Positions 1-64,000 of a DNA stretch of 64,000 nucleotides are shown here, piece after piece. Made by a program: the position numbers and the translations under genes. Within the stretch, counting starts at the first letter, position 1; every line of letters begins with the position of its first letter. The notes below the pieces were generated by a model. The model saw only the letters and a list, made by a program, of their open reading frames with translations. It was not told the DNA's origin and did not search any database. Source of the stretch: Spirulina sp. (GTDB lineage Bacteria > Cyanobacteriota > Cyanobacteriia > Phormidesmidales > Phormidesmidaceae). Location of the stretch: assembly GCA_044070495.1 (NCBI GenBank), contig JBIPSI010000003.1, positions 64,001-128,000 of the forward strand. The letters run 5' to 3'.

Positions 1-444
1 GATGCGGCATGGCTCTGTACCCAGACGGCCCTGGAGATGGCCGACCAACGTAGCACCCTAGCCGATGCCGTTAAGCGCGGCAAGGTGAAGGACGGCGGCG
101 AGGTACTCGACTCCTGGTTTATCCGTAATGGCAAATTCTTAAAGCAGGTACTCACCAGCTTTCTTACCCTGGCCCCCGATGGCGCTCCGCTCTATCGTTT
201 GCCCCCGCCCTGGGAACAATGGCTGGCGAATACCTCCAGCGAACGTAGCCCGGTACGCCACCTGATGGCTCCCAGCCACGACCCGGCTACAGGCGAATGG
301 TTCAGGGGCGAGGGCAACATTGATGACCTCTACTATGCCGCCATGTTCTGCGAAGCGGCCTTCTACATCAAACTCACCACCGGACAGCGATCACCCGCCG
401 CCAAGATGCCCTATCGTTCCAGGGTGGCCCGCCGTCCGTACTAA
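1..444 (+). CDS. C-terminal part of probable terminase large subunit (5' end outside window)
   Basis: Frame is open from base 1; lies upstream of the portal gene; C-terminal 'NIDDLYYAAMFCEAA' resembles the last acidic helix of terminase nuclease domains; inferred mostly from position. Confidence 0.45.
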   Translation, partial: DAAWLCTQTALEMADQRSTLADAVKRGKVKDGGEVLDSWFIRNGKFLKQVLTSFLTLAPDGAPLYRLPPPWEQWLANTSSERSPVRHLMAPSHDPATGEWFRGEGNIDDLYYAAMFCEAAFYIKLTTGQRSPAAKMPYRSRVARRPY

Positions 445-449
445 AGGGA

Positions 450-740
450 TTACGGCTGAGGCTCATCAGGCTCTATATTTAGCTCTTGGCAAAAGGTGAT
501 GTAATGCCCCCGCCCCTCCACTCGCCACCGTCTTGACTTCAGAAATGGCCTCGCTGTTACCCACTCGACCACGGTTGCCTTAGCCAGTGCGATCGCCGAT
601 TCAGGGGACTCGGCCCGGAGTAATGCCCAGTCGGCCCAGCGTAGGACTTTGACGGTGGCCTGGGCGCGTCGTCCGTAGGCATAACCCAAGTTGGCTGACT
701 CGTAGCCACCACTTTGCAGGACAAACACATCTTTCTCCAT
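450..740 (-). CDS. Hypothetical protein
   Basis: 96 aa ORF starting 3 nt after the stop of the upstream - strand gene. Confidence 0.55.
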   Translation of the reverse strand: MEKDVFVLQSGGYESANLGYAYGRRAQATVKVLRWADWALLRAESPESAIALAKATVVEWVTARPFLKSRRWRVEGRGHYITFCQELNIEPDEPQP

Positions 741-743
741 GGT

Positions 744-1571
744 CTAGCCCTCCAGTGTCGGAAACTGCTGCACCTGGAGCGGTTCAGGCCACTCGTTCGG
801 GTCGGTTCCCTTTGCCGTTACCTGGAACGTTAGACCGCCCCTCGTGGGACGAGATCCCGTCTGCTTCATAAACGGAGCTACTTTGTTAGACCGACACCAG
901 GTGATGGCCTGCTCTGCCCAGTCGAGGTCGAAGGGTCTGGCCTTGGGGCCACTCTCGCCGCCAATCACCAACCAACTTAGGAACTCCCAGCCCTGCCAGT
1001 TCACTCGCTCTAGGGCAGGTTCGTAGGAGGCCCAGACCACGGCGCAATACTCAGCCAGTCGTTCCATAAACTCGCGCCGGACGTTGGCACAAGTTTGATC
1101 CTCAACCGTGCAGCCCAGCCAGACGTTAGTAGGTAGGCGGTCGCGATTGTTTAACCTACACCAGTCCATGGTGGCCCTTAGGGCGATGCCGGGGCGCTTA
1201 GTGAGTAGCTGAATAGTTTGGCTTGGCGCGGTTACAGCGGCATCTAGGACGGCGTACTGCCACGATCTGGGCACCCACTCACCGCAAAGGTCAGTCATGG
1301 AGCACACAAAGCGCTTGGCGGGTCGCCTCTTCTTGCTCCAGGCTTTTGGGATAGCCTCATCAAAAAACAGGTCATCTGGAGCCTCACCCGTGTAGGGACG
1401 ATGGCTGGCAAAGGCGAAGAATCCGCTCTGGTTGACGGCCTCCGCATAGCAGTTGGCACAGCCAGGGCTGATTTTTCGGCACCAGTGCCCGCCGTTGCCG
1501 CCAGTAGCACCTCGGCTCAGAAAGATTGGGTTATCGGTGTAGTCTGTCCATGAAATCGCGGTCTTACCCAT
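744..1571 (-). CDS. Phage Gp37/Gp68 family (DUF5131) radical-SAM-like protein
   Basis: Begins 'MGKTAISWTD' and has CRKISPGCANCYAE, FVCSMTDL, LLTKRP, VWLGCTVE and WLVIGGESG motifs typical of the family. Confidence 0.88.
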   Translation of the reverse strand: MGKTAISWTDYTDNPIFLSRGATGGNGGHWCRKISPGCANCYAEAVNQSGFFAFASHRPYTGEAPDDLFFDEAIPKAWSKKRRPAKRFVCSMTDLCGEWVPRSWQYAVLDAAVTAPSQTIQLLTKRPGIALRATMDWCRLNNRDRLPTNVWLGCTVEDQTCANVRREFMERLAEYCAVVWASYEPALERVNWQGWEFLSWLVIGGESGPKARPFDLDWAEQAITWCRSNKVAPFMKQTGSRPTRGGLTFQVTAKGTDPNEWPEPLQVQQFPTLEG

Positions 1572-1622
1572 GATTACAATCTCCACGATTGTGGCTCTAG
1601 GTGAACGTTGGAATAGCTAGAT

Positions 1623-1663
1623 ACAACAGAGCCATGACCCTTGAAAGATCGCGGCTCTGTTGT
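1623..1663. other. Intergenic stem-loop (11-bp perfect stem)
   Basis: ACAACAGAGCC (1623-1633) pairs with GGCTCTGTTGT (1653-1663). Confidence 0.6.
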
Positions 1664-1673
1664 GGTGCAGGGG

Positions 1674-2840
1674 CTAGAGGTCAGCAGCGACGACCTGCGC
1701 CTGGACGGGAGGTAGAACCCGGATGACGGGCTGATCCGTCGGCACATGGATGGCGTTCAGCACCCAGTCGGCCAACGACCGAACCGAGCGGATCATGGTA
1801 GTCGGCTCACCACCACCATCCCAGGTGTAGTAACTGCCGTCATCCAGCGCATTGACACCAACGATCTGACCGTCCCGATAGACCGTGAGCGCCGGGGGCC
1901 AGGTGGCCGGATCACTTGTGATCTGATGCCGAGTAACTACGGGGCGGTGAATGTGATCAATCAGTCGAGTCGGTGCCCCTTGGGCGTGGCAACGGTTTCT
2001 GAATAGTTCAATGTAGCCGTCATCATCTGGCTGGTCAGTCAATGACCAGGCTTCATCGTAGTCAAACTGGGCATCACCATCCCCGTCTTCGTATGCCCCG
2101 CAACACCATGACCATCGATAGACCGTTAAGGGTTCATCGTGACCACAGGGCCACGGGGTATAGGCCGAAGCCGCCGCATCCACAACCGCCAGGATGGCTG
2201 TCTCCTGAGCCTCTAGCTCTTTTTCCAAAGCCTCCTGCTGCGCTATCTCTAGCTTTCGCTGCTGCTCCATGGCCCTGACTCGGCTATACCTATCCTCCTC
2301 CGCTGCTATCGCCGCCCGATTTCGTGCCATCGACTCGCCATACTGATGAACCATGAGGGCAATCATTTCGGGCCAGGACAACATATCGGGCAGGTGGTAG
2401 TCGTCCATGCGGGCCGTGGTGGCGTGGGGCGGAGTCACGGCCCACCGCATATATCCGTTCTCATCTTTGACCGCCATCGGAAAACATAGCGCTACCACAT
2501 CGCCCTTGGATGAGCCGTAGGCTGATTTTGCCCCCGGAAGACTGATTTCGAGATGGCATTCGACCTTCCGGCCCCGGTCATCCTCCACAAAGAACACCGC
2601 CGCTACCTTACCAATCTCAACGTTGGCTCGGTGACACTCCACCTTTAGGCCCATGCCGAGGGCGGTATATAAATCGATTGGGTTGCCCCCGATGATGCCC
2701 ACTCGCTCTAGTACCAGACGCGCATCCGCCTCTGCCCTTGAGATGGCCGCAGATACCTTGGCCTTTAATGCTTCCTGTTGCGCCCGCTCAGCCTGCTCTA
2801 TGCGCTGCTGCGCCTGCTGTGCTAATGCTTGAATACTCAT
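1674..2840 (-). CDS. Hypothetical protein with coiled-coil segments
   Basis: 388 aa ORF with AGAGG-type SD upstream; no family recognised. Confidence 0.75.
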   Translation of the reverse strand: MSIQALAQQAQQRIEQAERAQQEALKAKVSAAISRAEADARLVLERVGIIGGNPIDLYTALGMGLKVECHRANVEIGKVAAVFFVEDDRGRKVECHLEISLPGAKSAYGSSKGDVVALCFPMAVKDENGYMRWAVTPPHATTARMDDYHLPDMLSWPEMIALMVHQYGESMARNRAAIAAEEDRYSRVRAMEQQRKLEIAQQEALEKELEAQETAILAVVDAAASAYTPWPCGHDEPLTVYRWSWCCGAYEDGDGDAQFDYDEAWSLTDQPDDDGYIELFRNRCHAQGAPTRLIDHIHRPVVTRHQITSDPATWPPALTVYRDGQIVGVNALDDGSYYTWDGGGEPTTMIRSVRSLADWVLNAIHVPTDQPVIRVLPPVQAQVVAADL

Positions 2841-2903
2841 GACTACCTCTTGCGGATAAACAAATCAAAGCTGCTCACATGGTCGTGGGTAGCTCAGGAA
2901 CAA

Positions 2904-3119
2904 TTACTCAGAAACAGACTTAAAGCCCGCCACAAAGGCCATTGCGAACGGGTGACTGGAGCGAACAACGGGCACCGACCGATCCCCAACCTTAGCGATT
3001 GAGGGCAGCTTGATGTGGGTTCGTGCCCACTGCTGTCCAGCCTCATAGCAGCGCATCTCGATCTCCTGGTAGTAGTCGGGTAGACATCTACACCCGAAGG
3101 ACGCATAGGCAAATTTCAT
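2904..3119 (-). CDS. Hypothetical protein
   Basis: 71 aa ORF with GAGG SD; first gene of the - strand cluster. Confidence 0.55.
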   Translation of the reverse strand: MKFAYASFGCRCLPDYYQEIEMRCYEAGQQWARTHIKLPSIAKVGDRSVPVVRSSHPFAMAFVAGFKSVSE

Positions 3120-3220
3120 GGCGTGACCTCTTTTGAACTTAAGTATATTATATCGTAAACAAGCCGGGATAAAAGCAAGTAATGCGGAAGGTTGCGATAG
3201 ATTTTGTATGGAGGTGCCCC

Positions 3221-4699
3221 ATGGTCGATTTGCTGCGGCTGAACGAGCGATACTATTCCGACTCCCACTGGTTTGCGTGGATCGGGCCGATCCTGCCGCC
3301 GACGGATGCCGATGCGGCCAGGGTTAATGCGGAGGTTGAGCGAGTATTTCAGGAGTCGAATAAGATCCGCGAGTGCGTAGATAGGCATCGACGGGCCTTG
3401 ACTGCTAAGCCTGCGGCCTGGTCTTTTGCTCACCCCCAGGGCAGCGAGGGCGAGGAATTTATGAACCTGCTGCTGGGCTGGATGGTAGGGCGTTCAGGGC
3501 GTTCGCGTCAGCCAGAGCACGGTGAACCGATATCGTTCCCGAATGCGATTGCGGAGGCGGTGCATTATCGGTTGCTGGGCGGCAAGGGCTACCTACGGTT
3601 ATGGCTTCCTGAACGACTCCAGACGGCGGAGCCATGGCAGCGGGTTGCTCTACACTCCCCCGACCCCAATGCCGTCACCGTTGAGCGGGATGCTGATGGG
3701 TTTCCGTGGCGCATCATCTACGAATACACCCACGCCGATGAAACGTGGCGAGAGGTGCAGGAGCTGGATGATCAAGGGCTAACCCAGTTCCGCACGGAGG
3801 ATAGCGGGGGCAGTGTCGTGAGCGGATCGGAGTATGCCCTCGAACTGGGCGGTCGGTTCACGATTGCTGAGATCCAGGGCACTCCGATTGTGCGGGCAGC
3901 GGAGCGTCGTTTGCAGGACGGGATTAACTACATCCTCACCCTGATGATTCGCAACCTTCAGTACGGTGGCTTCCTGCGAGACATCATCATCAACGGAATG
4001 CCCCCCGGCGAGTACGACAGTGCGGGGCGGTTCATCCCTGACCCTGGTGGCTGGGTCGAGGGGCCGGGGGCCAAACTAGAGGTAACGGGTATCCCGGTCT
4101 ACGATGCCGAGGGCAACGTCACGGGCTACACCACCCCCAGCGTGGACACTCGCAACCCGGTCGGCGTTGAACCGTTCCTCACCTCCTATCGCTCTAACGT
4201 GGCCCTGCTCTACGAGAGCTTTGGGCAGGGGCATATCCTGAGCAACGACTTGGCCATTTCCGGGGTATCCAGGGTACAGCTTCGCCAAGACTTCGTGAAT
4301 GCCGTTGCTGAGGATGCTGCGGCCCTGCGTATCGCCCTCAGCGACATCTATGCCGTTGCTTATCTATTGGCCAGTCCCGCCCCCGCCGATCCCTTGCTCA
4401 GCATTATCGTCGAATCTCGACTCAGCATTTCTGACCCAACCCCTGAAGAAGTCAGAACCCTCATCGAAACCCATGCCGCTCGCCTCCGCTCTACCCACAA
4501 CACCATGGCCCTGCTGGGCATCGAAAATCCCGCCGCCGAAATGGAGGCCATCGCAGAGGAAGAGGCCGAGCGCATGGCCGCGCACCAACTCACCCGCGAT
4601 GACCTCCTGAATGATGAGAACGATGAGGACGGCGAGGGCGACGAAACAGAGGACAGCGACCAAGAGCAGGAGGCTGCGGATGATGCCCCCGTGGCCTAA
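3221..4699 (+). CDS. Phage portal protein
   Basis: ~490 aa with acidic C-terminal tail; directly precedes the minor head gene; GGAGG SD before ATG 3221. Confidence 0.72.
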   Translation: MVDLLRLNERYYSDSHWFAWIGPILPPTDADAARVNAEVERVFQESNKIRECVDRHRRALTAKPAAWSFAHPQGSEGEEFMNLLLGWMVGRSGRSRQPEHGEPISFPNAIAEAVHYRLLGGKGYLRLWLPERLQTAEPWQRVALHSPDPNAVTVERDADGFPWRIIYEYTHADETWREVQELDDQGLTQFRTEDSGGSVVSGSEYALELGGRFTIAEIQGTPIVRAAERRLQDGINYILTLMIRNLQYGGFLRDIIINGMPPGEYDSAGRFIPDPGGWVEGPGAKLEVTGIPVYDAEGNVTGYTTPSVDTRNPVGVEPFLTSYRSNVALLYESFGQGHILSNDLAISGVSRVQLRQDFVNAVAEDAAALRIALSDIYAVAYLLASPAPADPLLSIIVESRLSISDPTPEEVRTLIETHAARLRSTHNTMALLGIENPAAEMEAIAEEEAERMAAHQLTRDDLLNDENDEDGEGDETEDSDQEQEAADDAPVA

Positions 4700-4738
4700 C
4701 CGTTACCTCGTATCGATGACAAAGGACTGGGATCTTCC

Positions 4739-5695
4739 ATGGCCAATCGAGCACAGCGCATGATCCAGGTGGCGGAGCGCTATGACCGTCTCACCAGCCG
4801 CGCCGAGGCTTCCGTCGTTGGGGCGATGCATACCGCTATCGACCGGGCCTACCGAGAGCTGGTGATGGAACTGGAACAAGGCTGGAGCGCAATCGCGGCC
4901 AATAAGTCCCTCATTCCCCAGCAGCAACGCCTCCTGTTGATCGACCAACTGGGCGAACTCTTGCAGGTGATCCGCCCTAGCCGTAGGGCCGAGTACGAAA
5001 AGATGTTGGCCGATGCCATTGAGCGAGGCGATGCCCTGGGGGCCGAATACCTGAGCCGGGTCAATGTGGTGCTTCAGCCTAGCGCTGACCAGCGGGCCGC
5101 ACTGGAGGCGACGACGGGGGTGCCGCTGGATGCCCTACGCCATCAGGTCACGGATGGACTACGACGGCTTTACTACCACGGGGGCAACTTGTCTGAGCAA
5201 ATCCCCCTGATCGTAGAGCAAGGACTACTTCAGAACTGGGGCATTCGCCGCACTGCCGCTGCTATCGAATCCACCGCTGGAGTCGTCAAGGCCCAGGCTG
5301 AAACCATTGCTCGCACCCAGGTGATGGGTGCCTTCAACGGAGCTACGCGATCCCGGCTGATCGAAAGCGATAGCTGGGCGCAGTGGATTGCCGTTGGCGA
5401 CTCTCGCACCTGTCCGGCCTGCTCCTACCGCAATACGCGGGTCTACAAACCACGGGACATCGAGATTCCGTGCCATGCCCGATGCCGTTGCATCCTGTCT
5501 CCCATGCGCCGAGACTGGTTGAACGACCCAGACTTCTTCAGCGACGATGATCTGGCTGAGATGGAACGATATCGGCAAGAAGGCTTAGATGCCCTCGCCA
5601 CCACCGGGAAGAAGCCCCGTCCTGGTGCGCCCTTCGATCCCAATAAAAAACCACCCCGGCCCGTTTGGACACCGGGGCAGTTTAGGCCCACTTGA
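4739..5695 (+). CDS. Phage minor head morphogenesis protein (Mu gpF / SPP1 gp7 family)
   Basis: ETIARTQ...WIAVGDSRTCPAC...IPCHARCRC motifs. Confidence 0.88.
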   Translation: MANRAQRMIQVAERYDRLTSRAEASVVGAMHTAIDRAYRELVMELEQGWSAIAANKSLIPQQQRLLLIDQLGELLQVIRPSRRAEYEKMLADAIERGDALGAEYLSRVNVVLQPSADQRAALEATTGVPLDALRHQVTDGLRRLYYHGGNLSEQIPLIVEQGLLQNWGIRRTAAAIESTAGVVKAQAETIARTQVMGAFNGATRSRLIESDSWAQWIAVGDSRTCPACSYRNTRVYKPRDIEIPCHARCRCILSPMRRDWLNDPDFFSDDDLAEMERYRQEGLDALATTGKKPRPGAPFDPNKKPPRPVWTPGQFRPT

Positions 5696-5717
5696 AAATG
5701 GCAACACCGTTGCCGAT

Positions 5718-6104
5718 TTAGAACGGTGGTTCGATGCTCTCATGATCAATCGCGGATTGCTCTGCGAGGGCATTGAGGGCAGCGCTGAAGGCGGCGATGG
5801 CATAGCTGGAGTCGCTTTCCCTTCGGTATAGGAGTCCTCCACATCGGCCAAAGGCTTCGACGGTGATCCGGTGGCCCTGGGTGCGCCAGCGAATTAGATA
5901 AACGTCAATCCAAGCGCTACCTTCGGGTTTGCCGTAGAACTTTTGCAGGTATTGCTTGAAGAAGGGTTCGACTACCCTCACATCACCCAGGCTGTTGGTC
6001 ATGACCTCAATGCAGTGAGCGGCACTCTCCGGCCATGGCAGGTCAGGATCGGAGCGATACTCGATAACTTCGCAGGCATCGTTGAAGAAAATCCACAGCA
6101 TCAT
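5718..6104 (-). CDS. Hypothetical protein (antisense cargo)
   Basis: 128 aa ORF with ATGA overlap with the upstream - strand ORF. Confidence 0.6.
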   Translation of the reverse strand: MMLWIFFNDACEVIEYRSDPDLPWPESAAHCIEVMTNSLGDVRVVEPFFKQYLQKFYGKPEGSAWIDVYLIRWRTQGHRITVEAFGRCGGLLYRRESDSSYAIAAFSAALNALAEQSAIDHESIEPPF

Positions 6105-6499
6105 GACCGTTGACCTTCCTTCACCTTGGCGGTGGCAGAGCGCGACTTACCCGACCCACCAATAGCACGACGGCTCTGCCGGGATGACGTGGTTGCTCGT
6201 TGTGTCCGTGCTGGGGTTGCCGGGACACCCTCAGTCAGGGCAACGGGTTTGGCCGTCGCCTCCGCTGCCTCCGCCAATAGTTCCGGTAGGCTGGGCAGAT
6301 CAATGTCAGGAATGTCGCTGGGGCGAGAATCACTGCCCCGCAGCCACAGAACACCGACAATCGCGATTGCATAACAAACAAAATCAAAGGCTTCCATCTC
6401 GAAGACTCCTGTCCGACGATTGGCAATACTCAAAAATCTGAACGTCGCTTCTACTTCGGCGACCACCCCCTCTCCCTTGGGGCTGTTTATATAATACAT
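6101..6499 (-). CDS. Hypothetical protein with one hydrophobic segment (start uncertain)
   Basis: 'FVCYAIAIVGVLWL' hydrophobic stretch followed by a low-complexity tail. Confidence 0.5.
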   Translation of the reverse strand: MYYINSPKGEGVVAEVEATFRFLSIANRRTGVFEMEAFDFVCYAIAIVGVLWLRGSDSRPSDIPDIDLPSLPELLAEAAEATAKPVALTEGVPATPARTQRATTSSRQSRRAIGGSGKSRSATAKVKEGQRS

Positions 6500-6609
6500 C
6501 GGAGCAGGCTAGAGCGGGACTGTTTCCAGAAATTTATAAACGGGATACGATTCTCGCATTGCCTGAGCGGGATGTGCCTAGAATCGGGTCGGAGAGTTTG
6601 GTGAACATC

Positions 6610-7362
6610 ATGGACATAGCGGTTGCAATCGCGACGATCAACGGTAGTGAGTTGGGCCAGAAGGCGGAGGTGGTAGCGGCCATCGAGGCGCTACGTACTG
6701 AGCTATCTACGGCTAAGGCGCAGGTTGACGGATTGACGGAGGAACGTAGCAAGCTGGCTGAGAACAACGCGGGTCTCCTGGCCCAGAAGGCCAACGCCAA
6801 TGCTCGACTTAAGGATCTAGAAAAGAAGATCTCGGAGTTGACTGCCGTCATCGCAACGGATGGCGAGGATCAGGATGCCACCCTAGAACGGCTCAAAGGA
6901 CTGGGTGAGGAATTGCAGCAGGCTAAGGCCGACCTTGCCAATGCGCAGCAGCGGGAGGCGGAGGCGATTGCGGCTAAGGCGGGCCTAGAGCAACAACTGG
7001 TCTATCGGGACGCTGGCGCTAAGCTGGGCGTTGAAACGGTTGTTTTTGAGAAACTGCTGGAGCTGCCCGGTGATCGCATCATCATCGATGACGATGGCGT
7101 GAAGGTCAGGGGCGAGGGCGACGACGCTAAGCTCGTTCCCTTTGACGACTATCTTGCCACCCAGACCGAGGCGGTTCAACGCATGGTCAAGCTGGCCATG
7201 GGCGGCACCGATAGCAACGGTCAACCTGTTAGCGGGACAGCACCGAATGGCCGTAAACCTGGCCCCAGTGCTCCACCCACCAGCGGCAAGCCTAAGCCCT
7301 CGGCAACCGAGGCTGTCGAAGCCCTTGGGTTTAAGGGGCCAGCGTTCCAAAGAAAAGGTTAA
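6610..7362 (+). CDS. Phage scaffolding protein
   Basis: Long coiled coil with Pro/Gly-rich C-terminus, upstream of decoration and capsid genes. Confidence 0.7.
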   Translation: MDIAVAIATINGSELGQKAEVVAAIEALRTELSTAKAQVDGLTEERSKLAENNAGLLAQKANANARLKDLEKKISELTAVIATDGEDQDATLERLKGLGEELQQAKADLANAQQREAEAIAAKAGLEQQLVYRDAGAKLGVETVVFEKLLELPGDRIIIDDDGVKVRGEGDDAKLVPFDDYLATQTEAVQRMVKLAMGGTDSNGQPVSGTAPNGRKPGPSAPPTSGKPKPSATEAVEALGFKGPAFQRKG

Positions 7363-7484
7363 TTCCAGGGATCGCGGCGAAAGATGTTCGATAGGATGAA
7401 GGGGCCAGCGGCTAAGTAGCGGCTGGTTCTGGCTGTGTAGCCACCCTGGCCGAGTATCGGCTGTTGTCCCGAAGGGTTGATGCT

Positions 7485-8153
7485 ATGCAGACCAAACCAA
7501 AAATTAACTGGTCAGATATTGAGTATTCTTCGCCGCCGTGGATGGGTACGCCCCAGGTGGCCGATAAGGTATTGCTACCCGGTGGCGCTACGTTGAATCC
7601 CAGCGCCTTTGACGGATCGTTCACCCTCACGATTGCGGCGGAGGCCGTGGCGGATGGTGCCACCGTTCTATCTGTGACCTGCCCTGAAACGAAGCTTGTG
7701 CCCAAGGGTACGGTGCTCGCCTTCGCAGTGGGTGAGACGGTCGCCACCGACGTGATCGTAACCGCTGACCATACCGTTGGCCCCATCGTCTCCAACTTGC
7801 CCGTCACGGGGATTGGCTCCGAAGCAAAGCCTGCGGCGGGCATGACCGTCACGTTGCCTGCCATTGCGGGACGACACCTGGTTGAGTCTGGCATCCTGGT
7901 GGGTCGCACCTACGCGGAGCGGGCGGCGGGTCTAGGCTACCGTCCGGTCACGGTCGATAACCTGTCCGCCATGGAGCAGATCTACCTGCTAGCCTTTCCG
8001 TTGCCAGACGTATGGGACTCGAACTTTGCTGAGCTATACATGCACGGCAATGTCGTCTACGAAGATAAGCTCCCTGGCTTCACCGACTTGGCCGCTACCG
8101 TACAGGCCAAGATCCGCGACTTGTATGTCTGCATCTTGTTTGGAGGTGAGTAG
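7485..8153 (+). CDS. Probable head decoration / minor capsid protein
   Basis: Beta-rich ~220 aa protein between scaffold and capsid genes; 'VESGILVGRTYAER' segment. Confidence 0.6.
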   Translation: MQTKPKINWSDIEYSSPPWMGTPQVADKVLLPGGATLNPSAFDGSFTLTIAAEAVADGATVLSVTCPETKLVPKGTVLAFAVGETVATDVIVTADHTVGPIVSNLPVTGIGSEAKPAAGMTVTLPAIAGRHLVESGILVGRTYAERAAGLGYRPVTVDNLSAMEQIYLLAFPLPDVWDSNFAELYMHGNVVYEDKLPGFTDLAATVQAKIRDLYVCILFGGE

Positions 8154-8155
8154 CC

Positions 8156-9292
8156 ATGGCTGACCTATACCAACTGTGGGCCAACCTCCTAGAAGAGGAA
8201 TTTCCAGATCGGGTGATGGCCAGCCCTGCCATTCAGTTTGGGACAGACCGCAAGCGTTACCTCGGTGCTGAGCTACTGCCAGAACAACTCGTTGACCGGA
8301 ACGAATATACCGAAACGAAGGTGGTCTTCAAGACCTTCCCCGCCCTGGATGGCACCCGGTACAGTGAACCGAAAATGCAGGGGCAACAGCTCGTTGGTTC
8401 GTTCCGCGTCACCCTGGGCGAAGTGGATACGGCCTCCCAACTTACGGGGAATGATTTAGATGTTCTGATGCGGGTGGCGGAACGTGACCCGGCGCAGGCC
8501 GTGCGGCGGCTGCGTTCTTGGATCATCAATATGTTTCCGGTGTCCTTGGCGGAGAAGGCCGAGATTCAACGCTGGCAAGCCTTTGTGGATGCCGCCGTGC
8601 CCATCAAAGGCCAGGACGGCAACGACGAGGTGATCCAATTGCCTAATCCCCATGGCCACCGTCGCACCATCCTTGGCGGTACCCTCAATAGCCCCGCTGG
8701 ATGGTACGGCTCGGATTACGACCCCATTGATGACTTCATGGCTGTGCGTTCCCTAGCGGCGAGTAAAGGCTACACAATTCGGCGCATCGTGGGCGACTCC
8801 GACATCACCATGGCCATCGCCACCAATGACATCATGCGCTCCCGCGTTTCCGGTACCTTGCGGATTGACGGGGGCACCCTGGTGTCCTTGGGGGGTGGCA
8901 TTCTGTCCCTGGCCCAGGTCAATGCCTACCTCGGCAGCAACTACGGCCTTCCCGCCATCGAAGAGTACGACACGACCTATAACTCACTCGCGGCTCCTGG
9001 TCAGGCGTTCTTCAAGCCACGGGGCGCGTTGTGCTTTTTCTGTACAACGGGGCGGGATGCGGAGTTCATCTCCGGTGACGATACCGTGGACTATGAAATT
9101 ATCCCGGATACCCTGGGCTACTACGCCATCGGCACCGCCGTGGGTCAGACCAGCCCCGGCAAGGTATTTGGCAGTGAGGTGAAGACGATGAAGCCCGTGG
9201 GCATCTATGGGCAAGGGTTCCAAACCTCATTTCCGGTGGTGACTGAACCCGAAGCCGTCTTTGTGCTCCATATTGGCAAGCCAGAAGACTAA
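8156..9292 (+). CDS. Major capsid protein (lambda gpE-like, HK97 fold)
   Basis: 378 aa; position after scaffold/decoration; strong GGAGG SD; C-terminal 'GFQTSFPVVTEPEAVFVL' is typical. Confidence 0.8.
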   Translation: MADLYQLWANLLEEEFPDRVMASPAIQFGTDRKRYLGAELLPEQLVDRNEYTETKVVFKTFPALDGTRYSEPKMQGQQLVGSFRVTLGEVDTASQLTGNDLDVLMRVAERDPAQAVRRLRSWIINMFPVSLAEKAEIQRWQAFVDAAVPIKGQDGNDEVIQLPNPHGHRRTILGGTLNSPAGWYGSDYDPIDDFMAVRSLAASKGYTIRRIVGDSDITMAIATNDIMRSRVSGTLRIDGGTLVSLGGGILSLAQVNAYLGSNYGLPAIEEYDTTYNSLAAPGQAFFKPRGALCFFCTTGRDAEFISGDDTVDYEIIPDTLGYYAIGTAVGQTSPGKVFGSEVKTMKPVGIYGQGFQTSFPVVTEPEAVFVLHIGKPED

Positions 9293-9645
9293 TGTTCCAG
9301 ACCCAACTCTCTACCGCCTATGGCTGGCGGGGCAGGCTCTATGGCCCTGGCCCTGCCAGCATTCCTGACGATCTAGCCAGGGTCATGGGGCTGCTGCCGA
9401 CGACCCCAGATTCGGCCCCCGCGCCGCCCCCGCCCCCAGTTGCGCCCCCGGCCCTAGCCCTAATCAACGCGGCTGATAAGCCGCGAACCCTCGCCGTCAT
9501 TCCAACCATTGGCCCCAAGGCGGGGGCTATCATCCTGGAGCAGCGGCCCGTGGATGGCTACGCTGGGCTATCGGTGCTGCCCCCCGCCATCTTTGACCCA
9601 CCCTTTAACTGCGACCTGGCCCAGATTGAATCCTGGGAGGGCTAA
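9292..9645 (+). CDS. Small protein with helix-hairpin-helix (ComEA-like) motif
   Basis: 'LINAAD...LAVIPTIGPKAGAIILEQR' HhH pattern; TAATG overlap with capsid gene. Confidence 0.65.
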   Translation: MFQTQLSTAYGWRGRLYGPGPASIPDDLARVMGLLPTTPDSAPAPPPPPVAPPALALINAADKPRTLAVIPTIGPKAGAIILEQRPVDGYAGLSVLPPAIFDPPFNCDLAQIESWEG

Positions 9646-9647
9646 CC

Positions 9648-10082
9648 ATGGCCTACCTTGAAAAGTCAGCCGCCCTCGCCGCTGTCCTAGAACTGCCCGC
9701 CGTGCGCTCCTTGCCCACCGAGCCAGATCATGGGTTTCTTGATACGCTCCTGATCGCCAGCGCCGGACGACCACGGGCCACCCTCACGCGCAACGGCGTC
9801 CTCTTTGCCCAGGGCACCACCGTCTACCGCCATTACTTTGTCGGAGCGCGGTTCCTCGAAACCCTCCGCTCTCAGCACGTCCTGGAGTCGGGGCAGGGGG
9901 CAAAGTTCACGGGGCTGAAGGTACCCATCGCCTCGTTGATGGCACTTCAGAACGGGGACGACCTTAGCCTCAACCTGGAGGTACCCCACGGCTATGAGGC
10001 CGTCGCCGTCACCATGGCCCAGAGCACAGGCGCTAAGCCCTTCATTGCCAGTCGTTCATCGACCACAACCCTACGCCCGTAG
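9648..10082 (+). CDS. Probable head-tail adaptor
   Basis: 144 aa; GGAGG SD; position after capsid. Confidence 0.5.
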   Translation: MAYLEKSAALAAVLELPAVRSLPTEPDHGFLDTLLIASAGRPRATLTRNGVLFAQGTTVYRHYFVGARFLETLRSQHVLESGQGAKFTGLKVPIASLMALQNGDDLSLNLEVPHGYEAVAVTMAQSTGAKPFIASRSSTTTLRP

Positions 10083-10173
10083 CCCAACCCGCTGGGATCG
10101 CCGCAGTTCCTCAAGCGGCGGCCTGAGTTGCCCGTTAATCGTTATGTTTTGGCAACGCCGTTGCCGATTTGTT

Positions 10174-10578
10174 GTGTCTCAGTCTCCCTTTGCTGGCTTC
10201 AATCTCAGTACCCTGATCTTTCAGATTGGGGACGGGGTACCTGATGTGGATGAGACGGGTAACTTTGTTGCCCCCGCTCGAACCATGACCGTGAAGGCGT
10301 TTCTCATGCCAGCGAACCGCCAGGGGCGCATCCAGATGGTGCCAGGGGAGATCTTGAACCAGCAGGAGCTAGTTGGGCGCTTTGTAGAACCGTTTCGACA
10401 GCCTGCTGATCTACTGCCCGGAATGCGGGCTGAGGCGGTGGTGAATGGCATTCATGGCTCATTTGTGTTGGCGCTATCTGTCCCGGACTCCCTGGGGATT
10501 GGCGACCAACTGGGCGACCCCATTACCGGACTCTTTTCGGTGACGACTAACCGAGGCAGCTTCTATGGTGAGCATTAG
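10174..10578 (+). CDS. Probable head closure / neck protein
   Basis: Beta-rich ~134 aa ORF (GTG start chosen) overlapping the next gene; inferred from position. Confidence 0.5.
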   Translation: MSQSPFAGFNLSTLIFQIGDGVPDVDETGNFVAPARTMTVKAFLMPANRQGRIQMVPGEILNQQELVGRFVEPFRQPADLLPGMRAEAVVNGIHGSFVLALSVPDSLGIGDQLGDPITGLFSVTTNRGSFYGEH

Positions 10579-10993
10579 GGTCGATGTGGAAAAGACCGCC
10601 CTAGACGGCAAGCTTCAGCGGGCGGTGGCCAAACTCACCAGCCTCGACGCGATGCTCACCGAGTTTGGCGAGATGGGCGAGGCCGCAGCTAAGCAATCCT
10701 TCCCCAGTGGTGCGACACCGGGCGGTGCGGCCTGGGCCAGCCTACGCCCCTCCACCCTACGTCGAAAAAGCAGTGGGCGGCTGATGTGGGAGACGGGGGC
10801 ACTGGCGGCTAGCTTCCTGGATAAGCCTCCCAGCGGCAATGCCGTTGAGGTGTGTAGCGAGGGCGTTCCCTATGCCACCTACCATCACACAGGCACCCGC
10901 AAAATGGCACAGCGGCGATCTCTGCCCCTGCCATCTTACCTACGCCCCAAGATGGCCGTGATCGCGAAGCGGCACCTGGCCACCCTCCTATAA
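10565..10993 (+). CDS. Phage virion morphogenesis protein (Mu gpG / P2 gpS-like)
   Basis: 'PGGAAWASLRPST', 'LMWETGALAAS' and 'PYATYHHTGT..MAQRRSL' motifs. Confidence 0.82.
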   Translation: MVSIRVDVEKTALDGKLQRAVAKLTSLDAMLTEFGEMGEAAAKQSFPSGATPGGAAWASLRPSTLRRKSSGRLMWETGALAASFLDKPPSGNAVEVCSEGVPYATYHHTGTRKMAQRRSLPLPSYLRPKMAVIAKRHLATLL

Positions 10994-11017
10994 AAAAGCC
11001 TCGACTGGGGCCGAGGC
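10991..11017 (-). terminator. Intrinsic terminator on - strand
   Basis: - strand reads AGCCTCGGCCCCAGTCGAGGCTTTTTT: a 7-bp stem followed by a T tract. Confidence 0.55.
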
Positions 11018-11055
11018 TGGTGCGTGGTATGGCGTAATGAATTAGCCTTCCCTTA

Positions 11056-11853
11056 GTGTATCCCGAACTCGAAATGCTCTTAGAGTTGCACTTGGCCATT
11101 CTGAATCGCCTGCGCCCGCTCCAGGACGCTGCGCCGGGGCTTCAGCTTAGTTTGATGCCAGAGAGTCCTAATGCTTTCTTGCGGGCCGTCCAGGGCAGTC
11201 GGGCGGTGCTGCTGAACCACGAGAGCCGCTTTGAGCCGGAGGATGTTCATCGCTCTCAACCCTGGCAGGTGGGCTTTACCCTGGAGCTGCGCCTACCCTC
11301 CAACTGGAATGAATCTGGCATGATTGCCGTCCTCGAAGCGGCTCTACGGTTGCTGGTGGGCTATCGTCCACCCCAGGCCCACCAGCGTCTAGTGCTGGAA
11401 CGGGCCAGCCTGAGCGGAGAATATGAGCAGTTCTGGGTACAGCAGATTACCTTCTGGGTGCCGTGCCGCCTGCGACCCGATGAGCCAGAGGTGGCCGCGC
11501 TAGAGATCGCTACCCTAATTCGTCGGATTCAAGGACTCTCCCCAGCGGGGGCCACCACCCTCGACGTGCAGATCCCAGGCCCAGAGGTGAACCCACCTAC
11601 GGCTATCTCAGCGGTTCGCGAGGCGGGGGCGGTGTCTTTCACCTGGGATCCGCCAGAGCCTAGCGAGGGTCACTCCCAGGTGGGCTATGTAGCCCAAGCC
11701 TGGGTCGGCCATCAGTGGACTCACAGCGCCGTGCTGCCCGCCACGGCGACCCAGCATTTCTTTGCCGACCCCAGCAGCCACATCTCGCAGGTGCGGGTTC
11801 TGGCGATGTGGCCCTTGGAAAATTCTGCCTTCAGTACCGTTGAGGTTGACTAG
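11056..11853 (+). CDS. Mu gp37-like tail terminator fused to a C-terminal fibronectin type III domain
   Basis: N-terminal 'AILNRLR...LLVGYRPP...FWVQQITF'; C-terminal 'PPTAISA...VSFTWDPP...VGYVAQ...VRVLA' FN3 pattern. Confidence 0.62.
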   Translation: MYPELEMLLELHLAILNRLRPLQDAAPGLQLSLMPESPNAFLRAVQGSRAVLLNHESRFEPEDVHRSQPWQVGFTLELRLPSNWNESGMIAVLEAALRLLVGYRPPQAHQRLVLERASLSGEYEQFWVQQITFWVPCRLRPDEPEVAALEIATLIRRIQGLSPAGATTLDVQIPGPEVNPPTAISAVREAGAVSFTWDPPEPSEGHSQVGYVAQAWVGHQWTHSAVLPATATQHFFADPSSHISQVRVLAMWPLENSAFSTVEVD

Positions 11854-11897
11854 GGCAGCCGTCCAGCCTTAGCCCCCGGTGGGCTTCGTAGTGGTCA

Positions 11898-12407
11898 TCA
11901 GGGCTGATCAAGAGGCTCGAAGAACTCAGGGAATAGGTCATACTCGGTCATGCCGAAGACCTTGGCTAGGACGGCTCTGGTGGGCTGGTGAGCAAATTTG
12001 TTGCCCCGCTCCAGGGCTGATATTTCAGCGTCCCGCATATTGCGGCGGTAGTGGTTGCGGCGACACTTCTCCGCAACCTCAGCCTGCGTCCAGCCCCGCC
12101 CGATGCGCTCGTCCCGCATGGTTAGGCAGGCGATTGCGTACTCAGGAAAAATCTGCTTCAGGGAACTGGACAGGACGGTGGCGATATTGGCGCGTAGGGT
12201 ATCGGGCAGCAACACTTCCCCTCGTTTGGCCTGGTTGATGAGTCGGGCATCAATGGCGATCTGTCGTCCACCACTGCGAATGTAACGGCGTTGAAACCGA
12301 ACATGCAGTAACAAGACCAGCTTTTGGGAGTTCCACCCCCGAAGACTCAATTCTTTTCCCAGCGTTTTGCAGGCGGGATACTTTTCAATTGTGGCAACAG
12401 TTCCCAT
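11898..12407 (-). CDS. Transcriptional regulator with two tandem XRE-type HTH domains
   Basis: Two similar halves ('LRGWNSQKL...AKRG...IATVL...IFPEY' and 'GRGWTQAEVA...ISALERG...LAKVF...LFPEF'). Confidence 0.78.
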   Translation of the reverse strand: MGTVATIEKYPACKTLGKELSLRGWNSQKLVLLLHVRFQRRYIRSGGRQIAIDARLINQAKRGEVLLPDTLRANIATVLSSSLKQIFPEYAIACLTMRDERIGRGWTQAEVAEKCRRNHYRRNMRDAEISALERGNKFAHQPTRAVLAKVFGMTEYDLFPEFFEPLDQP

Positions 12408-12454
12408 AGTTTAATCACGTATTCCTAAATTCCACTCAGTTTAATCAGAGTATT
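12408..12454. promoter_or_regulatory. Direct-repeat pair, candidate operator
   Basis: AGTTTAATCA at 12408 and 12438, each followed shortly by GTATT, in the divergent intergenic gap. Confidence 0.5.
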
Positions 12455-12506
12455 GCACCTTAAAGTCTTGCCCGTTAAGGTTTCTCAAGACCTCCATGGC
12501 CAGATC

Positions 12507-12773
12507 ATGCCTACCCCTAAGACCACTTACACCTACTTTGGGCCAACGGTGCGTATCCCGAATCCTAGCCATCCTTCGGATCTGTTGCTCCTACGCGGGG
12601 GCCAATCCTATGTTTTGCCCGAAGGTTCGCTGCCGGGGCTGATGGATGACTCGCGCTCGATGGACGTTGGCAAGCTTGTCCTCACCCCTAAACCGACACC
12701 CAAGACCACTACTCCCAAGGCAATGTCGCCTGCCCCCGCGCCCCCCAAAGGCAAACCCGACAACGATAAGTAG
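12507..12773 (+). CDS. Small pre-sheath protein
   Basis: 88 aa with Pro/Lys-rich tail, immediately before the sheath gene. Confidence 0.55.
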   Translation: MPTPKTTYTYFGPTVRIPNPSHPSDLLLLRGGQSYVLPEGSLPGLMDDSRSMDVGKLVLTPKPTPKTTTPKAMSPAPAPPKGKPDNDK

Positions 12774-12819
12774 CCTGCAATTGCGCCACCTTAGACCCAC
12801 CTCACTCCCCTAATTCCCC

Positions 12820-14331
12820 ATGGCCAACACCGACTTTTTGCACGGGATTGACTACATCCATGACCCCAACATCATCACGCCAGTGCGTTATCCTCGCTCC
12901 GGGGTGATTGGGTTGATTGGCTCGGCCCCGATTCACCTCGTCGATCCCGAATTTCAGACCCCCAACCAGCCCATCATGGTGGCCTCCTACCGTGAGGCTG
13001 TCCAGAAGTTTGGGCCGATCCAGACGGGATCTGAGGGCTGGACGTTGCCCAATGCGCTGGAGGCCGTTTACATGCAGGGCGTGGCCCTGTGCATCGTAGT
13101 CAATGTTTGGAACCCAACTAAGGCGGGCCACTTTGCCCAGGTCGAGAACGAGGCCATCACGCTGGTGGACGGTCTCGCTACCCTAAGCCAGTCGTCGGTG
13201 TACTCGGTGGTGGTGAAGTACGGGGCTGAGTTTGCGACCACGGCGGTGCGGGATGTGGACTACCGCCTGAACCCCGTGGCAGGAACCCTGGAGGCGTTGC
13301 CCGATGGTGCTCTGACCCCAGATGCTGCACTTCAGGTTAGCTTTTGCTACGCGACTCCAGAAGGGGTTGCCCCCGCTGACATTGCAGGAACCATTACCTC
13401 CGGCGGCGTTCGTACCGGGCTTCATGCCTTTGAGGACTGCCACCACCTATTTGGCTTCAATGCTCGGCTGTTGGCGGCACCGGGATGGAGCTACACCACC
13501 GAGGTGTCTGAGGCGCTGATCGCCCTCGCCGATAAGACCCTGGCCCATGCCGCGATTGATGCGCCCCTGGGCGTTACAACGACCGAGGCCATCAGCGGGC
13601 GTAACTCCACCAGTGGGCCAGTCACCAACTTTAAGGTGAGCGATGGGCGGGCGGTGCTTTGTTTCCCCCATCTCAAAAACCTGCGGGGGGACATCGTGCC
13701 CCTCTCAGCCTACTGGGCCGGTGTGGCGGCGCGGACTCAGGCTGAGTTTGGCTTTTGGTGGTCGCCCTCGAATAAGCCCATCCGAGGCATCAGCGGCGCG
13801 GAACGTCCCCTCACCTCGACCTACACCAGTTCCAACTCCGACATCCAATTGCTGAATGAGGCGGGTATTGTGACCGTCTTCGGGATTTCACCCATCGATA
13901 GTTTCGCGACGGGCTATCGGCTCTGGGGCAACCGGGCCAGCTCATGGCCTGCGGATACCAGCCCCCGCAGCTTCATCGCCGTGCAAATTATCGAAGACCA
14001 GATTCGTATTGGCCTGGAGCGGGCCATCCTTCAGTACGTTGATCGCCCCTTCAACCGAGCCATCGTTGGCTTCATCCTGCAAACCATGAACCTCTATCTC
14101 CAGCGGATGAAGTCCAGGGGCATCCTACTGGGGGGCCGCGCCTTCTTCGATGACCAGGACAACCCCGTTGACCAACTGGCCCTGGGTCACATTGTTGTTC
14201 GCCTCGACCAGGCAGGCCCACCCCCCCTAGAGCGCATCACCATCATGGCTCGATACAACGAACAATACCTGGCCCTAGAAGCGCGGGAAGTGAGTCGGGC
14301 CACGATGGATCGCGGTCGCCTGCCCGCCTAG
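12820..14331 (+). CDS. Contractile tail sheath protein (P2 FI-like)
   Basis: 'FLHGI', 'VIGLIGSAP', 'FWWSPSNKPIRGI', 'GYRLWGNR' and 'PPLERIT' motifs. Confidence 0.95.
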   Translation: MANTDFLHGIDYIHDPNIITPVRYPRSGVIGLIGSAPIHLVDPEFQTPNQPIMVASYREAVQKFGPIQTGSEGWTLPNALEAVYMQGVALCIVVNVWNPTKAGHFAQVENEAITLVDGLATLSQSSVYSVVVKYGAEFATTAVRDVDYRLNPVAGTLEALPDGALTPDAALQVSFCYATPEGVAPADIAGTITSGGVRTGLHAFEDCHHLFGFNARLLAAPGWSYTTEVSEALIALADKTLAHAAIDAPLGVTTTEAISGRNSTSGPVTNFKVSDGRAVLCFPHLKNLRGDIVPLSAYWAGVAARTQAEFGFWWSPSNKPIRGISGAERPLTSTYTSSNSDIQLLNEAGIVTVFGISPIDSFATGYRLWGNRASSWPADTSPRSFIAVQIIEDQIRIGLERAILQYVDRPFNRAIVGFILQTMNLYLQRMKSRGILLGGRAFFDDQDNPVDQLALGHIVVRLDQAGPPPLERITIMARYNEQYLALEAREVSRATMDRGRLPA

Positions 14332-14366
14332 CCCTGCCACTGCCCTGATTGAACAAAGGACGTACC

Positions 14367-14891
14367 ATGCCATCCGTACCTATCTGGACGCTCAACGATG
14401 CTGTGCCCTGGATTGAGGGCGAAGCCTTTGACTCCCATGCCGAAACCATCCAAATCGAACCGATTGAGTTTGGCAAGAGTGAGGAAAAGCGCCTCGGCCT
14501 CATGGGTACCCCCAAGGTCAACTTTCAGTTCGAGCCTGTGATCATGAAGATCGTCTGGCGGTCGCCCTTGCCGCAGTGGTCACTTCTGACCGCCGATCCC
14601 TTCACTGGGCTAAACATCCAGTTCCTCGGCAACATTTCCGTGGACGATGCAGCGGGCCGAGTCGATGAGCGACCGTACCTCATCGAGGCGACCGCCATCC
14701 CCGACCAACACGACACGGGGGAAATCGAAATTGGCGAAACGCCCACCTACGAAACCACCTTCAACTGCACCACCCTGCGGCAGGTGATCGATGGCCAGGA
14801 AATCTTTAACTTCAACCTCTATGCCTACGTCTACGAGGTGAACGGGGTTGATCTGATGGCCGCACGGCGCGGCAACCTGGGGATCGGCTAA
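14367..14891 (+). CDS. Major tail tube protein (P2 FII-like)
   Basis: ~174 aa after the sheath gene; ends 'YEVNGVDLMAARRGNLG'. Confidence 0.88.
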   Translation: MPSVPIWTLNDAVPWIEGEAFDSHAETIQIEPIEFGKSEEKRLGLMGTPKVNFQFEPVIMKIVWRSPLPQWSLLTADPFTGLNIQFLGNISVDDAAGRVDERPYLIEATAIPDQHDTGEIEIGETPTYETTFNCTTLRQVIDGQEIFNFNLYAYVYEVNGVDLMAARRGNLGIG

Positions 14892-14980
14892 ACCCCGGTG
14901 CCCTAGGCGATGGCCTACCCTTTAGTCCCTAACTCGTATCCCGTTCTATACTGGGGCCATGCCGTTACCAGACCATCACC

Positions 14981-15601
14981 ATGGCCCCCGCATCCTCTAC
15001 AACTGAAGCCGCGATCACCGCACTCGCCCAGGCCCAGGAGCATCGGCTACCCAGTGGACTTACGCTGCGGCTGCGGCCCATGACCGGGGAACTCTACCTA
15101 AAATACCAAGCTAAGTCAGTAGGGTTCGCTCTTAAAGGCGGCGGCAACTTTAGCGCCGCTAACCAATGGCTCGCCACCCAAATCTTTGAGGTCGCAGACG
15201 GGGGCGACACCACACCCCTCGACCTGTCCACTCTGACGATGGGCCTAGACTTCGATGATGTGGCCGTTCTATCCGCCATCATGAACGACCTTCTTGCCCC
15301 CCAGGAACCCGATGAGGGACACCTACCCAGCGGTCTCCCCATCGAGCGCCTGAAGCCCAAGGGGCAAGATTTTTGGCGATACCAGGACGCGATTGGTGCC
15401 GCTGTAAACAGCAAAACGGGACAAGTCACCAATGGCGAGGCGCTGGTCGCCGCCAACCTCGCCCTCGCCACCAAGATGTTCGTCGTGGATGGCCAACCCG
15501 TCACCGAGGCATGGCTGAGGGGAGCCAGCTTCCAGGATGCCGCCTACCTGCTGGGCGAAGTGGGAAAGCGAATTGCGGCTACCCGTCCGCCCTCGACCTA
15601 A
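14981..15601 (+). CDS. Tail assembly chaperone (two internal repeats)
   Basis: Follows the tube gene; carries a GGGAAAG slippery site near its 3' end. Confidence 0.75.
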   Translation: MAPASSTTEAAITALAQAQEHRLPSGLTLRLRPMTGELYLKYQAKSVGFALKGGGNFSAANQWLATQIFEVADGGDTTPLDLSTLTMGLDFDDVAVLSAIMNDLLAPQEPDEGHLPSGLPIERLKPKGQDFWRYQDAIGAAVNSKTGQVTNGEALVAANLALATKMFVVDGQPVTEAWLRGASFQDAAYLLGEVGKRIAATRPPST

Positions 15602-15759
15602 TTGCCGTCAGCCACCAGACCCACTGGCCCCTATCCGACCTGCTGGCCCTGGAGCCAGAGGATCTAGCCTTCTGGGTTGCTAAAACAGCCGAGTTTGTGG
15701 AGGCCCAGAACCAAGCCATCAAAAAAGCCCAGGAAAAGGCCAGCACCCAGTCCCGATAA
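15562..15759 (+). CDS. -1 frameshift extension of the tail chaperone (gpE'/gpT-like)
   Basis: G GGA AAG at 15562-15568 in the chaperone frame; the -1 frame reads GKANCGYPSALDLIAVSHQTHWPLSDLLALEPEDLAFW..., a P2 gpE'-like motif. Confidence 0.75.
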   Translation, partial: GKANCGYPSALDLIAVSHQTHWPLSDLLALEPEDLAFWVAKTAEFVEAQNQAIKKAQEKASTQSR

Positions 15760-15780
15760 GGTTTACAAACAACGTCATTC

Positions 15781-18700
15781 TCATTCTCCGATGGCACCCA
15801 GGGCAAGGAAGGAAGCTCGTTGAGCCTCGGTTAGGCCATGTGCCCCAGTGATGTTGGTACCTTCGTAGGGACGAGGGATTTGCCATACAGATAAGCATTT
15901 GCTTGTGCTGACTTGCCATAGTCGGAAAGTGGCATCACCACTGCCCGAAGCCAGCCATTGTCCATCACGGCTAAACACAACTGAATAGACAGTAGCAACA
16001 TGACCAGTAAATATATGAATACATTCTCTTCGGGAGATATCCCACAATCGAATAGTTGAATCTCCACTTCCTGTAGCTAACCATTGTCCACTAGGGCTAA
16101 ACACAACTGAGTAGACAGTATCGGCATGACCTGTGAATACATGAACGCACTTACCCCTCTGGATATCCCACAGTCGAACGGTTGAATCTCCACTTCCTGT
16201 AGCCAGCCATCGTCTATCTGGGCTAAATGTAATTGTCCCAACTCCGCTGGTATGACCCATAAACACTTGAGCACACTGCCTTTTGGAAAAATCCCATAAA
16301 CGTACCGCTGAATCTCCACTGCCGGTGGCTAACCAGTGCCCACTTTGACTGAATGCAATAGAGTAAATGCCAGCAACCTGTTGTGCGGAAGTAAAAGCAC
16401 ATTTTCGCTGTTTGATATCCCACAGACGAAGGGTTGCATCACGGCTGCCAGAGACTAACCATTGCCCATCTGGGCTAAATGCCACAGAGTAAACCCAGTC
16501 AGTGTGATCATTGAAACTATGAAGACATTGCTGCTGCTGGATATCCCACAGTCGAACCGTCTTATCCCCACTGCTAGTAGCCAAGTATTTTCCATCTGGA
16601 CTAATAGCAACTGAAGTAACTGAATCAGTATGGCCGGTAAACGTAGCTCCCCATTGTTCTTTCCGTATATCCCATAACCGAATCTTGGAATCTCCACTAC
16701 TGACGGCTAACCATTGTGCATTGGGACTAAACGCAATGGAGCTTACCTCAGCAGTGTGGCCGCTAAAAGTAGATATGCATTGTTGTTCTTCAATATCCCA
16801 TAATCGAATAGTTGCATCATCACTGCCAGTAACTAGCCACGGTTTATTCGGGCTAAATACAACTGAGTTAATTCCAGCAGTATGTCCAGTGAAGTTATAA
16901 GCACATTGTCGTTGATTAATATCCCATATACGAAGAGTGGTATCACCGCTACACGAAGTTATCCATCGACCATCTGGACTAAAGGCAACTGAATAGATCC
17001 GATCAGTGTGACCAATAAAAGTATGGATACAAGTTTTGTGTTTCAAATCCCAAAGCCTAATAGTTGTATCACTACCACCAGTAGCCAACCATTGTCCATC
17101 ATGGCTAAATGCAACTGAGTAGATTCGATCAGCGTGTCCAACAAAGGTATGTACACATTTTTTCTGTTTTATATTCCACAACTTAATAGTGGAATCGTGG
17201 CTTCCTGAAACTAGCCATTGCCCATCAGGACTAAACGCAACTGAACTTATCCCAGATGTATGTCCCGTAAAAGTGTAGATGCATCTTCTTTCCTGAATAC
17301 TCCATATTTTAAGAGTTCTATCACCACTGCCTGAAGCTATCCATTTTCCATCTGGACTTATTTTTATTGAGCCTATCCAGCCGTTATGACCATTCAAAGT
17401 GTAGATGCATTGACGCTGATTGATATCCCATAATCTAATGGTCTTGTCATCACTGGCAGAGGCAATCCATTGTCCGTCTGGACTGAATATAATTGAGGAG
17501 ATCCAAACAGAATGACCAATAAAAACATCAATGCATGTTTGGTTGGTAATATTCCAAAGACGCAGTTTACCATCGCGACTTCCGGAAGCTAAATATTGCC
17601 CATCTGGACTAAAATCGACTGCATGGACAGGGCCAAAGGGATGCGTCAATTCTGGATTAACCCATTGAGTATTAGCTAAGTTAAACCCATGCAGTTGGTT
17701 ACCTTTGAGGTGGGCTTGTCTGAGGGTGAGATGGGAGAAATCGAAGGGCTGAAGCGCCGTTTGAGACTGGCACAGCAGATTTAACAGATTTCCGGCGGCA
17801 TAGCCTTCATCCCAGCCAGGATGCTGGCGGATGGTTTCCAGGGAATGGCTGACGGTTTGGGCTAGGTTGGCAAGACTGGCGGCAATGGGCTTGAGGATGA
17901 GGCGGACTTGAGTTTCGCGCACGTAGTCCTTGGCTGTGGCTTGAATGAGCGCGTGTGTATGGGAGAGATCAAAGGCTTGAGTCGTTAGTTCGCAACGAAC
18001 CTGTTCCACAAATCGATCCGTCGTGAACTCCATGATCACGTTTTGCAGGGTGAACTGTTTGCCCACAGTTTCGATCAAGCAGCGATCGCGCAACCCTGCA
18101 AAAGCTCCCCGCACCGCCTGCTTGGTTACGGGCGGGTGCAGGTCTGCCATCAACTCATTTAGGCCAACGGGTTCGCGGTGAATGGCCAGCCAAAACAAGA
18201 CCGATCGCTCCAGGGGAGCAAGACGGCTGAGATGCTGCTCTAGCAGGGTGCGGACATCCTCAACAGCCGTGACATGCTCATGCAAAAATTCATCCACATC
18301 GCCCAAAAACTCTCGCTGGATGGCGGTAGCCACCAGGTACAACGCCTGGGGATTGCCACTACAGCGCTGAATCAACTCCTGTCCCTGGCCTTCCGCCTCA
18401 TCTAGAACGATCCCTTTGGTCTGGAGGATTTGCCATCCGGTCTCCGCATCCAGGCGACCGACCGACCATAGGCGCACAGGTAGTTGCGCCCCCGCCAGTG
18501 GCGTTAACTCCCTGGGGCATTCTCGACTAGTCAGTAGCAAGCAGCTCTGGTGTTCAGCACAGCCAATACGCTGGATTAACTCGCCATAGTCTTCATAGCC
18601 CTCGCGGTAGCGGCCAGCGGCTTCGGGCTGCAAGATGGACTCTAAGTTGTCCAGCACCACCAGGCAGCGGTGCTCCCGCAGGTAGTGGAGCAGGCGAATG

Positions 18701-19323
18701 ATGCGCTCCCCCAGGCGGGTGGGCAGGTTAATTTCGGTCTCCTGTTGGTCTGAGAGAAACTGAATTAACCGCACCAGAATGTCATCCAGGGGCGGCGCTT
18801 CTCGCAGACTGCGCCAGATGATGTAGTCAAACTGATCGGTCAGTTGATTGGCGAGTTTGGCGGCCAGGGAGGTTTTGCCAATGCCGCCCATGCCTAGCAG
18901 CGTCACCAATCGGCAGCGGTCGGACACCACCCACTGGTGGAGGGTCTCCAATTCCTCCGTGCGGCCAAAAAATAGGGCCGTATCAGGCTTTTCGCCCCAG
19001 TCGATTTTGGCTGTTGATGAGGTTCGGCAGTATCGGGCTGCTGGGCGAGTGAGGGCAGGTTCAACATGCCCATAGTCGGCGGGCTCTAGCGTTAGGTCAA
19101 ACGCCTGAAAGAGTGACCGAACGGAGCTTTCATCGGTAGATAATGCCTGCTTGAGAATCTTCTTGATGGTTTTGATGCTGAGCTTGGTTCGCTCCTCAAG
19201 CTCGGCCTGGGTGAAACGAGCGCCATATTTTTCCTGATCTTGAGCCAGGGCGATTGCCGCTTCTAAACGAGCCTTGCCGCGATCCGTCAAAACAACTCCG
19301 CGTTGGCGTTGGCTCATGGGCAC
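15781..19323 (-). CDS. STAND NTPase: N-terminal HTH, NB-ARC domain and 14 WD40 repeats
   Basis: 'FTQAELEERTKLSIKTIKKI' HTH; GMGGIGKT Walker A; LVVLDNLE Walker B; GNPQAL; 14 countable GH...WD repeats. Confidence 0.93.
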   Translation of the reverse strand: MPMSQRQRGVVLTDRGKARLEAAIALAQDQEKYGARFTQAELEERTKLSIKTIKKILKQALSTDESSVRSLFQAFDLTLEPADYGHVEPALTRPAARYCRTSSTAKIDWGEKPDTALFFGRTEELETLHQWVVSDRCRLVTLLGMGGIGKTSLAAKLANQLTDQFDYIIWRSLREAPPLDDILVRLIQFLSDQQETEINLPTRLGERIIRLLHYLREHRCLVVLDNLESILQPEAAGRYREGYEDYGELIQRIGCAEHQSCLLLTSRECPRELTPLAGAQLPVRLWSVGRLDAETGWQILQTKGIVLDEAEGQGQELIQRCSGNPQALYLVATAIQREFLGDVDEFLHEHVTAVEDVRTLLEQHLSRLAPLERSVLFWLAIHREPVGLNELMADLHPPVTKQAVRGAFAGLRDRCLIETVGKQFTLQNVIMEFTTDRFVEQVRCELTTQAFDLSHTHALIQATAKDYVRETQVRLILKPIAASLANLAQTVSHSLETIRQHPGWDEGYAAGNLLNLLCQSQTALQPFDFSHLTLRQAHLKGNQLHGFNLANTQWVNPELTHPFGPVHAVDFSPDGQYLASGSRDGKLRLWNITNQTCIDVFIGHSVWISSIIFSPDGQWIASASDDKTIRLWDINQRQCIYTLNGHNGWIGSIKISPDGKWIASGSGDRTLKIWSIQERRCIYTFTGHTSGISSVAFSPDGQWLVSGSHDSTIKLWNIKQKKCVHTFVGHADRIYSVAFSHDGQWLATGGSDTTIRLWDLKHKTCIHTFIGHTDRIYSVAFSPDGRWITSCSGDTTLRIWDINQRQCAYNFTGHTAGINSVVFSPNKPWLVTGSDDATIRLWDIEEQQCISTFSGHTAEVSSIAFSPNAQWLAVSSGDSKIRLWDIRKEQWGATFTGHTDSVTSVAISPDGKYLATSSGDKTVRLWDIQQQQCLHSFNDHTDWVYSVAFSPDGQWLVSGSRDATLRLWDIKQRKCAFTSAQQVAGIYSIAFSQSGHWLATGSGDSAVRLWDFSKRQCAQVFMGHTSGVGTITFSPDRRWLATGSGDSTVRLWDIQRGKCVHVFTGHADTVYSVVFSPSGQWLATGSGDSTIRLWDISRRECIHIFTGHVATVYSVVFSRDGQWLASGSGDATFRLWQVSTSKCLSVWQIPRPYEGTNITGAHGLTEAQRASFLALGAIGE

Positions 19324-19351
19324 AGGTGGGTAGATGACAATTCAGCCCCTT

Positions 19352-19513
19352 CGGAAACTTAAGGGAAAGTTTTCCGCAACTGAGTTGATGATACGCGATC
19401 TTTCCCAGCCTTGCCTAATCGCTGAAAGGCTCATCAAGTCTAGTGTTTGGCAAACGGTATCGGGCACAGTCAAACTTTCGGCCAACCTTCCCCAAACCCT
19501 CCCAACTTTCCTT
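19352..19513. promoter_or_regulatory. AACTTTCC-like repeats in the divergent promoter region
   Basis: Four ~11-bp-spaced copies at 19471-19513 plus an inverted copy (GGGAAAGTT) inside CGGAAA...TTTCCG at ~19352-19376. Confidence 0.5.
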
Positions 19514-19599
19514 AGAAACCGCGAGCGATTTTGATTGACTGACCTCATCCCAAGTTCCGTTAATCGTCACTCCATCGTAAGTTGCGGAGAACCGTCACC

Positions 19600-19824
19600 A
19601 TGAGCTTTTCCCCTCTCTCTCCATCCGCTGATCTGACCGCTTTTCAGGGCCGTGGCGTGGTCGAGCGTCGCATTACCCCGACCAACCCAGGGCGAGTCTC
19701 CTTTCAGGCTTCCTACTGGCCCGCCCGCCTCGTGCAGTCCAGCATTCCAAACCTAAACCCTGGCGACCCGGTGGAGATTGTGGGCCGCGAAGGGCTTACC
19801 CTCCTGGTTAAGCCGTTGCCCTGA
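19600..19824 (+). CDS. NfeD-like OB-fold protein
   Basis: 'GRVSFQASYWPAR...LNPGDPVEIVGREGLTLLV'. Confidence 0.8.
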   Translation: MSFSPLSPSADLTAFQGRGVVERRITPTNPGRVSFQASYWPARLVQSSIPNLNPGDPVEIVGREGLTLLVKPLP

Positions 19825-19837
19825 GGGAGGCTAATTC

Positions 19838-20068
19838 ATGAAACAGCGCCGCTCTTGGCTCCTAGAATTGGCGGTTAATGCTCTAAAGTACTCATTCCTT
19901 AGTCTGGTGGGTTGCACCCTGGCTTACAACATCTCAGCGTATGTCCTGGAGTGGTGGCTAGCCGCTGATCTCATCGTCATTGTGTTGGAACATCTGCTAC
20001 TGCGGGGGCTGATCCTAGTTGGGTGTTTATGGGCGATCGCGGTCATTGTTGAATCCCTGAGTAACTGA
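19838..20068 (+). CDS. Small two-TM membrane protein
   Basis: 76 aa with two hydrophobic helices; GGAGG SD. Confidence 0.65.
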   Translation: MKQRRSWLLELAVNALKYSFLSLVGCTLAYNISAYVLEWWLAADLIVIVLEHLLLRGLILVGCLWAIAVIVESLSN

Positions 20069-20329
20069 AGATTGGGTAAAGTCAAAAGGTATTTCGGGAT
20101 TTGCCAGAGGATCATAATGGACAACTTATCCCCGTCTGTAGCTTAGTTACTTCCGTCAAGGCCAGTAGGTACCCATCTCCGTAGCCGCTGACCATCACAG
20201 GTACAGCACAAACGGAAAAACGTCAGCCGGAAGGGGAAGGACATCATCAGGCATGAGCTAGGACGCAGTCTAAAGGGACTCAGCGCCAAAGGATTTGAGA
20301 TGGGCATTAATGCAGGATATTTCTATCAC

Positions 20330-20857
20330 TTAGCTTCTATTTAGAAAAGATTCCAGCAATACTTTAGGTAGTTCTAGAAATCCACTCGAAGCCCAGTCAG
20401 GATATCCAAGTCGTCTGGCTTGAGATGTCATTGAAAATGGATCTATACCGAAACTATCATGACATACGGCCCAGTAGTGTATGTAACTACCTAAATTAGC
20501 TCCACCAATACCACTTTCGTTGGCAGGACTGAGGAGATTTAAGTACATAAACTCATCATCGTCTGGTGCATCATAGGCAATAAATGGATTACGGAGTGAA
20601 CAATAGATCCATTCTCTGTCTCGACTCGTGCCACTATAGTCACTGACGATTTCCAAATCAACTACAAAAAGCTTGTTGTTTTGACCATCAAACTGATTTT
20701 GATGAATCAGTCGTTTTTCTAACAAGTACGTTTGCCAACAAGAGCCTTGACGACAGTTTTCGTCAATCAACTGTCTTTGCTGAGCTACAGATGATGATGA
20801 AAAGCCCATCACCACAAAGAGTAGAGAAGTAAAAAATATTTGTCTTATCATGTTCAT
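20330..20857 (-). CDS. Secreted hypothetical protein
   Basis: Signal-peptide-like N-terminus ('IFFTSLLFVVMGFSSSSVA'); several cysteines. Confidence 0.7.
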   Translation of the reverse strand: MNMIRQIFFTSLLFVVMGFSSSSVAQQRQLIDENCRQGSCWQTYLLEKRLIHQNQFDGQNNKLFVVDLEIVSDYSGTSRDREWIYCSLRNPFIAYDAPDDDEFMYLNLLSPANESGIGGANLGSYIHYWAVCHDSFGIDPFSMTSQARRLGYPDWASSGFLELPKVLLESFLNRS

Positions 20858-20922
20858 CCTCCGTTCAGATAATAAATAAATTCAAACCGGAAATTCAATA
20901 TCCCTTAATGATTGAGAAAATG

Positions 20923-21774
20923 CTAAAAAGAGTTAAGACACAATTGAAGAAAGTCTCGCTCATTTTCAGTTATTTGATTTGACAAAAGACGATAGTCACT
21001 TAAGTTAATTGGGTAGTCCGAAGAGGAAACTTCAAAATCTTCACTTCCAGAAATATGGTGTCCCCAAACTGCTTGAGTAATAAGATTGCCTGACACAATC
21101 CCACTGAGACAGGGATTGTCTGCCATGTAAACGATTGTGAATCCCACAACCCTACTGCCACGCTTCTGGATTACGAGAACAGGATCTACTTCAGGTGTGA
21201 GATGTGGACTGGGTGGTAGTTCAAACTTATAGATGCCGTCTGGCATACGAGCTAAGTTAAAGGTTGAAGAAGATCTTGGCGGCGTGTAATCTTGACCAGC
21301 ATCAGTGATCGTGAAGCTATAGCGTCCTTGACTATTTCTTGTACGGCCAGCAACTACTGCTGAGTATTCACCACTTCGAGGCAGCATTAAAGTGATGTAA
21401 GAAGTACCTCCATTAGGATTTAACACCGAAGCAATGAATTGATTGTCTGGGCTAAAAACCATCAAGCCTCCGCCAGAGGCATTATTTTCTATGACTATGA
21501 AAATCTGTTGGCCTGCCATTCCATCGAAATAATATTCATCGAACAAAACATTATCATCTAGAGCACTATCTCCTTGCTCAAGGCTCCCGTTAATTTGCAT
21601 AATGATATTATTTTGAGCCATATAGAACTCAGGTGTATTGACTGGATCTAACGCCAAATGACTTAATGCTGGATTGATTGATCCTAAACTCAGCAATATT
21701 GTTGACATGGAAAGTGATAGCGCCCTAGCCCTAGTCAATATAATCATTGAAATAAATCTCCTAGCTAATCTCAT
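20923..21774 (-). CDS. Secreted protein with PPC (pre-peptidase C-terminal)-like domain
   Basis: Signal-like N-terminus; 'INGSLEQGD...FDEYYFDGMAGQQIFI...LPRSGEY...GRYSFTI'. Confidence 0.7.
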   Translation of the reverse strand: MRLARRFISMIILTRARALSLSMSTILLSLGSINPALSHLALDPVNTPEFYMAQNNIIMQINGSLEQGDSALDDNVLFDEYYFDGMAGQQIFIVIENNASGGGLMVFSPDNQFIASVLNPNGGTSYITLMLPRSGEYSAVVAGRTRNSQGRYSFTITDAGQDYTPPRSSSTFNLARMPDGIYKFELPPSPHLTPEVDPVLVIQKRGSRVVGFTIVYMADNPCLSGIVSGNLITQAVWGHHISGSEDFEVSSSDYPINLSDYRLLSNQITENERDFLQLCLNSF

Positions 21775-21840
21775 TATTTGAATTCTTGTAAACCTTCCAA
21801 AGATTTAGGGACAGGATTGCCCCCACTCGTCATAACCAAG

Positions 21841-22653
21841 TTAGCTGCCTTGCAAATCAGGCAAAGGAAGTAGCTTGCCATAGGCGACAAGACTCTGAAA
21901 TTGCTGTTGAAGCGCCTTAGAAATAACTTTATCTTTAATCAAAATCCCCGCTTCGATATTGCGATTATGAGCAGCTTCTGTAAAGTTGGCGGAACTGATA
22001 AAAGCAGTCGCCTCATCTATGATCACGCATTTTGCATGAAGGCAAGCCCGAAATCCAGACGAACTAGAGATAGAACGAGGATCATAGAAAACTTCTGGCA
22101 ATCGTTTGCCGGGCCATATCTTGTCGCGGAAGTGATTACTACAATCTTGGACTAACTGCTGAGGGCTATAAATATGATTAGGCCGCATCAGGTTGATAAA
22201 AAACTGTACGGTTAGTTTAGGATTATCATCCATACGATTCGCTAGCGTTTGAAATATGGCATCAGCCTTAGTATTTTGGTCTATGGCATAGGTTGAAACT
22301 AAAACACTGTGCTGAACTAATTCAAAGAGTTCCTGGACGACAACCCGTGTATCACGACTGGCGGTTCCAGGGACTTCTGGCCCAGTCCAAACTAACTCTG
22401 GTGGAGGGCGATCTTGTAACCGCTGGTTCCGTTCCTGGGCGATTGCTTCCAGTAAAGTTCCCACCTGCGCAAGAGTAAACCCTTGTGAGGTGAGATGATT
22501 TAGACTCTGAAGTATGTCAGGTAATAAAGCATCGGGGACATGCACGGTTAGATCAGCAGTTGTCAGCGGCAGGGTAAGGCGTTGACTCCGCAAGGCTTGA
22601 GCTAGGGTCTGAAGACTAGACAAGCTCAGTCGATGTAGGGGTGCAGTGTCCAT
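21841..22653 (-). CDS. drmC: DISARM phospholipase-D-family nuclease DrmC
   Basis: 'ELVWTGP' and 'LHAKCVIID...ISSANFT...NIEAG' (HxK-x4-D); last gene of the operon. Confidence 0.9.
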   Translation of the reverse strand: MDTAPLHRLSLSSLQTLAQALRSQRLTLPLTTADLTVHVPDALLPDILQSLNHLTSQGFTLAQVGTLLEAIAQERNQRLQDRPPPELVWTGPEVPGTASRDTRVVVQELFELVQHSVLVSTYAIDQNTKADAIFQTLANRMDDNPKLTVQFFINLMRPNHIYSPQQLVQDCSNHFRDKIWPGKRLPEVFYDPRSISSSSGFRACLHAKCVIIDEATAFISSANFTEAAHNRNIEAGILIKDKVISKALQQQFQSLVAYGKLLPLPDLQGS

Positions 22654-22658
22654 AATCT

Positions 22659-24590
22659 TTACAACCCGCTGAGGTGATCTGGGAAGAATGCCGCCTTTGT
22701 ATCAGCCACAGTATTGACCACTAAGGCGCGATCCAGAAAATCGTTGCGGTTCTCGCAGGAGGTTTCTGCGATGAGTACGCACCCGTGACAGGCGGCACCA
22801 TGAAGGAGACGATCCTCATCTATATTCGTGGGATCATGTTGAGCACAGATGGGGTCGTTGGAGCAAAGCCTTCCCCGCTGTAGGGCACGTCGTAAATGGT
22901 TTTCGATATTGTGCCCCAAGTTCACTAAACCGCCCAGACTGCCCTCTGATCCAGTGGTGCTGGTATAGAGAAGAATGCCGTAGCCCTTAATTCGAGATTC
23001 TTCTTTATCTCTGATCGCGTAAATCCGTTCTTTGATAGCACTGGCTGAATAGCCGCAATCTAGAGCGATTTCCGTAATCAAAAGATGGGAAAGGGTATGG
23101 AGCAGGATATAGGCTAAGCCAGGATATCTACTTTTACTCTGATCAATTCCTCGGCTTTTAAGCCATTTTTGAGATCCCTGATGAAGTTCCTCGTTTCGTT
23201 TCAGGGCATTGGGGCTATTAACCCAATCCTCAATAGCCTTTGTATGAAAAGCTAAAAATATGCCTTCTCCTTTATTTTCAATTGCTGGCACCCACTTCAT
23301 ATCTTGTCCCAGAAGGGCACGACGGGGATTAATATCTAGGTCTCCTGCTTCCACATCAGGCAAGGAAGATTCAAAGCGGGTGAAACCAACCTGGGCAATA
23401 ACTTCTCGCAGACGGTGGACTAATACTACTTGACTTAGGTAGGGCTTCCATTTAAGTTCGATGGAGTCGGGTGATCGTCTAGCCGCTTCAAAGTCGAGGT
23501 CATCTTTACTCCGATTTTGTTTGGCTTCGGGGCTATTTTCTAGGGGAGATTGGAGTAAGGCTTCCAACTCAACAGATTTGATAGAGCGATCAGGATCGTC
23601 TGTGGTGGTGTTCTCTCTGCGGTTTTGCAGTGCTTCCCAAACCACTTCTGGATTGAAGGGATGTAGCTTGGCGTATCGCTTACGCTTAATGGTATTTGTC
23701 AAATCATCGAGGTCTTCGATTTCCTCTAGATCTCCCTCATAAAACTCATCAATCATTTTATAGAGTTCGTGAGCTTGATCGGGAATAGAGATGACGCTGA
23801 GCGTATGGGAAAAGTAGGCATTACTGGCCGATCTGACTAACAGACGATTGGGTTCAGGTTTTCCAGTTTCCTGGAGAGTACCTGTTTTCTGATCTGCCAC
23901 TCGGCCAATACACGTTTCCTTAGCTTTTTTGAGCCAAGGCATATCTCCCTGACAGTCTCCTAGAACATGGGCATCTTTTAACTTGACCTGGGAAAGAGGA
24001 CGACGGGCACCACATTCACAGCGAATAAAGATTTCTTCAAAGTCGTTTCCAGATCCGGCCTCGTCTAACCACAGTTGCTTATTGCAATTTGTCTTGAAGT
24101 CCGCATGAACAAAGCCTTTCCAATTAATATCACTGAGGTGTCCGTTAACACACCCTTGGACAAAGCGAATAGGTACCCATTCGATCTTCTTACTATTAAA
24201 TTTATCGTCACTCTTCAGGGCACTCCAGTGGCGGAAAGGGCGTGTTCTATATTTGCCGTAGGATTCATTAGTCTGACCAAGAAACCATTGAGGAAAAACA
24301 AAGGCTTCAATGCGGTGCTGGCGACTATCATTCTTGGAGTATGGCTGGGGAGGGGTGAGCAGCTCAAGGTTTTGCCAAGTCCCGGTTTGTTGCTCAATAA
24401 GTTGATTGACTTTACGGCGTAAACGTTCTTCGGTAATCGGCTTTTGATTACCGTGCCAATATGATAAACCACTAATAACAACGGAACGATCTGGTAAATC
24501 GACCATGGAACCAGGGCCAAAGGTCGTTAGGAGTTGACTTTGGCGGACTTCACCATCGGGGGGACGCTTGCTTTGTTTTTTCTTAGCCAT
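22659..24590 (-). CDS. drmB: DISARM DUF1998 protein DrmB
   Basis: 'VRQSQLLTTFGPGSMVDL', 'LLHTLSHLLI' and Zn-binding 'CSNDPIC...ACHGC...ETSC'; ATG 24590 chosen. Confidence 0.92.
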   Translation of the reverse strand: MAKKKQSKRPPDGEVRQSQLLTTFGPGSMVDLPDRSVVISGLSYWHGNQKPITEERLRRKVNQLIEQQTGTWQNLELLTPPQPYSKNDSRQHRIEAFVFPQWFLGQTNESYGKYRTRPFRHWSALKSDDKFNSKKIEWVPIRFVQGCVNGHLSDINWKGFVHADFKTNCNKQLWLDEAGSGNDFEEIFIRCECGARRPLSQVKLKDAHVLGDCQGDMPWLKKAKETCIGRVADQKTGTLQETGKPEPNRLLVRSASNAYFSHTLSVISIPDQAHELYKMIDEFYEGDLEEIEDLDDLTNTIKRKRYAKLHPFNPEVVWEALQNRRENTTTDDPDRSIKSVELEALLQSPLENSPEAKQNRSKDDLDFEAARRSPDSIELKWKPYLSQVVLVHRLREVIAQVGFTRFESSLPDVEAGDLDINPRRALLGQDMKWVPAIENKGEGIFLAFHTKAIEDWVNSPNALKRNEELHQGSQKWLKSRGIDQSKSRYPGLAYILLHTLSHLLITEIALDCGYSASAIKERIYAIRDKEESRIKGYGILLYTSTTGSEGSLGGLVNLGHNIENHLRRALQRGRLCSNDPICAQHDPTNIDEDRLLHGAACHGCVLIAETSCENRNDFLDRALVVNTVADTKAAFFPDHLSGL

Positions 24591-24615
24591 CGTTTGAAGG
24601 AATTGGATAGAAGGA

Positions 24616-27600
24616 TTAGTCTTGACTGAAGGGGTCGGAAATCCAGAGCGGAACACTAAGTTCCACATCGCGTAGGCTGCGGGGTGCCTTAAACTTCTGG
24701 CGCTCTAAGCTGGGTTTTGGATCGGCAACCGCCAGTTCCATCGGATCGAGGAGCAATGGCCCTACTCCTTCACTTTCGGATTTATTGTATTGAAGGCTTC
24801 CTTGATTTTCATTCTGAATGGAGTCCCAGCTATCCAGGAGGTCAGTAACGCGATTACTGACATGCTGGGCTAACTCATCTAGGTTGGTATCACCTTTGCA
24901 ATGACTACCAGCCCGTGCTGAAATTTGTTCAACTAGGGCATTGATCATCTGCCGCTGCTGGGTGATATTGGAGGCTCCCTGGGGTGGGGTCATAGAGGAG
25001 AGGCCCAACCGAGCGATGGCAACGGTCACTGCTGCTAAGCCCCGATCAAGGGCACGACTGGAAAAGGGGGTGACACTGGTCGCTTCCACGGCACGGTAGA
25101 AGGTCTGATGCCAATATTGGAAACGCTCATAGTGGGAGCGATCACGGGGGCGGTGGACGTTCATTAGCGTAACCACAAGACCAGGCCGTTCTTTATCCCG
25201 GCCTACACGGCTGGAGCTTTGGATATACTCAGCAGCGGTTTTAGGCTGGCCTAGAATGACCATCAAACCTAGGCGAACAATGTCCAAACCCACAGAAATC
25301 ATGTTGGTGGCTAGGGCGATGTCTACCCTTTCCTTATCTGTGAAAGGTAGGGATAATTTACGCTTAGTTTCAGCAATCTTGTTAGTGTCTACCCTAGAGG
25401 TCAGTTCCTCTGGGCTATCCGCAATTTTACGTTTACTAAAGAAGCTGACCTCTTCATTAACTCGTTTACGGTCTTGGTAATTTCTGAGACGGGAAACCAC
25501 TTCATCTTCCACAATGCGACGGCTTCCCCCCAGTTCCCGCAGGGCGTTGAAGTAGCCCATCAAGGTCATGTAAGGATCGACGGGGTTCTTCTTACTTTTT
25601 TGACCACCAGCTTGCTCCCACTGATACTGTCCAGAACTCAGGAGAGCCAGGTACGCCCGAAGCAGGACAACTTTAAGGCTGCGCCCCTGGGCCGCTATAC
25701 CCACATAGAGGCGACCGGGTTCTTGTGGCGTTGCTGGTACCGTTTCAGCGAAGAAGGAATCATGGCGATCGGGGCCGGGGGGTGGAAAGACCTGGACTTG
25801 GTTACGATTGAATAAAGCCTGAATCTGCGTTTGGGCTCGGCGCACCGTGGCTGTGGAGGCAATGATTTTAGGCCGAATGGGCTTTGGGCCATGGGTGCTA
25901 CACAACGCATCAACCGCTGTTTCGTAAAGGCCGACCATGGTTCCTAATGGGCCAGAAATCAGGTGTAGCTCATCCTGAATGATCAGGTCTGGTGGGGGTA
26001 AACCGTCCTTGAGCTTCTGGCCGAAGGTATTCGCATCCGCCACACTGAAGAAGCCCTCGTTGGGCTGGTAATGACTAACCTTGCCAAATAATTTCCCGGT
26101 TTGACCAAACCAGGGTAGTCCGGCAAATTTATCGACCGTGGCAATGAGGAAACAGGGCAAGCGGCGATAGAGCGGATCATCGATGGCGATGATTGGTAGC
26201 TGCTGTTCGCTAAACTGGCAATCATAATCATCACACCGAACCTCAAGGCTTTTAGGATTCTTCAGGTCTGGACTGAGGCTAAAGTTGCGTGGCTCAAATT
26301 TTGTGCCGCACCAAGGGCAACGTTCGAGGGGAATCGGTGATCGGTTGTCCTTGCTATTTTCCTTGAACTCTTGCAATAGTCCGTAGGCTGTCTCTTCATT
26401 GTTTTTCTGCCCCTGCCCACCCATGCGGTTAGGTGTTGCACTAGAACCAACCCAAAGTCCAATTTCAAAGGGCCACTCTCCCAAGGTTGGATCTTGCTGG
26501 CGCTCTAGCTCTAGGGCACAGATCAAACGAGCGGCCCGCTCCAGTTGGTCTAGGGTCAACAGTCGTAGGGTATACCGCATGATGATACTCACCCCTGCCC
26601 CCTGGATGCCGGGATGGGTGAGGCGGCGGTACACCAGAGTAAAAGCAGCCAGACCTAGATAGGCTTCAGTTTTACCACCCCCGGTCGGGAAGAAGAGGAG
26701 ATCGACAATGCCTCGATCCTCCGACTCTGGTTGGGCAACTCCACTTAAGTTGAGCAGAATAAAGGCGATCTGAAAGGGTCGCCATTGGGGAGGATCAAAG
26801 CTTTCGGGAGGTGATCCGGTTTCTTGGCTCAACTGTTGACGGCGGGCCTTGGCAATCACCTGGTTGGCCATCGTAAAGGCTTTGAAGGCGTGGGGGTCAC
26901 TGAGCAAATCAATCCCCTGGCTCATTCGATGCTTGGCCAGCTCTGCCTCCTTGAGCAACTGCTGGGCTGTCTTTTGATGGTGGGCTGCCAGAGATGAACT
27001 TTGGGTCTTTTGCTGCTCAATCCAGACTTCGTAGGCATGGATAAGGGGCCGAAGTGCGGCTTGCAGGGTCGCACTATCGGCCATACCTGCTAGAGTTTCC
27101 ATGCCTAGGTCGATGCCTGGGATCTTGGATGCATCCACGCGAGGCACTTCATAGGTGGGAATCCAGGCGGTACGGATGGTTTGGCAACGACGAGGATCGT
27201 TGGAGTCTGGGGTGGCTACTGCGGCTACGTTATGGCCTACGGCAAACTCATAGTCGTTACGATATTGCAGGGCCGCAATCTGTTCATCGGGGTCGGTCTC
27301 TGTACCTTGGTTGGGGTTACTGCGTGGGATAAATCCTTCAGGACAGTAGAGTGTCAGTTGAGCTTGGAAAAGATAGGTCGTGTCCTTGTAATCCTTGATG
27401 CCTTTGCGGTGGTTCACCAAAAAGATAGATAGGGCACGGGTGCCGTCTGGCAAGGCGTCATTCTCTACGGGACGGTTAATCACGGTTAGTTCCACACCTT
27501 CATGACCAACAACGGGTAAGGTGGTGGTGGTCTCCTGGGCATTCAGCGGAATAGGCATTTCGACCGCCTGATTGACCCGGCCCCAGTGATACGTTTTCTT

Positions 27601-28029
27601 GGATGACTTCTCTTCTTCTTCTGGATTATCCTGGGTAACTTCAATCGGGTAATAATCCCCCCAGTTGATGGTTGCCGTCAGGGTGGTAACGGTGTTGGGC
27701 AGCAGAAAACTCAGGCCAATCGATGATGGAAACGGTACGGTACGAGCGGCAGAAATTTCTGGGTTAGCCCCATCCTCTATGCCTTCTTTCTTTTCAAAGT
27801 TATTTTCGATCTCCCCACTGAGGTCATCCTCTAGGGCCAAGCTAACCTCCAGCGCAGCACCATAGGGGGCCAGGAAACCTGTAAGGTACCACTTACTAGG
27901 AGCCTGAGATAATAGTTCCTCTTTGTAGCGATCAAAGTGGGGAGAGGTAGGGTCAGGGCCAACTAGATCAATCTGGAGCGCATCGAGGAGATTTTGACGA
28001 ACTTCGGTGGAGTTGGTGGGAGGGGTCAT
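24616..28029 (-). CDS. drmA: DISARM SF2 helicase DrmA
   Basis: WRPFQ, FFPTGGGKTEAY, QDELH, ASTAT, TNMISVGLD and YIQSSSRVGR motifs. Confidence 0.93.
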   Translation of the reverse strand: MTPPTNSTEVRQNLLDALQIDLVGPDPTSPHFDRYKEELLSQAPSKWYLTGFLAPYGAALEVSLALEDDLSGEIENNFEKKEGIEDGANPEISAARTVPFPSSIGLSFLLPNTVTTLTATINWGDYYPIEVTQDNPEEEEKSSKKTYHWGRVNQAVEMPIPLNAQETTTTLPVVGHEGVELTVINRPVENDALPDGTRALSIFLVNHRKGIKDYKDTTYLFQAQLTLYCPEGFIPRSNPNQGTETDPDEQIAALQYRNDYEFAVGHNVAAVATPDSNDPRRCQTIRTAWIPTYEVPRVDASKIPGIDLGMETLAGMADSATLQAALRPLIHAYEVWIEQQKTQSSSLAAHHQKTAQQLLKEAELAKHRMSQGIDLLSDPHAFKAFTMANQVIAKARRQQLSQETGSPPESFDPPQWRPFQIAFILLNLSGVAQPESEDRGIVDLLFFPTGGGKTEAYLGLAAFTLVYRRLTHPGIQGAGVSIIMRYTLRLLTLDQLERAARLICALELERQQDPTLGEWPFEIGLWVGSSATPNRMGGQGQKNNEETAYGLLQEFKENSKDNRSPIPLERCPWCGTKFEPRNFSLSPDLKNPKSLEVRCDDYDCQFSEQQLPIIAIDDPLYRRLPCFLIATVDKFAGLPWFGQTGKLFGKVSHYQPNEGFFSVADANTFGQKLKDGLPPPDLIIQDELHLISGPLGTMVGLYETAVDALCSTHGPKPIRPKIIASTATVRRAQTQIQALFNRNQVQVFPPPGPDRHDSFFAETVPATPQEPGRLYVGIAAQGRSLKVVLLRAYLALLSSGQYQWEQAGGQKSKKNPVDPYMTLMGYFNALRELGGSRRIVEDEVVSRLRNYQDRKRVNEEVSFFSKRKIADSPEELTSRVDTNKIAETKRKLSLPFTDKERVDIALATNMISVGLDIVRLGLMVILGQPKTAAEYIQSSSRVGRDKERPGLVVTLMNVHRPRDRSHYERFQYWHQTFYRAVEATSVTPFSSRALDRGLAAVTVAIARLGLSSMTPPQGASNITQQRQMINALVEQISARAGSHCKGDTNLDELAQHVSNRVTDLLDSWDSIQNENQGSLQYNKSESEGVGPLLLDPMELAVADPKPSLERQKFKAPRSLRDVELSVPLWISDPFSQD

Positions 28030-28093
28030 GGGAAATTATCAGCCCTATAATTCTCAGATTTGATGTCAAGACAGGTATTTCATTAGGCTATTT

Positions 28094-31000
28094 TCAGTCT
28101 AAAAAGAGTAGTTCTCCCTGTTGTTCTTCCTTGATGATTTCGCCTTTCTTCTTAGCAGTTCCTTTCTTCTTAGTCGTCCCTTTGCCAATAGCTTTGGCGT
28201 TTCCGTGAAGCCCTAGGCGTACTTCTTCGTCATAGCGTTTCTGGTTAAGATCTAAGAGCCGCGCTAATACGTCATCATGGATAACTTCGGGCCACTTGTA
28301 GCGCCAGGGGAGTTTTCCCCGTTTGGCCTGACTACTTCGGACTAACACATCAAAGGCAGCAGCTTCCTCTGCCGTAGAGAAAAACAAATCGCCGGACTCT
28401 ACTCGCTCTTGCGCTTGGGCGGGTAAGTCTTCGGGGTCAACGTCTAAATAGTCGAGGGCGAAGCCACAGGTGGATTCAATGTCTTGCCAACCGTAGGCAT
28501 CCAGGACAGCCCGATCCATTTGGTCGTGCAGTTCCCGCAGCTTGAGGATGTCTGGATCGTCTTCGTGGGGGTCGTGGAAGCGGTTGTAGGTGGCGGTTAA
28601 GCCCTGGTTATTGCGAATCATCAGGTCGGCGCGGTATTCATAGTAGGTTTTGCCGATTTTGTCTAGGGCAGGGTCGGTTTCCCAGTTGGCGGGGAAGGGG
28701 AAGGTTTCAAAGCAGTCAGCACAAGAATAACGAAGATCATCTTTCATAGATGAACTCAGAAATCTTGCCCATATCTCATGGATTCGACCTTGCAGGATTC
28801 CAAAGGATGAGTAAGACGATAATGGAAAAACGACTAGTGATTCTGCATAAACCATCTCATTCGGGAGGAATGTAAATGCAACAGCATTACCAACGCGAGA
28901 AATTGCCAAAACCCGATCACACTCCGCGATCTCTCTAAATAAAGCAGGTGTGGTCTCTCCAAAACGCCACCAATATCTTGCTCGAACTTCACGTTTTTGA
29001 GCCAATCTTGCAGGCTTAACCTTCTCCTCCACAATCGCCATCAAATCCGGCCATTTTCTAGCCTCCTCCTCGGTTATCTCCCCAAGATTAATCACATAGC
29101 GACGGTGAGCATGGGTAGGGCTACTATTCACCTCCTCCCCGCCAATATAAGGAAAAATACATTCGGCATTGCGAGAATCTTTTTCAATCAGGCGGTGCAT
29201 TTCTGCAATAGGGGTGGCTTCTGGGTTGGTGTCATCAAAAGTAAAGCCCATCCCTAATACATAGCTGCCGATAAAGCTTTTGTTTTTGTTAGCCAAAAGC
29301 ACCTTGGGGTCGTCATTGCCGCCATCATGAAAAAAGAACGCAGTTATTTGGTTGACGGCTCTACAATTTAAGTATCGTTGCCCAGAATATTGTCCCTTAT
29401 AACCATGGGTCACGCTGGCCACCACCGCAGCGGCTCCCTGCCATTTTACTCGTTTGGTAACGTTATAGAAATCACACCCTTCTTTGGCTATAACCCTAAG
29501 TCCACTGCTACGGGTATCCCCTTGGGAAACCGTATTGGTGGAAACTAACCCAAAGGTGCCTTGCTTTCGTAAAATGGTGAAGGTTCTACGAAAGAAATGG
29601 GCTACCAAGTCAGCATTACCGTGACTCTCAGGATGCACAACTTTCAGCCAATCTAAATACCCATCTGGATGACCATTGATTAAGGTATTTTTCCCTGCGA
29701 ACGGTGGATTCCCCACAATTGCATCAAACCCTGGATTCTTCCGGTCAAATACCTCTGGAAACTCAATTTCCCAATGGAAGGGCGTTAGGGGTCGATCACT
29801 CTGTTGCAGCGACGCCACAATCGCCTCTAATTCAGCCTCAGTCCCCTGAGCCAATAGGGTTTGATACTCCTGTTCTAACTGCTCTCGTTCCTTGGCGTTC
29901 TTGCCCTTAAAGAAGGCTCCTACCTTCATTAAGCCTGCCAAGCGTGGCCCTGCCAAAATAGCCTCTACCTGCTGCCAAGCCTGGTACTTGCGGCTCATCT
30001 GGTCATCATCCGTGGTGTCTGTCTCCTGAATGGATCGGCGGTAGTTTTCCACCTGTCTCAGTTGTTCCCGCACCTGGGCATCACTATCGAGGAGAGACAA
30101 CTGGGCCACTTTCGTAAAGCTGCTAATCTCCTTAGACGTAAGCCCTACCAGGGAATCGCCATCCTTGAGGGCGTGATCCACAAAGGTAAAGGGGCGATCA
30201 TTGGAGAGGGTCAACAACCACAGCGACAACTTGGCCAGGTTTACCGCAAAGGGGTTTTTGTCCACCCCATATAGACACCGCTGGGCCACCAGGCGACGGG
30301 CCATCAGGAGCGGATCCAAAGCTCCCCTCGGTGTGGACTTCTCCCGTTCCCACGCTTTCACCAGTTCATCGGCCAACTGCCGACAGGTTTCCACCAGGAA
30401 GGCCCCAGACCCCATCGCAAGGTCACAGACCTTAAGGGATAGAATCTGCTCTGCCGTGGGGTGTTCTCCAAGCTGGCTGAGGATGGGCCGTAACGTGGTT
30501 TCCACAATGGGTTGAGTCAGTTTTTGGGGCGTATAGTGGGAACCCGACCGCCGCCGTTCCTCTCCCGGCTGCAAATACAAACTCCCCATCGGGAGAACGC
30601 TAGGGGTGCGATGGGAGATACGACGATCTAAAGCGGCTTGTAGGTCAAGGATGGTTTTAGCCACCTTCACCGCCGTCGCCACCTTGCCCTCAGCTTTGCA
30701 CTCGGCCTCTTTCAGCATGGACAGCCGATCCGCTGGCTTCCTCGCGAGTAACGCGGCCAAGTCAATCACAACATCCTTGGGACGTACCGCCAGGGATGGG
30801 CCTGGGGCAACCTCCACCTCAAAGCCCATAATCCCTTCATAGACGGAACCAATTTCTTCAACACTCAGGGCACGATAGGACAGCCGATCCCCCTTGAGCA
30901 TCAGCAGCTTATCCAACATCCGAAACACAACGCCATCGGACACTTGAGGGAGATGGGTGATAGCGTCCGTGGGGTTCTGCCGCCCTTCTAGAAACGGGTA

Positions 31001-32137
31001 GGCATCGGGGTCAAACAATTGGCCATGGCGGGCCGGGAGATAGTCTTCATAAGGGCCACCCCCCTCATACACCAGCCGAAACAAACTCAGCAGCCCCGCC
31101 CACGCGCCATAGCGTTGATCCATCGTGTCGGGATAGGTGCCATTCTCTTCCACCAAACGCTCATACAGCCCCAACACCGAATAATGCTGACCGTAGACCT
31201 CATCATCGGGCATCACATCCCGCTCCTCGGCATAGAGCAAAAAGACCAGCCGCATGAGCGTCGTGATTAAGCCCCCATAGATGTGTCGGCATCCCTCACG
31301 GTTCTGGGATAGTTCCTCCAGAATGGGGCTTTGCACCATCTTGTAGGCGCTCTCAAAGCCCCGTAGCAGTTCCCACAGGGCATCTAACACCTGAGCGGCT
31401 AATTGCTCTGACACCATGGCCTGAGCCTTGCGGCTGGCCTCTAGAACCTTGGTCAGGCGTTGCTCTGGCTGGCTGGCCAGGAGGCTGTTCCGCCCCAACA
31501 GCATTTCCATCGCCCCGAGGATGAGCCGCCCTGAGACTTCCATCATGGCTTGCACGGGAAAGGTCAGATACCCCGATGCTTCACCACGGGGCGCATAGAC
31601 CAGGCGGATATGGGTGCCATTGAAAATTAAGCCGACGGGTTGCTGCTTCTCCCGCAATAAACGCTCAAACTTCTGCTGAGGGGTCGCTTGCCACTTTTGT
31701 TCAGAACCGGGTTCATCCTGATCCAACTCCCAGCCCAAGGGCACGACCTTCACCAGCATCACCCAATCCCCGGCCTTGTCCTTCACCCCGTAGGTAGGCT
31801 CCAAGGTTTCGCCATAGTCCGGGAGGTAGAGGGTAAAGTCCTGGGGGAGTGGGTTGTCTCCCAAACCAGCAATGGTCTTGGCTGGCCACCGCAGAAACTC
31901 AGTCAGGAAGGCTTGGAAACGATCTCCACCCAACCACGCGCCCTGGTAGTCAGACCGCCCTGGCAGGTTCCCCTCAGTAATAAAACCCTTAAACTGCTGT
32001 TGTAGCTCTACGAGTTTGCCACGATCCAGACTAATCTGCGACTGAACCAACGCCGTGGGCTCCACCACCAACCCCACGGGCTGGAGCATCCCAATCCATT
32101 CTTTATGGAAGTATATAGAGCGATCATCGTGAGCCAT
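28094..32137 (-). CDS. drmMI: DISARM class I N6-adenine DNA methyltransferase DrmMI
   Basis: GSHYTP, DLAMGSGAF (SAM binding) and GNPPF catalytic motif; lies between SNF2 helicase and drmA. Confidence 0.9.
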   Translation of the reverse strand: MAHDDRSIYFHKEWIGMLQPVGLVVEPTALVQSQISLDRGKLVELQQQFKGFITEGNLPGRSDYQGAWLGGDRFQAFLTEFLRWPAKTIAGLGDNPLPQDFTLYLPDYGETLEPTYGVKDKAGDWVMLVKVVPLGWELDQDEPGSEQKWQATPQQKFERLLREKQQPVGLIFNGTHIRLVYAPRGEASGYLTFPVQAMMEVSGRLILGAMEMLLGRNSLLASQPEQRLTKVLEASRKAQAMVSEQLAAQVLDALWELLRGFESAYKMVQSPILEELSQNREGCRHIYGGLITTLMRLVFLLYAEERDVMPDDEVYGQHYSVLGLYERLVEENGTYPDTMDQRYGAWAGLLSLFRLVYEGGGPYEDYLPARHGQLFDPDAYPFLEGRQNPTDAITHLPQVSDGVVFRMLDKLLMLKGDRLSYRALSVEEIGSVYEGIMGFEVEVAPGPSLAVRPKDVVIDLAALLARKPADRLSMLKEAECKAEGKVATAVKVAKTILDLQAALDRRISHRTPSVLPMGSLYLQPGEERRRSGSHYTPQKLTQPIVETTLRPILSQLGEHPTAEQILSLKVCDLAMGSGAFLVETCRQLADELVKAWEREKSTPRGALDPLLMARRLVAQRCLYGVDKNPFAVNLAKLSLWLLTLSNDRPFTFVDHALKDGDSLVGLTSKEISSFTKVAQLSLLDSDAQVREQLRQVENYRRSIQETDTTDDDQMSRKYQAWQQVEAILAGPRLAGLMKVGAFFKGKNAKEREQLEQEYQTLLAQGTEAELEAIVASLQQSDRPLTPFHWEIEFPEVFDRKNPGFDAIVGNPPFAGKNTLINGHPDGYLDWLKVVHPESHGNADLVAHFFRRTFTILRKQGTFGLVSTNTVSQGDTRSSGLRVIAKEGCDFYNVTKRVKWQGAAAVVASVTHGYKGQYSGQRYLNCRAVNQITAFFFHDGGNDDPKVLLANKNKSFIGSYVLGMGFTFDDTNPEATPIAEMHRLIEKDSRNAECIFPYIGGEEVNSSPTHAHRRYVINLGEITEEEARKWPDLMAIVEEKVKPARLAQKREVRARYWWRFGETTPALFREIAECDRVLAISRVGNAVAFTFLPNEMVYAESLVVFPLSSYSSFGILQGRIHEIWARFLSSSMKDDLRYSCADCFETFPFPANWETDPALDKIGKTYYEYRADLMIRNNQGLTATYNRFHDPHEDDPDILKLRELHDQMDRAVLDAYGWQDIESTCGFALDYLDVDPEDLPAQAQERVESGDLFFSTAEEAAAFDVLVRSSQAKRGKLPWRYKWPEVIHDDVLARLLDLNQKRYDEEVRLGLHGNAKAIGKGTTKKKGTAKKKGEIIKEEQQGELLFLD

Positions 32138-32177
32138 GGGAGTTACGGAGAATCAGGATCAGGTGAAGGGGGTGGAC

Positions 32178-35100
32178 TTAGCTTGACAGTGGCCATAGAT
32201 AAACCAGACCAACAGGTTCAATGCGATCTGCTTTGACCTCATAGGCTTGGCGAATGCGTTGGGGCTCTTCCTCTAGCTCCTGGTCAATCTTGCTAAGACG
32301 ATCCTCTAAAAATTGAACGTCCATTTTCAACTGCCGTCGCTCCGCATCGGAAAATTCCAAGGTCAACTGCTGAACTGAATCTCGCTTATCCGGCAGTTCC
32401 TTCTCAATCCGTTTCTTCTGGGATTGCAAGAGATCCACCATGGCTTTAGCCTCCCGCTCGCCTCGCTGCGTCAATTCTCGAATCGCCCGTTCCCTTAAGG
32501 TTTCGGAACGCTTCTCCAAGTGGGGTAGCAAATCTGACACATCTTGAGCGGCATAGGCTTGAAATTGAATGGCCTCCTGGGGAGAAACCTGACACAGCTT
32601 AGGGTCGGCCAAGGATTGATTCAACTCTTCCAATACTTCATCCTTATCGCTGATCGTAAGGGGCCGAAGCTTGCCTCGTCCCCGGTGCTCTGGGGCGATC
32701 CACTCTGCCGCAACCGCAAGAATGTCATCATGGAGCCGTGCGGCCCGATTCCCGTAGAGGGATAAACGCCCCAACACAATGACCTTTGGAATTGCTGATC
32801 GGGTTCGACATACACAGGCTCGACTGAGTTCATGGTGAACAAAGCCCTGCGCTAGAAAGCGTCCTAACAGTCGTTGCACCAAGCGGTGTTCTAGGTGGAG
32901 GTGAACAAACTGCCCATCTAGACTATTAGGATCCTCGAAGATTACTGGACGGATAGATGATTCCCGCCGCCACTCTTGAAAATTTTGCCCCTTCCGTCGC
33001 GGTGCCCGTAGGCTGTCTAGGGTAGCCGCCCAGGATGGATCCCCCCCCAATTGCTGCTCTAGGTGGTCTAGATTCCAAGAACTAGAACCTGCCGTAGGCT
33101 GAAGGGGTGATATTCCCATCAAACCGAGAGAAACCGAGAGGGCATCTTGAAAATGATTGACCTCAAACCCTAGCCATTGCCTGGACTGTTCTAGAAGAAT
33201 TTGCAACTCAACTTGTTGGTTCTGAAGCTTAGATTCTTCTTCCCGAACCGCTTCTAATTCCTCTTTAATCACTCGTCCCTTATCTTTAGTCTCTTGATTA
33301 TCTTGATCGGCCTGTTTAATCAGAAGACTAATCTGCTCTGCATCCTGCTTCTGGATCCCTTGTTTCAGGATACGATCTACATTCTTCTCTAGGACTGGAG
33401 ATAGACTACCTAACTCCTTGGCAATTGTGTCTGTTTTCTCCACCAGGGTTTTCAAGACCTGATCCTCAGGCCGCTGGTGATAGACGAAATAATGACAACG
33501 CACCACGGGTTCTCGTTGGAGCTTGCGGTCAATCCGACCATTGCGCTGCTCCATCCGACTAGGATTCCAGGGCACATCGAAATGGAAGAGGTCAGCACAA
33601 TAGTTCTGGAGGTTGACCCCCTCTCGTGCCGCATCGGTGGCAATTAAAATCCTGAGAGGATGATCTTGAGGATTGGCATTAAACGCTGCTTTAATCAGTT
33701 GCCGTTGTTCATCTCCCATCCCGCCATGGAAGGTCGCAATGCGTTCCTCTGCCTGGTCAGTTTGGGCAATCATCTCCTTCAGTTGGATTTCTAGATAACG
33801 CTTCGTATCGGTGTATTCCGTAAAAATTAAGACTCGACGATTATTCCAGACTGCTCCAGGATGACCTAGATCAGGACAGAGATTTTCCTTGAGCCAATCA
33901 AATAATTTAAGGATTCGACCATCGGCCTGATGACGAGCTTTTTCAGCGATCACAGTCATTTCTTCCAACAGGTCTAATTCCCGTTGACTAATGTCTGTCT
34001 CTGAAGTGGCCTGGGTGGCCGCAGCCATCTGGTTATCTTCTTCCTGCTCTAACTCCTGCTCATCTACCTCAGCCCGATCATCATCGAACCCAACACTATT
34101 TTCCAGCAGATCATATTGAGCCAACAGGTGAGGAGCTTGATTCGTTGCCTGTCGTTCAATACTGGCTCGGTGTACCTTGAGCGTCCGGGCAAAAGCCTCA
34201 ATGGACGAGAGTAAGCGCTTTTGCAGCGAGATGACTACCAGCATGGCTGCCCGCTGATTAGACGCTGAGGTCTTTTTCAGTCGCTTCTGACGACAGCTTC
34301 GATATTCTTGCAATAAATCGGACAATACTAATTCAGGGGCATCCTTTGGTAGTCCATCAATGTTAACTGGCTCCACCTTTCGTTCAGGAAAGTCTGTAAT
34401 TTGAATGGCCCTCAGATCCTTCTTGAGCCGCCTTACCATTACATCCTCTAGCAGCTTCTTACTGCGCACTGGTATCCCCCGACAAAAGCGTTGGGGATCT
34501 AACATTTCAAGTAACGCAGCAAAACTATTAGAATGGCCATTGTGAGGTGTGGCCGATAGAAATAGCTTGTGCTCAAACAACGGACATAATTCCCGTACCG
34601 TCTTCGTGAGTTGAGAATCTATGGCATAACGAGAACTACTCGCGGGAGCAGCATTATGGGCCTCATCTAAAATAAATAACGTTTTGCCATCCGTAGCGCT
34701 TAACCAGTCCCTCAACGGGGCTGCATAGGTTTCATCCCGCAACAGCGCATGGGAGATGATAAAACGGTTATGGGTTTTCCATGGGTTAATGCCATATCCC
34801 CGCTGTCGTCGTTTCTGGGCCACATAGGCACGGTCAAACACCTGGAACAACAGTCCAAAACGGCTTTCCATTTCCTCCTGCCATTGCTGCACCACAGAAG
34901 GAGGACAGGAAATCACCATACGTTCGACCTTTTGACGCAGAATCAATTCTCGTAGAATCAAGCCCGCCTCGATTGTTTTACCGAGTCCTACGTCATCGGC
35001 AATAAATAAAGACACCCTCGGCATTTGCAATGCCTTTCGTAAGGGTTCTAACTGATAAGCCTTGACTTGAATCCCAGCCCGATATGGAGATTGGAATAAG

Positions 35101-35405
35101 TTGACTTTAGTAGACGTGACACAGTTCCACCGCAGGGTGTGGAGGTAGGCGGAGAAGCGATCAGGTTGGTCAAATCCTCTTTGTCCCACAACATCCCAAG
35201 AGGAATCCCCGAGAACACGAGCATCTAGTTCTTGGTTCCAAAAGACAGCAAGGGGTTGTCCCTGAGCATCATCCTCGATACAGGCGAGATGAACGGTGGC
35301 ATCTCCCTTCGATTCTTGAGGGCTTTCTACCTGCTGCACCAAATAGCGACGGGAACGAACGTGGACTACCTGACCAGGCATAGGCATTGACCGATCTTCC
35401 ACCAT
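32178..35405 (-). CDS. drmD: DISARM SNF2-family helicase DrmD
   Basis: ADDVGLGKT, DEAH, LSATPH, EGVNLQ and PWNPSRMEQRNGRIDR motifs. Confidence 0.92.
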   Translation of the reverse strand: MVEDRSMPMPGQVVHVRSRRYLVQQVESPQESKGDATVHLACIEDDAQGQPLAVFWNQELDARVLGDSSWDVVGQRGFDQPDRFSAYLHTLRWNCVTSTKVNLFQSPYRAGIQVKAYQLEPLRKALQMPRVSLFIADDVGLGKTIEAGLILRELILRQKVERMVISCPPSVVQQWQEEMESRFGLLFQVFDRAYVAQKRRQRGYGINPWKTHNRFIISHALLRDETYAAPLRDWLSATDGKTLFILDEAHNAAPASSSRYAIDSQLTKTVRELCPLFEHKLFLSATPHNGHSNSFAALLEMLDPQRFCRGIPVRSKKLLEDVMVRRLKKDLRAIQITDFPERKVEPVNIDGLPKDAPELVLSDLLQEYRSCRQKRLKKTSASNQRAAMLVVISLQKRLLSSIEAFARTLKVHRASIERQATNQAPHLLAQYDLLENSVGFDDDRAEVDEQELEQEEDNQMAAATQATSETDISQRELDLLEEMTVIAEKARHQADGRILKLFDWLKENLCPDLGHPGAVWNNRRVLIFTEYTDTKRYLEIQLKEMIAQTDQAEERIATFHGGMGDEQRQLIKAAFNANPQDHPLRILIATDAAREGVNLQNYCADLFHFDVPWNPSRMEQRNGRIDRKLQREPVVRCHYFVYHQRPEDQVLKTLVEKTDTIAKELGSLSPVLEKNVDRILKQGIQKQDAEQISLLIKQADQDNQETKDKGRVIKEELEAVREEESKLQNQQVELQILLEQSRQWLGFEVNHFQDALSVSLGLMGISPLQPTAGSSSWNLDHLEQQLGGDPSWAATLDSLRAPRRKGQNFQEWRRESSIRPVIFEDPNSLDGQFVHLHLEHRLVQRLLGRFLAQGFVHHELSRACVCRTRSAIPKVIVLGRLSLYGNRAARLHDDILAVAAEWIAPEHRGRGKLRPLTISDKDEVLEELNQSLADPKLCQVSPQEAIQFQAYAAQDVSDLLPHLEKRSETLRERAIRELTQRGEREAKAMVDLLQSQKKRIEKELPDKRDSVQQLTLEFSDAERRQLKMDVQFLEDRLSKIDQELEEEPQRIRQAYEVKADRIEPVGLVYLWPLSS

Positions 35406-35833
35406 TACGCTTCCCTCCTTAACTCATACACCCGCTGCCACTCCGCCGCCGTCACCTTGAAGTTAGTAGCATTGGGCTGGCGCAGCACCGTCAATGACTT
35501 CAGCACTGGATCTTGCTTCAGGTCACTTCGCAGCAGGGGCTGCTCCAGCAGCTTGTCCGTGAACCGTAGGGTGGCAAAGGGCTTTGTCCCCAGGCGTGAC
35601 TTATCCAGCCAGTAGCCGATATCAGGCGGCTCCGGCATCGGCTTGGGGGTGTCGATGATTTCTGCCATGGCATAGATCCCGGCCTCTGGCCCTGACATCC
35701 ATATCAGCACTCCATCACCAGGCTGCATGTCCTTGGCATAGCGCGTCACCAGCCAGGGCATTTGAGTGAAGTCTCGAATGCCGTCTAGGATGCGGTAATA
35801 CTTGGGATTTCCTTGAAAGAGCCAGTAGGCCAT
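35405..35833 (-). CDS. EVE-domain (PUA-like) protein
   Basis: 'MAYWLFQGNP...MQPGDGVLIWMSG...GIYAMAEII...QPNATNFKVTAAEW'; stop overlaps the drmD start (TAATG). Confidence 0.85.
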   Translation of the reverse strand: MAYWLFQGNPKYYRILDGIRDFTQMPWLVTRYAKDMQPGDGVLIWMSGPEAGIYAMAEIIDTPKPMPEPPDIGYWLDKSRLGTKPFATLRFTDKLLEQPLLRSDLKQDPVLKSLTVLRQPNATNFKVTAAEWQRVYELRREA

Positions 35834-36102
35834 TAGAGCATCATCCCCAGAACATCCCCACCGCAAAACAAGGCATTAGGAATGCCTGACTACTTTGGGT
35901 TTACCGAAACAACGACCAGGGAGAACGACCAACCCACATAGCCTGGGAATGCCTCAAACTCAGCAGCATCCCCAGCTAGAGATATTTACTTCACTCAGAG
36001 TACCCATCCGTATGACGAAATCACACATTACAAAACTAAATATTCTGACCTTGGGAAAAACCACTTGGCGGGGTTGCTGGAGTTCCACCACCGAGGACAG
36101 AC

Positions 36103-36284
36103 CTACCCCACGACGGTATCCTCCTCCAAGTCTTTGAACGCCTGTTCGAGGGCCATCCTACCCACTGCCGCCTTCTTGCGTTTGGCCTTAGCTGCTGCCT
36201 GGGTAAGCTGCTGGTGCAAGGACTCTGGCATATCCACGGTAAAGCGGATGATGCGCTCTGGGGATGTCGGGGTGGGGTGGCCAT
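36103..36284 (-). pseudogene. Frameshifted ribbon-helix-helix (CopG-like) gene
   Basis: One frame reads ERIIRFTVDMPESLHQQLTQAAAKAKRKKAAVGRMALEQAFKDLEE; the nearest upstream ATG (36284) is one base out of frame across C runs. Confidence 0.55.
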
Positions 36285-36359
36285 GACTTTTTCAGTCGAT
36301 TGAAGTTATTGTTTGATGGGATATTCTTTCAGGCCGATTAAATGGGATTAATTAGATAC

Positions 36360-37058
36360 TTAATCATTGTTATATATTGGTTCTAGGAGGCTGCCATCTT
36401 TTTCAATCTTCGTTTCGGCTTCTTTTTCTTCCTCGTCTTCCTCGTCTTCCTCGTCTAGATCAACTTCCCTCCATACGCCAATGAGATACCCTACTAAGTT
36501 CACTTGGCTCGACAACAGCTCTAGTGTAGGACTATTGTGATTCCAAGACTTGAGAATTACTTTGTCTCCGCTTCTATAAAAACCCGCAAATAGCAATCCC
36601 TCTGTAGTACGAGCAACGACTGCTGTACCATCCTGAACTGAGTCTCGATTTCCTATAGGACGAATTAAGACAACGTCACCCCCGGTAATCATAATGTCCT
36701 TAAATGAACACTCTTTCTCAACCTTAAGGGCAAAATCATCACTCCTGATAGGGATACCGGAAAAGTTCAAGCGTTCTACGGTATCCGTAAAAGCCTCCTT
36801 AACAAAGCCAGCCGCAATTGACCCTAATATAGGAAGCCCTCGACAATCTTCCCGGCAACTTATAGTTCGACCATGGCCTTCGGACCACTCTATATAGCCC
36901 TTGTTTTTTAGATACGTTAAACGAGCAGCCACAGACGAAACGGACTTTAAGCCAAGAGCTTGCATCATTTGGCGTAAAGAGGGGGCATGCTGATGCTTTG
37001 CAATGTATTCCACTATCCAGTCATAAAGTTCCTGTTGGGCGGAAGTGAGGGATTCCAT
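36360..37058 (-). CDS. lexA: LexA-family repressor paralogue with degenerate peptidase domain
   Basis: 'LTSAQQELYDWI...APSLRQMMQALGLKS' wHTH and IAAG cleavage-site motif; 'LLFAGFY' where 'TLKRFY' is expected. Confidence 0.85.
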   Translation of the reverse strand: MESLTSAQQELYDWIVEYIAKHQHAPSLRQMMQALGLKSVSSVAARLTYLKNKGYIEWSEGHGRTISCREDCRGLPILGSIAAGFVKEAFTDTVERLNFSGIPIRSDDFALKVEKECSFKDIMITGGDVVLIRPIGNRDSVQDGTAVVARTTEGLLFAGFYRSGDKVILKSWNHNSPTLELLSSQVNLVGYLIGVWREVDLDEEDEEDEEEKEAETKIEKDGSLLEPIYNND

Positions 37059-37374
37059 ACATAGGGAAGCTAATAGGGTTTCATTGGGGCTTTAAGGATC
37101 TTCTGGGGTTGTGACTGAGCCTGTATGGGTAAATACATTTTGCTACCACTCAAGGGGCTGAAACCCTTGCCGTGCTTGATACAAGTCAAGCTTATCGCTA
37201 GATGACCAGAAGATCCGCCTTTGATTCCTACCGACTCCTCCGATCTAATCCTTCCAGCAAGGTATAGATATGTGAAGCCATGAGCGTAGGCGTGGCAATC
37301 AGCGCGAGATCGCCACGCGATCCTTCAGATAGACAGAGCCAAAGAGTCAGCAGAAATACACAAGCCGTGTAGGC

Positions 37375-37405
37375 TTGACGTTTGGTAATATAGAACATAT
37401 GTTCG
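37375..37405 (+). promoter_or_regulatory. Sigma70-like promoter overlapped by a LexA box
   Basis: TTGACG (37375-37380), 17 nt, TATGTT (37398-37403); AGAACATATGTTCG at 37392-37405. Confidence 0.65.
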
Positions 37406-37409
37406 ACGC

Positions 37410-37498
37410 GTTAAACGACGTTGTGGGACATCCTCTGCAAACCCAAAAAGCAGAAGGTTCATAGGCGGAGCAGTGTTGGAGCACTGCTCCGCCTTTTT
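37410..37498 (+). ncRNA. Candidate ~90-nt small RNA
   Basis: Lies between a consensus promoter and a strong terminator; internal hairpin CCTCTGC/GCAGAAGG; no convincing ORF on this strand. Confidence 0.45.
37463..37498 (+). terminator. Intrinsic terminator
   Basis: 13-bp perfect stem AGGCGGAGCAGTG/CACTGCTCCGCCT followed by TTTT. Confidence 0.8.
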
Positions 37499-37531
37499 AG
37501 TTGTCCTAGGGAGAGAATTAACCTCCTTTAT

Positions 37532-37545
37532 AGTACATACGTTCG
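37532..37545. promoter_or_regulatory. LexA box (cyanobacterial type)
   Basis: AGTACATACGTTCG fits AGTAC-N4-GTWC; overlaps a - strand TGGACA-N18-TACTAT promoter candidate. Confidence 0.65.
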
Positions 37546-37851
37546 ATAATGTTTGTCCATAGGTGATCCTGAATTCTATGGCTATAGGCAAGTCCCTAGA
37601 GGTTTTGAGGCACTCTGGAACTCCCTGAAGGTCTGGATGTAGGTCAAGGACTGAATTTGCTTATATCCACCCAATTGCCTCTACCTTCTCGCCAACCGAC
37701 ACAACCTTGTTCTGCATCGTGTGATTCCTCACATTCGTCAAAGGAAGGGTTTCCATACTCATACGAAAGCCAGATTGGGTGCTCATAGCGTCACTGTTAC
37801 GACGGCCTTTACGACGGGCATTCTGAGGGAATCAACGTAACCTTTGACACC

Positions 37852-39708
37852 ATGGCTACCCTCATCCCCGCCTACAGCGCTGTCTCTGGCCGCATGACCA
37901 ACGGCGAAAAGCGGCTGGCTGAACGGCTGGAAGAGAAGCTAGAGGATGACTACCTGCTTTGGTACGACGTTCCCGTAGGGAAAAAACGGCTGCATCCCGA
38001 CTTCATCATCCTGCACCCCCTGCGCGGGCTGATTGTCTTGGAGGTGAAGGACTGGAGCCTAGACAACATCAAACAGTTCAACCCCGACAGCTTCACGGTG
38101 GTCATGGGCGACGGGGAAAGACCCTGCAAAAATCCCCTCGAACAGGCCCGTGACTACGCCCTCGCCATTGCCAACCAGCTACAGCGGGACAAACAACTCA
38201 CCCAGGCCGCTGGCCCCCACCGTGGCAAACTCGCCTTTCCCTACAGCTACGGGGTGGTCTTCACCAACATCAAGCGCAAGGATTTGGACAAAGCCTACTT
38301 CTTCGAGCCCATGCTAGAAGAAATCCTGCCCTCCACCCTGGTCATTTGCCAGGATGAGATGCTGCCCAGCACCGACCCGCTGGCCTTCCAAGAGCAGCTA
38401 TGGAACCTGGCCACCTACCAATTTGGTGAAACCCTCACCCCAGCCCAGATTGACCGCATCCGCTGGCACATCTTTCCTGAGATTCGCATCAACGATAGCC
38501 TTTCTGGGCCTGCCACCAGCGATGAAGACATCACCATTCCCGATATCCTGCGCGTGATGGATCTCCAGCAGGAGCAACTAGCCCGTAGCCTGGGCGATGG
38601 CCACCGGGTTATCCATGGCGTTGCGGGCTCCGGCAAAACCATGATCCTGGCCTACCGCTGCATCCACCTGGCCGAAACCATCGACAAACCGATCCTCGTG
38701 CTGTGCTACAACGTGGCCCTGGCCGCCATGCTGCGCCAAAAACTTCATGCGGAAGGAGTGGGCCACCGGGTCACCATTCGCAACATCCATAAATGGTGCA
38801 GCGATCTACTGAAGCTGTATCAAATCCCAAGGCCCAGTTCCAACCAATTTAAGGGCGATGCCTACTACGACGAAATCATCCGTCGTGTCCTTAATGCCGT
38901 CACATCAGGCCGGATTCCCGCTGGCCAGTTTGGGGCGGTGATGATCGACGAGGGGCATGACTTCAAATCAGAGTGGTATCAACTGGTGGTGCAGATGGTC
39001 GATCCTGACACCGATTCCCTGCTGGTGCTCTACGACGATGCCCAGAGCATCTACGAGAAACAACAACGGCAAAGCTTCAGCTTCAAGAGCGTGGGGGTCA
39101 AAGCCCAGGGCCGTACCAAGATTTTGCACATCAACTACCGCAACACCCAGGAGATTCTGACCATTGCCTACGAGTTTGCCAAGGAGCTGCTGACCCCCAC
39201 CGAAGGCAAGGATGACGATACCCCCGTCCTGGTGCAGCCGGAAACCGCAGGTCGCCACGGGCCACCGCCACGGTTGATTAAGCTGCCCAGCTTCCGCCAT
39301 GAGGTTGATTACCTAACCCAGCAGGTGCAAGCCTTCCACAATCAAGGAACCCCCTGGAACGATATCGGTATCATCTACCGCACGAAGTTCATGGCCGAAG
39401 AAGTGTCCAAGCACTTCCAGCGAGAAGGTATCCCGGTGGAATGGATCAACCGGGACAAAGCCAGCCGCGACTACAGCACCACCCAGGACAGCATCAAACT
39501 GGTGACGATGCACTCCAGCAAAGGGCTAGAGTTCCCCATCGTCTGCATCCCCGGCCTGGGCTTCATGCCCAACCGCTACGGTGAACCCGACGATGAAGCC
39601 CGGTTGCTCTATGTGGCCATGACCAGGGCCATGGAGCAGTTGGTGATGACCTGCGATAGACAATCCACCTTTGTAGATCGGTTGGAGGGGATGTTGGAGA
39701 AGGCTTAG
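37852..39708 (+). CDS. NERD nuclease fused to SF1 (UvrD-like) helicase
   Basis: N-terminal 'PDFIILHP...LEVKDW...NPLEQA'; GVAGSGKT, IDEGHD, NYRN, TMHSSKGLEF and LYVAMTRA motifs. Confidence 0.9.
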   Translation: MATLIPAYSAVSGRMTNGEKRLAERLEEKLEDDYLLWYDVPVGKKRLHPDFIILHPLRGLIVLEVKDWSLDNIKQFNPDSFTVVMGDGERPCKNPLEQARDYALAIANQLQRDKQLTQAAGPHRGKLAFPYSYGVVFTNIKRKDLDKAYFFEPMLEEILPSTLVICQDEMLPSTDPLAFQEQLWNLATYQFGETLTPAQIDRIRWHIFPEIRINDSLSGPATSDEDITIPDILRVMDLQQEQLARSLGDGHRVIHGVAGSGKTMILAYRCIHLAETIDKPILVLCYNVALAAMLRQKLHAEGVGHRVTIRNIHKWCSDLLKLYQIPRPSSNQFKGDAYYDEIIRRVLNAVTSGRIPAGQFGAVMIDEGHDFKSEWYQLVVQMVDPDTDSLLVLYDDAQSIYEKQQRQSFSFKSVGVKAQGRTKILHINYRNTQEILTIAYEFAKELLTPTEGKDDDTPVLVQPETAGRHGPPPRLIKLPSFRHEVDYLTQQVQAFHNQGTPWNDIGIIYRTKFMAEEVSKHFQREGIPVEWINRDKASRDYSTTQDSIKLVTMHSSKGLEFPIVCIPGLGFMPNRYGEPDDEARLLYVAMTRAMEQLVMTCDRQSTFVDRLEGMLEKA

Positions 39709-39885
39709 CACTTATAGCTTTTGCGCTTAGGAGTGGCGTTTGTATGATTGCCCTTAGCCTTATCTACAAGAGCCTGCATTGCGCCCTTGTCTGTCTTAAA
39801 TTTGGCAAGTGGTTCATCATACTGGTTGATCACTGACAACCAAGTTTCTCTAAGCTAGGATTGCGGTATTTGAGCTATCGGCAGC

Positions 39886-41031
39886 ATGATGGAGATTCCC
39901 CCAGTCATTCGCCCTGAACGAACTCTATCAACGGCTGAGCGAATAGAGCTGTATAGGACACTCAACGGGTTGCCATTGTCTCAGCTACTAGAGCTAGAGT
40001 TTGCTCTGGATGTGCCTCAGGGGATTATGCCGCCGCCACTGGAGCGACAAGGCCTCCGAACTAGAGTTTTGCTTGATTGGGTTGGAGGCTCGACAGGAAT
40101 TGGATGGGATAAATTTCTTGACGTATTGAGAGATGTGACTGGTATCTCGCTAACCTGCCGATCTCAACGACTTAAAGTAGTCATTGAGGGAGATATCGCA
40201 GAAGCCGATTCAACACTATTACTCAAAATGTTGGCTGAGTTTCAAACCCAAGCACAGGCCCCTTCCCTAAAAATTTCCAGCATTAGGGAAGGTAGTATAG
40301 AGCTGATTTTGCAAGGTACCCCAGAGGAAATAGATCGGCTGAGAGAGTTGATAGATTCAGGTCAGCTTACCGAGTTCGTAGGGCAGCGCATTGGAGATGT
40401 AGAAAAAATCATTGATCTCAGCCATGCCAACCTCAGCAGTGCCAACCTCATCCGTGCCGACCTCATCCATGCCGACCTCAGCGGTGCCGACCTCAGCGGT
40501 GCCAACCTCAGCGGTGCCGACCTCAGCGGTGCCAACCTCAGCGGTGCCAACCTCAGCGGTGCCAACCTCAGCGGTGCCAACCTCAGCGGTGCCGACCTCA
40601 GCCGTGCCGACCTCATCCATGCCGACCTCGGTGGTGCCGACCTCGGTGGTGCCGACCTCAGGCAGGCCATCCTCAGGCATGTCGCCCTCAGCGGTGCTGA
40701 CCTCAGCCGTGCCATCCTCAGCGACACTGACCTCAGCCGTGCCGATCTCATGCAGGCCAACCTCAGCCATGCCATCCTCAGCCATGCCAACCTCAGCGAT
40801 GCCGACCTCAGCGATGCCGACCTCAGCCATGCCATCCTTAGCCATGCCCTCCTCAACGACACTGACCTCAGCCATGCCATCCTTTTCCGTACCGACCTCA
40901 GCCGTGCCATCCTCCGCAGTACAATATTTGGCAATAACCAAGGGTTAGATCAGGCAGACAAAATCGATTTGATAGAACGGGGGGCCATTTTTCGAGACAC
41001 CCCTGGCTCAGATGCCCCGGTCTTGGTCTAA
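39886..41031 (+). CDS. Pentapeptide-repeat protein with N-terminal effector-associated-like helical domain
   Basis: A(D/N)LSG-type repeats in the C-terminal half; N-terminal 'RIELYRTLNGLP...LEFALDVPQG...LLDWVGG' module. Confidence 0.88.
   Translation: MMEIPPVIRPERTLSTAERIELYRTLNGLPLSQLLELEFALDVPQGIMPPPLERQGLRTRVLLDWVGGSTGIGWDKFLDVLRDVTGISLTCRSQRLKVVIEGDIAEADSTLLLKMLAEFQTQAQAPSLKISSIREGSIELILQGTPEEIDRLRELIDSGQLTEFVGQRIGDVEKIIDLSHANLSSANLIRADLIHADLSGADLSGANLSGADLSGANLSGANLSGANLSGANLSGADLSRADLIHADLGGADLGGADLRQAILRHVALSGADLSRAILSDTDLSRADLMQANLSHAILSHANLSDADLSDADLSHAILSHALLNDTDLSHAILFRTDLSRAILRSTIFGNNQGLDQADKIDLIERGAIFRDTPGSDAPVLV
40415..40915 (+). repeat. 15-bp coding tandem repeat (pentapeptide)
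   Basis: GCC(A/G)ACCTCAGCGGT-type units repeated more than 30 times. Confidence 0.9.
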
Positions 41032-41149
41032 CTTCCAGATGTCTCAAACTTGCTATGGCCGTTTATTCTACAGAAAATGGGGTTGCAACTAGATCTATCC
41101 AGTTATCCCAGGCATTAGGCAGGAATGACGGAAAGAGAGAGCAAAATAA

Positions 41150-41250
41150 AGGGCACCTCAATTAATTGCCTTATTGCGAATCCAAAGAGACTGAAACCAC
41201 TAGAATCTAGTACCTATTCTCAATAAGGTTTGTATTTTTCGAGGTGCCCT
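41150..41250. mobile_element. ~100-bp MITE-like palindromic element
   Basis: Terminal inverted repeats AGGGCACCTC/GAGGTGCCCT plus inner TTATTGCGAAT/ATTCTCAATAA. Confidence 0.6.
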
Positions 41251-41473
41251 AGAGAATAATCAGGTGCTCCTAAAGGCCTTACGGCAGTAGATCGCAGGTT
41301 TTGGAGGATTTTTCTCTAACCTGTAGATTAATGCGCTACCAAGACAACTTAGCTGGATCTTCACCACTGCTCCGAATGAGGTCTAGAATGCTTGCCAATA
41401 AACGGCTTCAGCCACACGGGCGCTAACTTTGAACCAGCCCCTATTCTGAGGCCCAGTCTATTCACGGTGGCCC

Positions 41474-44400
41474 ATGGCTGAAACAGTCTCCATTCTGCTC
41501 CAGGCAATCGATCAAGTGTCGCCCGTTCTCAACGCGATTCGGTCGGGGTTGGCGGGTCTATCCAGCGGGTTTGACTCTGGTGGGCTAGCCAGTGGGGCGG
41601 GGCACATCGGCAGTGCGATCACTGATGCGGGACAGCGGATCATGGCTGTCCAGGGTGACTTGCAGCGGGCCAGTGGGGCGATGGTGGTAGGCGGGGCGGC
41701 GATGGCGGCTCCGATTGTGGCGTTTGGTGCATCGGCGGCGCAGGTGGCAGGGCAGTTCGAGGCCAGCATGAACCAGGTTGCGGCCCTGTCGGGGGAGATG
41801 CCTGGAACCGTGGGCAGCAGTTTTAATGCCATGCGCCAGCAGGCGATGGAACTGGGGCGCACCACTCAATACAGCGCCAGTGAGGCCGCAGGGGCGATGG
41901 CGTTCCTTTCTGCCGCAGGCTTTCAGGCTGAGCAAACCATGGGTGCCCTGCCTGCCACGTTGCAACTGGCGGCGGCGACCAATACCGACCTAGCCCGCAC
42001 AGCGGATATTGCCTCGAATGTGATGACGGGCTATAGCTCCGTGGTGAGCGAGGCCGGGGGCAACTATGAGGTGGCCATGCGCCGGGTGGCCAGCGTGACG
42101 GCGGAGGCCTTTTCTACGTCTAACCTGGGCACCTCGATCAGCGGGTTGGGCGAGTCGATGAAGATGGTGGCTCCCCTGGCCTCTGGGATGGGTATTTCCT
42201 TCGAGCAAACGGCGGCGGCAATTGGGATGCTGGGCAATGCGGGGATTCAGGGCACGATGGCGGGCACCCAGATGGCGATGGTGCTTCAGAAGCTGGCCAA
42301 TCCGGTCGGACGTACCCAGAGCAAAATTGCGGAGCTGGGACTGGAGTTCCATAACGCGGACGGCTCTGTGAAGGACTTTGTGGGCATTTTGGCTGAGCTA
42401 GAGCGGGCCAACGTTAGCGCATCCGATATGTCGGCCCTGTTCGGGGAACAAACCAAGTCCATGATCCCGCTCCTAGAAATGGGGAGTCAGGCGGTGGCTG
42501 ACTATGCGGATCAACTGGCAACCGCCGATGGTCGAGGACGGCTGGAGCAACTTGCCGATGTGCAGATGCAGGGATTCCAGGGCGCTCTCCGGTCGCTGGG
42601 TAGCGCCTGGGAGGGGTTACAGATCTCGTTTATGTCGAGCGGGGTGCTGAATGTGTTTAGCGGCATCATCCAGGGCATTGCGGGCATGGTGCGGGCTTTT
42701 GCGGGGCTTCCGGCTCCGGTGTTCCAGGTGATTGCCGTCATCATGGGCCTAGTTGCCGCTGTGGGTACCGTCATGGCTGCATTAGGCGGGATTGGTCTAG
42801 CGGCCTCCGCCATCATGGGTGGGTTTGCGGCGCTGCCCGTTTTCTTTGGGGCTGTGGGTACGATAGTCAGCGCCCTAGGTGGCATATTTGCTGCCGTTGG
42901 AGCCGTGGCCGCTGGTTCCTTGTTGCCGATTCTGGGCATCGCTGCCGCTGTTGCCGCTGCCGCCTTCCTGATCATCGCGAACTGGTCGGCCATCTCTGGG
43001 GTGTTGGCCGGGGTAGGGGCTGCGATAGCATCGGCATTTCAACCCTTGCTCACCGTCCTGGGGCAAGCGATAGCGGTCATCCAAGCTTATTTCGCTGGCT
43101 TGGTTGAGGGGTTCCGGGCGGGACTGGCTCCCCTTGGTGGCATCTTTGCGGAAGTCGGTGCGGCCTGGGGTTCAGCCTTTCAAGGGGTAGGGGCGGCGTT
43201 TCAGGCTGTCCTAGGCATTGTGGGCCAGGTCGTGGGCGCAATTGCGGGGGCGATTTCGACGACGCTGGGGCTGGGGGCTGGATTTGATGCGGCCACATCG
43301 GGCGCTCGTTCCTTTGGGGCCACGGTGGGCGGGGCTATGGCGGGGGCGGTAGTGGCGACGGCCCGCGTTGTGGGTGGTGTAGCCCAGATCGGGGCAATGC
43401 TGGTGCAGGGGTTGGCGGGGGCGATCTCGGCGGTGGCTGGTGTGGTCGGGGCCGTTCTGGCTCCTATCCTCAGGATTGGCAGCGCCATTGCAGGTGCCCT
43501 CGGTGGTGCCGCCGTCGGCGCGATAGTGGGCCTGGTACAGGGGCTAGGGTCAGCCATCGCGCCAGTGGGTGCCGCCTTCTCCAGTGCGGGTGCGGCCCTT
43601 GGCCTTGCCTTTGAGTCGATCAAGCTGGCTATGGCGGATGTGGGAACGGCGTTCCAGTCGGCCTTCGCTACCATTGGTGCGGCGATTGCTCCCATCAGTG
43701 CAGCCCTGAGTCGTTTGGGAATTGAGTTTGGCGGGGCTGGCAGTGCTGCTCAACTGCTGGGGACAATGGTGGGCCAAGGACTCGCCGCCATCATTATCGG
43801 AGTTGCCAGGGTGGTTACTGTAGTCGCCCAACTGGTGGCGATCTTTGTTCGCCTAGGGGCCGCGATTGTCTCTGGGCTGGCCACCGCCTCTGCCGCCGTC
43901 TCTACCTTGGCCGCAGGAGTCCTGGGCAGATTGAGTGGCGCGATGGCCAGCGTCATTGCCTTGGGCTCTGGGTTGGCCCAAGCCTTCATGAATCCTGTAC
44001 AGACCATCGCGACTCTATTCGCCGCTCTTCCGAGTCAGATTGCCTCAGTAGTCGGCCAAATCACGGGCCTCATGGCGGGTCTCTTCTCAGGGGTTGGCGG
44101 TGGCGGGGGCAGCGGTATTGCGGCGGCGGTTCTCGCGCCCCTGCGGATTATTCCTGCGGCGATTGTAGGGATTGCGGGACAGGTGCAGTCGGCCCTGGGA
44201 GGCCTATTCTCTGGGGCGGGTGCCCAGGGGGCCATTGCTTTTGTGCAGAATATTCTGTCCGCATTGGGTACCCTGCCGGGGGCGATTGCGGGCATTGCCA
44301 GCGGTCTAGCAGGTGCCTTCACGGGGGCAATCACAGGCATCGTGGCTCAGTTCATGGCGCTGGGGACGACCATTGCCTCCACCTTAACCACGGCACTATC

Positions 44401-45610
44401 AACGATTGGCCAGGTCATTGGCAGCGGTCTAACCACAGCGTTTCAGTCCGCGATCTCAGTGGTGCAGGTGGGCCTAGCGACCTTACAGGCTGGGGTGATG
44501 GCAGCGGCAACCCTGATCGGGACTGGGCTATCCTTCGCCTTTCAGTCCGTGCTGACTGCCCTGGCACAGTTCGGGCCAATGATCGCCGGGTTCATCGCGG
44601 TGCTGATGCAGATCCCTCCCATCGCGATGCAGATCGGTATGGCTGTGATGGCGGTAGTAATGCAGGTCATCGCAGGCTTTCAGCAGATCATCATGGCGGG
44701 CCAAATGGTGATCGCCGGATTCATGCAGGTGGGTGTCGCCGTGATGGCCTTCGGAGTTCAGTCCGTCGGTGCAGTTCAGGGGGTGGTTGGTGCGATTGCG
44801 GCCCTGGTGGGTCGGGTACCCAGCATTACGGCGGCATTTAGCGCCATGGCTTCAGCCGTCCTCGGAGTTCTGAATGGCCTAGCGGGGCAGATGTTTGGCG
44901 CGGGTGCCCGCATCGTGCAGCAGATTGCGGCGGGGATTCGATCCGGCATGGGAGTTGTCACATCTGCCATTTCCAGCGTAGCGGCGGCGGTGCGGGGGGC
45001 ATTGCCCTTTTCCCCTGCTGAGTGGGGGCCACTCTCCGACCTGCATAAGACAGGGCCAGGGTTGATCAATACCTTCACCCAAGGCATAGAGCCGGGGCCA
45101 GTGGAACGGGTGCTGGGTTCTGTGATGGGACGGGCGCGGCGGATCATTAGCGAACCCCTGGAGCCGAACATCATTGGGGCCAATGCGGTGGTCGGTTCCG
45201 CCATGGCTGGAGCAATCGCGCTAACCCCGGCCCTTGGCGGGGGCATCATGCCGCCTAATGCCCCCGCCCCACAGGCTCCGACGCTGGCCCAGGGGGTGGG
45301 CCTTGAGGCCATGCGGACGCCGCCGTTCATTCCAGAGGGGCTGACGGGGCCAGGGTTACTAGGGCCACCAGGGTTACCGCCTGAACCCAGGGTGCCCGTG
45401 ATGGAGTCCTCCGCTGCACCAACGGCAAGTGGAGGACTGGGTGGCGCACCGATTACCATCAACCTGACCATGAATGTGACCGTGGAGGGCGGAGGAAACG
45501 AGCAAGACCTGCGCCGCCAGTTCCAAGCCATACTTGCCGAGGGCGGCGATCTGCTAGAGCGAAAGCTGAACGAAATAGCTGCTGATCATCGTCGCCGGGG
45601 GTATAGCTAA
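41474..45610 (+). CDS. Tail tape measure protein (TP901-family core)
   Basis: 1378 aa, Ala/Gly-rich; 'FEASMNQVAAL', 'ELGRTTQYSASEAAGAMAFL', 'LGNAGIQGTMAGT' and 'LPFSPAEWGPLSDL'. Confidence 0.95.
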   Translation: MAETVSILLQAIDQVSPVLNAIRSGLAGLSSGFDSGGLASGAGHIGSAITDAGQRIMAVQGDLQRASGAMVVGGAAMAAPIVAFGASAAQVAGQFEASMNQVAALSGEMPGTVGSSFNAMRQQAMELGRTTQYSASEAAGAMAFLSAAGFQAEQTMGALPATLQLAAATNTDLARTADIASNVMTGYSSVVSEAGGNYEVAMRRVASVTAEAFSTSNLGTSISGLGESMKMVAPLASGMGISFEQTAAAIGMLGNAGIQGTMAGTQMAMVLQKLANPVGRTQSKIAELGLEFHNADGSVKDFVGILAELERANVSASDMSALFGEQTKSMIPLLEMGSQAVADYADQLATADGRGRLEQLADVQMQGFQGALRSLGSAWEGLQISFMSSGVLNVFSGIIQGIAGMVRAFAGLPAPVFQVIAVIMGLVAAVGTVMAALGGIGLAASAIMGGFAALPVFFGAVGTIVSALGGIFAAVGAVAAGSLLPILGIAAAVAAAAFLIIANWSAISGVLAGVGAAIASAFQPLLTVLGQAIAVIQAYFAGLVEGFRAGLAPLGGIFAEVGAAWGSAFQGVGAAFQAVLGIVGQVVGAIAGAISTTLGLGAGFDAATSGARSFGATVGGAMAGAVVATARVVGGVAQIGAMLVQGLAGAISAVAGVVGAVLAPILRIGSAIAGALGGAAVGAIVGLVQGLGSAIAPVGAAFSSAGAALGLAFESIKLAMADVGTAFQSAFATIGAAIAPISAALSRLGIEFGGAGSAAQLLGTMVGQGLAAIIIGVARVVTVVAQLVAIFVRLGAAIVSGLATASAAVSTLAAGVLGRLSGAMASVIALGSGLAQAFMNPVQTIATLFAALPSQIASVVGQITGLMAGLFSGVGGGGGSGIAAAVLAPLRIIPAAIVGIAGQVQSALGGLFSGAGAQGAIAFVQNILSALGTLPGAIAGIASGLAGAFTGAITGIVAQFMALGTTIASTLTTALSTIGQVIGSGLTTAFQSAISVVQVGLATLQAGVMAAATLIGTGLSFAFQSVLTALAQFGPMIAGFIAVLMQIPPIAMQIGMAVMAVVMQVIAGFQQIIMAGQMVIAGFMQVGVAVMAFGVQSVGAVQGVVGAIAALVGRVPSITAAFSAMASAVLGVLNGLAGQMFGAGARIVQQIAAGIRSGMGVVTSAISSVAAAVRGALPFSPAEWGPLSDLHKTGPGLINTFTQGIEPGPVERVLGSVMGRARRIISEPLEPNIIGANAVVGSAMAGAIALTPALGGGIMPPNAPAPQAPTLAQGVGLEAMRTPPFIPEGLTGPGLLGPPGLPPEPRVPVMESSAAPTASGGLGGAPITINLTMNVTVEGGGNEQDLRRQFQAILAEGGDLLERKLNEIAADHRRRGYS

Positions 45611-45611
45611 G

Positions 45612-46109
45612 ATGCGCGGATTCTTTGGGCCACTAGAATTTGAGAATGCCTACTCCCCGACGGGGGCCACCCTCAAGCTGGCCAATAAACTCGCGGAACA
45701 CCCCCGATTAGAAACCAAGGGGGTCTTGCAGTGGACGGGATACGATTTGAACCTGGTCGATCTAAAATTTCGCTGGGACTACTGGCATACCAACCCAGCC
45801 GCCCAGGTCGAGACGGCGATGGCAATGTTGATGGCCCATGACGCTTATCCCCTAGTCACCGTCACCGAGGTGAAGGGGACAGTCTACGGAATGCCCTACG
45901 GGGGCAGCGATATTTTTGAGAACGAGTATGTTATGGCCAAGTTTGACATCGACGTAAAGCACACCGACCACTCCGGGCGGCTGACCTGCGTGGAGGCCAC
46001 TGCCCACCTCATCGAGGTGGTTCAGGACGGCGGCATTGGTGGCATTGGGGCAGGCGGGGGCGGGTTCCTGGGCGCAATCGGCGGGTTCATATCGGGATTG
46101 TTCGGCTAA
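45612..46109 (+). CDS. P2 gpU-like tail tube initiator
   Basis: Follows the tape measure gene; 'FGPLEF...AEHPRL...LQWTG'. Confidence 0.78.
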   Translation: MRGFFGPLEFENAYSPTGATLKLANKLAEHPRLETKGVLQWTGYDLNLVDLKFRWDYWHTNPAAQVETAMAMLMAHDAYPLVTVTEVKGTVYGMPYGGSDIFENEYVMAKFDIDVKHTDHSGRLTCVEATAHLIEVVQDGGIGGIGAGGGGFLGAIGGFISGLFG

Positions 46110-46414
46110 TGAGTACGTTTGTTTTCAACAACCAACAACTGATTGAGGACGTGACCCGCAGGCTACACCAAGGCACTCAACCCTTCCGTCAGTTTGTTCC
46201 GAACGTCGATGTTCGCTGGGATGCCCTCAGCCATGCCTTCTACGGCACTCCCTGGCTAGAGGAAATCCTAGTCAGGGCCAACCCCAACCACATCGGCCAA
46301 GTCTTTGCCCCCGCCGGGACAACTTTGATTATCCCGGAACTGGGCAAGGTGGCTTGGGTCGATCCGAATAGCCTGCCCCCATGGGATACTCGGCGGCAAA
46401 GCCGGAGGCGCTAG
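46109..46414 (+). CDS. P2 gpX-like (LysM-like) tail protein
   Basis: 'RWDALSHAFYG...LVRANP...GTTLIIP...LPPW'. Confidence 0.85.
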   Translation: MSTFVFNNQQLIEDVTRRLHQGTQPFRQFVPNVDVRWDALSHAFYGTPWLEEILVRANPNHIGQVFAPAGTTLIIPELGKVAWVDPNSLPPWDTRRQSRRR

Positions 46415-47464
46415 ATGGTTCAGAGCGGTGGTAACGCCGGGGGTGGGCGGAGGCCCAGACTCCCGGCCTATGACGTGTCCTACGAGGGCGCAGACATCTC
46501 GCTATACATCGAAAAAATCGAGGTTACTGAGGAACTGGAGGGTAGCAGCGACTCGGCTAACCTGGTCGCCAATAACTACCAACTGCACTGGTATAACGAA
46601 TGGCGACCGCGCCTTGGTGATCGCTTCACGGTTAGCCTTGGCTATCGGGATGAAGCCTTTACGGCCCCAGTCACCTACGAGGTGGATGAACCGACCTTTC
46701 GGATTGCGCCGGACGTGATGGAGCTGAAAGGGCTGGCTACCCCAGTGACCGAGAGCCTACGTCAGAAGTCTAGCAATGCCTTTGAACAATGGACGCTGCG
46801 CGAGATGGCCGAGTATGTGGCCGAAAAGCACGGCCTAGAGTTGGTCGGGGAGGTGCCTGAAATTCTCTTTGATCGCGTCACCCAGAAAAATGAAGAGGAT
46901 CTGGCATGGCTGCGTAAGCTCGCCCTCAAGTATGGCGTGATCTTCAAGGTCGAGAGTTGTGAACGCCTGGTCTTTGCCGTCGAGAGCGAGATTGAGGCCA
47001 TGCCGCCGATCTACGAAATCAGTCGTAAGTTGCTGAGTGATGACGGTAGCACCAGCTTTAAGATGCAGACCACGGACACCTATCGGGAGGCCCAGGCCGA
47101 CTACAAAGACCCGAAGACGAATGAATGGATGACCCTGGTCGCCACCTCCGACAATCCAGAGGTGGCGACGGGCGACGTTCTGCGGATTACGGGGGAGCGC
47201 TTCGAGAACGTAGAGCAACTGGAACTCAGGACGGCGGAGGCACTTCGTAAGGCCAATAGCACCCTGGTGGAAGGAACGCTCAACCTAGAGGGTGAGGTGT
47301 ACTGGCGGGCGGGGCTGAACCTCTGGCTACCCGACGACCGAGACGAGTTTGGTTTCTTGGGCGGCAAATACCAGGTTCGCAGCGTTAAGCACACCCTGGT
47401 GCCAGAGGGGGGCCGAAAGCAGGGCTGGCGCTCCGAGTTGTCCGTCCGCAAAGTCTTTGAGTGA
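46415..47464 (+). CDS. P2 gpD-like baseplate hub / late control protein
   Basis: 'VSLGY', 'RVTQKNEEDLAWLRKLALKYG' and 'GKYQVRSVKH'. Confidence 0.88.
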   Translation: MVQSGGNAGGGRRPRLPAYDVSYEGADISLYIEKIEVTEELEGSSDSANLVANNYQLHWYNEWRPRLGDRFTVSLGYRDEAFTAPVTYEVDEPTFRIAPDVMELKGLATPVTESLRQKSSNAFEQWTLREMAEYVAEKHGLELVGEVPEILFDRVTQKNEEDLAWLRKLALKYGVIFKVESCERLVFAVESEIEAMPPIYEISRKLLSDDGSTSFKMQTTDTYREAQADYKDPKTNEWMTLVATSDNPEVATGDVLRITGERFENVEQLELRTAEALRKANSTLVEGTLNLEGEVYWRAGLNLWLPDDRDEFGFLGGKYQVRSVKHTLVPEGGRKQGWRSELSVRKVFE

Positions 47465-47488
47465 CTAAGATAGGGGCACGTTTGGAGG

Positions 47489-48307
47489 ATGGGAATGTCC
47501 AAAAACCTATTCAGCCATAGGCCCGTTAGCCCTGGTGGCGATGTCCATAACGTTCAGCAGGGGCGATTGGCACTGCGCTGGGGCAAGGTGGTGGAGCTAT
47601 CGCCAGAGCATAGCCAAGTCAGGGTTGAGACGGACGAACTCGACGAAATCCCGTCCTACTGGCTTTCCATCCTGTATCCCAAAACCTGGCACGACAAATT
47701 CTATTGGATGCCCGAACTGGATGAGCATGTCTGGTTTCTGTGGGACGAGCAGGGCGAAGAGGGCGTTATCCTGGGCGCGTTCTACTGTGCTGAGGTGCCC
47801 CTGTCGGAACGACACGAACCCACCCCGCACAAAACCGAGATTCACTGGGGCGATGAGAGTTTCTTTATCTATGATCGCGCCGAACATCGGGGCGAGTGGA
47901 ACGTGCGGGGGCAGGTCGAGATCCGCGCTAAGGATGGTCGGATGGAACTCGAAGCCACCGACGATCTACACCTCCATGGCAAGACCATCACCCTCGAAGC
48001 CTGCGAACGCATTACGCTACGGGCTCCCCTAATTATTCTGGAGGGGGCCGTCACGATGAATGGAGGGGCCGGGGGCATTGCCATGATGGGAGCCAGTTTC
48101 ATGGCGGGTGGCATTCCCATTGCTGGCATTGGTAGTGCTGTGGCCGGGGGCCGGGTGGTATCTGGGATTCCAGGGCTGGCAGGTGGATCTGGTGGCGGTG
48201 AGGTCGGCTGCCCGGAGCCAGAGACGGCAGCAGAGGTTGAGGTTGAGCAAGAGGGTGACCTGCGCCGATTGATGGGATACACGCCACCGGGGTTCGGAAA
48301 TGCCTGA
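47489..48307 (+). CDS. Baseplate spike protein (P2 gpV-like)
   Basis: OB-fold 'SYWL...YWMPELDEHV...GVILGAFY' followed by beta-helix repeats. Confidence 0.85.
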   Translation: MGMSKNLFSHRPVSPGGDVHNVQQGRLALRWGKVVELSPEHSQVRVETDELDEIPSYWLSILYPKTWHDKFYWMPELDEHVWFLWDEQGEEGVILGAFYCAEVPLSERHEPTPHKTEIHWGDESFFIYDRAEHRGEWNVRGQVEIRAKDGRMELEATDDLHLHGKTITLEACERITLRAPLIILEGAVTMNGGAGGIAMMGASFMAGGIPIAGIGSAVAGGRVVSGIPGLAGGSGGGEVGCPEPETAAEVEVEQEGDLRRLMGYTPPGFGNA

Positions 48308-48782
48308 TTCATTTAACGCGCAAGACATTCAGATCGTGCCGCCCGTCCCGCCCATCCCGGCGATCTCGGAGGTGTCGATGCCGCGATCCCTATGGCGGCA
48401 AGCCAAGCTAAGCGAAATTGGCAACGGCGTTGCCGATTCAGTGGGTGCGGTTGTAACCGACCTAGCCGACGTGGCCCAGTGCATTCAGATTATTCTGACC
48501 ACACCCAAGGGCACCGATCCCTACCGCCCAGACTTTGCCCTAGAGATTTTGGACTACCTGGACTGGCCGATCCAAAAGGCTACGCCGTTTGTGGTGCGCG
48601 AAGCCATGCGGGCCGTGCTGACCTGGGAACCCAGGGTAGAGGTGACAAAGGTTGGAGTACGCTACGACGGAGCACCCCTGGGGCAGGCGTACATCTCGGT
48701 TGAATGGCGGCTCAAAGATCCACCTAGATCGACCCAGGTACAGATCACCGAGGCATTGTTTGGGAGGACGGTGTATGGCTGA
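48300..48782 (+). CDS. gpW/gp25 family baseplate protein
   Basis: 'DVAQCIQIILTTPKGTDPYRPDF...WEPRV'. Confidence 0.9.
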   Translation: MPDSFNAQDIQIVPPVPPIPAISEVSMPRSLWRQAKLSEIGNGVADSVGAVVTDLADVAQCIQIILTTPKGTDPYRPDFALEILDYLDWPIQKATPFVVREAMRAVLTWEPRVEVTKVGVRYDGAPLGQAYISVEWRLKDPPRSTQVQITEALFGRTVYG

Positions 48783-49956
48783 GTCATACCCAACCAGTTT
48801 GTATGATCGCGGGTTTGAACGCCCTCACTTTGCAGATCGTGACCCACAGGCGATCACGGCAGCGGTTATTACGGAAATGGAACAACTGCTGGAACGGCAG
48901 CTATTTCCAGCCCAAATTGAGCGACTCCTGGCCAATTTACAGGCGTACCGCGAGGTCGGCGTTCGGCAGGCCATTCAATGGACAGGCGAACAAAACTTGG
49001 TGGCCTTTGCGACGGGCATTCACCTGGACTACCTCGGTGAGTTGGTGGGCTGCTATCGTCTCGGTGCAGCCCCTGCTATGACGCGCCTCCGGTTTACCCT
49101 ATCCAGGGTGCCAGACTGGGCCGTTGTGGTGCCGGAGGGAACCACCGCAACGCGGGGGCGCGGTGCAGGGCAGATTCACTGGCGCACCGTTCGCAGTGCC
49201 CGGATCAATGGGGCTATGGAGGGCGGTAGCCTGCTCCTGGATGAGGATGGCCTACCCTACGTTGAAGTGGAGGCTCAGGCTTCGACCCATGGCGTGATTG
49301 GCAATGGGTTCCAGCCGGGGGAAATCAATGCCCTTGTGACCGATCCGTTCCCTTGGTTCAAGTCCGTCGAAAACGTCGTGATTAGCCGCCAAGGGGCGGC
49401 GACCGAGTCCGATGATCGCTACCGTCATCGGATCATGCTGGCCCCTGAACAATTGGCCGGGGGCAGTGAGGGCGCTTACCAGTACGCCATCCTGAGCCTG
49501 TCTCCCTACATTACCGATGTTGCCGTCGTCCAAGATAGCCCAGGCCACATCACCGTTCTGCCGCTGACCCATGGCGGGCTACCCACACCAGAACTCCTGG
49601 CCCAGGCATCTAAGGCACTGCGTCCAGACCGTCGCCGTCCCCTAACGGATTGGGTCTCCGTTGCCGCCCCGGTAGAAGTGCCCCTGCACCTCCATGTCAC
49701 CGTTACACCCTACACCGGGCGCAATGGCATCGAGCTAGAGCAACGGCTGCGGGCGGAGCTAGATGTGTGGATGAAGCAGCGTAACCCTGTCCTGGGCGTG
49801 GATTTTGTCCCGTCTCAGGTCTGTGGCGCAATCGCGGGTATTGCCGGGGTCTATCGGGTGGAGGTGACGGCTCCCGCCTACCGGGTGATTGCCCCCAACG
49901 AATGGGCACACTACACCGGACTAACGTTGACAATGGCTGAACCACAGTCAGGCTAG
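48775..49956 (+). CDS. Baseplate J-like wedge protein
   Basis: 'NLVAFATGIHLDYLG', 'ESDDRYRHRI', 'GSEGAY' and 'RPLTDWVSV'. Confidence 0.92.
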   Translation: MAESYPTSLYDRGFERPHFADRDPQAITAAVITEMEQLLERQLFPAQIERLLANLQAYREVGVRQAIQWTGEQNLVAFATGIHLDYLGELVGCYRLGAAPAMTRLRFTLSRVPDWAVVVPEGTTATRGRGAGQIHWRTVRSARINGAMEGGSLLLDEDGLPYVEVEAQASTHGVIGNGFQPGEINALVTDPFPWFKSVENVVISRQGAATESDDRYRHRIMLAPEQLAGGSEGAYQYAILSLSPYITDVAVVQDSPGHITVLPLTHGGLPTPELLAQASKALRPDRRRPLTDWVSVAAPVEVPLHLHVTVTPYTGRNGIELEQRLRAELDVWMKQRNPVLGVDFVPSQVCGAIAGIAGVYRVEVTAPAYRVIAPNEWAHYTGLTLTMAEPQSG

Positions 49957-49962
49957 GGGGCT

Positions 49963-51012
49963 ATGTCCAAGGAAATCCTGCAACCATCCATCGCCCACGA
50001 CCCGCGCAGTCGAGCCTTCGCGGAGGTCTTGGAACGCCTAGGGCGGCTAGACCTCAGTCCGTTGCTGGTTTATCGACTGGCCACAACACGGCCTGGGGTA
50101 TTGCCGTGGCTAGCGGAACAGTTCAATGTCGGCGGCGTTAAGGGCTGGCACTGGGCTACCACGGACGATGAGCGCCGGGACTTAGTTCGTAATGCTGTTC
50201 CGCTCCATCGCCTGAAGGGAACGCTGGAGGGCTATCGTGCAGCCCTGAGAATGACCAAGACCGCGACCCTGGAGAGCTACATTGCCCCTCCAGACATGCC
50301 CTACGCAGATGCGCCCTTAACCGAGGCTGAGTGGAATCGCTTTCTGGAACAGATGCCCCAGCTTCGCCTATATCGCTATAACCACCGTGGGGTACAGCAA
50401 AGCGCCTTGCTGAGGCGGTGCTTTGTGGTAGATAACGACAGCCACCCCGCCGCCAAGTGTTATCCCATGGTCACGGGGGCATGGTCTAGGTTTGGAGAAC
50501 GGCCCTTTCTCTGGCATCCCGATGGCCAAGTCGAGGAACTACGGGTCTGGCGGCGCACCCTGACGGTAGAGGATAGATTTGCCACAACCGTCGAGGCGGT
50601 GATTCGTCCCGGTCGGGCGCTCGGCTTTTTCCCGGTAGACTATCACCAAGCATCGGGTGGTGAGGCTTCTTCGGTACGGCTGGTGGGCCAGCGATCCCGT
50701 CGGGGATACCCACTGTTGATTGATCAAGATCCGTTGAGTCGGGTGTATCGTCTGGAGCTAACCGAGCCTTTTATGCAGCAATCAGAACGGCTCAGTTCTC
50801 GCCTGTTGACCCCAGGGTACAAACAACTTCGGGCACAGTACGACATGATTGCAGAGCGTTCCGTCACCCAGGGGCAGTTTGATGGACGAATGTGGGCCGG
50901 AGGCAGCAGGCCCACACCGCCCCCGCCGTCTCAAGTCATCTCCCCGGCTCCGGTCAAGGCTCTACGCTGGAACGTTCGCGGTTCGACGCTGGTGCCACTC
51001 ATCACCCGCTAG
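49963..51012 (+). CDS. Tail protein I (P2 gpI-like), N-terminal part
   Basis: 'LPWLAEQF...RRDLVRNAVPLHRLKGT'. Confidence 0.82.
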   Translation: MSKEILQPSIAHDPRSRAFAEVLERLGRLDLSPLLVYRLATTRPGVLPWLAEQFNVGGVKGWHWATTDDERRDLVRNAVPLHRLKGTLEGYRAALRMTKTATLESYIAPPDMPYADAPLTEAEWNRFLEQMPQLRLYRYNHRGVQQSALLRRCFVVDNDSHPAAKCYPMVTGAWSRFGERPFLWHPDGQVEELRVWRRTLTVEDRFATTVEAVIRPGRALGFFPVDYHQASGGEASSVRLVGQRSRRGYPLLIDQDPLSRVYRLELTEPFMQQSERLSSRLLTPGYKQLRAQYDMIAERSVTQGQFDGRMWAGGSRPTPPPPSQVISPAPVKALRWNVRGSTLVPLITR

Positions 51013-51048
51013 CAGGTCAAGTTAGGCCGTCCTGAAACCTACATCACC

Positions 51049-51474
51049 ATGCCCCTGTCTCCATCTACCCTCGTTCCCACCATCACTGACCTGCATCTGC
51101 TGCAATGCGCGATCACCGATCAGGCTTTCTATGCCATGCTGCTGCTGGAACTGCCGGGGCCAGAGGTCGAGGTTAGGGCCGCCATTCAAACGGCGGGTGA
51201 GCCGATAGAACTTAGCGGGGTGCAGATTCGGGCCACCGACGATGGTGGGGCCGGACTGTGGGCCGACGACGTAACTTGGATTGGCGCGACGGCGACCTCG
51301 GTGGCTGGGGTCGGTATCTTTCGTAAGGTAGGCTTGAGTCCTAGTACCAGCGATCCACTGTTCTCGGTCGTGGCCTTTGTCGATGCTGCCGGACTGACTT
51401 GCCCTATCGATTTTGCCGCTGATAACTTCACGGCATCCCTCAGCACTACTCCGTTCTTTTTGACCCGTGGCTAA
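51049..51474 (+). CDS. Small beta-rich virion-type protein, in frame with the upstream gene
   Basis: 'ADDVTW...AGVGIFRK...DPL' pattern of small tail proteins; same frame as 49963 with one TAG in between. Confidence 0.6.
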   Translation: MPLSPSTLVPTITDLHLLQCAITDQAFYAMLLLELPGPEVEVRAAIQTAGEPIELSGVQIRATDDGGAGLWADDVTWIGATATSVAGVGIFRKVGLSPSTSDPLFSVVAFVDAAGLTCPIDFAADNFTASLSTTPFFLTRG

Positions 51475-51883
51475 TCGAACCTTCACCCTCCCCAACTCCG
51501 ATGCTCACCTACGGCTATACAAGCGCCTGTACCTATGGGACAAGGAGGCCATCCTGCGATTGGGGCGGGCCTTCGCCCACTGTGATCGCGCTCGGTTTGG
51601 AATGCCGCCGTACCACGCCCAACTGAACGCGAAGCTACAATCGCCCCCGCTACCAATCAATGTGTTCAATGGTGGTGGACGCCATGCGATGGGCTTTTTC
51701 CGGCCTGATAACGCCCATTCCCGCTACTGGGCCACGATGGAGCTAGGACGGTCGATGACCTATGCCCGCGACCGCGTGATGATCCGCACTAGGCAGACGA
51801 TCCCCGTCACTGCCGGAGATCGCATTTCGTCGGGGGCGGGAATACTAGCTGGACAATTCCTAAATCGGGATACTCATGATTGA
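51467..51883 (+). CDS. Probable C-terminal part of tail protein I
   Basis: 'RLYKRLYLWD...RARFGMPPYHA...RDRVMI...VTAGD' resembles the C-termini of long gpI-like proteins (from recall). Confidence 0.55.
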   Translation: MANRTFTLPNSDAHLRLYKRLYLWDKEAILRLGRAFAHCDRARFGMPPYHAQLNAKLQSPPLPINVFNGGGRHAMGFFRPDNAHSRYWATMELGRSMTYARDRVMIRTRQTIPVTAGDRISSGAGILAGQFLNRDTHD

Positions 51884-51940
51884 TGCTCTTGAGGGCCGTT
51901 GCGGTAGGATGGTGAGCATTGCCAACTGAGCGCGGCCATC

Positions 51941-54190
51941 ATGCATGGAAAAGTCAATTACTACGTTGGGGGCGAGTTCCAGAGCAAGGATTTAAGGGAT
52001 GCCCAACGGTTTAAGGCTGATGGGGTCGCAGCGGTGGCGGCGGATGGCATTGGCACAGGCCACTATTACGCGGGCCTAGGTGTCACCCAGGGCGGGGTTA
52101 CGTCGCTGCTGGTTGCGCCGGGACGGCTTCTGAAGGACGGTCAGTATTACACTCTGCCCCAAAGCAGTAGCCTGCCGGGGACGGCGGGGGCAGTGCTGGA
52201 GGTGGGGGCACACCTACCGATCATCCAAAACAAGATTGTGGCCCTGTGCGTCTGGGGACGGGTCATCGAAACGCAGGTGGAGAACCGTAGCTTTCGCCTC
52301 GACCTCGTGACCGATACCACCGAGTTTCGGGCCGTCCCCGTCATTCAACATTGGGAGGCGGTCGTAGACATCGTGGATGACGGCACCGAGGCCGTGGCTC
52401 CCGTGGTCCCGGCCATTCCGCCTGGAATGCTGCACTTTTGCTCTATCTGGCTCAGTCCGAGTGGCATCACGCGCATCGAGATGGTGGAGTCCGTCCGACT
52501 GCCCAGCACCATCGGGCTTCAGCACCTCCTGACCGGGATCTCCCAGTGGCGCACCCGGATCGAGGCCCAGGTGGACTCGCTCAAGGTGCAGTTTGCCGCC
52601 CTGCGAGCGATGCAGTTTAACTATGCCCGCCACCGGGAACTGATCAATATGGCCAGTGATGTAGCGCTTCTGAAGCGTTTGGCCTTGCTGCCAGCGGGTA
52701 CCTCGGCCTATGACGCAGATGCCTTCCAGGATGAGTCTGGCTCGGATACGAGCCACCCCAGCTATGATGCGCGGGTGGACTGGGGACTGTTGTTTTCCGT
52801 CGCTGCCCAGGCCACCATCAACCTGGCCTTGCTTAGCCCCAACGATGCCAACGCAAAACGGTCTGGCGACCTACTCCTTCCCGCCTACGACTCCGTGCCT
52901 CGGTTCACCAGTGGCACCTGGAATGGTCAGGACGTTGCGATGGCCATCGAGCAATCGTCCTGGGAATACGAGACGGTTGAATTTTCGAGCTGGGTCAACG
53001 TCAAGGGCTGGAGCTTTAACCACTATGCCCAGTGGTGGTGCAGCCAATTTGCTTGGTGGGGCCAGACCGACTATCGCGTTAACCGCATCTCTCAAGATTC
53101 CTACACGGCCCGCTGGCTCAATGACTGGAACCGCAACTGGACGCTGGCTCCGGTCGAGGCTGAAGTTCTGACGGCAGGGAGCCAGACCCAAGTTTCGGGT
53201 GCGGCAATTGCTCAGACCTTTGTGGCACCGACGCTATGGCTGACCGAAGTTGAGGTATTTATCACGGGGCAGGCGCAGGGGGCCGACCTTCAGTTATTCA
53301 TCTGCCCCACCTCAGAGACGGGTAAGCCGTTATTCTCGGCTGTCCTAGGGAAGGCCATCATGCCCCACGAGTCGATCCAAGTCCATCCCAAGGGCACCCG
53401 CCTACAACTGAATCATCCCGTCCTGTTGCAGGGCGGAGAGCGCTACGCGATGGTGTTGGTCAGTGATGGCATCTATCGACTGGCCACCATTGAGAGCGCC
53501 AGCTTTGCCGAGGGCACCTTTTTCACCAGCAGCAGCGGCGACTTCTTCCAGGGCGACCAGGCTATCGACCTGCTGTTTGTCTTGCACGGGGCCAAGTTCC
53601 GCTATCCGCGCACGGTGCTCAGCCTACAGCCGATCTCCCTTGCCGGGGGCATTACCGATCTAAAACTCCTACTGCGGCAGCGGGTACCCCAGGGGTGCAA
53701 CCTGGAGGTTCAGTACCAAGTCAACGGAGTTTGGCACCAGCTCAAAGATGGTGAATCGCCGTTAGATGTAGCTCCTAGCTTGGTACCGCTTCGGGCTGTC
53801 TTCCTGGGCACATCCACGATACAGCCCGCTCTTCTGATTGACGGAGCTAGCCGGGTGGAGGGCAGCCGCGCCAAGCTCACCTTTTCCCATGTATCTGCCC
53901 TACGAAGGCTGGCTACCCCGGCTCAGTCCTTTGTGGTTCGCGCCCGCACCTACGGCTACCAGGAGGGCACCCATTCCCTAACCTGTTCGATCTGGGTGGG
54001 CGAGACGGCCCATTCAGCGGAGAGTGCCGTGCTGCGGCCCGACCAGGATGGCTCCACCTTGCACACCTTCACCTTTGAGGTAGGGACGGCAGGGGCCAGC
54101 AGCTATCAGGTACACCTGACGGGCACTCGCCCCAGCCCCGAAGTCCCGCCCTTCATTGTTTCGGAGCGGGTTGAAGTGGCCATGAACTAG
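51941..54190 (+). CDS. Large tail/baseplate-associated protein, paralogue 1
   Basis: 749 aa; colinear similarity to the next gene. Confidence 0.75.
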   Translation: MHGKVNYYVGGEFQSKDLRDAQRFKADGVAAVAADGIGTGHYYAGLGVTQGGVTSLLVAPGRLLKDGQYYTLPQSSSLPGTAGAVLEVGAHLPIIQNKIVALCVWGRVIETQVENRSFRLDLVTDTTEFRAVPVIQHWEAVVDIVDDGTEAVAPVVPAIPPGMLHFCSIWLSPSGITRIEMVESVRLPSTIGLQHLLTGISQWRTRIEAQVDSLKVQFAALRAMQFNYARHRELINMASDVALLKRLALLPAGTSAYDADAFQDESGSDTSHPSYDARVDWGLLFSVAAQATINLALLSPNDANAKRSGDLLLPAYDSVPRFTSGTWNGQDVAMAIEQSSWEYETVEFSSWVNVKGWSFNHYAQWWCSQFAWWGQTDYRVNRISQDSYTARWLNDWNRNWTLAPVEAEVLTAGSQTQVSGAAIAQTFVAPTLWLTEVEVFITGQAQGADLQLFICPTSETGKPLFSAVLGKAIMPHESIQVHPKGTRLQLNHPVLLQGGERYAMVLVSDGIYRLATIESASFAEGTFFTSSSGDFFQGDQAIDLLFVLHGAKFRYPRTVLSLQPISLAGGITDLKLLLRQRVPQGCNLEVQYQVNGVWHQLKDGESPLDVAPSLVPLRAVFLGTSTIQPALLIDGASRVEGSRAKLTFSHVSALRRLATPAQSFVVRARTYGYQEGTHSLTCSIWVGETAHSAESAVLRPDQDGSTLHTFTFEVGTAGASSYQVHLTGTRPSPEVPPFIVSERVEVAMN

Positions 54191-54199
54191 GAGGTTGCC

Positions 54200-56461
54200 A
54201 TGTGGGACAGAGTACAAATTCAGGATCGGATGGAGGTTCGCGCAGGCGACCTCAATGCCATGCAGGACTACGCTAAGCAAGGCATCGAGGCACTGTTTTT
54301 TGACGGCATCGGCTCCGGCAAATATTACTCCGGGCTAGAGGTTTCTCAGATTAGTCCGACCGAGGTACGGGTTGCGCCAGGGCGTTACTGGGCAGCGGGG
54401 CAATGCTTTGCGCGGCTAGAAAATTTGCAGGTAGGCATCCAAGCCGAAACGATCCCGCTGATCAATCATCTCCCGGCTCAATACGAGCGGGCAATTGCGC
54501 TCTGTGTCTATGGCGAAGTTCGGGATACGAACGTGGAGCCACGAGACTTTTTAATCGATCTCGTGACCCAGGCGACTGAACCTGCTCCGGTACCTATCAA
54601 TCGGATGCAGTTGGCCCTGGTGGGGGTTTATCCAGGAGTAGAGAGTCCTCAGCCACAGATTCCCATCATTCCATCCGGGGTGCTGCACTTTTGCACTGTC
54701 TGGCTCCAACCCACGGGCATCGCTCGAATTGAGATGGTAGAGGCGAACCGGGTGCCTTCCACAGCAGACTGTTATCTCAACCTGGACGAGCTTCTACGCT
54801 GGAAGTCTTCGATTGAAGCGCTCCTAGAGAGCCTTCGGTCGGAATTAGCTGCGCTCTACGAACTGATCAAGAATTTCAGTCCCCTGTCTCAGCTTCGGCT
54901 CTTGGGGTTGGACATCGCCAGACTGAAGGAGTGGGCCAGCCTACCCGATACCTATAGCGCCTACGGATCCGACTGGTTTCTGGAGGAGGAGGAGTCTGAC
55001 CTGGGTTACTCCGGCTATGACGCTCGGATTGACTATGGCCTACTGTTTCCGATCTCAGCCTCGGCCAGCTCGGCAATCGCACTCCTGAGTCCCAATGATT
55101 CCAGTGTCAGGGTTAGCTATGGGCGAGTGTTGCCAACCTATACGAACCGACGACGGTTTGGCACCATGGGCTACACGGGCAAAGACATTGGACTAACGGT
55201 CGAGCAACAGTCCTTCGAGCTGCGCTCCTTCGAGATTTCGCAGTATGTCCACAAGTATGGCTGGAGCTATAACGACTACGGTGCCTGGTGGTCACAGAAC
55301 TATAACCAGGGCAAGGACTTTAGCCAGGGTTCGGCCCTTAACCTACACAACCCAAACGACAAGATCACCTTTGCCTATAACTGGACCTTGCAGTGGAACA
55401 ACCACTGGACGCTTCAGCCCGTGACCCAGCAGTACCTCGCTCCCACGACGACGACGGTGGTAGGGGCGATGGTGGCCCAGACCTTTATGGCTCCGGCCAG
55501 TATGTGGCTGACCGCTGTGGATTTACACTTCACCAAAATCGATAGTTCGGGCAGCGTTACCCTGGCGGTGTGCCGAGTCAGTGAGACGGGTGAGCCCCTG
55601 CTGGGCCAGGTCGTTACCCAGGCCACCCTGTCGCATTCCCAACTACGGCTGCATTCTCAAGCTACACAGTTCGCCCTGCCGCCTGCCTTCCTTTACTCTG
55701 GGCAGCGCTATGCCCTTTGTGTGATTAGTCAGGGGGCGCACCGTCTGGCTACGGTCAATGGTAAGGAGTTTACGGAGGGTACCCTATTCACCTCCACATC
55801 GGGCAGTTTCTTTGAGGGCGACTTAACTCAAGACCTGCTGTTCGCGATCTACAGCGCTCACTTCACCAATCCAAGAACCGTGGTAGCGCTCCAGCCGCTA
55901 TCACTCTCCGGCGGATTCTCGGATCTGGAAATCAATGCCCCCGCCTTCGTTCCCCAGGGCACCGATCTCATTTACGAAATCCAGGTCGGCGGGATCTGGC
56001 ATCCCCTCACCGAACCCACCTACTACCTTCAGTCATTGCCCGACTCGGTGCCGCTACGGGTCGTTTTCCTGGGTACAACCGACATTCAACCTGCCCTTGA
56101 ATTAACGGCTGATGCGATCCAGGTATCACGCCCCAAAACAACCTTGACCCATATCTCAACAGAGCGCACCCTGGCCAGCCCATCTAGCGACATCACGGTT
56201 AAGGTCAAAGCCCACGGGTTCAATGGCGCGGTGGGCCAGACCGATCACGATCTAGTCGCCAAGCTAGTTCTTCCTGATGGGGCGCTTCTAAGTCCTGCGG
56301 CCTCCAGCTTGGAAGTGCAGCCCGATGGGGCTACCGTCCATGTCTTCGAGTTTAGCCCTGGCACGGCCATCAACACCTATCGGGTACGCCTAGAGGGCTT
56401 TCGTTCAGGGGCTACCGTCCCCCCATTTGTCATTGTTGAGCGTCTGGATATTGCGGTCTAA
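54200..56461 (+). CDS. Large tail/baseplate-associated protein, paralogue 2
   Basis: 753 aa; GGAGG SD; colinear similarity to the previous gene. Confidence 0.75.
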   Translation: MWDRVQIQDRMEVRAGDLNAMQDYAKQGIEALFFDGIGSGKYYSGLEVSQISPTEVRVAPGRYWAAGQCFARLENLQVGIQAETIPLINHLPAQYERAIALCVYGEVRDTNVEPRDFLIDLVTQATEPAPVPINRMQLALVGVYPGVESPQPQIPIIPSGVLHFCTVWLQPTGIARIEMVEANRVPSTADCYLNLDELLRWKSSIEALLESLRSELAALYELIKNFSPLSQLRLLGLDIARLKEWASLPDTYSAYGSDWFLEEEESDLGYSGYDARIDYGLLFPISASASSAIALLSPNDSSVRVSYGRVLPTYTNRRRFGTMGYTGKDIGLTVEQQSFELRSFEISQYVHKYGWSYNDYGAWWSQNYNQGKDFSQGSALNLHNPNDKITFAYNWTLQWNNHWTLQPVTQQYLAPTTTTVVGAMVAQTFMAPASMWLTAVDLHFTKIDSSGSVTLAVCRVSETGEPLLGQVVTQATLSHSQLRLHSQATQFALPPAFLYSGQRYALCVISQGAHRLATVNGKEFTEGTLFTSTSGSFFEGDLTQDLLFAIYSAHFTNPRTVVALQPLSLSGGFSDLEINAPAFVPQGTDLIYEIQVGGIWHPLTEPTYYLQSLPDSVPLRVVFLGTTDIQPALELTADAIQVSRPKTTLTHISTERTLASPSSDITVKVKAHGFNGAVGQTDHDLVAKLVLPDGALLSPAASSLEVQPDGATVHVFEFSPGTAINTYRVRLEGFRSGATVPPFVIVERLDIAV

Positions 56462-56640
56462 TGCTACTCAAAAAAAATCTGGTGGATGATGCCGCCTACT
56501 GGATCACCCTCAAACAACCCGTGGAGATTGCGGGCAAGACGCGCTACCCGTCCAGGGGCAAGCTGCGGTTGACGGGTGCCGCTGTCAAAGCCATTTATGC
56601 GTCGTGCGCCACTATCACTCCAGCGCTGTTGGAGGACTAA
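56461..56640 (+). CDS. Small tail-region protein (59 aa, below ORF-track cutoff)
   Basis: MLLKKNLVDDAAYWITLKQPVEIAGKTRYP...LLED; TAATG overlaps at both ends. Confidence 0.7.
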   Translation: MLLKKNLVDDAAYWITLKQPVEIAGKTRYPSRGKLRLTGAAVKAIYASCATITPALLED

Positions 56641-58283
56641 TGCCCAGTATCTTCGAGCAAACCTATCGCTTCACGCCAGAAACACGCCTTGACCCAACCG
56701 AGCTAAATAACCGATTCTGGTCGGTCGATGCTCGCCTACGAGCGCTGGAGCGTCAGAACGCTAGCCTCGACCAGCTCATCGAAACCCTACGGGGCGATGG
56801 CGTTTCTCGGCTAACGACGGCGCTCCAGACCTTGTTGCCCAGCATCCTAGCCGATGCTCAGTCGGGTTACCTATCCGGGCTGGGGGATGCCTCGATTTTA
56901 TGGTCAGCCATTGATACGACCGGGGCCACTCCTGCCAGCATTGGGGCTGAGGTTGCCGGAACGATGGCGCTGCACCTGGCGACTCCCGGTGTTCACAGCA
57001 TCAGCGATGTGGCTGACCTAGGCAGTGCCCTCGCTGGGAAGCAGCCCTACAGTGCCCTGCTCACCGCCATCGCAGCAGCGGCACCAACGGAGTTAGGCGT
57101 TCCTGTAGGGACAGGGACAACCTATCAAGTGCTGGCCCTGGAGGCGGGCGACTCGATTGCGATTTCTCAAGTTGGAGATCGCCTACGGATCGATGCGACG
57201 GGCAGTGCCTCCGGGGAATCCAATTCCGGGGCAAACCTGGGAGCGGGCCTGCCGATCTATGCGGGCAAGGTGGGTACTACCCTAAACTTCAAGACATTGA
57301 TAGCTGCCGATAACAGCATCGACCTGGTGCAGGCAGGAGATTCACTCAGCCTGAGGGTTAATGCAGCGGCGCTAGAAATTGGGATAGATCAGGTCATCAA
57401 CCTGACCGAAGGACTGAGCGAAAAACAGCCACTCTCTAGTAACCTATCGACCCTGGCCGAGTTGGTCCCGGTTGCAGGTCAGGTGGTGACAGGAGCCGGG
57501 GGCAGCTTTCAATTGGCTACCCTTACCGCTGGGGACAACATCACGATCACCCCCAATGGCAGCACCATCACCATAGCGGCGATCAACACTGGCGAGGCCA
57601 ATACAGCCTCTAACTTGGGCAGTACAGGGGCGGGGATTTTTGCCGGTAAGTCGGACGTTGATCTCCGTTTTCGCCGCCTCAGTTCCCTCGCCGACTTTGT
57701 TGTTTTGTCCGAGGCCAGTAATACCGTCAACCTGGACTTTGACACCTCGGCCTTCTTGTCCGGTCTACCCAGTGCCGCGATCTCCTGGGGCAAAGTTAGC
57801 AAGGCGGGGGCCATGGCAGCGGATGTGGGCGCTGAGCCTACCGGGGCTGTCGCGACCCATGCTGGGGGCGCTGGGGTACATGGAATTTCTGGGGTTCAAG
57901 GGCTCCAGACAGCCCTGGACGCGAGGGTAGAACTGGTGAAGGGTTCCACCCAATCAATGCAGACTAGCCTTGCGATTACACCCGCCACAGCCAATGTGGG
58001 CAGCTATACGCCCAACCTAGCGGGACAAAACTATTTCGTCCTGACCCAGACCAGCAATACGACTATCAACAATCCGACCAACTTGCCTAGCGGTAAGGTG
58101 ATGTTCTTAGACCTCATCCTCATCCAAGACAGCACCGGAGGACGAACCACCACCTGGGGCAACGCCTACACCTGGGGCGATGGGGGTGCCCCAACCTTAA
58201 AAACGACACCCAATGCTGTCAACCTGCTGACCTTCAAGCACTGGAACGGCAAACTTTACTTCCTGGGGCATCGGAGCTATTAG
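56640..58283 (+). CDS. Tail fibre protein
   Basis: N-terminal coiled coil; duplicated 'GE.N...NLG...I(Y/F)AGK...L.F..L' modules; C-terminal 'LIQDSTGGRT..W...W..GGAPTL' domain. Confidence 0.78.
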   Translation: MPSIFEQTYRFTPETRLDPTELNNRFWSVDARLRALERQNASLDQLIETLRGDGVSRLTTALQTLLPSILADAQSGYLSGLGDASILWSAIDTTGATPASIGAEVAGTMALHLATPGVHSISDVADLGSALAGKQPYSALLTAIAAAAPTELGVPVGTGTTYQVLALEAGDSIAISQVGDRLRIDATGSASGESNSGANLGAGLPIYAGKVGTTLNFKTLIAADNSIDLVQAGDSLSLRVNAAALEIGIDQVINLTEGLSEKQPLSSNLSTLAELVPVAGQVVTGAGGSFQLATLTAGDNITITPNGSTITIAAINTGEANTASNLGSTGAGIFAGKSDVDLRFRRLSSLADFVVLSEASNTVNLDFDTSAFLSGLPSAAISWGKVSKAGAMAADVGAEPTGAVATHAGGAGVHGISGVQGLQTALDARVELVKGSTQSMQTSLAITPATANVGSYTPNLAGQNYFVLTQTSNTTINNPTNLPSGKVMFLDLILIQDSTGGRTTTWGNAYTWGDGGAPTLKTTPNAVNLLTFKHWNGKLYFLGHRSY

Positions 58284-58286
58284 GCC

Positions 58287-59669
58287 ATGCTGATCTACCC
58301 CCAGGCCATTATGGCGACCCAGGCTGCTGCTTTCGGAACAGACTATCCGGCCCTGAACTCTGCCAACGCGATGGCGGCAAGCTGCACCTGGTTGGCCATG
58401 CCGTCTCTATTCACGAAGGACTCACACCAGCAAGAACCAACCCTGTTTGGCGGAGCCACCATCGACAGCAGCGGTCTTCAGGTACCTAACAATGGTAGTG
58501 CCGGGGCAGCTTGGCCCAGCCCTAGCAACTTTGAGCGGATCAATCAATCGGGGCAGTTCTCCATCGCGTGGTTTGGCCGCCCCCTGTCCTACGCGACCGA
58601 CGGAATGTTCTTGAACGCTCCGCTGACGAGCACGACGACGATTTCTTTTACTCGCCTCGCTAGGGCTGGGAATACCGCCTACGGCCATACTCGCTGGCTC
58701 AATGCCGCTAATCATGTCTTCGCCGACCTCTATAACAGCGGCCAGGGCGATCACATCTTTGCCAATGCTACACAGCAGTATGTGTTGACCTTCAACGGCA
58801 GCACCGTTTGCCTCTATCGAAACGGTGCTTTGGCCTTCCAAGGCAACTTTTCGCCGGGGGTGGCCTCCAGTGATACGTCCGTTCGTCACATCACCCTTTG
58901 TAATCGTTCCCCAGATGACCTGCGAAACGGTATCCAGGCCGCCGATGTATCCCTCGCTGCTCTCTTTGACCGTGCCCTATCTCTGACCGAGGTGCAGTCG
59001 TTGGGGAGCAACCCTGGCCAGCTTATCCTCTCGAATGCGCCACCCTCCTACGATTACCCAGCAATTTCAGGGGCGCACAGCATTGGCCAGGACGTGGTCT
59101 GGGCACTCGATGCCACACGGTTTGAGAAAGATTCAACGGAGGCAGAACCCCTCCTTAACGGTGCGGCTAGCTTCACGACAGCAGGCTTGACCATGGCCAA
59201 CACCTGGAGCGACTGGGCGCAGTTCCAGATCGATTATGTTCCGGTTCGCAATGCGGGACAGTGTACGGTATGGCTCGATGCGAACATTACAAGCTGGGAA
59301 TCCTGGGGAGACCTAATGTTTGAGTCTCCCGATATTGGCGGCTGGCGAATCTTTCGGGATGCGAGTACAGCAGATATTGTCTTCCGCTGGCCGAGCAGTA
59401 AAAGCGCTAGGTTCTCAAACCAAGTGATGACGACATCCCAAGCCTTGGCCATTACCCACGATGGTGGCACCGTGCGCCTCTACCGAAATGGGGTGCTAGT
59501 CGCCACGACCTCCGGCCAGTCCATCGGAACAGGCGAGTATGGCGCAAATCGGTTTGGCTATGGCGTGAATATGGTGCTGCGGCGGGCCTTTGTCGCGAAG
59601 CGTTCACTGTCGGCCAGCGAAATATCGAGTCTCTATAGCAACTGGAGTCAGTTTCTCCTCAACCCGTAA
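58287..59669 (+). CDS. Tandem LamG/concanavalin-A-like domain protein (receptor-binding candidate)
   Basis: Two repeats, each with 'DYPA...LTFNGSTVCLYRNG / ITHDGGTVRLYRNG...R(A/S)LS..E(V/I)..L'. Confidence 0.78.
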   Translation: MLIYPQAIMATQAAAFGTDYPALNSANAMAASCTWLAMPSLFTKDSHQQEPTLFGGATIDSSGLQVPNNGSAGAAWPSPSNFERINQSGQFSIAWFGRPLSYATDGMFLNAPLTSTTTISFTRLARAGNTAYGHTRWLNAANHVFADLYNSGQGDHIFANATQQYVLTFNGSTVCLYRNGALAFQGNFSPGVASSDTSVRHITLCNRSPDDLRNGIQAADVSLAALFDRALSLTEVQSLGSNPGQLILSNAPPSYDYPAISGAHSIGQDVVWALDATRFEKDSTEAEPLLNGAASFTTAGLTMANTWSDWAQFQIDYVPVRNAGQCTVWLDANITSWESWGDLMFESPDIGGWRIFRDASTADIVFRWPSSKSARFSNQVMTTSQALAITHDGGTVRLYRNGVLVATTSGQSIGTGEYGANRFGYGVNMVLRRAFVAKRSLSASEISSLYSNWSQFLLNP

Positions 59670-59764
59670 AGGTCATAGCAACAGCAGGATGACTAACCCT
59701 TGAAAGATCGTCCAGCCAACAACGGCGATCACGTTGCTGTGTTCAAGGTCTTGTGGTGGCATCC

Positions 59765-60946
59765 CTAAAGTCCTGCATTGTATTTGGCCAAGATGGAGCG
59801 GGTATAGGCATCGATGCTCGGATACTCCCGCCCGCCGTAAAATTGTCGCCCTGTGTTGTTGTAGAGGTGGGGACGGCCACTATACCAACGACTCGCCACG
59901 CGCCGAATGGCGGTGTCCTGGTCATGGCCCTGGGCTAGTTCCTCCGCCAGGTAAAGGCCTAATCGGTGGTTGATGATAGCGATTTGGATGGCAGGGCTAT
60001 TGAGGAACTCCCCCCGGCTCACCTCGCGACCTAGGGCGGCACGACTCCAAGCAGGTAGGTTATTGGGCATCACCTGACCATAGCCCAGCGCACCGGAGTC
60101 GGGATTGACGGCACGAAAATTGCCGCTAGATTCATGACCAATGATGACTCGGCGCAGGCGGTCAAGGGATACGCCCCCCTGGGTAGATCCGCCCCCGCCG
60201 GAGCCATAGGCCGTCGGACGCAGGGCGGAATGAAAGTTCGACCGTCCGTTTCCGTTGAAGTCGGTGTGGATGGAGCGCTGCCGCACTGGCGCGGATCGGG
60301 TGCTGCGATCCACCATCTGCCCCTGCCCAATATAGACACCGACATGGGTTACTTTTCGTCGTCCATCAGCCCCCGGCAACACCCGTCCACCACCGTTGTA
60401 GGTTTCGTGGAACATGACGATATCTCCGGGCTGAAGCTGGGTCGGGTCTAGAATGATCTGCCCTAGTTCTGGCCCAAAGAATGAATCCGCCATCAGTGGC
60501 CCTGCGCTACCCTTTGCCGTCGGAATGGCTATCCCAGCCTCTTGTAGGACGACTCTTACAAAGTCGGCACAGCGCTCGGTTTGCCTAGGCTTAAAGTCTC
60601 GTCCCACCCATGCTGTCGCCTTGGTGGCCACCGTCTGGCCTAGGGCCGACCCGCCAGAGGGGGCAACCGCATTGACGGAAGGATTTGCCTGTCCTAGCCC
60701 TAGCCATTGCCCAGCCCGACTCTGGCTAATCTGGGCACCCAAGGCCTGAACCGCCATGACCAGGGCACACAGGCCGATGATGGCCCAGATAATGCCCAGT
60801 TCAATGACATCGCTGGAGGTACCCGCTGCATTGGCGGTTTCTTCATTGTTATCCCGATTTTTCTGGGCGACCCGCAGAAGCTGCTCTAGCAGTTCCACCT
60901 GTCGCTTCTGGATGGCATGGATATCATCGGTAGCGGGGGCGGTCAC
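59765..60946 (-). CDS. Membrane-anchored peptidoglycan hydrolase: NlpC/P60 plus lysozyme/SLT-like domain
   Basis: TM helix; 'ERCADFV...LQPGDIVMF...THVGVYIG'; then 'IIGHESSGNF.AVN..SGALGYGQVMP'; GTG 60946 overlaps the upstream TGA. Confidence 0.82.
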   Translation of the reverse strand: MTAPATDDIHAIQKRQVELLEQLLRVAQKNRDNNEETANAAGTSSDVIELGIIWAIIGLCALVMAVQALGAQISQSRAGQWLGLGQANPSVNAVAPSGGSALGQTVATKATAWVGRDFKPRQTERCADFVRVVLQEAGIAIPTAKGSAGPLMADSFFGPELGQIILDPTQLQPGDIVMFHETYNGGGRVLPGADGRRKVTHVGVYIGQGQMVDRSTRSAPVRQRSIHTDFNGNGRSNFHSALRPTAYGSGGGGSTQGGVSLDRLRRVIIGHESSGNFRAVNPDSGALGYGQVMPNNLPAWSRAALGREVSRGEFLNSPAIQIAIINHRLGLYLAEELAQGHDQDTAIRRVASRWYSGRPHLYNNTGRQFYGGREYPSIDAYTRSILAKYNAGL

Positions 60947-61158
60947 GGTGCATCGCTCCAAAATTCGTCAAAGCCATTGGCGACAGGATCTTCCTGGAAT
61001 GGGTCAACGGGGGGTGGAGGTGGCTCATCCCCGTTATTCTCCACATCTGGTTGGATGACCCCTTCGAGGTGGTGAGCAAACGGGATACGGTATTCGAGCA
61101 TCTTGAACAACATGGCGATGGTCAACAGCCACGCCAAGATCCGAAGCGGCTTGATCAT
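60943..61158 (-). CDS. Small membrane protein
   Basis: N-terminal TM and Pro-rich tail; overlaps both neighbours. Confidence 0.6.
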   Translation of the reverse strand: MIKPLRILAWLLTIAMLFKMLEYRIPFAHHLEGVIQPDVENNGDEPPPPPVDPFQEDPVANGFDEFWSDAP

Positions 61159-61382
61159 TCCGGCTGGCCCCCCTGGATACGGCAGTTTTCGCCATTCTTG
61201 TTACACATCAGCGCCTCAGCCTCTCCGGCCTGCTGTAGTGCCCCGTTCCACATCCCGGCAAACACCAGACTGGCTGGCTGGATAGCATCTACCACGGCGA
61301 AAAAAATGGGACTCAAAACCCCGGCGCTACCCAGGGATACCACGACGACAAGGACGGTCATGTGGCCAACTACCTTAAACAT
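61155..61382 (-). CDS. Small hydrophobic protein
   Basis: MFKVVGHMTVLVVVVSLGSAGVLSPIFFAVV...; overlaps both neighbours. Confidence 0.55.
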   Translation of the reverse strand: MFKVVGHMTVLVVVVSLGSAGVLSPIFFAVVDAIQPASLVFAGMWNGALQQAGEAEALMCNKNGENCRIQGGQPE

Positions 61383-62631
61383 TGAAGCGATCTCCGTATT
61401 CACTGAACAACACTCGTACCCGTTCGTCCCGGTAGTTCCCGGTCTTCTTGTCGCGCCCCATGTGACCATGGAGCTTCAGCAGTTTGCACAGTCCGGTAAA
61501 ACTGGTCACGCTGCCGTCCTCTAGGGCCGCGTCTACCTTGGCCCGCACCTGGTCGATCCAAGGGGCATCATCAAACACCCAGTTCACTTGGCACTGGCTG
61601 CGGTCGGGCAATGTCTTGACCTGGGCGGTGGAGAAGGGCAGCTTTGAGAAGCTACCGGGCCGCACCACAGCGGTTGTAAATCGGGCGGTCGGCGAAGACG
61701 CAATCTGCGCCTTGAGGGTGGCAATCAGTTCTTTGCTATTGGCCTTGATGTCCTGGGGCCAGGACACCGTAGAGTCCCCCACTGTCATGCCCATAATCAC
61801 AGCGGTCATCGGCCACAGCACGGAGCTATCAATGCCGTTCTCGCCCTTCTTCGGGCTGTGCATTCCTAGGTAGATCCGCATCCCAAACTTGCGCCCACCC
61901 CGGACGATCTCGCCGATCCACTCCAGCGCTTGCTCCCGTCGATCCTTCGGGATACAGTCCTGAAACTCGTCGATGACGATTGCAGCGATGGTTTCGGTTT
62001 TCAAATTTCCGGCCATCCGCCGCTTAAACTCTTGATGAAAAGCCTTCAGCGCTGCAAAGGCATCCTCGCCACTTTTTCGGGCGGGCACCTGCTCCCTGGG
62101 GATACCGTTCAGCCAGGTATCGATAGGCTTTTCCTCGTCCGGGTCATAGTGGGGGTCACAGATAGCCCAGAGACAGTCCAGCCCGTGGGCTTTGACCAAC
62201 ATATCGACGTGATGCTTCAAATTGACGGACTTACTGGTGCCGGGTTCACCGATGTAAACGGTAGACCAAGACCAGAACTCGTTGGACACCCAGGACGCGG
62301 GGGCCAGATCTTCCAGCACCAATGTCCTCATCGGTCTCAGCCGTCGGGCGATTGCTGGCCCCAGGTCGGGGAAGTTGTCCACGTCATTCACGGCTATATC
62401 AAAGTCGTCCAAGACCTGCCCCATGGCAACAACAACTTCGGTAGCCGTTACCTGGTACTCCCGTCGGTAGTAGCGCGAGAGTAAGAGACTGGGCAGGCCC
62501 GTCATACCGCCGATGATGGCGACGGGAAGAGAATTCGCTACTAGACCCAGGACGCAATTCACCGTTCCGGCTAGGCCCAGGACGCCGCTCAACAGCACCA
62601 ACCGAGGCGCTGCATTCTGCTGCCGTTCCAT
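61375..62631 (-). CDS. Membrane-anchored FtsK/HerA-superfamily ATPase (coupling-protein-like)
   Basis: Two N-terminal TMs; variant Walker A 'GEPGTSKS'; Walker B 'IVIDEFQD'; 'GRKFGM'. Confidence 0.72.
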   Translation of the reverse strand: MERQQNAAPRLVLLSGVLGLAGTVNCVLGLVANSLPVAIIGGMTGLPSLLLSRYYRREYQVTATEVVVAMGQVLDDFDIAVNDVDNFPDLGPAIARRLRPMRTLVLEDLAPASWVSNEFWSWSTVYIGEPGTSKSVNLKHHVDMLVKAHGLDCLWAICDPHYDPDEEKPIDTWLNGIPREQVPARKSGEDAFAALKAFHQEFKRRMAGNLKTETIAAIVIDEFQDCIPKDRREQALEWIGEIVRGGRKFGMRIYLGMHSPKKGENGIDSSVLWPMTAVIMGMTVGDSTVSWPQDIKANSKELIATLKAQIASSPTARFTTAVVRPGSFSKLPFSTAQVKTLPDRSQCQVNWVFDDAPWIDQVRAKVDAALEDGSVTSFTGLCKLLKLHGHMGRDKKTGNYRDERVRVLFSEYGDRFNV

Positions 62632-63413
62632 TACTCCGTCCCTCCATAGAGAATCCGCTGTAGTCCACCGGGGCGGGCTGCTGCTGCTGGAGTTGAGACG
62701 GCAGGGGCCACAGGAACCGCAGGGGCCGGGTCGGTGGAACGGTCAGTTCCTTCCCAGATCCGCTGGGCCTCTGCCAACTGACCTGCCTCTAGCCGTTCGA
62801 GGTTGTCTCGGCGTAGCTCAACCCTAGCCGTCACCTCATTGAAGACCTGGGCCAAACGAGCTACGTCCCTGGCTACCGAGTCACTGCACAGGGGCAGTCC
62901 CTCACGGCTGTATAGCAGGTCGCCAAGGTAGAGCAAGGCTTGGGTGTCCAGAATGATGGCCCGCGCCTTGCCAATGCTTTCCGCATCTCCCTGGATGGAT
63001 GCGGAGGTGGTCTGGTTCCACTGATTGACACGCTTTAGATGAGCGGCCATCTCAAGCTGAAAGACCTCTTCCATGGGCTGGCTGGTCTGCCGCGCCCAGG
63101 AGTGCAGCTTGGCACTTAGCTCCTGCGCCCTGGCGCAAAGGAGAGCCTCGTTGAGCGCTGACCAATCGTCGTAGGCCACGCGCACAGCCTGATGTGCCAC
63201 TAACAGATCGCTTTGGTAGATGAAGGCTTCCTCGGCCTGAGCAATGGCTTCTCGTTCCGCATCCCGTTCTGCCTGTACCGCATCAACGGCGGTACGAACC
63301 GCTGTCAGGGGCAGAGATATGGTGGGATTTCGATAGCTGATGACAGCGCGGATAACCCCAGCACTGATGATCGTTCCACCCACAATAATCAAGGCCCAAT
63401 ACGCTCGTTTCAT
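62631..63413 (-). CDS. Single-TM coiled-coil protein
   Basis: N-terminal hydrophobic helix and helical body; TAATG overlap with the ATPase gene. Confidence 0.7.
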   Translation of the reverse strand: MKRAYWALIIVGGTIISAGVIRAVISYRNPTISLPLTAVRTAVDAVQAERDAEREAIAQAEEAFIYQSDLLVAHQAVRVAYDDWSALNEALLCARAQELSAKLHSWARQTSQPMEEVFQLEMAAHLKRVNQWNQTTSASIQGDAESIGKARAIILDTQALLYLGDLLYSREGLPLCSDSVARDVARLAQVFNEVTARVELRRDNLERLEAGQLAEAQRIWEGTDRSTDPAPAVPVAPAVSTPAAAARPGGLQRILYGGTE

Positions 63414-63415
63414 CG

Positions 63416-63751
63416 CTACTGTCCCTCTCTCAAATCTTGCAAAACATAGGCAATCGCCGCTCGTTGGTCATCGGACAGATCCCGTCGTCCGGTCTGTCGG
63501 TAAAGAAATAGGGCCACCTCCGCGTTGATCCATCCCTGCAATTGGGTTCCAACCCAGCGCCATAGGATCAACCAAGCCACCAGGCAACCCGTGATCGCGA
63601 TCAGGCTCCCGGCCTGATAAACATCCAGCAAGTCAAACTGTCGCCCTAGGTAGTAAGCGATCACGATTCGCCGAACGATGGTGCTGGTGACGATGCCACC
63701 CAAGAACACCGTGAGCGCAGTAACCCAGAACAACCTGCTGATTCGTCTCAT
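63416..63751 (-). CDS. Two-TM membrane protein
   Basis: 111 aa with two hydrophobic helices; GAGG SD. Confidence 0.68.
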   Translation of the reverse strand: MRRISRLFWVTALTVFLGGIVTSTIVRRIVIAYYLGRQFDLLDVYQAGSLIAITGCLVAWLILWRWVGTQLQGWINAEVALFLYRQTGRRDLSDDQRAAIAYVLQDLREGQ

Positions 63752-63760
63752 CCGACTACC

Positions 63761-64000
63761 TCACAGCACTGACAAGTCAACTTCGATGGCTCCCCCACCG
63801 GGGGCGGGTGCTGGGGGAGGGCCGGGGCTGGGGGTGTCGCTTTTGCTGGGCACGGGCGGAGCCTCTCCCGCCTCCAATGCCGCAATCAAGGACTGTACTT
63901 GGTCGGCATACTTGGCGATCAGCGCGGCTTGCCGATTATTCAAAGCTGGATGGTGCTGGGCCTGCTCGGCGTAGACCGTCAGGACGTGGGGCAGCAGGGT
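63761..64000 (-). CDS. C-terminal part of hypothetical protein (5' end outside window)
   Basis: Frame is open to the window edge; Pro-rich C-terminus. Confidence 0.55.
   Translation of the reverse strand, partial: TLLPHVLTVYAEQAQHHPALNNRQAALIAKYADQVQSLIAALEAGEAPPVPSKSDTPSPGPPPAPAPGGGAIEVDLSVL

Follow-up and report, generated by a model that had tools for sequence, protein, structure and literature searches.

Prophage cargo usually comprises a few genes situated at the genome ends or beside lysis or regulatory genes, and systems of the size of DISARM have been thought too bulky for phage carriage. To our knowledge, few defence systems have been assayed in cyanobacteria. In phage HK97, gene 15, the first moron, separates the tape measure gene from that of the tail assembly chaperone (PMC3594210); defence hotspots are described for P2/P4 prophages (Rousset et al., 10.1101/2021.01.21.427644), and class 1 DISARM is given as the gene set drmD-drmMI-drmA-drmB-drmC (10.1101/2021.12.28.474362; PMC9142583).

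The locus described here belongs to Spirulina sp. (GCA_044070495.1, contig JBIPSI010000003.1, positions 64,001–128,000); this whole stretch of 64,000 nt is called the window, and its forward strand provides all coordinates. The best explanation, to which a probability of about 0.6 is given, is an oversized composite moron—that is, 25.7 kb of acquired defence modules lodged in the few-base joint between the G/GT chaperone and tape measure protein (TMP) genes—representing a single-lineage event rather than a demonstrated recurrent hotspot. The insert is about fifty times the usual size of add-on genes at this site.

The interrupted tail operon and its carrier element

Families were assigned by Pfam, PHROGs, and PADLOC profile searches, and the resulting features are collected in Table 1.

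Table 1. Features of the island and of the tail operon around it, in window coordinates
Feature	Position	Strand	Evidence
Tail sheath gene	12820–14331	+	PF04984 E 2e-13; phrog_23 E 4e-79; single copy in genome
Tail tube gene	14349–14891	+	PF04985 E 1e-20
Tail assembly chaperone, G and GT extension	14981–15601 (G); extension to 15759	+	Position between tube and TMP
Composite defence island (insert), 25,714 bp	15760–41473	.	GC, tetranucleotides, absence in relatives
STAND NTPase (short N-terminal region, NB-ARC, ~14 WD40 repeats)	15781–19323	-	PF00931 E 5e-18 (N-terminal half); WD40 E 3e-181
Two small ORFs divergent to STAND gene (66 aa; 80 aa, NfeD-like)	19334–19824	+	PF01957 E 6e-10
Two low-GC ORFs (175 aa, 283 aa)	20330–21774	-	GC 0.39 and 0.41; one with weak PPC domain
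Class 1 DISARM operon (predicted), 13.6 kb	21841–35405	-	PADLOC and Pfam
drmC	21841–22653	-	PADLOC DrmC E 2e-100; Pfam PLDc_2
drmB	22659–24668	-	PADLOC DrmB E from 1e-87 to 1e-86
drmA	24616–28029	-	PADLOC DrmA E 3e-304
drmMI	28094–32137	-	PADLOC DrmMI E 0; Pfam Eco57I, MmeI_Mtase/TRD
drmD	32178–35405	-	PADLOC DrmD E 0; Pfam SNF2-rel_dom
EVE-domain gene	35405–35866	-	PF01878 E 1.5e-20; stop overlaps drmD start
Second LexA (LexA DNA-binding domain and S24 peptidase)	36360–37058	-	PF01726 E 7e-23; PF00717 E 3e-9
NERD nuclease fused to UvrD-type helicase	37852–39708	+	PADLOC C3a187 'NERD+UvrD' E 6e-217; PF08378, PF13361
TRADD-N domain protein with pentapeptide repeats	39886–41031	+	PF20694 E 5e-8; PF00805 E 3e-60
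Adjacent small palindromic dispersed repeats A and B	41150–41250 (A); 41249–41341 (B)	.	Right edge of island
TMP gene, 1378 aa	41474–45610	+	PF10145 E 7.5e-36; phrog_1533 E 5e-69
Remaining tail/baseplate operon (gpU-, X-, gpD-, V-, W-, J-, I-like)	45612–51012	+	Pfam, PHROG matches

The chaperone G frame matched no Pfam or PHROG family, is 30% identical to the gene at the same position of a related locus (L005), and is followed by a T frame with homologues in 10 related loci in all (L004 and L005 among them). The lambda-type slippery heptamer GGGAAAG at 15562–15568 is positioned so that a −1 shift leads into the frame ending at 15759. The TMP matches ~25 TMP PHROGs, its N-terminus can be aligned to the TMP of a relative from residue 3, and its open frame begins just 8 codons upstream of the ATG. 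Thus, both genes, each present in a single copy in the genome, look intact, and the 25.7 kb island that the preliminary description had placed between them stands as drawn.

The phage halves on either side of the island have GC contents of 0.591 and 0.593, correlate with each other in tetranucleotide usage (r 0.97), and are collinear with one and the same set of relatives, with the tail/baseplate gene order being that of five genomic relatives. Because chaperone, sheath, and TMP genes are also all single-copy, the two halves are, judged by composition and gene order, one phage and not two. These observations bear on an assembly artefact, in which two unrelated contigs would have been fused on one or both sides of the island, for example at repeats A and B. 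The assembly is indeed a 74-contig draft, and the repeats, which have terminal inverted repeats, occur at the right edge with 6 (A) and 5 (B) further genome copies and are both also present in a congener genome (G005). However, these repeats would be poor substrates for a false join, because they are only ~100 bp long and 72–86% identical to the other copies, and no sequence at the left edge is repeated elsewhere in the genome. Even with a false right join the island would still follow the single-copy chaperone gene, there is no second chaperone in the genome for the TMP to follow, and the halves, which share a strand, run in collinear order and complement each other in content. An artefact is therefore highly improbable.

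The island is carried by a prophage-like element of 92.7 kb, integrated in the chromosome at a tRNA-Arg gene and bounded by exact 47-bp direct repeats 92.6 kb apart, and genes on both sides of it match the genomes of congeners at ~72–87%. The cyanobacterial host named in the preliminary description is corroborated by nine Photo_RC matches, a family that matched only Synechococcus among 14 control genomes. Of the proposed prophage or phage-plasmid, the integrated, prophage-like form was upheld; a free phage-plasmid was rejected since the element is integrated at tRNA-Arg between its 47-bp repeats, despite carrying ParB and ParM-like partition genes.

It has also to be considered whether the prophage was already dead or domesticated, with the island accreted as in any decaying mobile element and its position owed to chance and not to selection. 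No integrase was recognisable on the contig in Pfam or PHROG searches, and the element is large, with further reverse-strand inserts between terminase and portal genes (744–2840) and between MuF and scaffold genes (5718–6851) and with non-phage cargo, including a GGDEF/EAL gene immediately inside attR. This reading is unlikely: the structural genes are unbroken, the slippery site of the G/GT chaperone persists, the 47-bp att repeats match exactly, and a 374-aa ORF adjoining attL carries motifs resembling tyrosine-recombinase boxes. Moreover, purifying selection on a phage would be expected to leave just such an insertion, one placed in a joint a few bases wide that spares the ORFs on either side. 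As a separate observation, open, full-length structural genes together with perfect att repeats are equally consistent with an active phage and with one grounded recently.

Composition and gene content of the island

The GC content of the island is 0.503, compared with the values near 0.59 in its flanks, and its tetranucleotide correlation to the phage halves is 0.51–0.53. The island comprises ~16 genes, mostly antisense to the late operon, and at its left edge only 21 bp separate the chaperone stop from the stop of the convergent STAND gene. Its modules are themselves heterogeneous (GC 0.39–0.57; tetranucleotide r 0.17–0.79 between modules) and have their own relatives elsewhere—DISARM with EVE in G005, and the STAND gene with the NfeD-like ORF in another genome, G476—in agreement with the piecewise build-up proposed in the preliminary description.

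The lack of an integrase or transposase inside the island and of a clear target duplication, both likewise noted earlier, was confirmed. Within the island, Pfam searches turned up no mobility gene (the OrfB_IS605 match inside DrmA is weak and falls below the cut-off). They also detected neither a tyrosine nor a serine or rve recombinase anywhere on the 238 kb contig, and no tRNA lies at the island edges. There is no target duplication at the edges, where common words reach only 8–9 bp; shared 8-mers are at chance, with 5 overlapping matches (3 distinct repeats) versus ~4.4 expected by our own arithmetic. An integrative element inserted in the phage with its own recombinase was thus rejected. 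Because recombinase, target duplication, and shared edges are all missing, the modules probably entered by several recombination events without a site-specific element.

DISARM, a STAND protein, a NERD-helicase, and regulators had been named as content, and each was matched in Pfam or PADLOC. The DISARM genes are all on the minus strand, with gaps of 5–64 bp or short overlaps, and additional Pfam matches to Helicase_C and MZB were found in the operon. With the drmA/drmB/drmC core joined in one operon by the SNF2 gene drmD and the N6-adenine methylase gene drmMI, the predicted class 1 operon is complete by gene content. An EVE gene accompanies DrmD also in the congener G005 (91% aa), which carries window positions 21841–28780 at 90% and 29856–36284 at 94% nucleotide identity among non-phage genes. 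Since host genes flanking the element are 80–81% identical between the two genomes, the higher identity of the predicted DISARM and EVE module shows that it has passed from one species to another within the genus.

The STAND protein has a homologue in G476 (67% aa), its N-terminal 110 aa matched no family, and its sole PADLOC match, HEAT-ARM_XIII, is through the WD40 repeats. Antiviral STAND proteins of the Avs type combine an N-terminal effector, the NTPase, and a sensor repeat region and have been shown to sense a phage protein; of these parts, NB-ARC and WD40 were matched here, which makes the gene a candidate only. Both small divergent ORFs are kept beside the G476 homologue (44% and 65% aa) and travel with the STAND gene. 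The second LexA is identical to the host LexA, encoded on contig C55, at 112 residues over 202 aligned columns. By family, the STAND, NERD-UvrD, and TRADD-N genes are defence candidates. The suggestion that the unannotated genes are candidate new defence factors, by comparison, fared poorly: the two low-GC ORFs have hydrophobic, signal-like N-termini, as read from their translations, one has a PPC match below cut-off (E 0.006), they have no PADLOC match, they are missing where the DISARM module occurs in G005, and their atlas neighbours, which are leads only, are widespread cyanobacterial PPC or hypothetical clusters.

Related tail operons and the fate of the phage

Here, 32,084 bp separate the end of the sheath gene from the start of gpD, versus 1.8–7.3 kb (median 4.86 kb) in all 64 distinct related loci that have at least 8 kb after the sheath gene; none of the 64, with sheath identities of at most 47%, holds a large insert in this interval. 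The gap from chaperone T stop to TMP start, measurable in the three of the 10 T-frame matches that hold a complete TMP ORF, is −1, +1, and +3 bp. Every relative reaching the junction is distant (sheath identity 32–47%), the sole close one (L089, 73% sheath identity) stopping at the equivalent of window position 15607, short of the joint. The adjacency of chaperone and TMP genes assumed in the preliminary description was accordingly seen in these relatives, and in BcepMu the two genes even overlap by 28 bp, but as a rule for lambda-like phages it is not universal, given the position of HK97 gene 15 (PMC3594210).

The preliminary description had further regarded the site as a cargo hotspot, and had itself held that relatives never varying at this site would speak against this; when tabulated between sheath and gpD, the usable relatives, which are distant, showed no large insert in any case, the outcome so named. 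In its fullest form, this reading takes the joint as an unusually roomy site at which a lineage of active temperate phages repeatedly gains cargo, ferrying defence systems among cyanobacteria. The archetypal moron of HK97 sits at the same joint (PMC3594210), the phage genes all remain open, the att repeats are perfect, and the DISARM module was exchanged between species. In addition, relatives have small inserts on the reverse strand at other points of the tail operon: in L130, 2.4 kb follow the tube gene and precede the chaperone; in L006, an HNH gene separates sheath from tube; and in L008, 2.8 kb lie between X and gpD. Nevertheless, such a hotspot is unlikely given the 0/64 count and the abutting genes in 3/3 mappable relatives; furthermore, no close relative was found among 172 genomes of the family or, with TMP and baseplate J as queries, in IMG/VR, and the DISARM copy of G005 lies outside any phage. 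A hotspot confined to close kin is compatible with this comparison, its relatives being distant.

For the preferred reading, a single oversized composite moron, the relevant properties are that the insert lies between genes adjacent in relatives and that its composition is unlike that of the surrounding phage genes. Morons typically also bring a promoter and a terminator and are expressed from the repressed prophage. Most island genes run antisense to the late operon, which implies promoters of their own; expression would take place in the lysogen, which the island would protect. In a consensus scan of 35800–41700, 9 promoter-like sites were found versus 5.1 ± 2.3 expected, which is not clearly above chance; the site at 41360–41389 upstream of the TMP gene is a consensus match only, and terminator and promoter consensus scans of the island were not above chance. 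Expected activities are methylation-guided DNA restriction by DISARM, pattern recognition by the STAND NTPase, and helicase-nuclease action by NERD-UvrD, and the extra LexA possibly ties the island to DNA damage. The insert, which adds 38% to the element length, would uncouple the TMP and baseplate genes from the upstream late transcript. Because of this uncoupling and the added length, the phage, despite structural genes that remain open, is probably impaired or grounded, and the element may be too big to package.

Quite unlikely, by comparison, is a temperate phage that has stayed active, tolerating a genome enlarged by 38% with DISARM and three candidate immune modules in its tail operon, its TMP and baseplate genes being re-driven from an island-borne promoter; the joint would then hold tens of kb, and such phages would have moved DISARM between species.

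Should the phage be viable, the locus would set a new upper size for cargo inside a structural operon and provide a route for DISARM spread in cyanobacteria; should it not be, a single cargo gain would be shown to ground a prophage with its genes still intact. The locus also offers a testable gene set: DISARM and EVE, NB-ARC/WD40 and NfeD-like, NERD-UvrD, TRADD-N/pentapeptide, and the second LexA.

Comparison with described systems

The tail module nearest to this one in a cultured phage is that of BcepMu/phiE255-type myoviruses (NC_005882.1; sheath identity 36%), with which it shares the order sheath, tube, G/GT frameshift chaperone, TMP, gpU, X, and gpD. BcepMu differs in being 36.7 kb long, in transposing by means of an rve transposase, and in its overlapping chaperone and TMP genes, whereas the 92.7 kb element here has tRNA att repeats, no rve match on the contig, and ParB and ParM-like genes. 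The predicted DISARM operon resembles the described class 1 systems in having the five genes in one operon with strong PADLOC matches, and differs in the EVE gene coupled upstream of drmD and in its location inside a phage tail operon.

The P2 hotspot sites are located elsewhere in the phage genome and, according to the preliminary description, hold cargo of a few kb. They are similar in that defence cargo occupies a fixed intergenic site of a prophage with P2-type tail genes, and different in that P2/P4 hotspots are defined by diverse cargo at one site across related phages, compared with 0/64 among the distant relatives here.

The HK97 moron, reportedly described by Cumby and colleagues in 2012, is one small gene. 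The likeness to it extends to the same intergenic site, a temperate phage, a composition unlike the flanks, and cargo directed against other phages; the difference is between one gene in an E. coli siphovirus and 25.7 kb with ~16 genes in a contractile-tailed cyanobacterial prophage. Overall, the site itself is already known; here it holds a predicted complete DISARM system with further candidates, its neighbours preserved to the base.

The interrupted tail operon

The Spirulina sp. genome under study (G000; 5.3 Mb in 74 contigs, 56.7% GC) matches the photosynthetic reaction-centre family nine times; among 14 control genomes, this family was matched in Synechococcus only, which identifies the host as a cyanobacterium. 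On its 238-kb contig C3, the plus strand of the window (C3:64001-128000) encodes a contractile-tail phage morphogenesis module, which is interrupted between the tail chaperone gene and that of the tape measure protein (TMP) by an island of 25,714 bp (15760-41473) with a GC content of 50.3%, versus 59.1% and 59.3% in the two flanking phage sequences. The contents of both are listed in the table. No tRNA and no Rfam match was found in the window.

Features of the phage module and of the defence island (window coordinates)
Feature	Position	Strand	Remarks
Mu F-like head protein	4739-5695	+	
Major head protein	8156-9292	+	
Neck protein	10565-10993	+	
Sheath	12820-14331	+	
Tube	14349-14891	+	
Chaperone ORF	14981-15601	+	No family match; chaperone position; 30% identity to the same-position gene of a relative locus (L005)
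NB-ARC + WD40 STAND gene	15781-19323	-	Stop 21 bp from chaperone stop
Two small divergent ORFs	19334-19824		One NfeD-like
Two ORFs, 39-41% GC	20330-21774		N-termini read as hydrophobic, signal-like
Complete class 1 DISARM operon (drmC-drmB-drmA-drmMI-drmD)	21841-35405	-	Very strong PADLOC matches
EVE-domain gene	35405-35866		Stop overlaps drmD start
LexA-like gene	36360-37058		
NERD-UvrD fusion	37852-39708		Matches PADLOC candidate C3a187
TRADD-N + pentapeptide protein	39886-41031		
AT-richer spacer, 442 bp			Right end of island; two small palindromic dispersed repeats at 41150-41341
TMP	41474-45610	+	Beyond the long interruption
gpU-, X-, gpD-, V-, W-, J- and I-like tail and baseplate genes	45612-51012	+	Fibre-like genes come next

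The preliminary description had placed the island between two intact genes, and this observation was confirmed in all respects testable by sequence alone. At 15562-15568, the chaperone ORF carries the heptamer GGGAAAG, the slippery site of lambda G/GT, in a register that suits a -1 slip into the frame with its stop at 15757-15759. The alignment of the TMP to that of a relative begins at residue 3, and its frame is closed 8 codons upstream of the ATG. Together with the chaperone layout, these features indicate that both flanking genes are intact.

The TMP is 1378 aa long, versus 714-1077 aa in five complete TMP ORFs of relatives, which predicts an unusually long tail. After the baseplate genes lie tandem paralogues of ~750 aa (51941-54190 and 54200-56461), both matching phrog_17470 (E = 3e-114 and 7e-136), which probably encode fibre or receptor-binding proteins in alternative or duplicated form. 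Within the island, a perfect hairpin with a 14-bp stem and a trailing T run (37463-37494) lies in the spacer between the divergent LexA-like and NERD-UvrD genes, inside a doubtful 88-aa ORF (37325-37591).

Junctions, edges, and the carrier element

Misassembly at the island junctions is unlikely: the left junction lacks any repeat elsewhere in the genome, and those close to the right junction are short repeats, only 72-86% identical. The latter (41150-41341) belong to two palindromic, MITE-like families of ~100 bp, each with 5-6 further copies in the genome (on C1, C2, C4, C8, C13, C25, C30, C44, C48, and C51). Both families also occur in the congener G005, and their copies there coincide with breakpoints of synteny. 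A junction of two different phage elements was also considered and is disfavoured, because the tetranucleotide correlation between the phage halves is 0.97, because chaperone, sheath, and TMP are each single-copy in the genome, and because five genomic relatives supply the best matches of both halves, with the order preserved; this evidence points to both tail halves belonging to one phage. The correlation of the halves with the host chromosome is ~0.9, and that of the island with the halves ~0.5.

As initially noted, neither an integrase or transposase nor a clear target duplication marks the island: a Pfam search revealed no tyrosine, serine, or rve recombinase (PF00589, PF00665, PF07508, PF00239) anywhere on contig C3, and the two island edges share only words of 8-9 bp, at the number expected by chance.

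Matches to five congener genomes end at a tRNA-Arg(TCT) gene (C3:39552-39624, window-equivalent -24448), the last 47 bases of which recur exactly 92.6 kb downstream at C3:132214-132260 (window-equivalent 68214), forming the att sites. The carrier is thus a 92.7-kb, tRNA-integrated element, 28% of which is island. Of the prophage and the phage-plasmid, both named earlier as possible carriers, this finding supports the prophage, as the element is integrated rather than free, though its partition genes are plasmid-like. Its empty site could not be mapped in G005, where synteny breaks at dispersed repeats.

No integrase family was recognized; a 374-aa ORF beside attL (L176:15754-16878, that is, C3:39754-40878) matched nothing in Pfam, PHROGs, or PDB sequences and may be a very divergent integrase, its sequence showing what we take to be tyrosine-recombinase box motifs. 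To the left of the head genes, the element encodes a recombination-directionality-factor-like protein, a methylase-bearing polyvalent protein, RadC, ParB, a Dam-like/GNAT protein, and a small terminase; from a weak match, a large terminase is also probable there. A tblastn search of the genome with TerL, portal, and TerS of phage BcepMu was negative. The attR end carries a GGDEF/EAL gene just inside the repeat and, nearby, a ParM-like partition gene.

Two further stretches of the head region run on the minus strand. In the stretch that separates the probable large terminase from the portal (744-2840), a gene for a DUF5131 protein, matching the PADLOC candidates PDC-M41B and PDC-M30B (E = 8e-36), is paired with one for a 388-aa protein of no family, and the pair resembles another cargo insertion in this prophage. 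Three small ORFs of no family (128, 132, and 105 aa; 5718-6851) lie between the Mu F-like and scaffold/protease-like genes; the last overlaps the plus-strand ORF 6559-7362, so not all three may be real.

Relatives at the joint and origins of the modules

The intergenic site had been proposed to be an unusually large cargo hotspot, and relatives of the tail operon were compared at the joint between chaperone stop and TMP start. The chaperone protein had no match in 60 other related genomes. With the sheath as query, 400 genomes of the class yielded five relatives (alignment identity 35-38%), and 172 other genomes of the family gave 5 matches (36-39% identical), none within the genus. As a single-protein query, the sheath matched only two irrelevant Treponema fragments in genome contigs and nothing in viral contigs; a sheath profile retrieved 80 loci each from IMG/VR and from metagenomes. 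In IMG/VR, the TMP N-terminus matched 4 loci (30-38% identical) and baseplate J none. Of 165 loci, 151 were distinct by sheath DNA, and the 64 distinct ones with at least 8 kb after the sheath formed the set compared.

In 64/64 of these, the distance from the sheath end to the gpD homologue is 1.8-7.3 kb (median 4.86 kb). The corresponding distance in the window is 32.1 kb or, with the island subtracted, 6.4 kb, consistent with the long TMP. A T-frame homologue was matched in 10 loci, and in the three of these that have a complete TMP ORF, the gap from the T stop to the TMP start is -1, +1, and +3 bp. Small inserts do occur elsewhere in the tail operons of relatives: a 2.4-kb insert between tube and chaperone with a reverse-strand DUF2026 gene and a 273-aa gene (L130, 11947-14438), a reverse-strand HNH endonuclease gene between sheath and tube (L006, 3498-4403), and, separating X from gpD, a reverse-strand insert of ~2.8 kb that includes a weak Rad52-like gene (L008, 7538-10220). 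None of these lies at the chaperone/TMP joint or approaches the island in size. The single close relative (L089; 73% sheath identity) is a 3.3-kb contig ending at window-equivalent 15607, 150 bp before the joint. The site is invariant in this sample (0/64 large inserts, 3/3 joints tight), in which the relatives reaching the joint are all distant; this is the outcome that the preliminary description had named as refuting its reading, and the hotspot claim is not borne out. Overall, the intact flanking genes and the piecemeal assembly of the island survive from the original interpretation, and the hotspot and the phage-plasmid do not.

Piecemeal build-up by separate captures is supported because each module differs in composition (GC 0.39-0.57; tetranucleotide correlation between modules 0.17-0.79) and has its own relatives elsewhere. 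Window segments 21841-28780 and 29856-36284 recur in G005 at 90% and 94% nucleotide identity, respectively, and the likeness of DISARM plus EVE has two sharp boundaries, one at the drmC stop and the other ~420 bp upstream of the EVE gene. In G005, the module is neighbored by genes for an FGE-sulfatase-type protein, a phosphatase, and a macro-domain protein and by transposase fragments, with no phage genes among them, and neither chaperone nor sheath was found in that genome. For host genes adjoining the element, identity between the two genomes is only 80-81%, and the DISARM plus EVE module was thus exchanged after the species split. The intervening segment, the target-recognition part of DrmMI (28780-29855, residues ~760-1120), is 66% identical to the G005 copy at the amino acid level, versus 97% in the rest of the protein, which suggests a specificity swap. 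The G005 drmMI gene is split across two contig ends (L169/L170), one of which bears a DDE_3 transposase fragment.

The EVE gene is coupled to drmD in both genomes; EVE homologues with 77-86% amino acid identity in two other genomes (L177 of G023 and L179 of G027) had no DrmD match in the 16-20 kb stretches around them. The STAND gene and its two small divergent neighbors recur jointly in G476 (L178; 67%, 44%, and 65% amino acid identity). At least two genomes of the genus thus preserve the pairing of the NB-ARC/WD40 gene with the divergent small NfeD-like (OB-fold) gene, and the two may represent a two-gene STAND system. Homologues of the NERD-UvrD gene (66-69% nucleotide identity) stand alone in about a dozen genomes of the family. 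The LexA-like gene encodes a second LexA, which agrees with the host LexA (contig C55) at 112/202 aligned residues and has the Ala-Gly site, Ser, and Lys positions preserved in the alignment.

Proposed function and comparison with known systems

Morons are transcribed on their own, and the island genes, being mostly antisense to the late operon, are presumably likewise transcribed independently. As far as their families indicate, they most likely serve the lysogen. DISARM would mark the cell's own DNA via DrmMI and attack unmarked incoming DNA. The EVE domain is a reader of modified bases, and the EVE gene may add modification sensing to DISARM. Three further products are candidates for sensors or effectors, namely the STAND NTPase, the helicase-nuclease NERD-UvrD, and the TRADD-N protein, and the second LexA could couple expression to DNA damage.

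For the phage, the island puts 25.7 kb of opposing transcription between the upstream late transcript and both the TMP gene and the whole set of baseplate genes, disrupts the close coupling of chaperone and TMP that relatives show, and lengthens the genome by 38%. Because of these three effects, we infer that particle production is impaired or lost. An active phage is possible, given the open structural genes and the perfect att repeats; an active phage ferrying DISARM is less likely.

The island at the joint is an observation on one genome. A limited literature search found no island comparable in size and number of systems at the chaperone/TMP joint and, for defence cargo at this site, nothing beyond the work on HK97 gene 15, and the term "EVE domain" was absent among the literature matches listed for DISARM/DrmD. 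As an insertion site, the joint is not new, with HK97 gene 15 a known moron there, and P2 and P4 prophages are known to carry hotspots of defence systems (10.1101/2021.01.21.427644). The nearest cultured phage type, BcepMu, with a sheath 36% identical to that in the window, has the same layout, including an annotated G/T frameshift pair, and there this pair overlaps the TMP gene by 28 bp.
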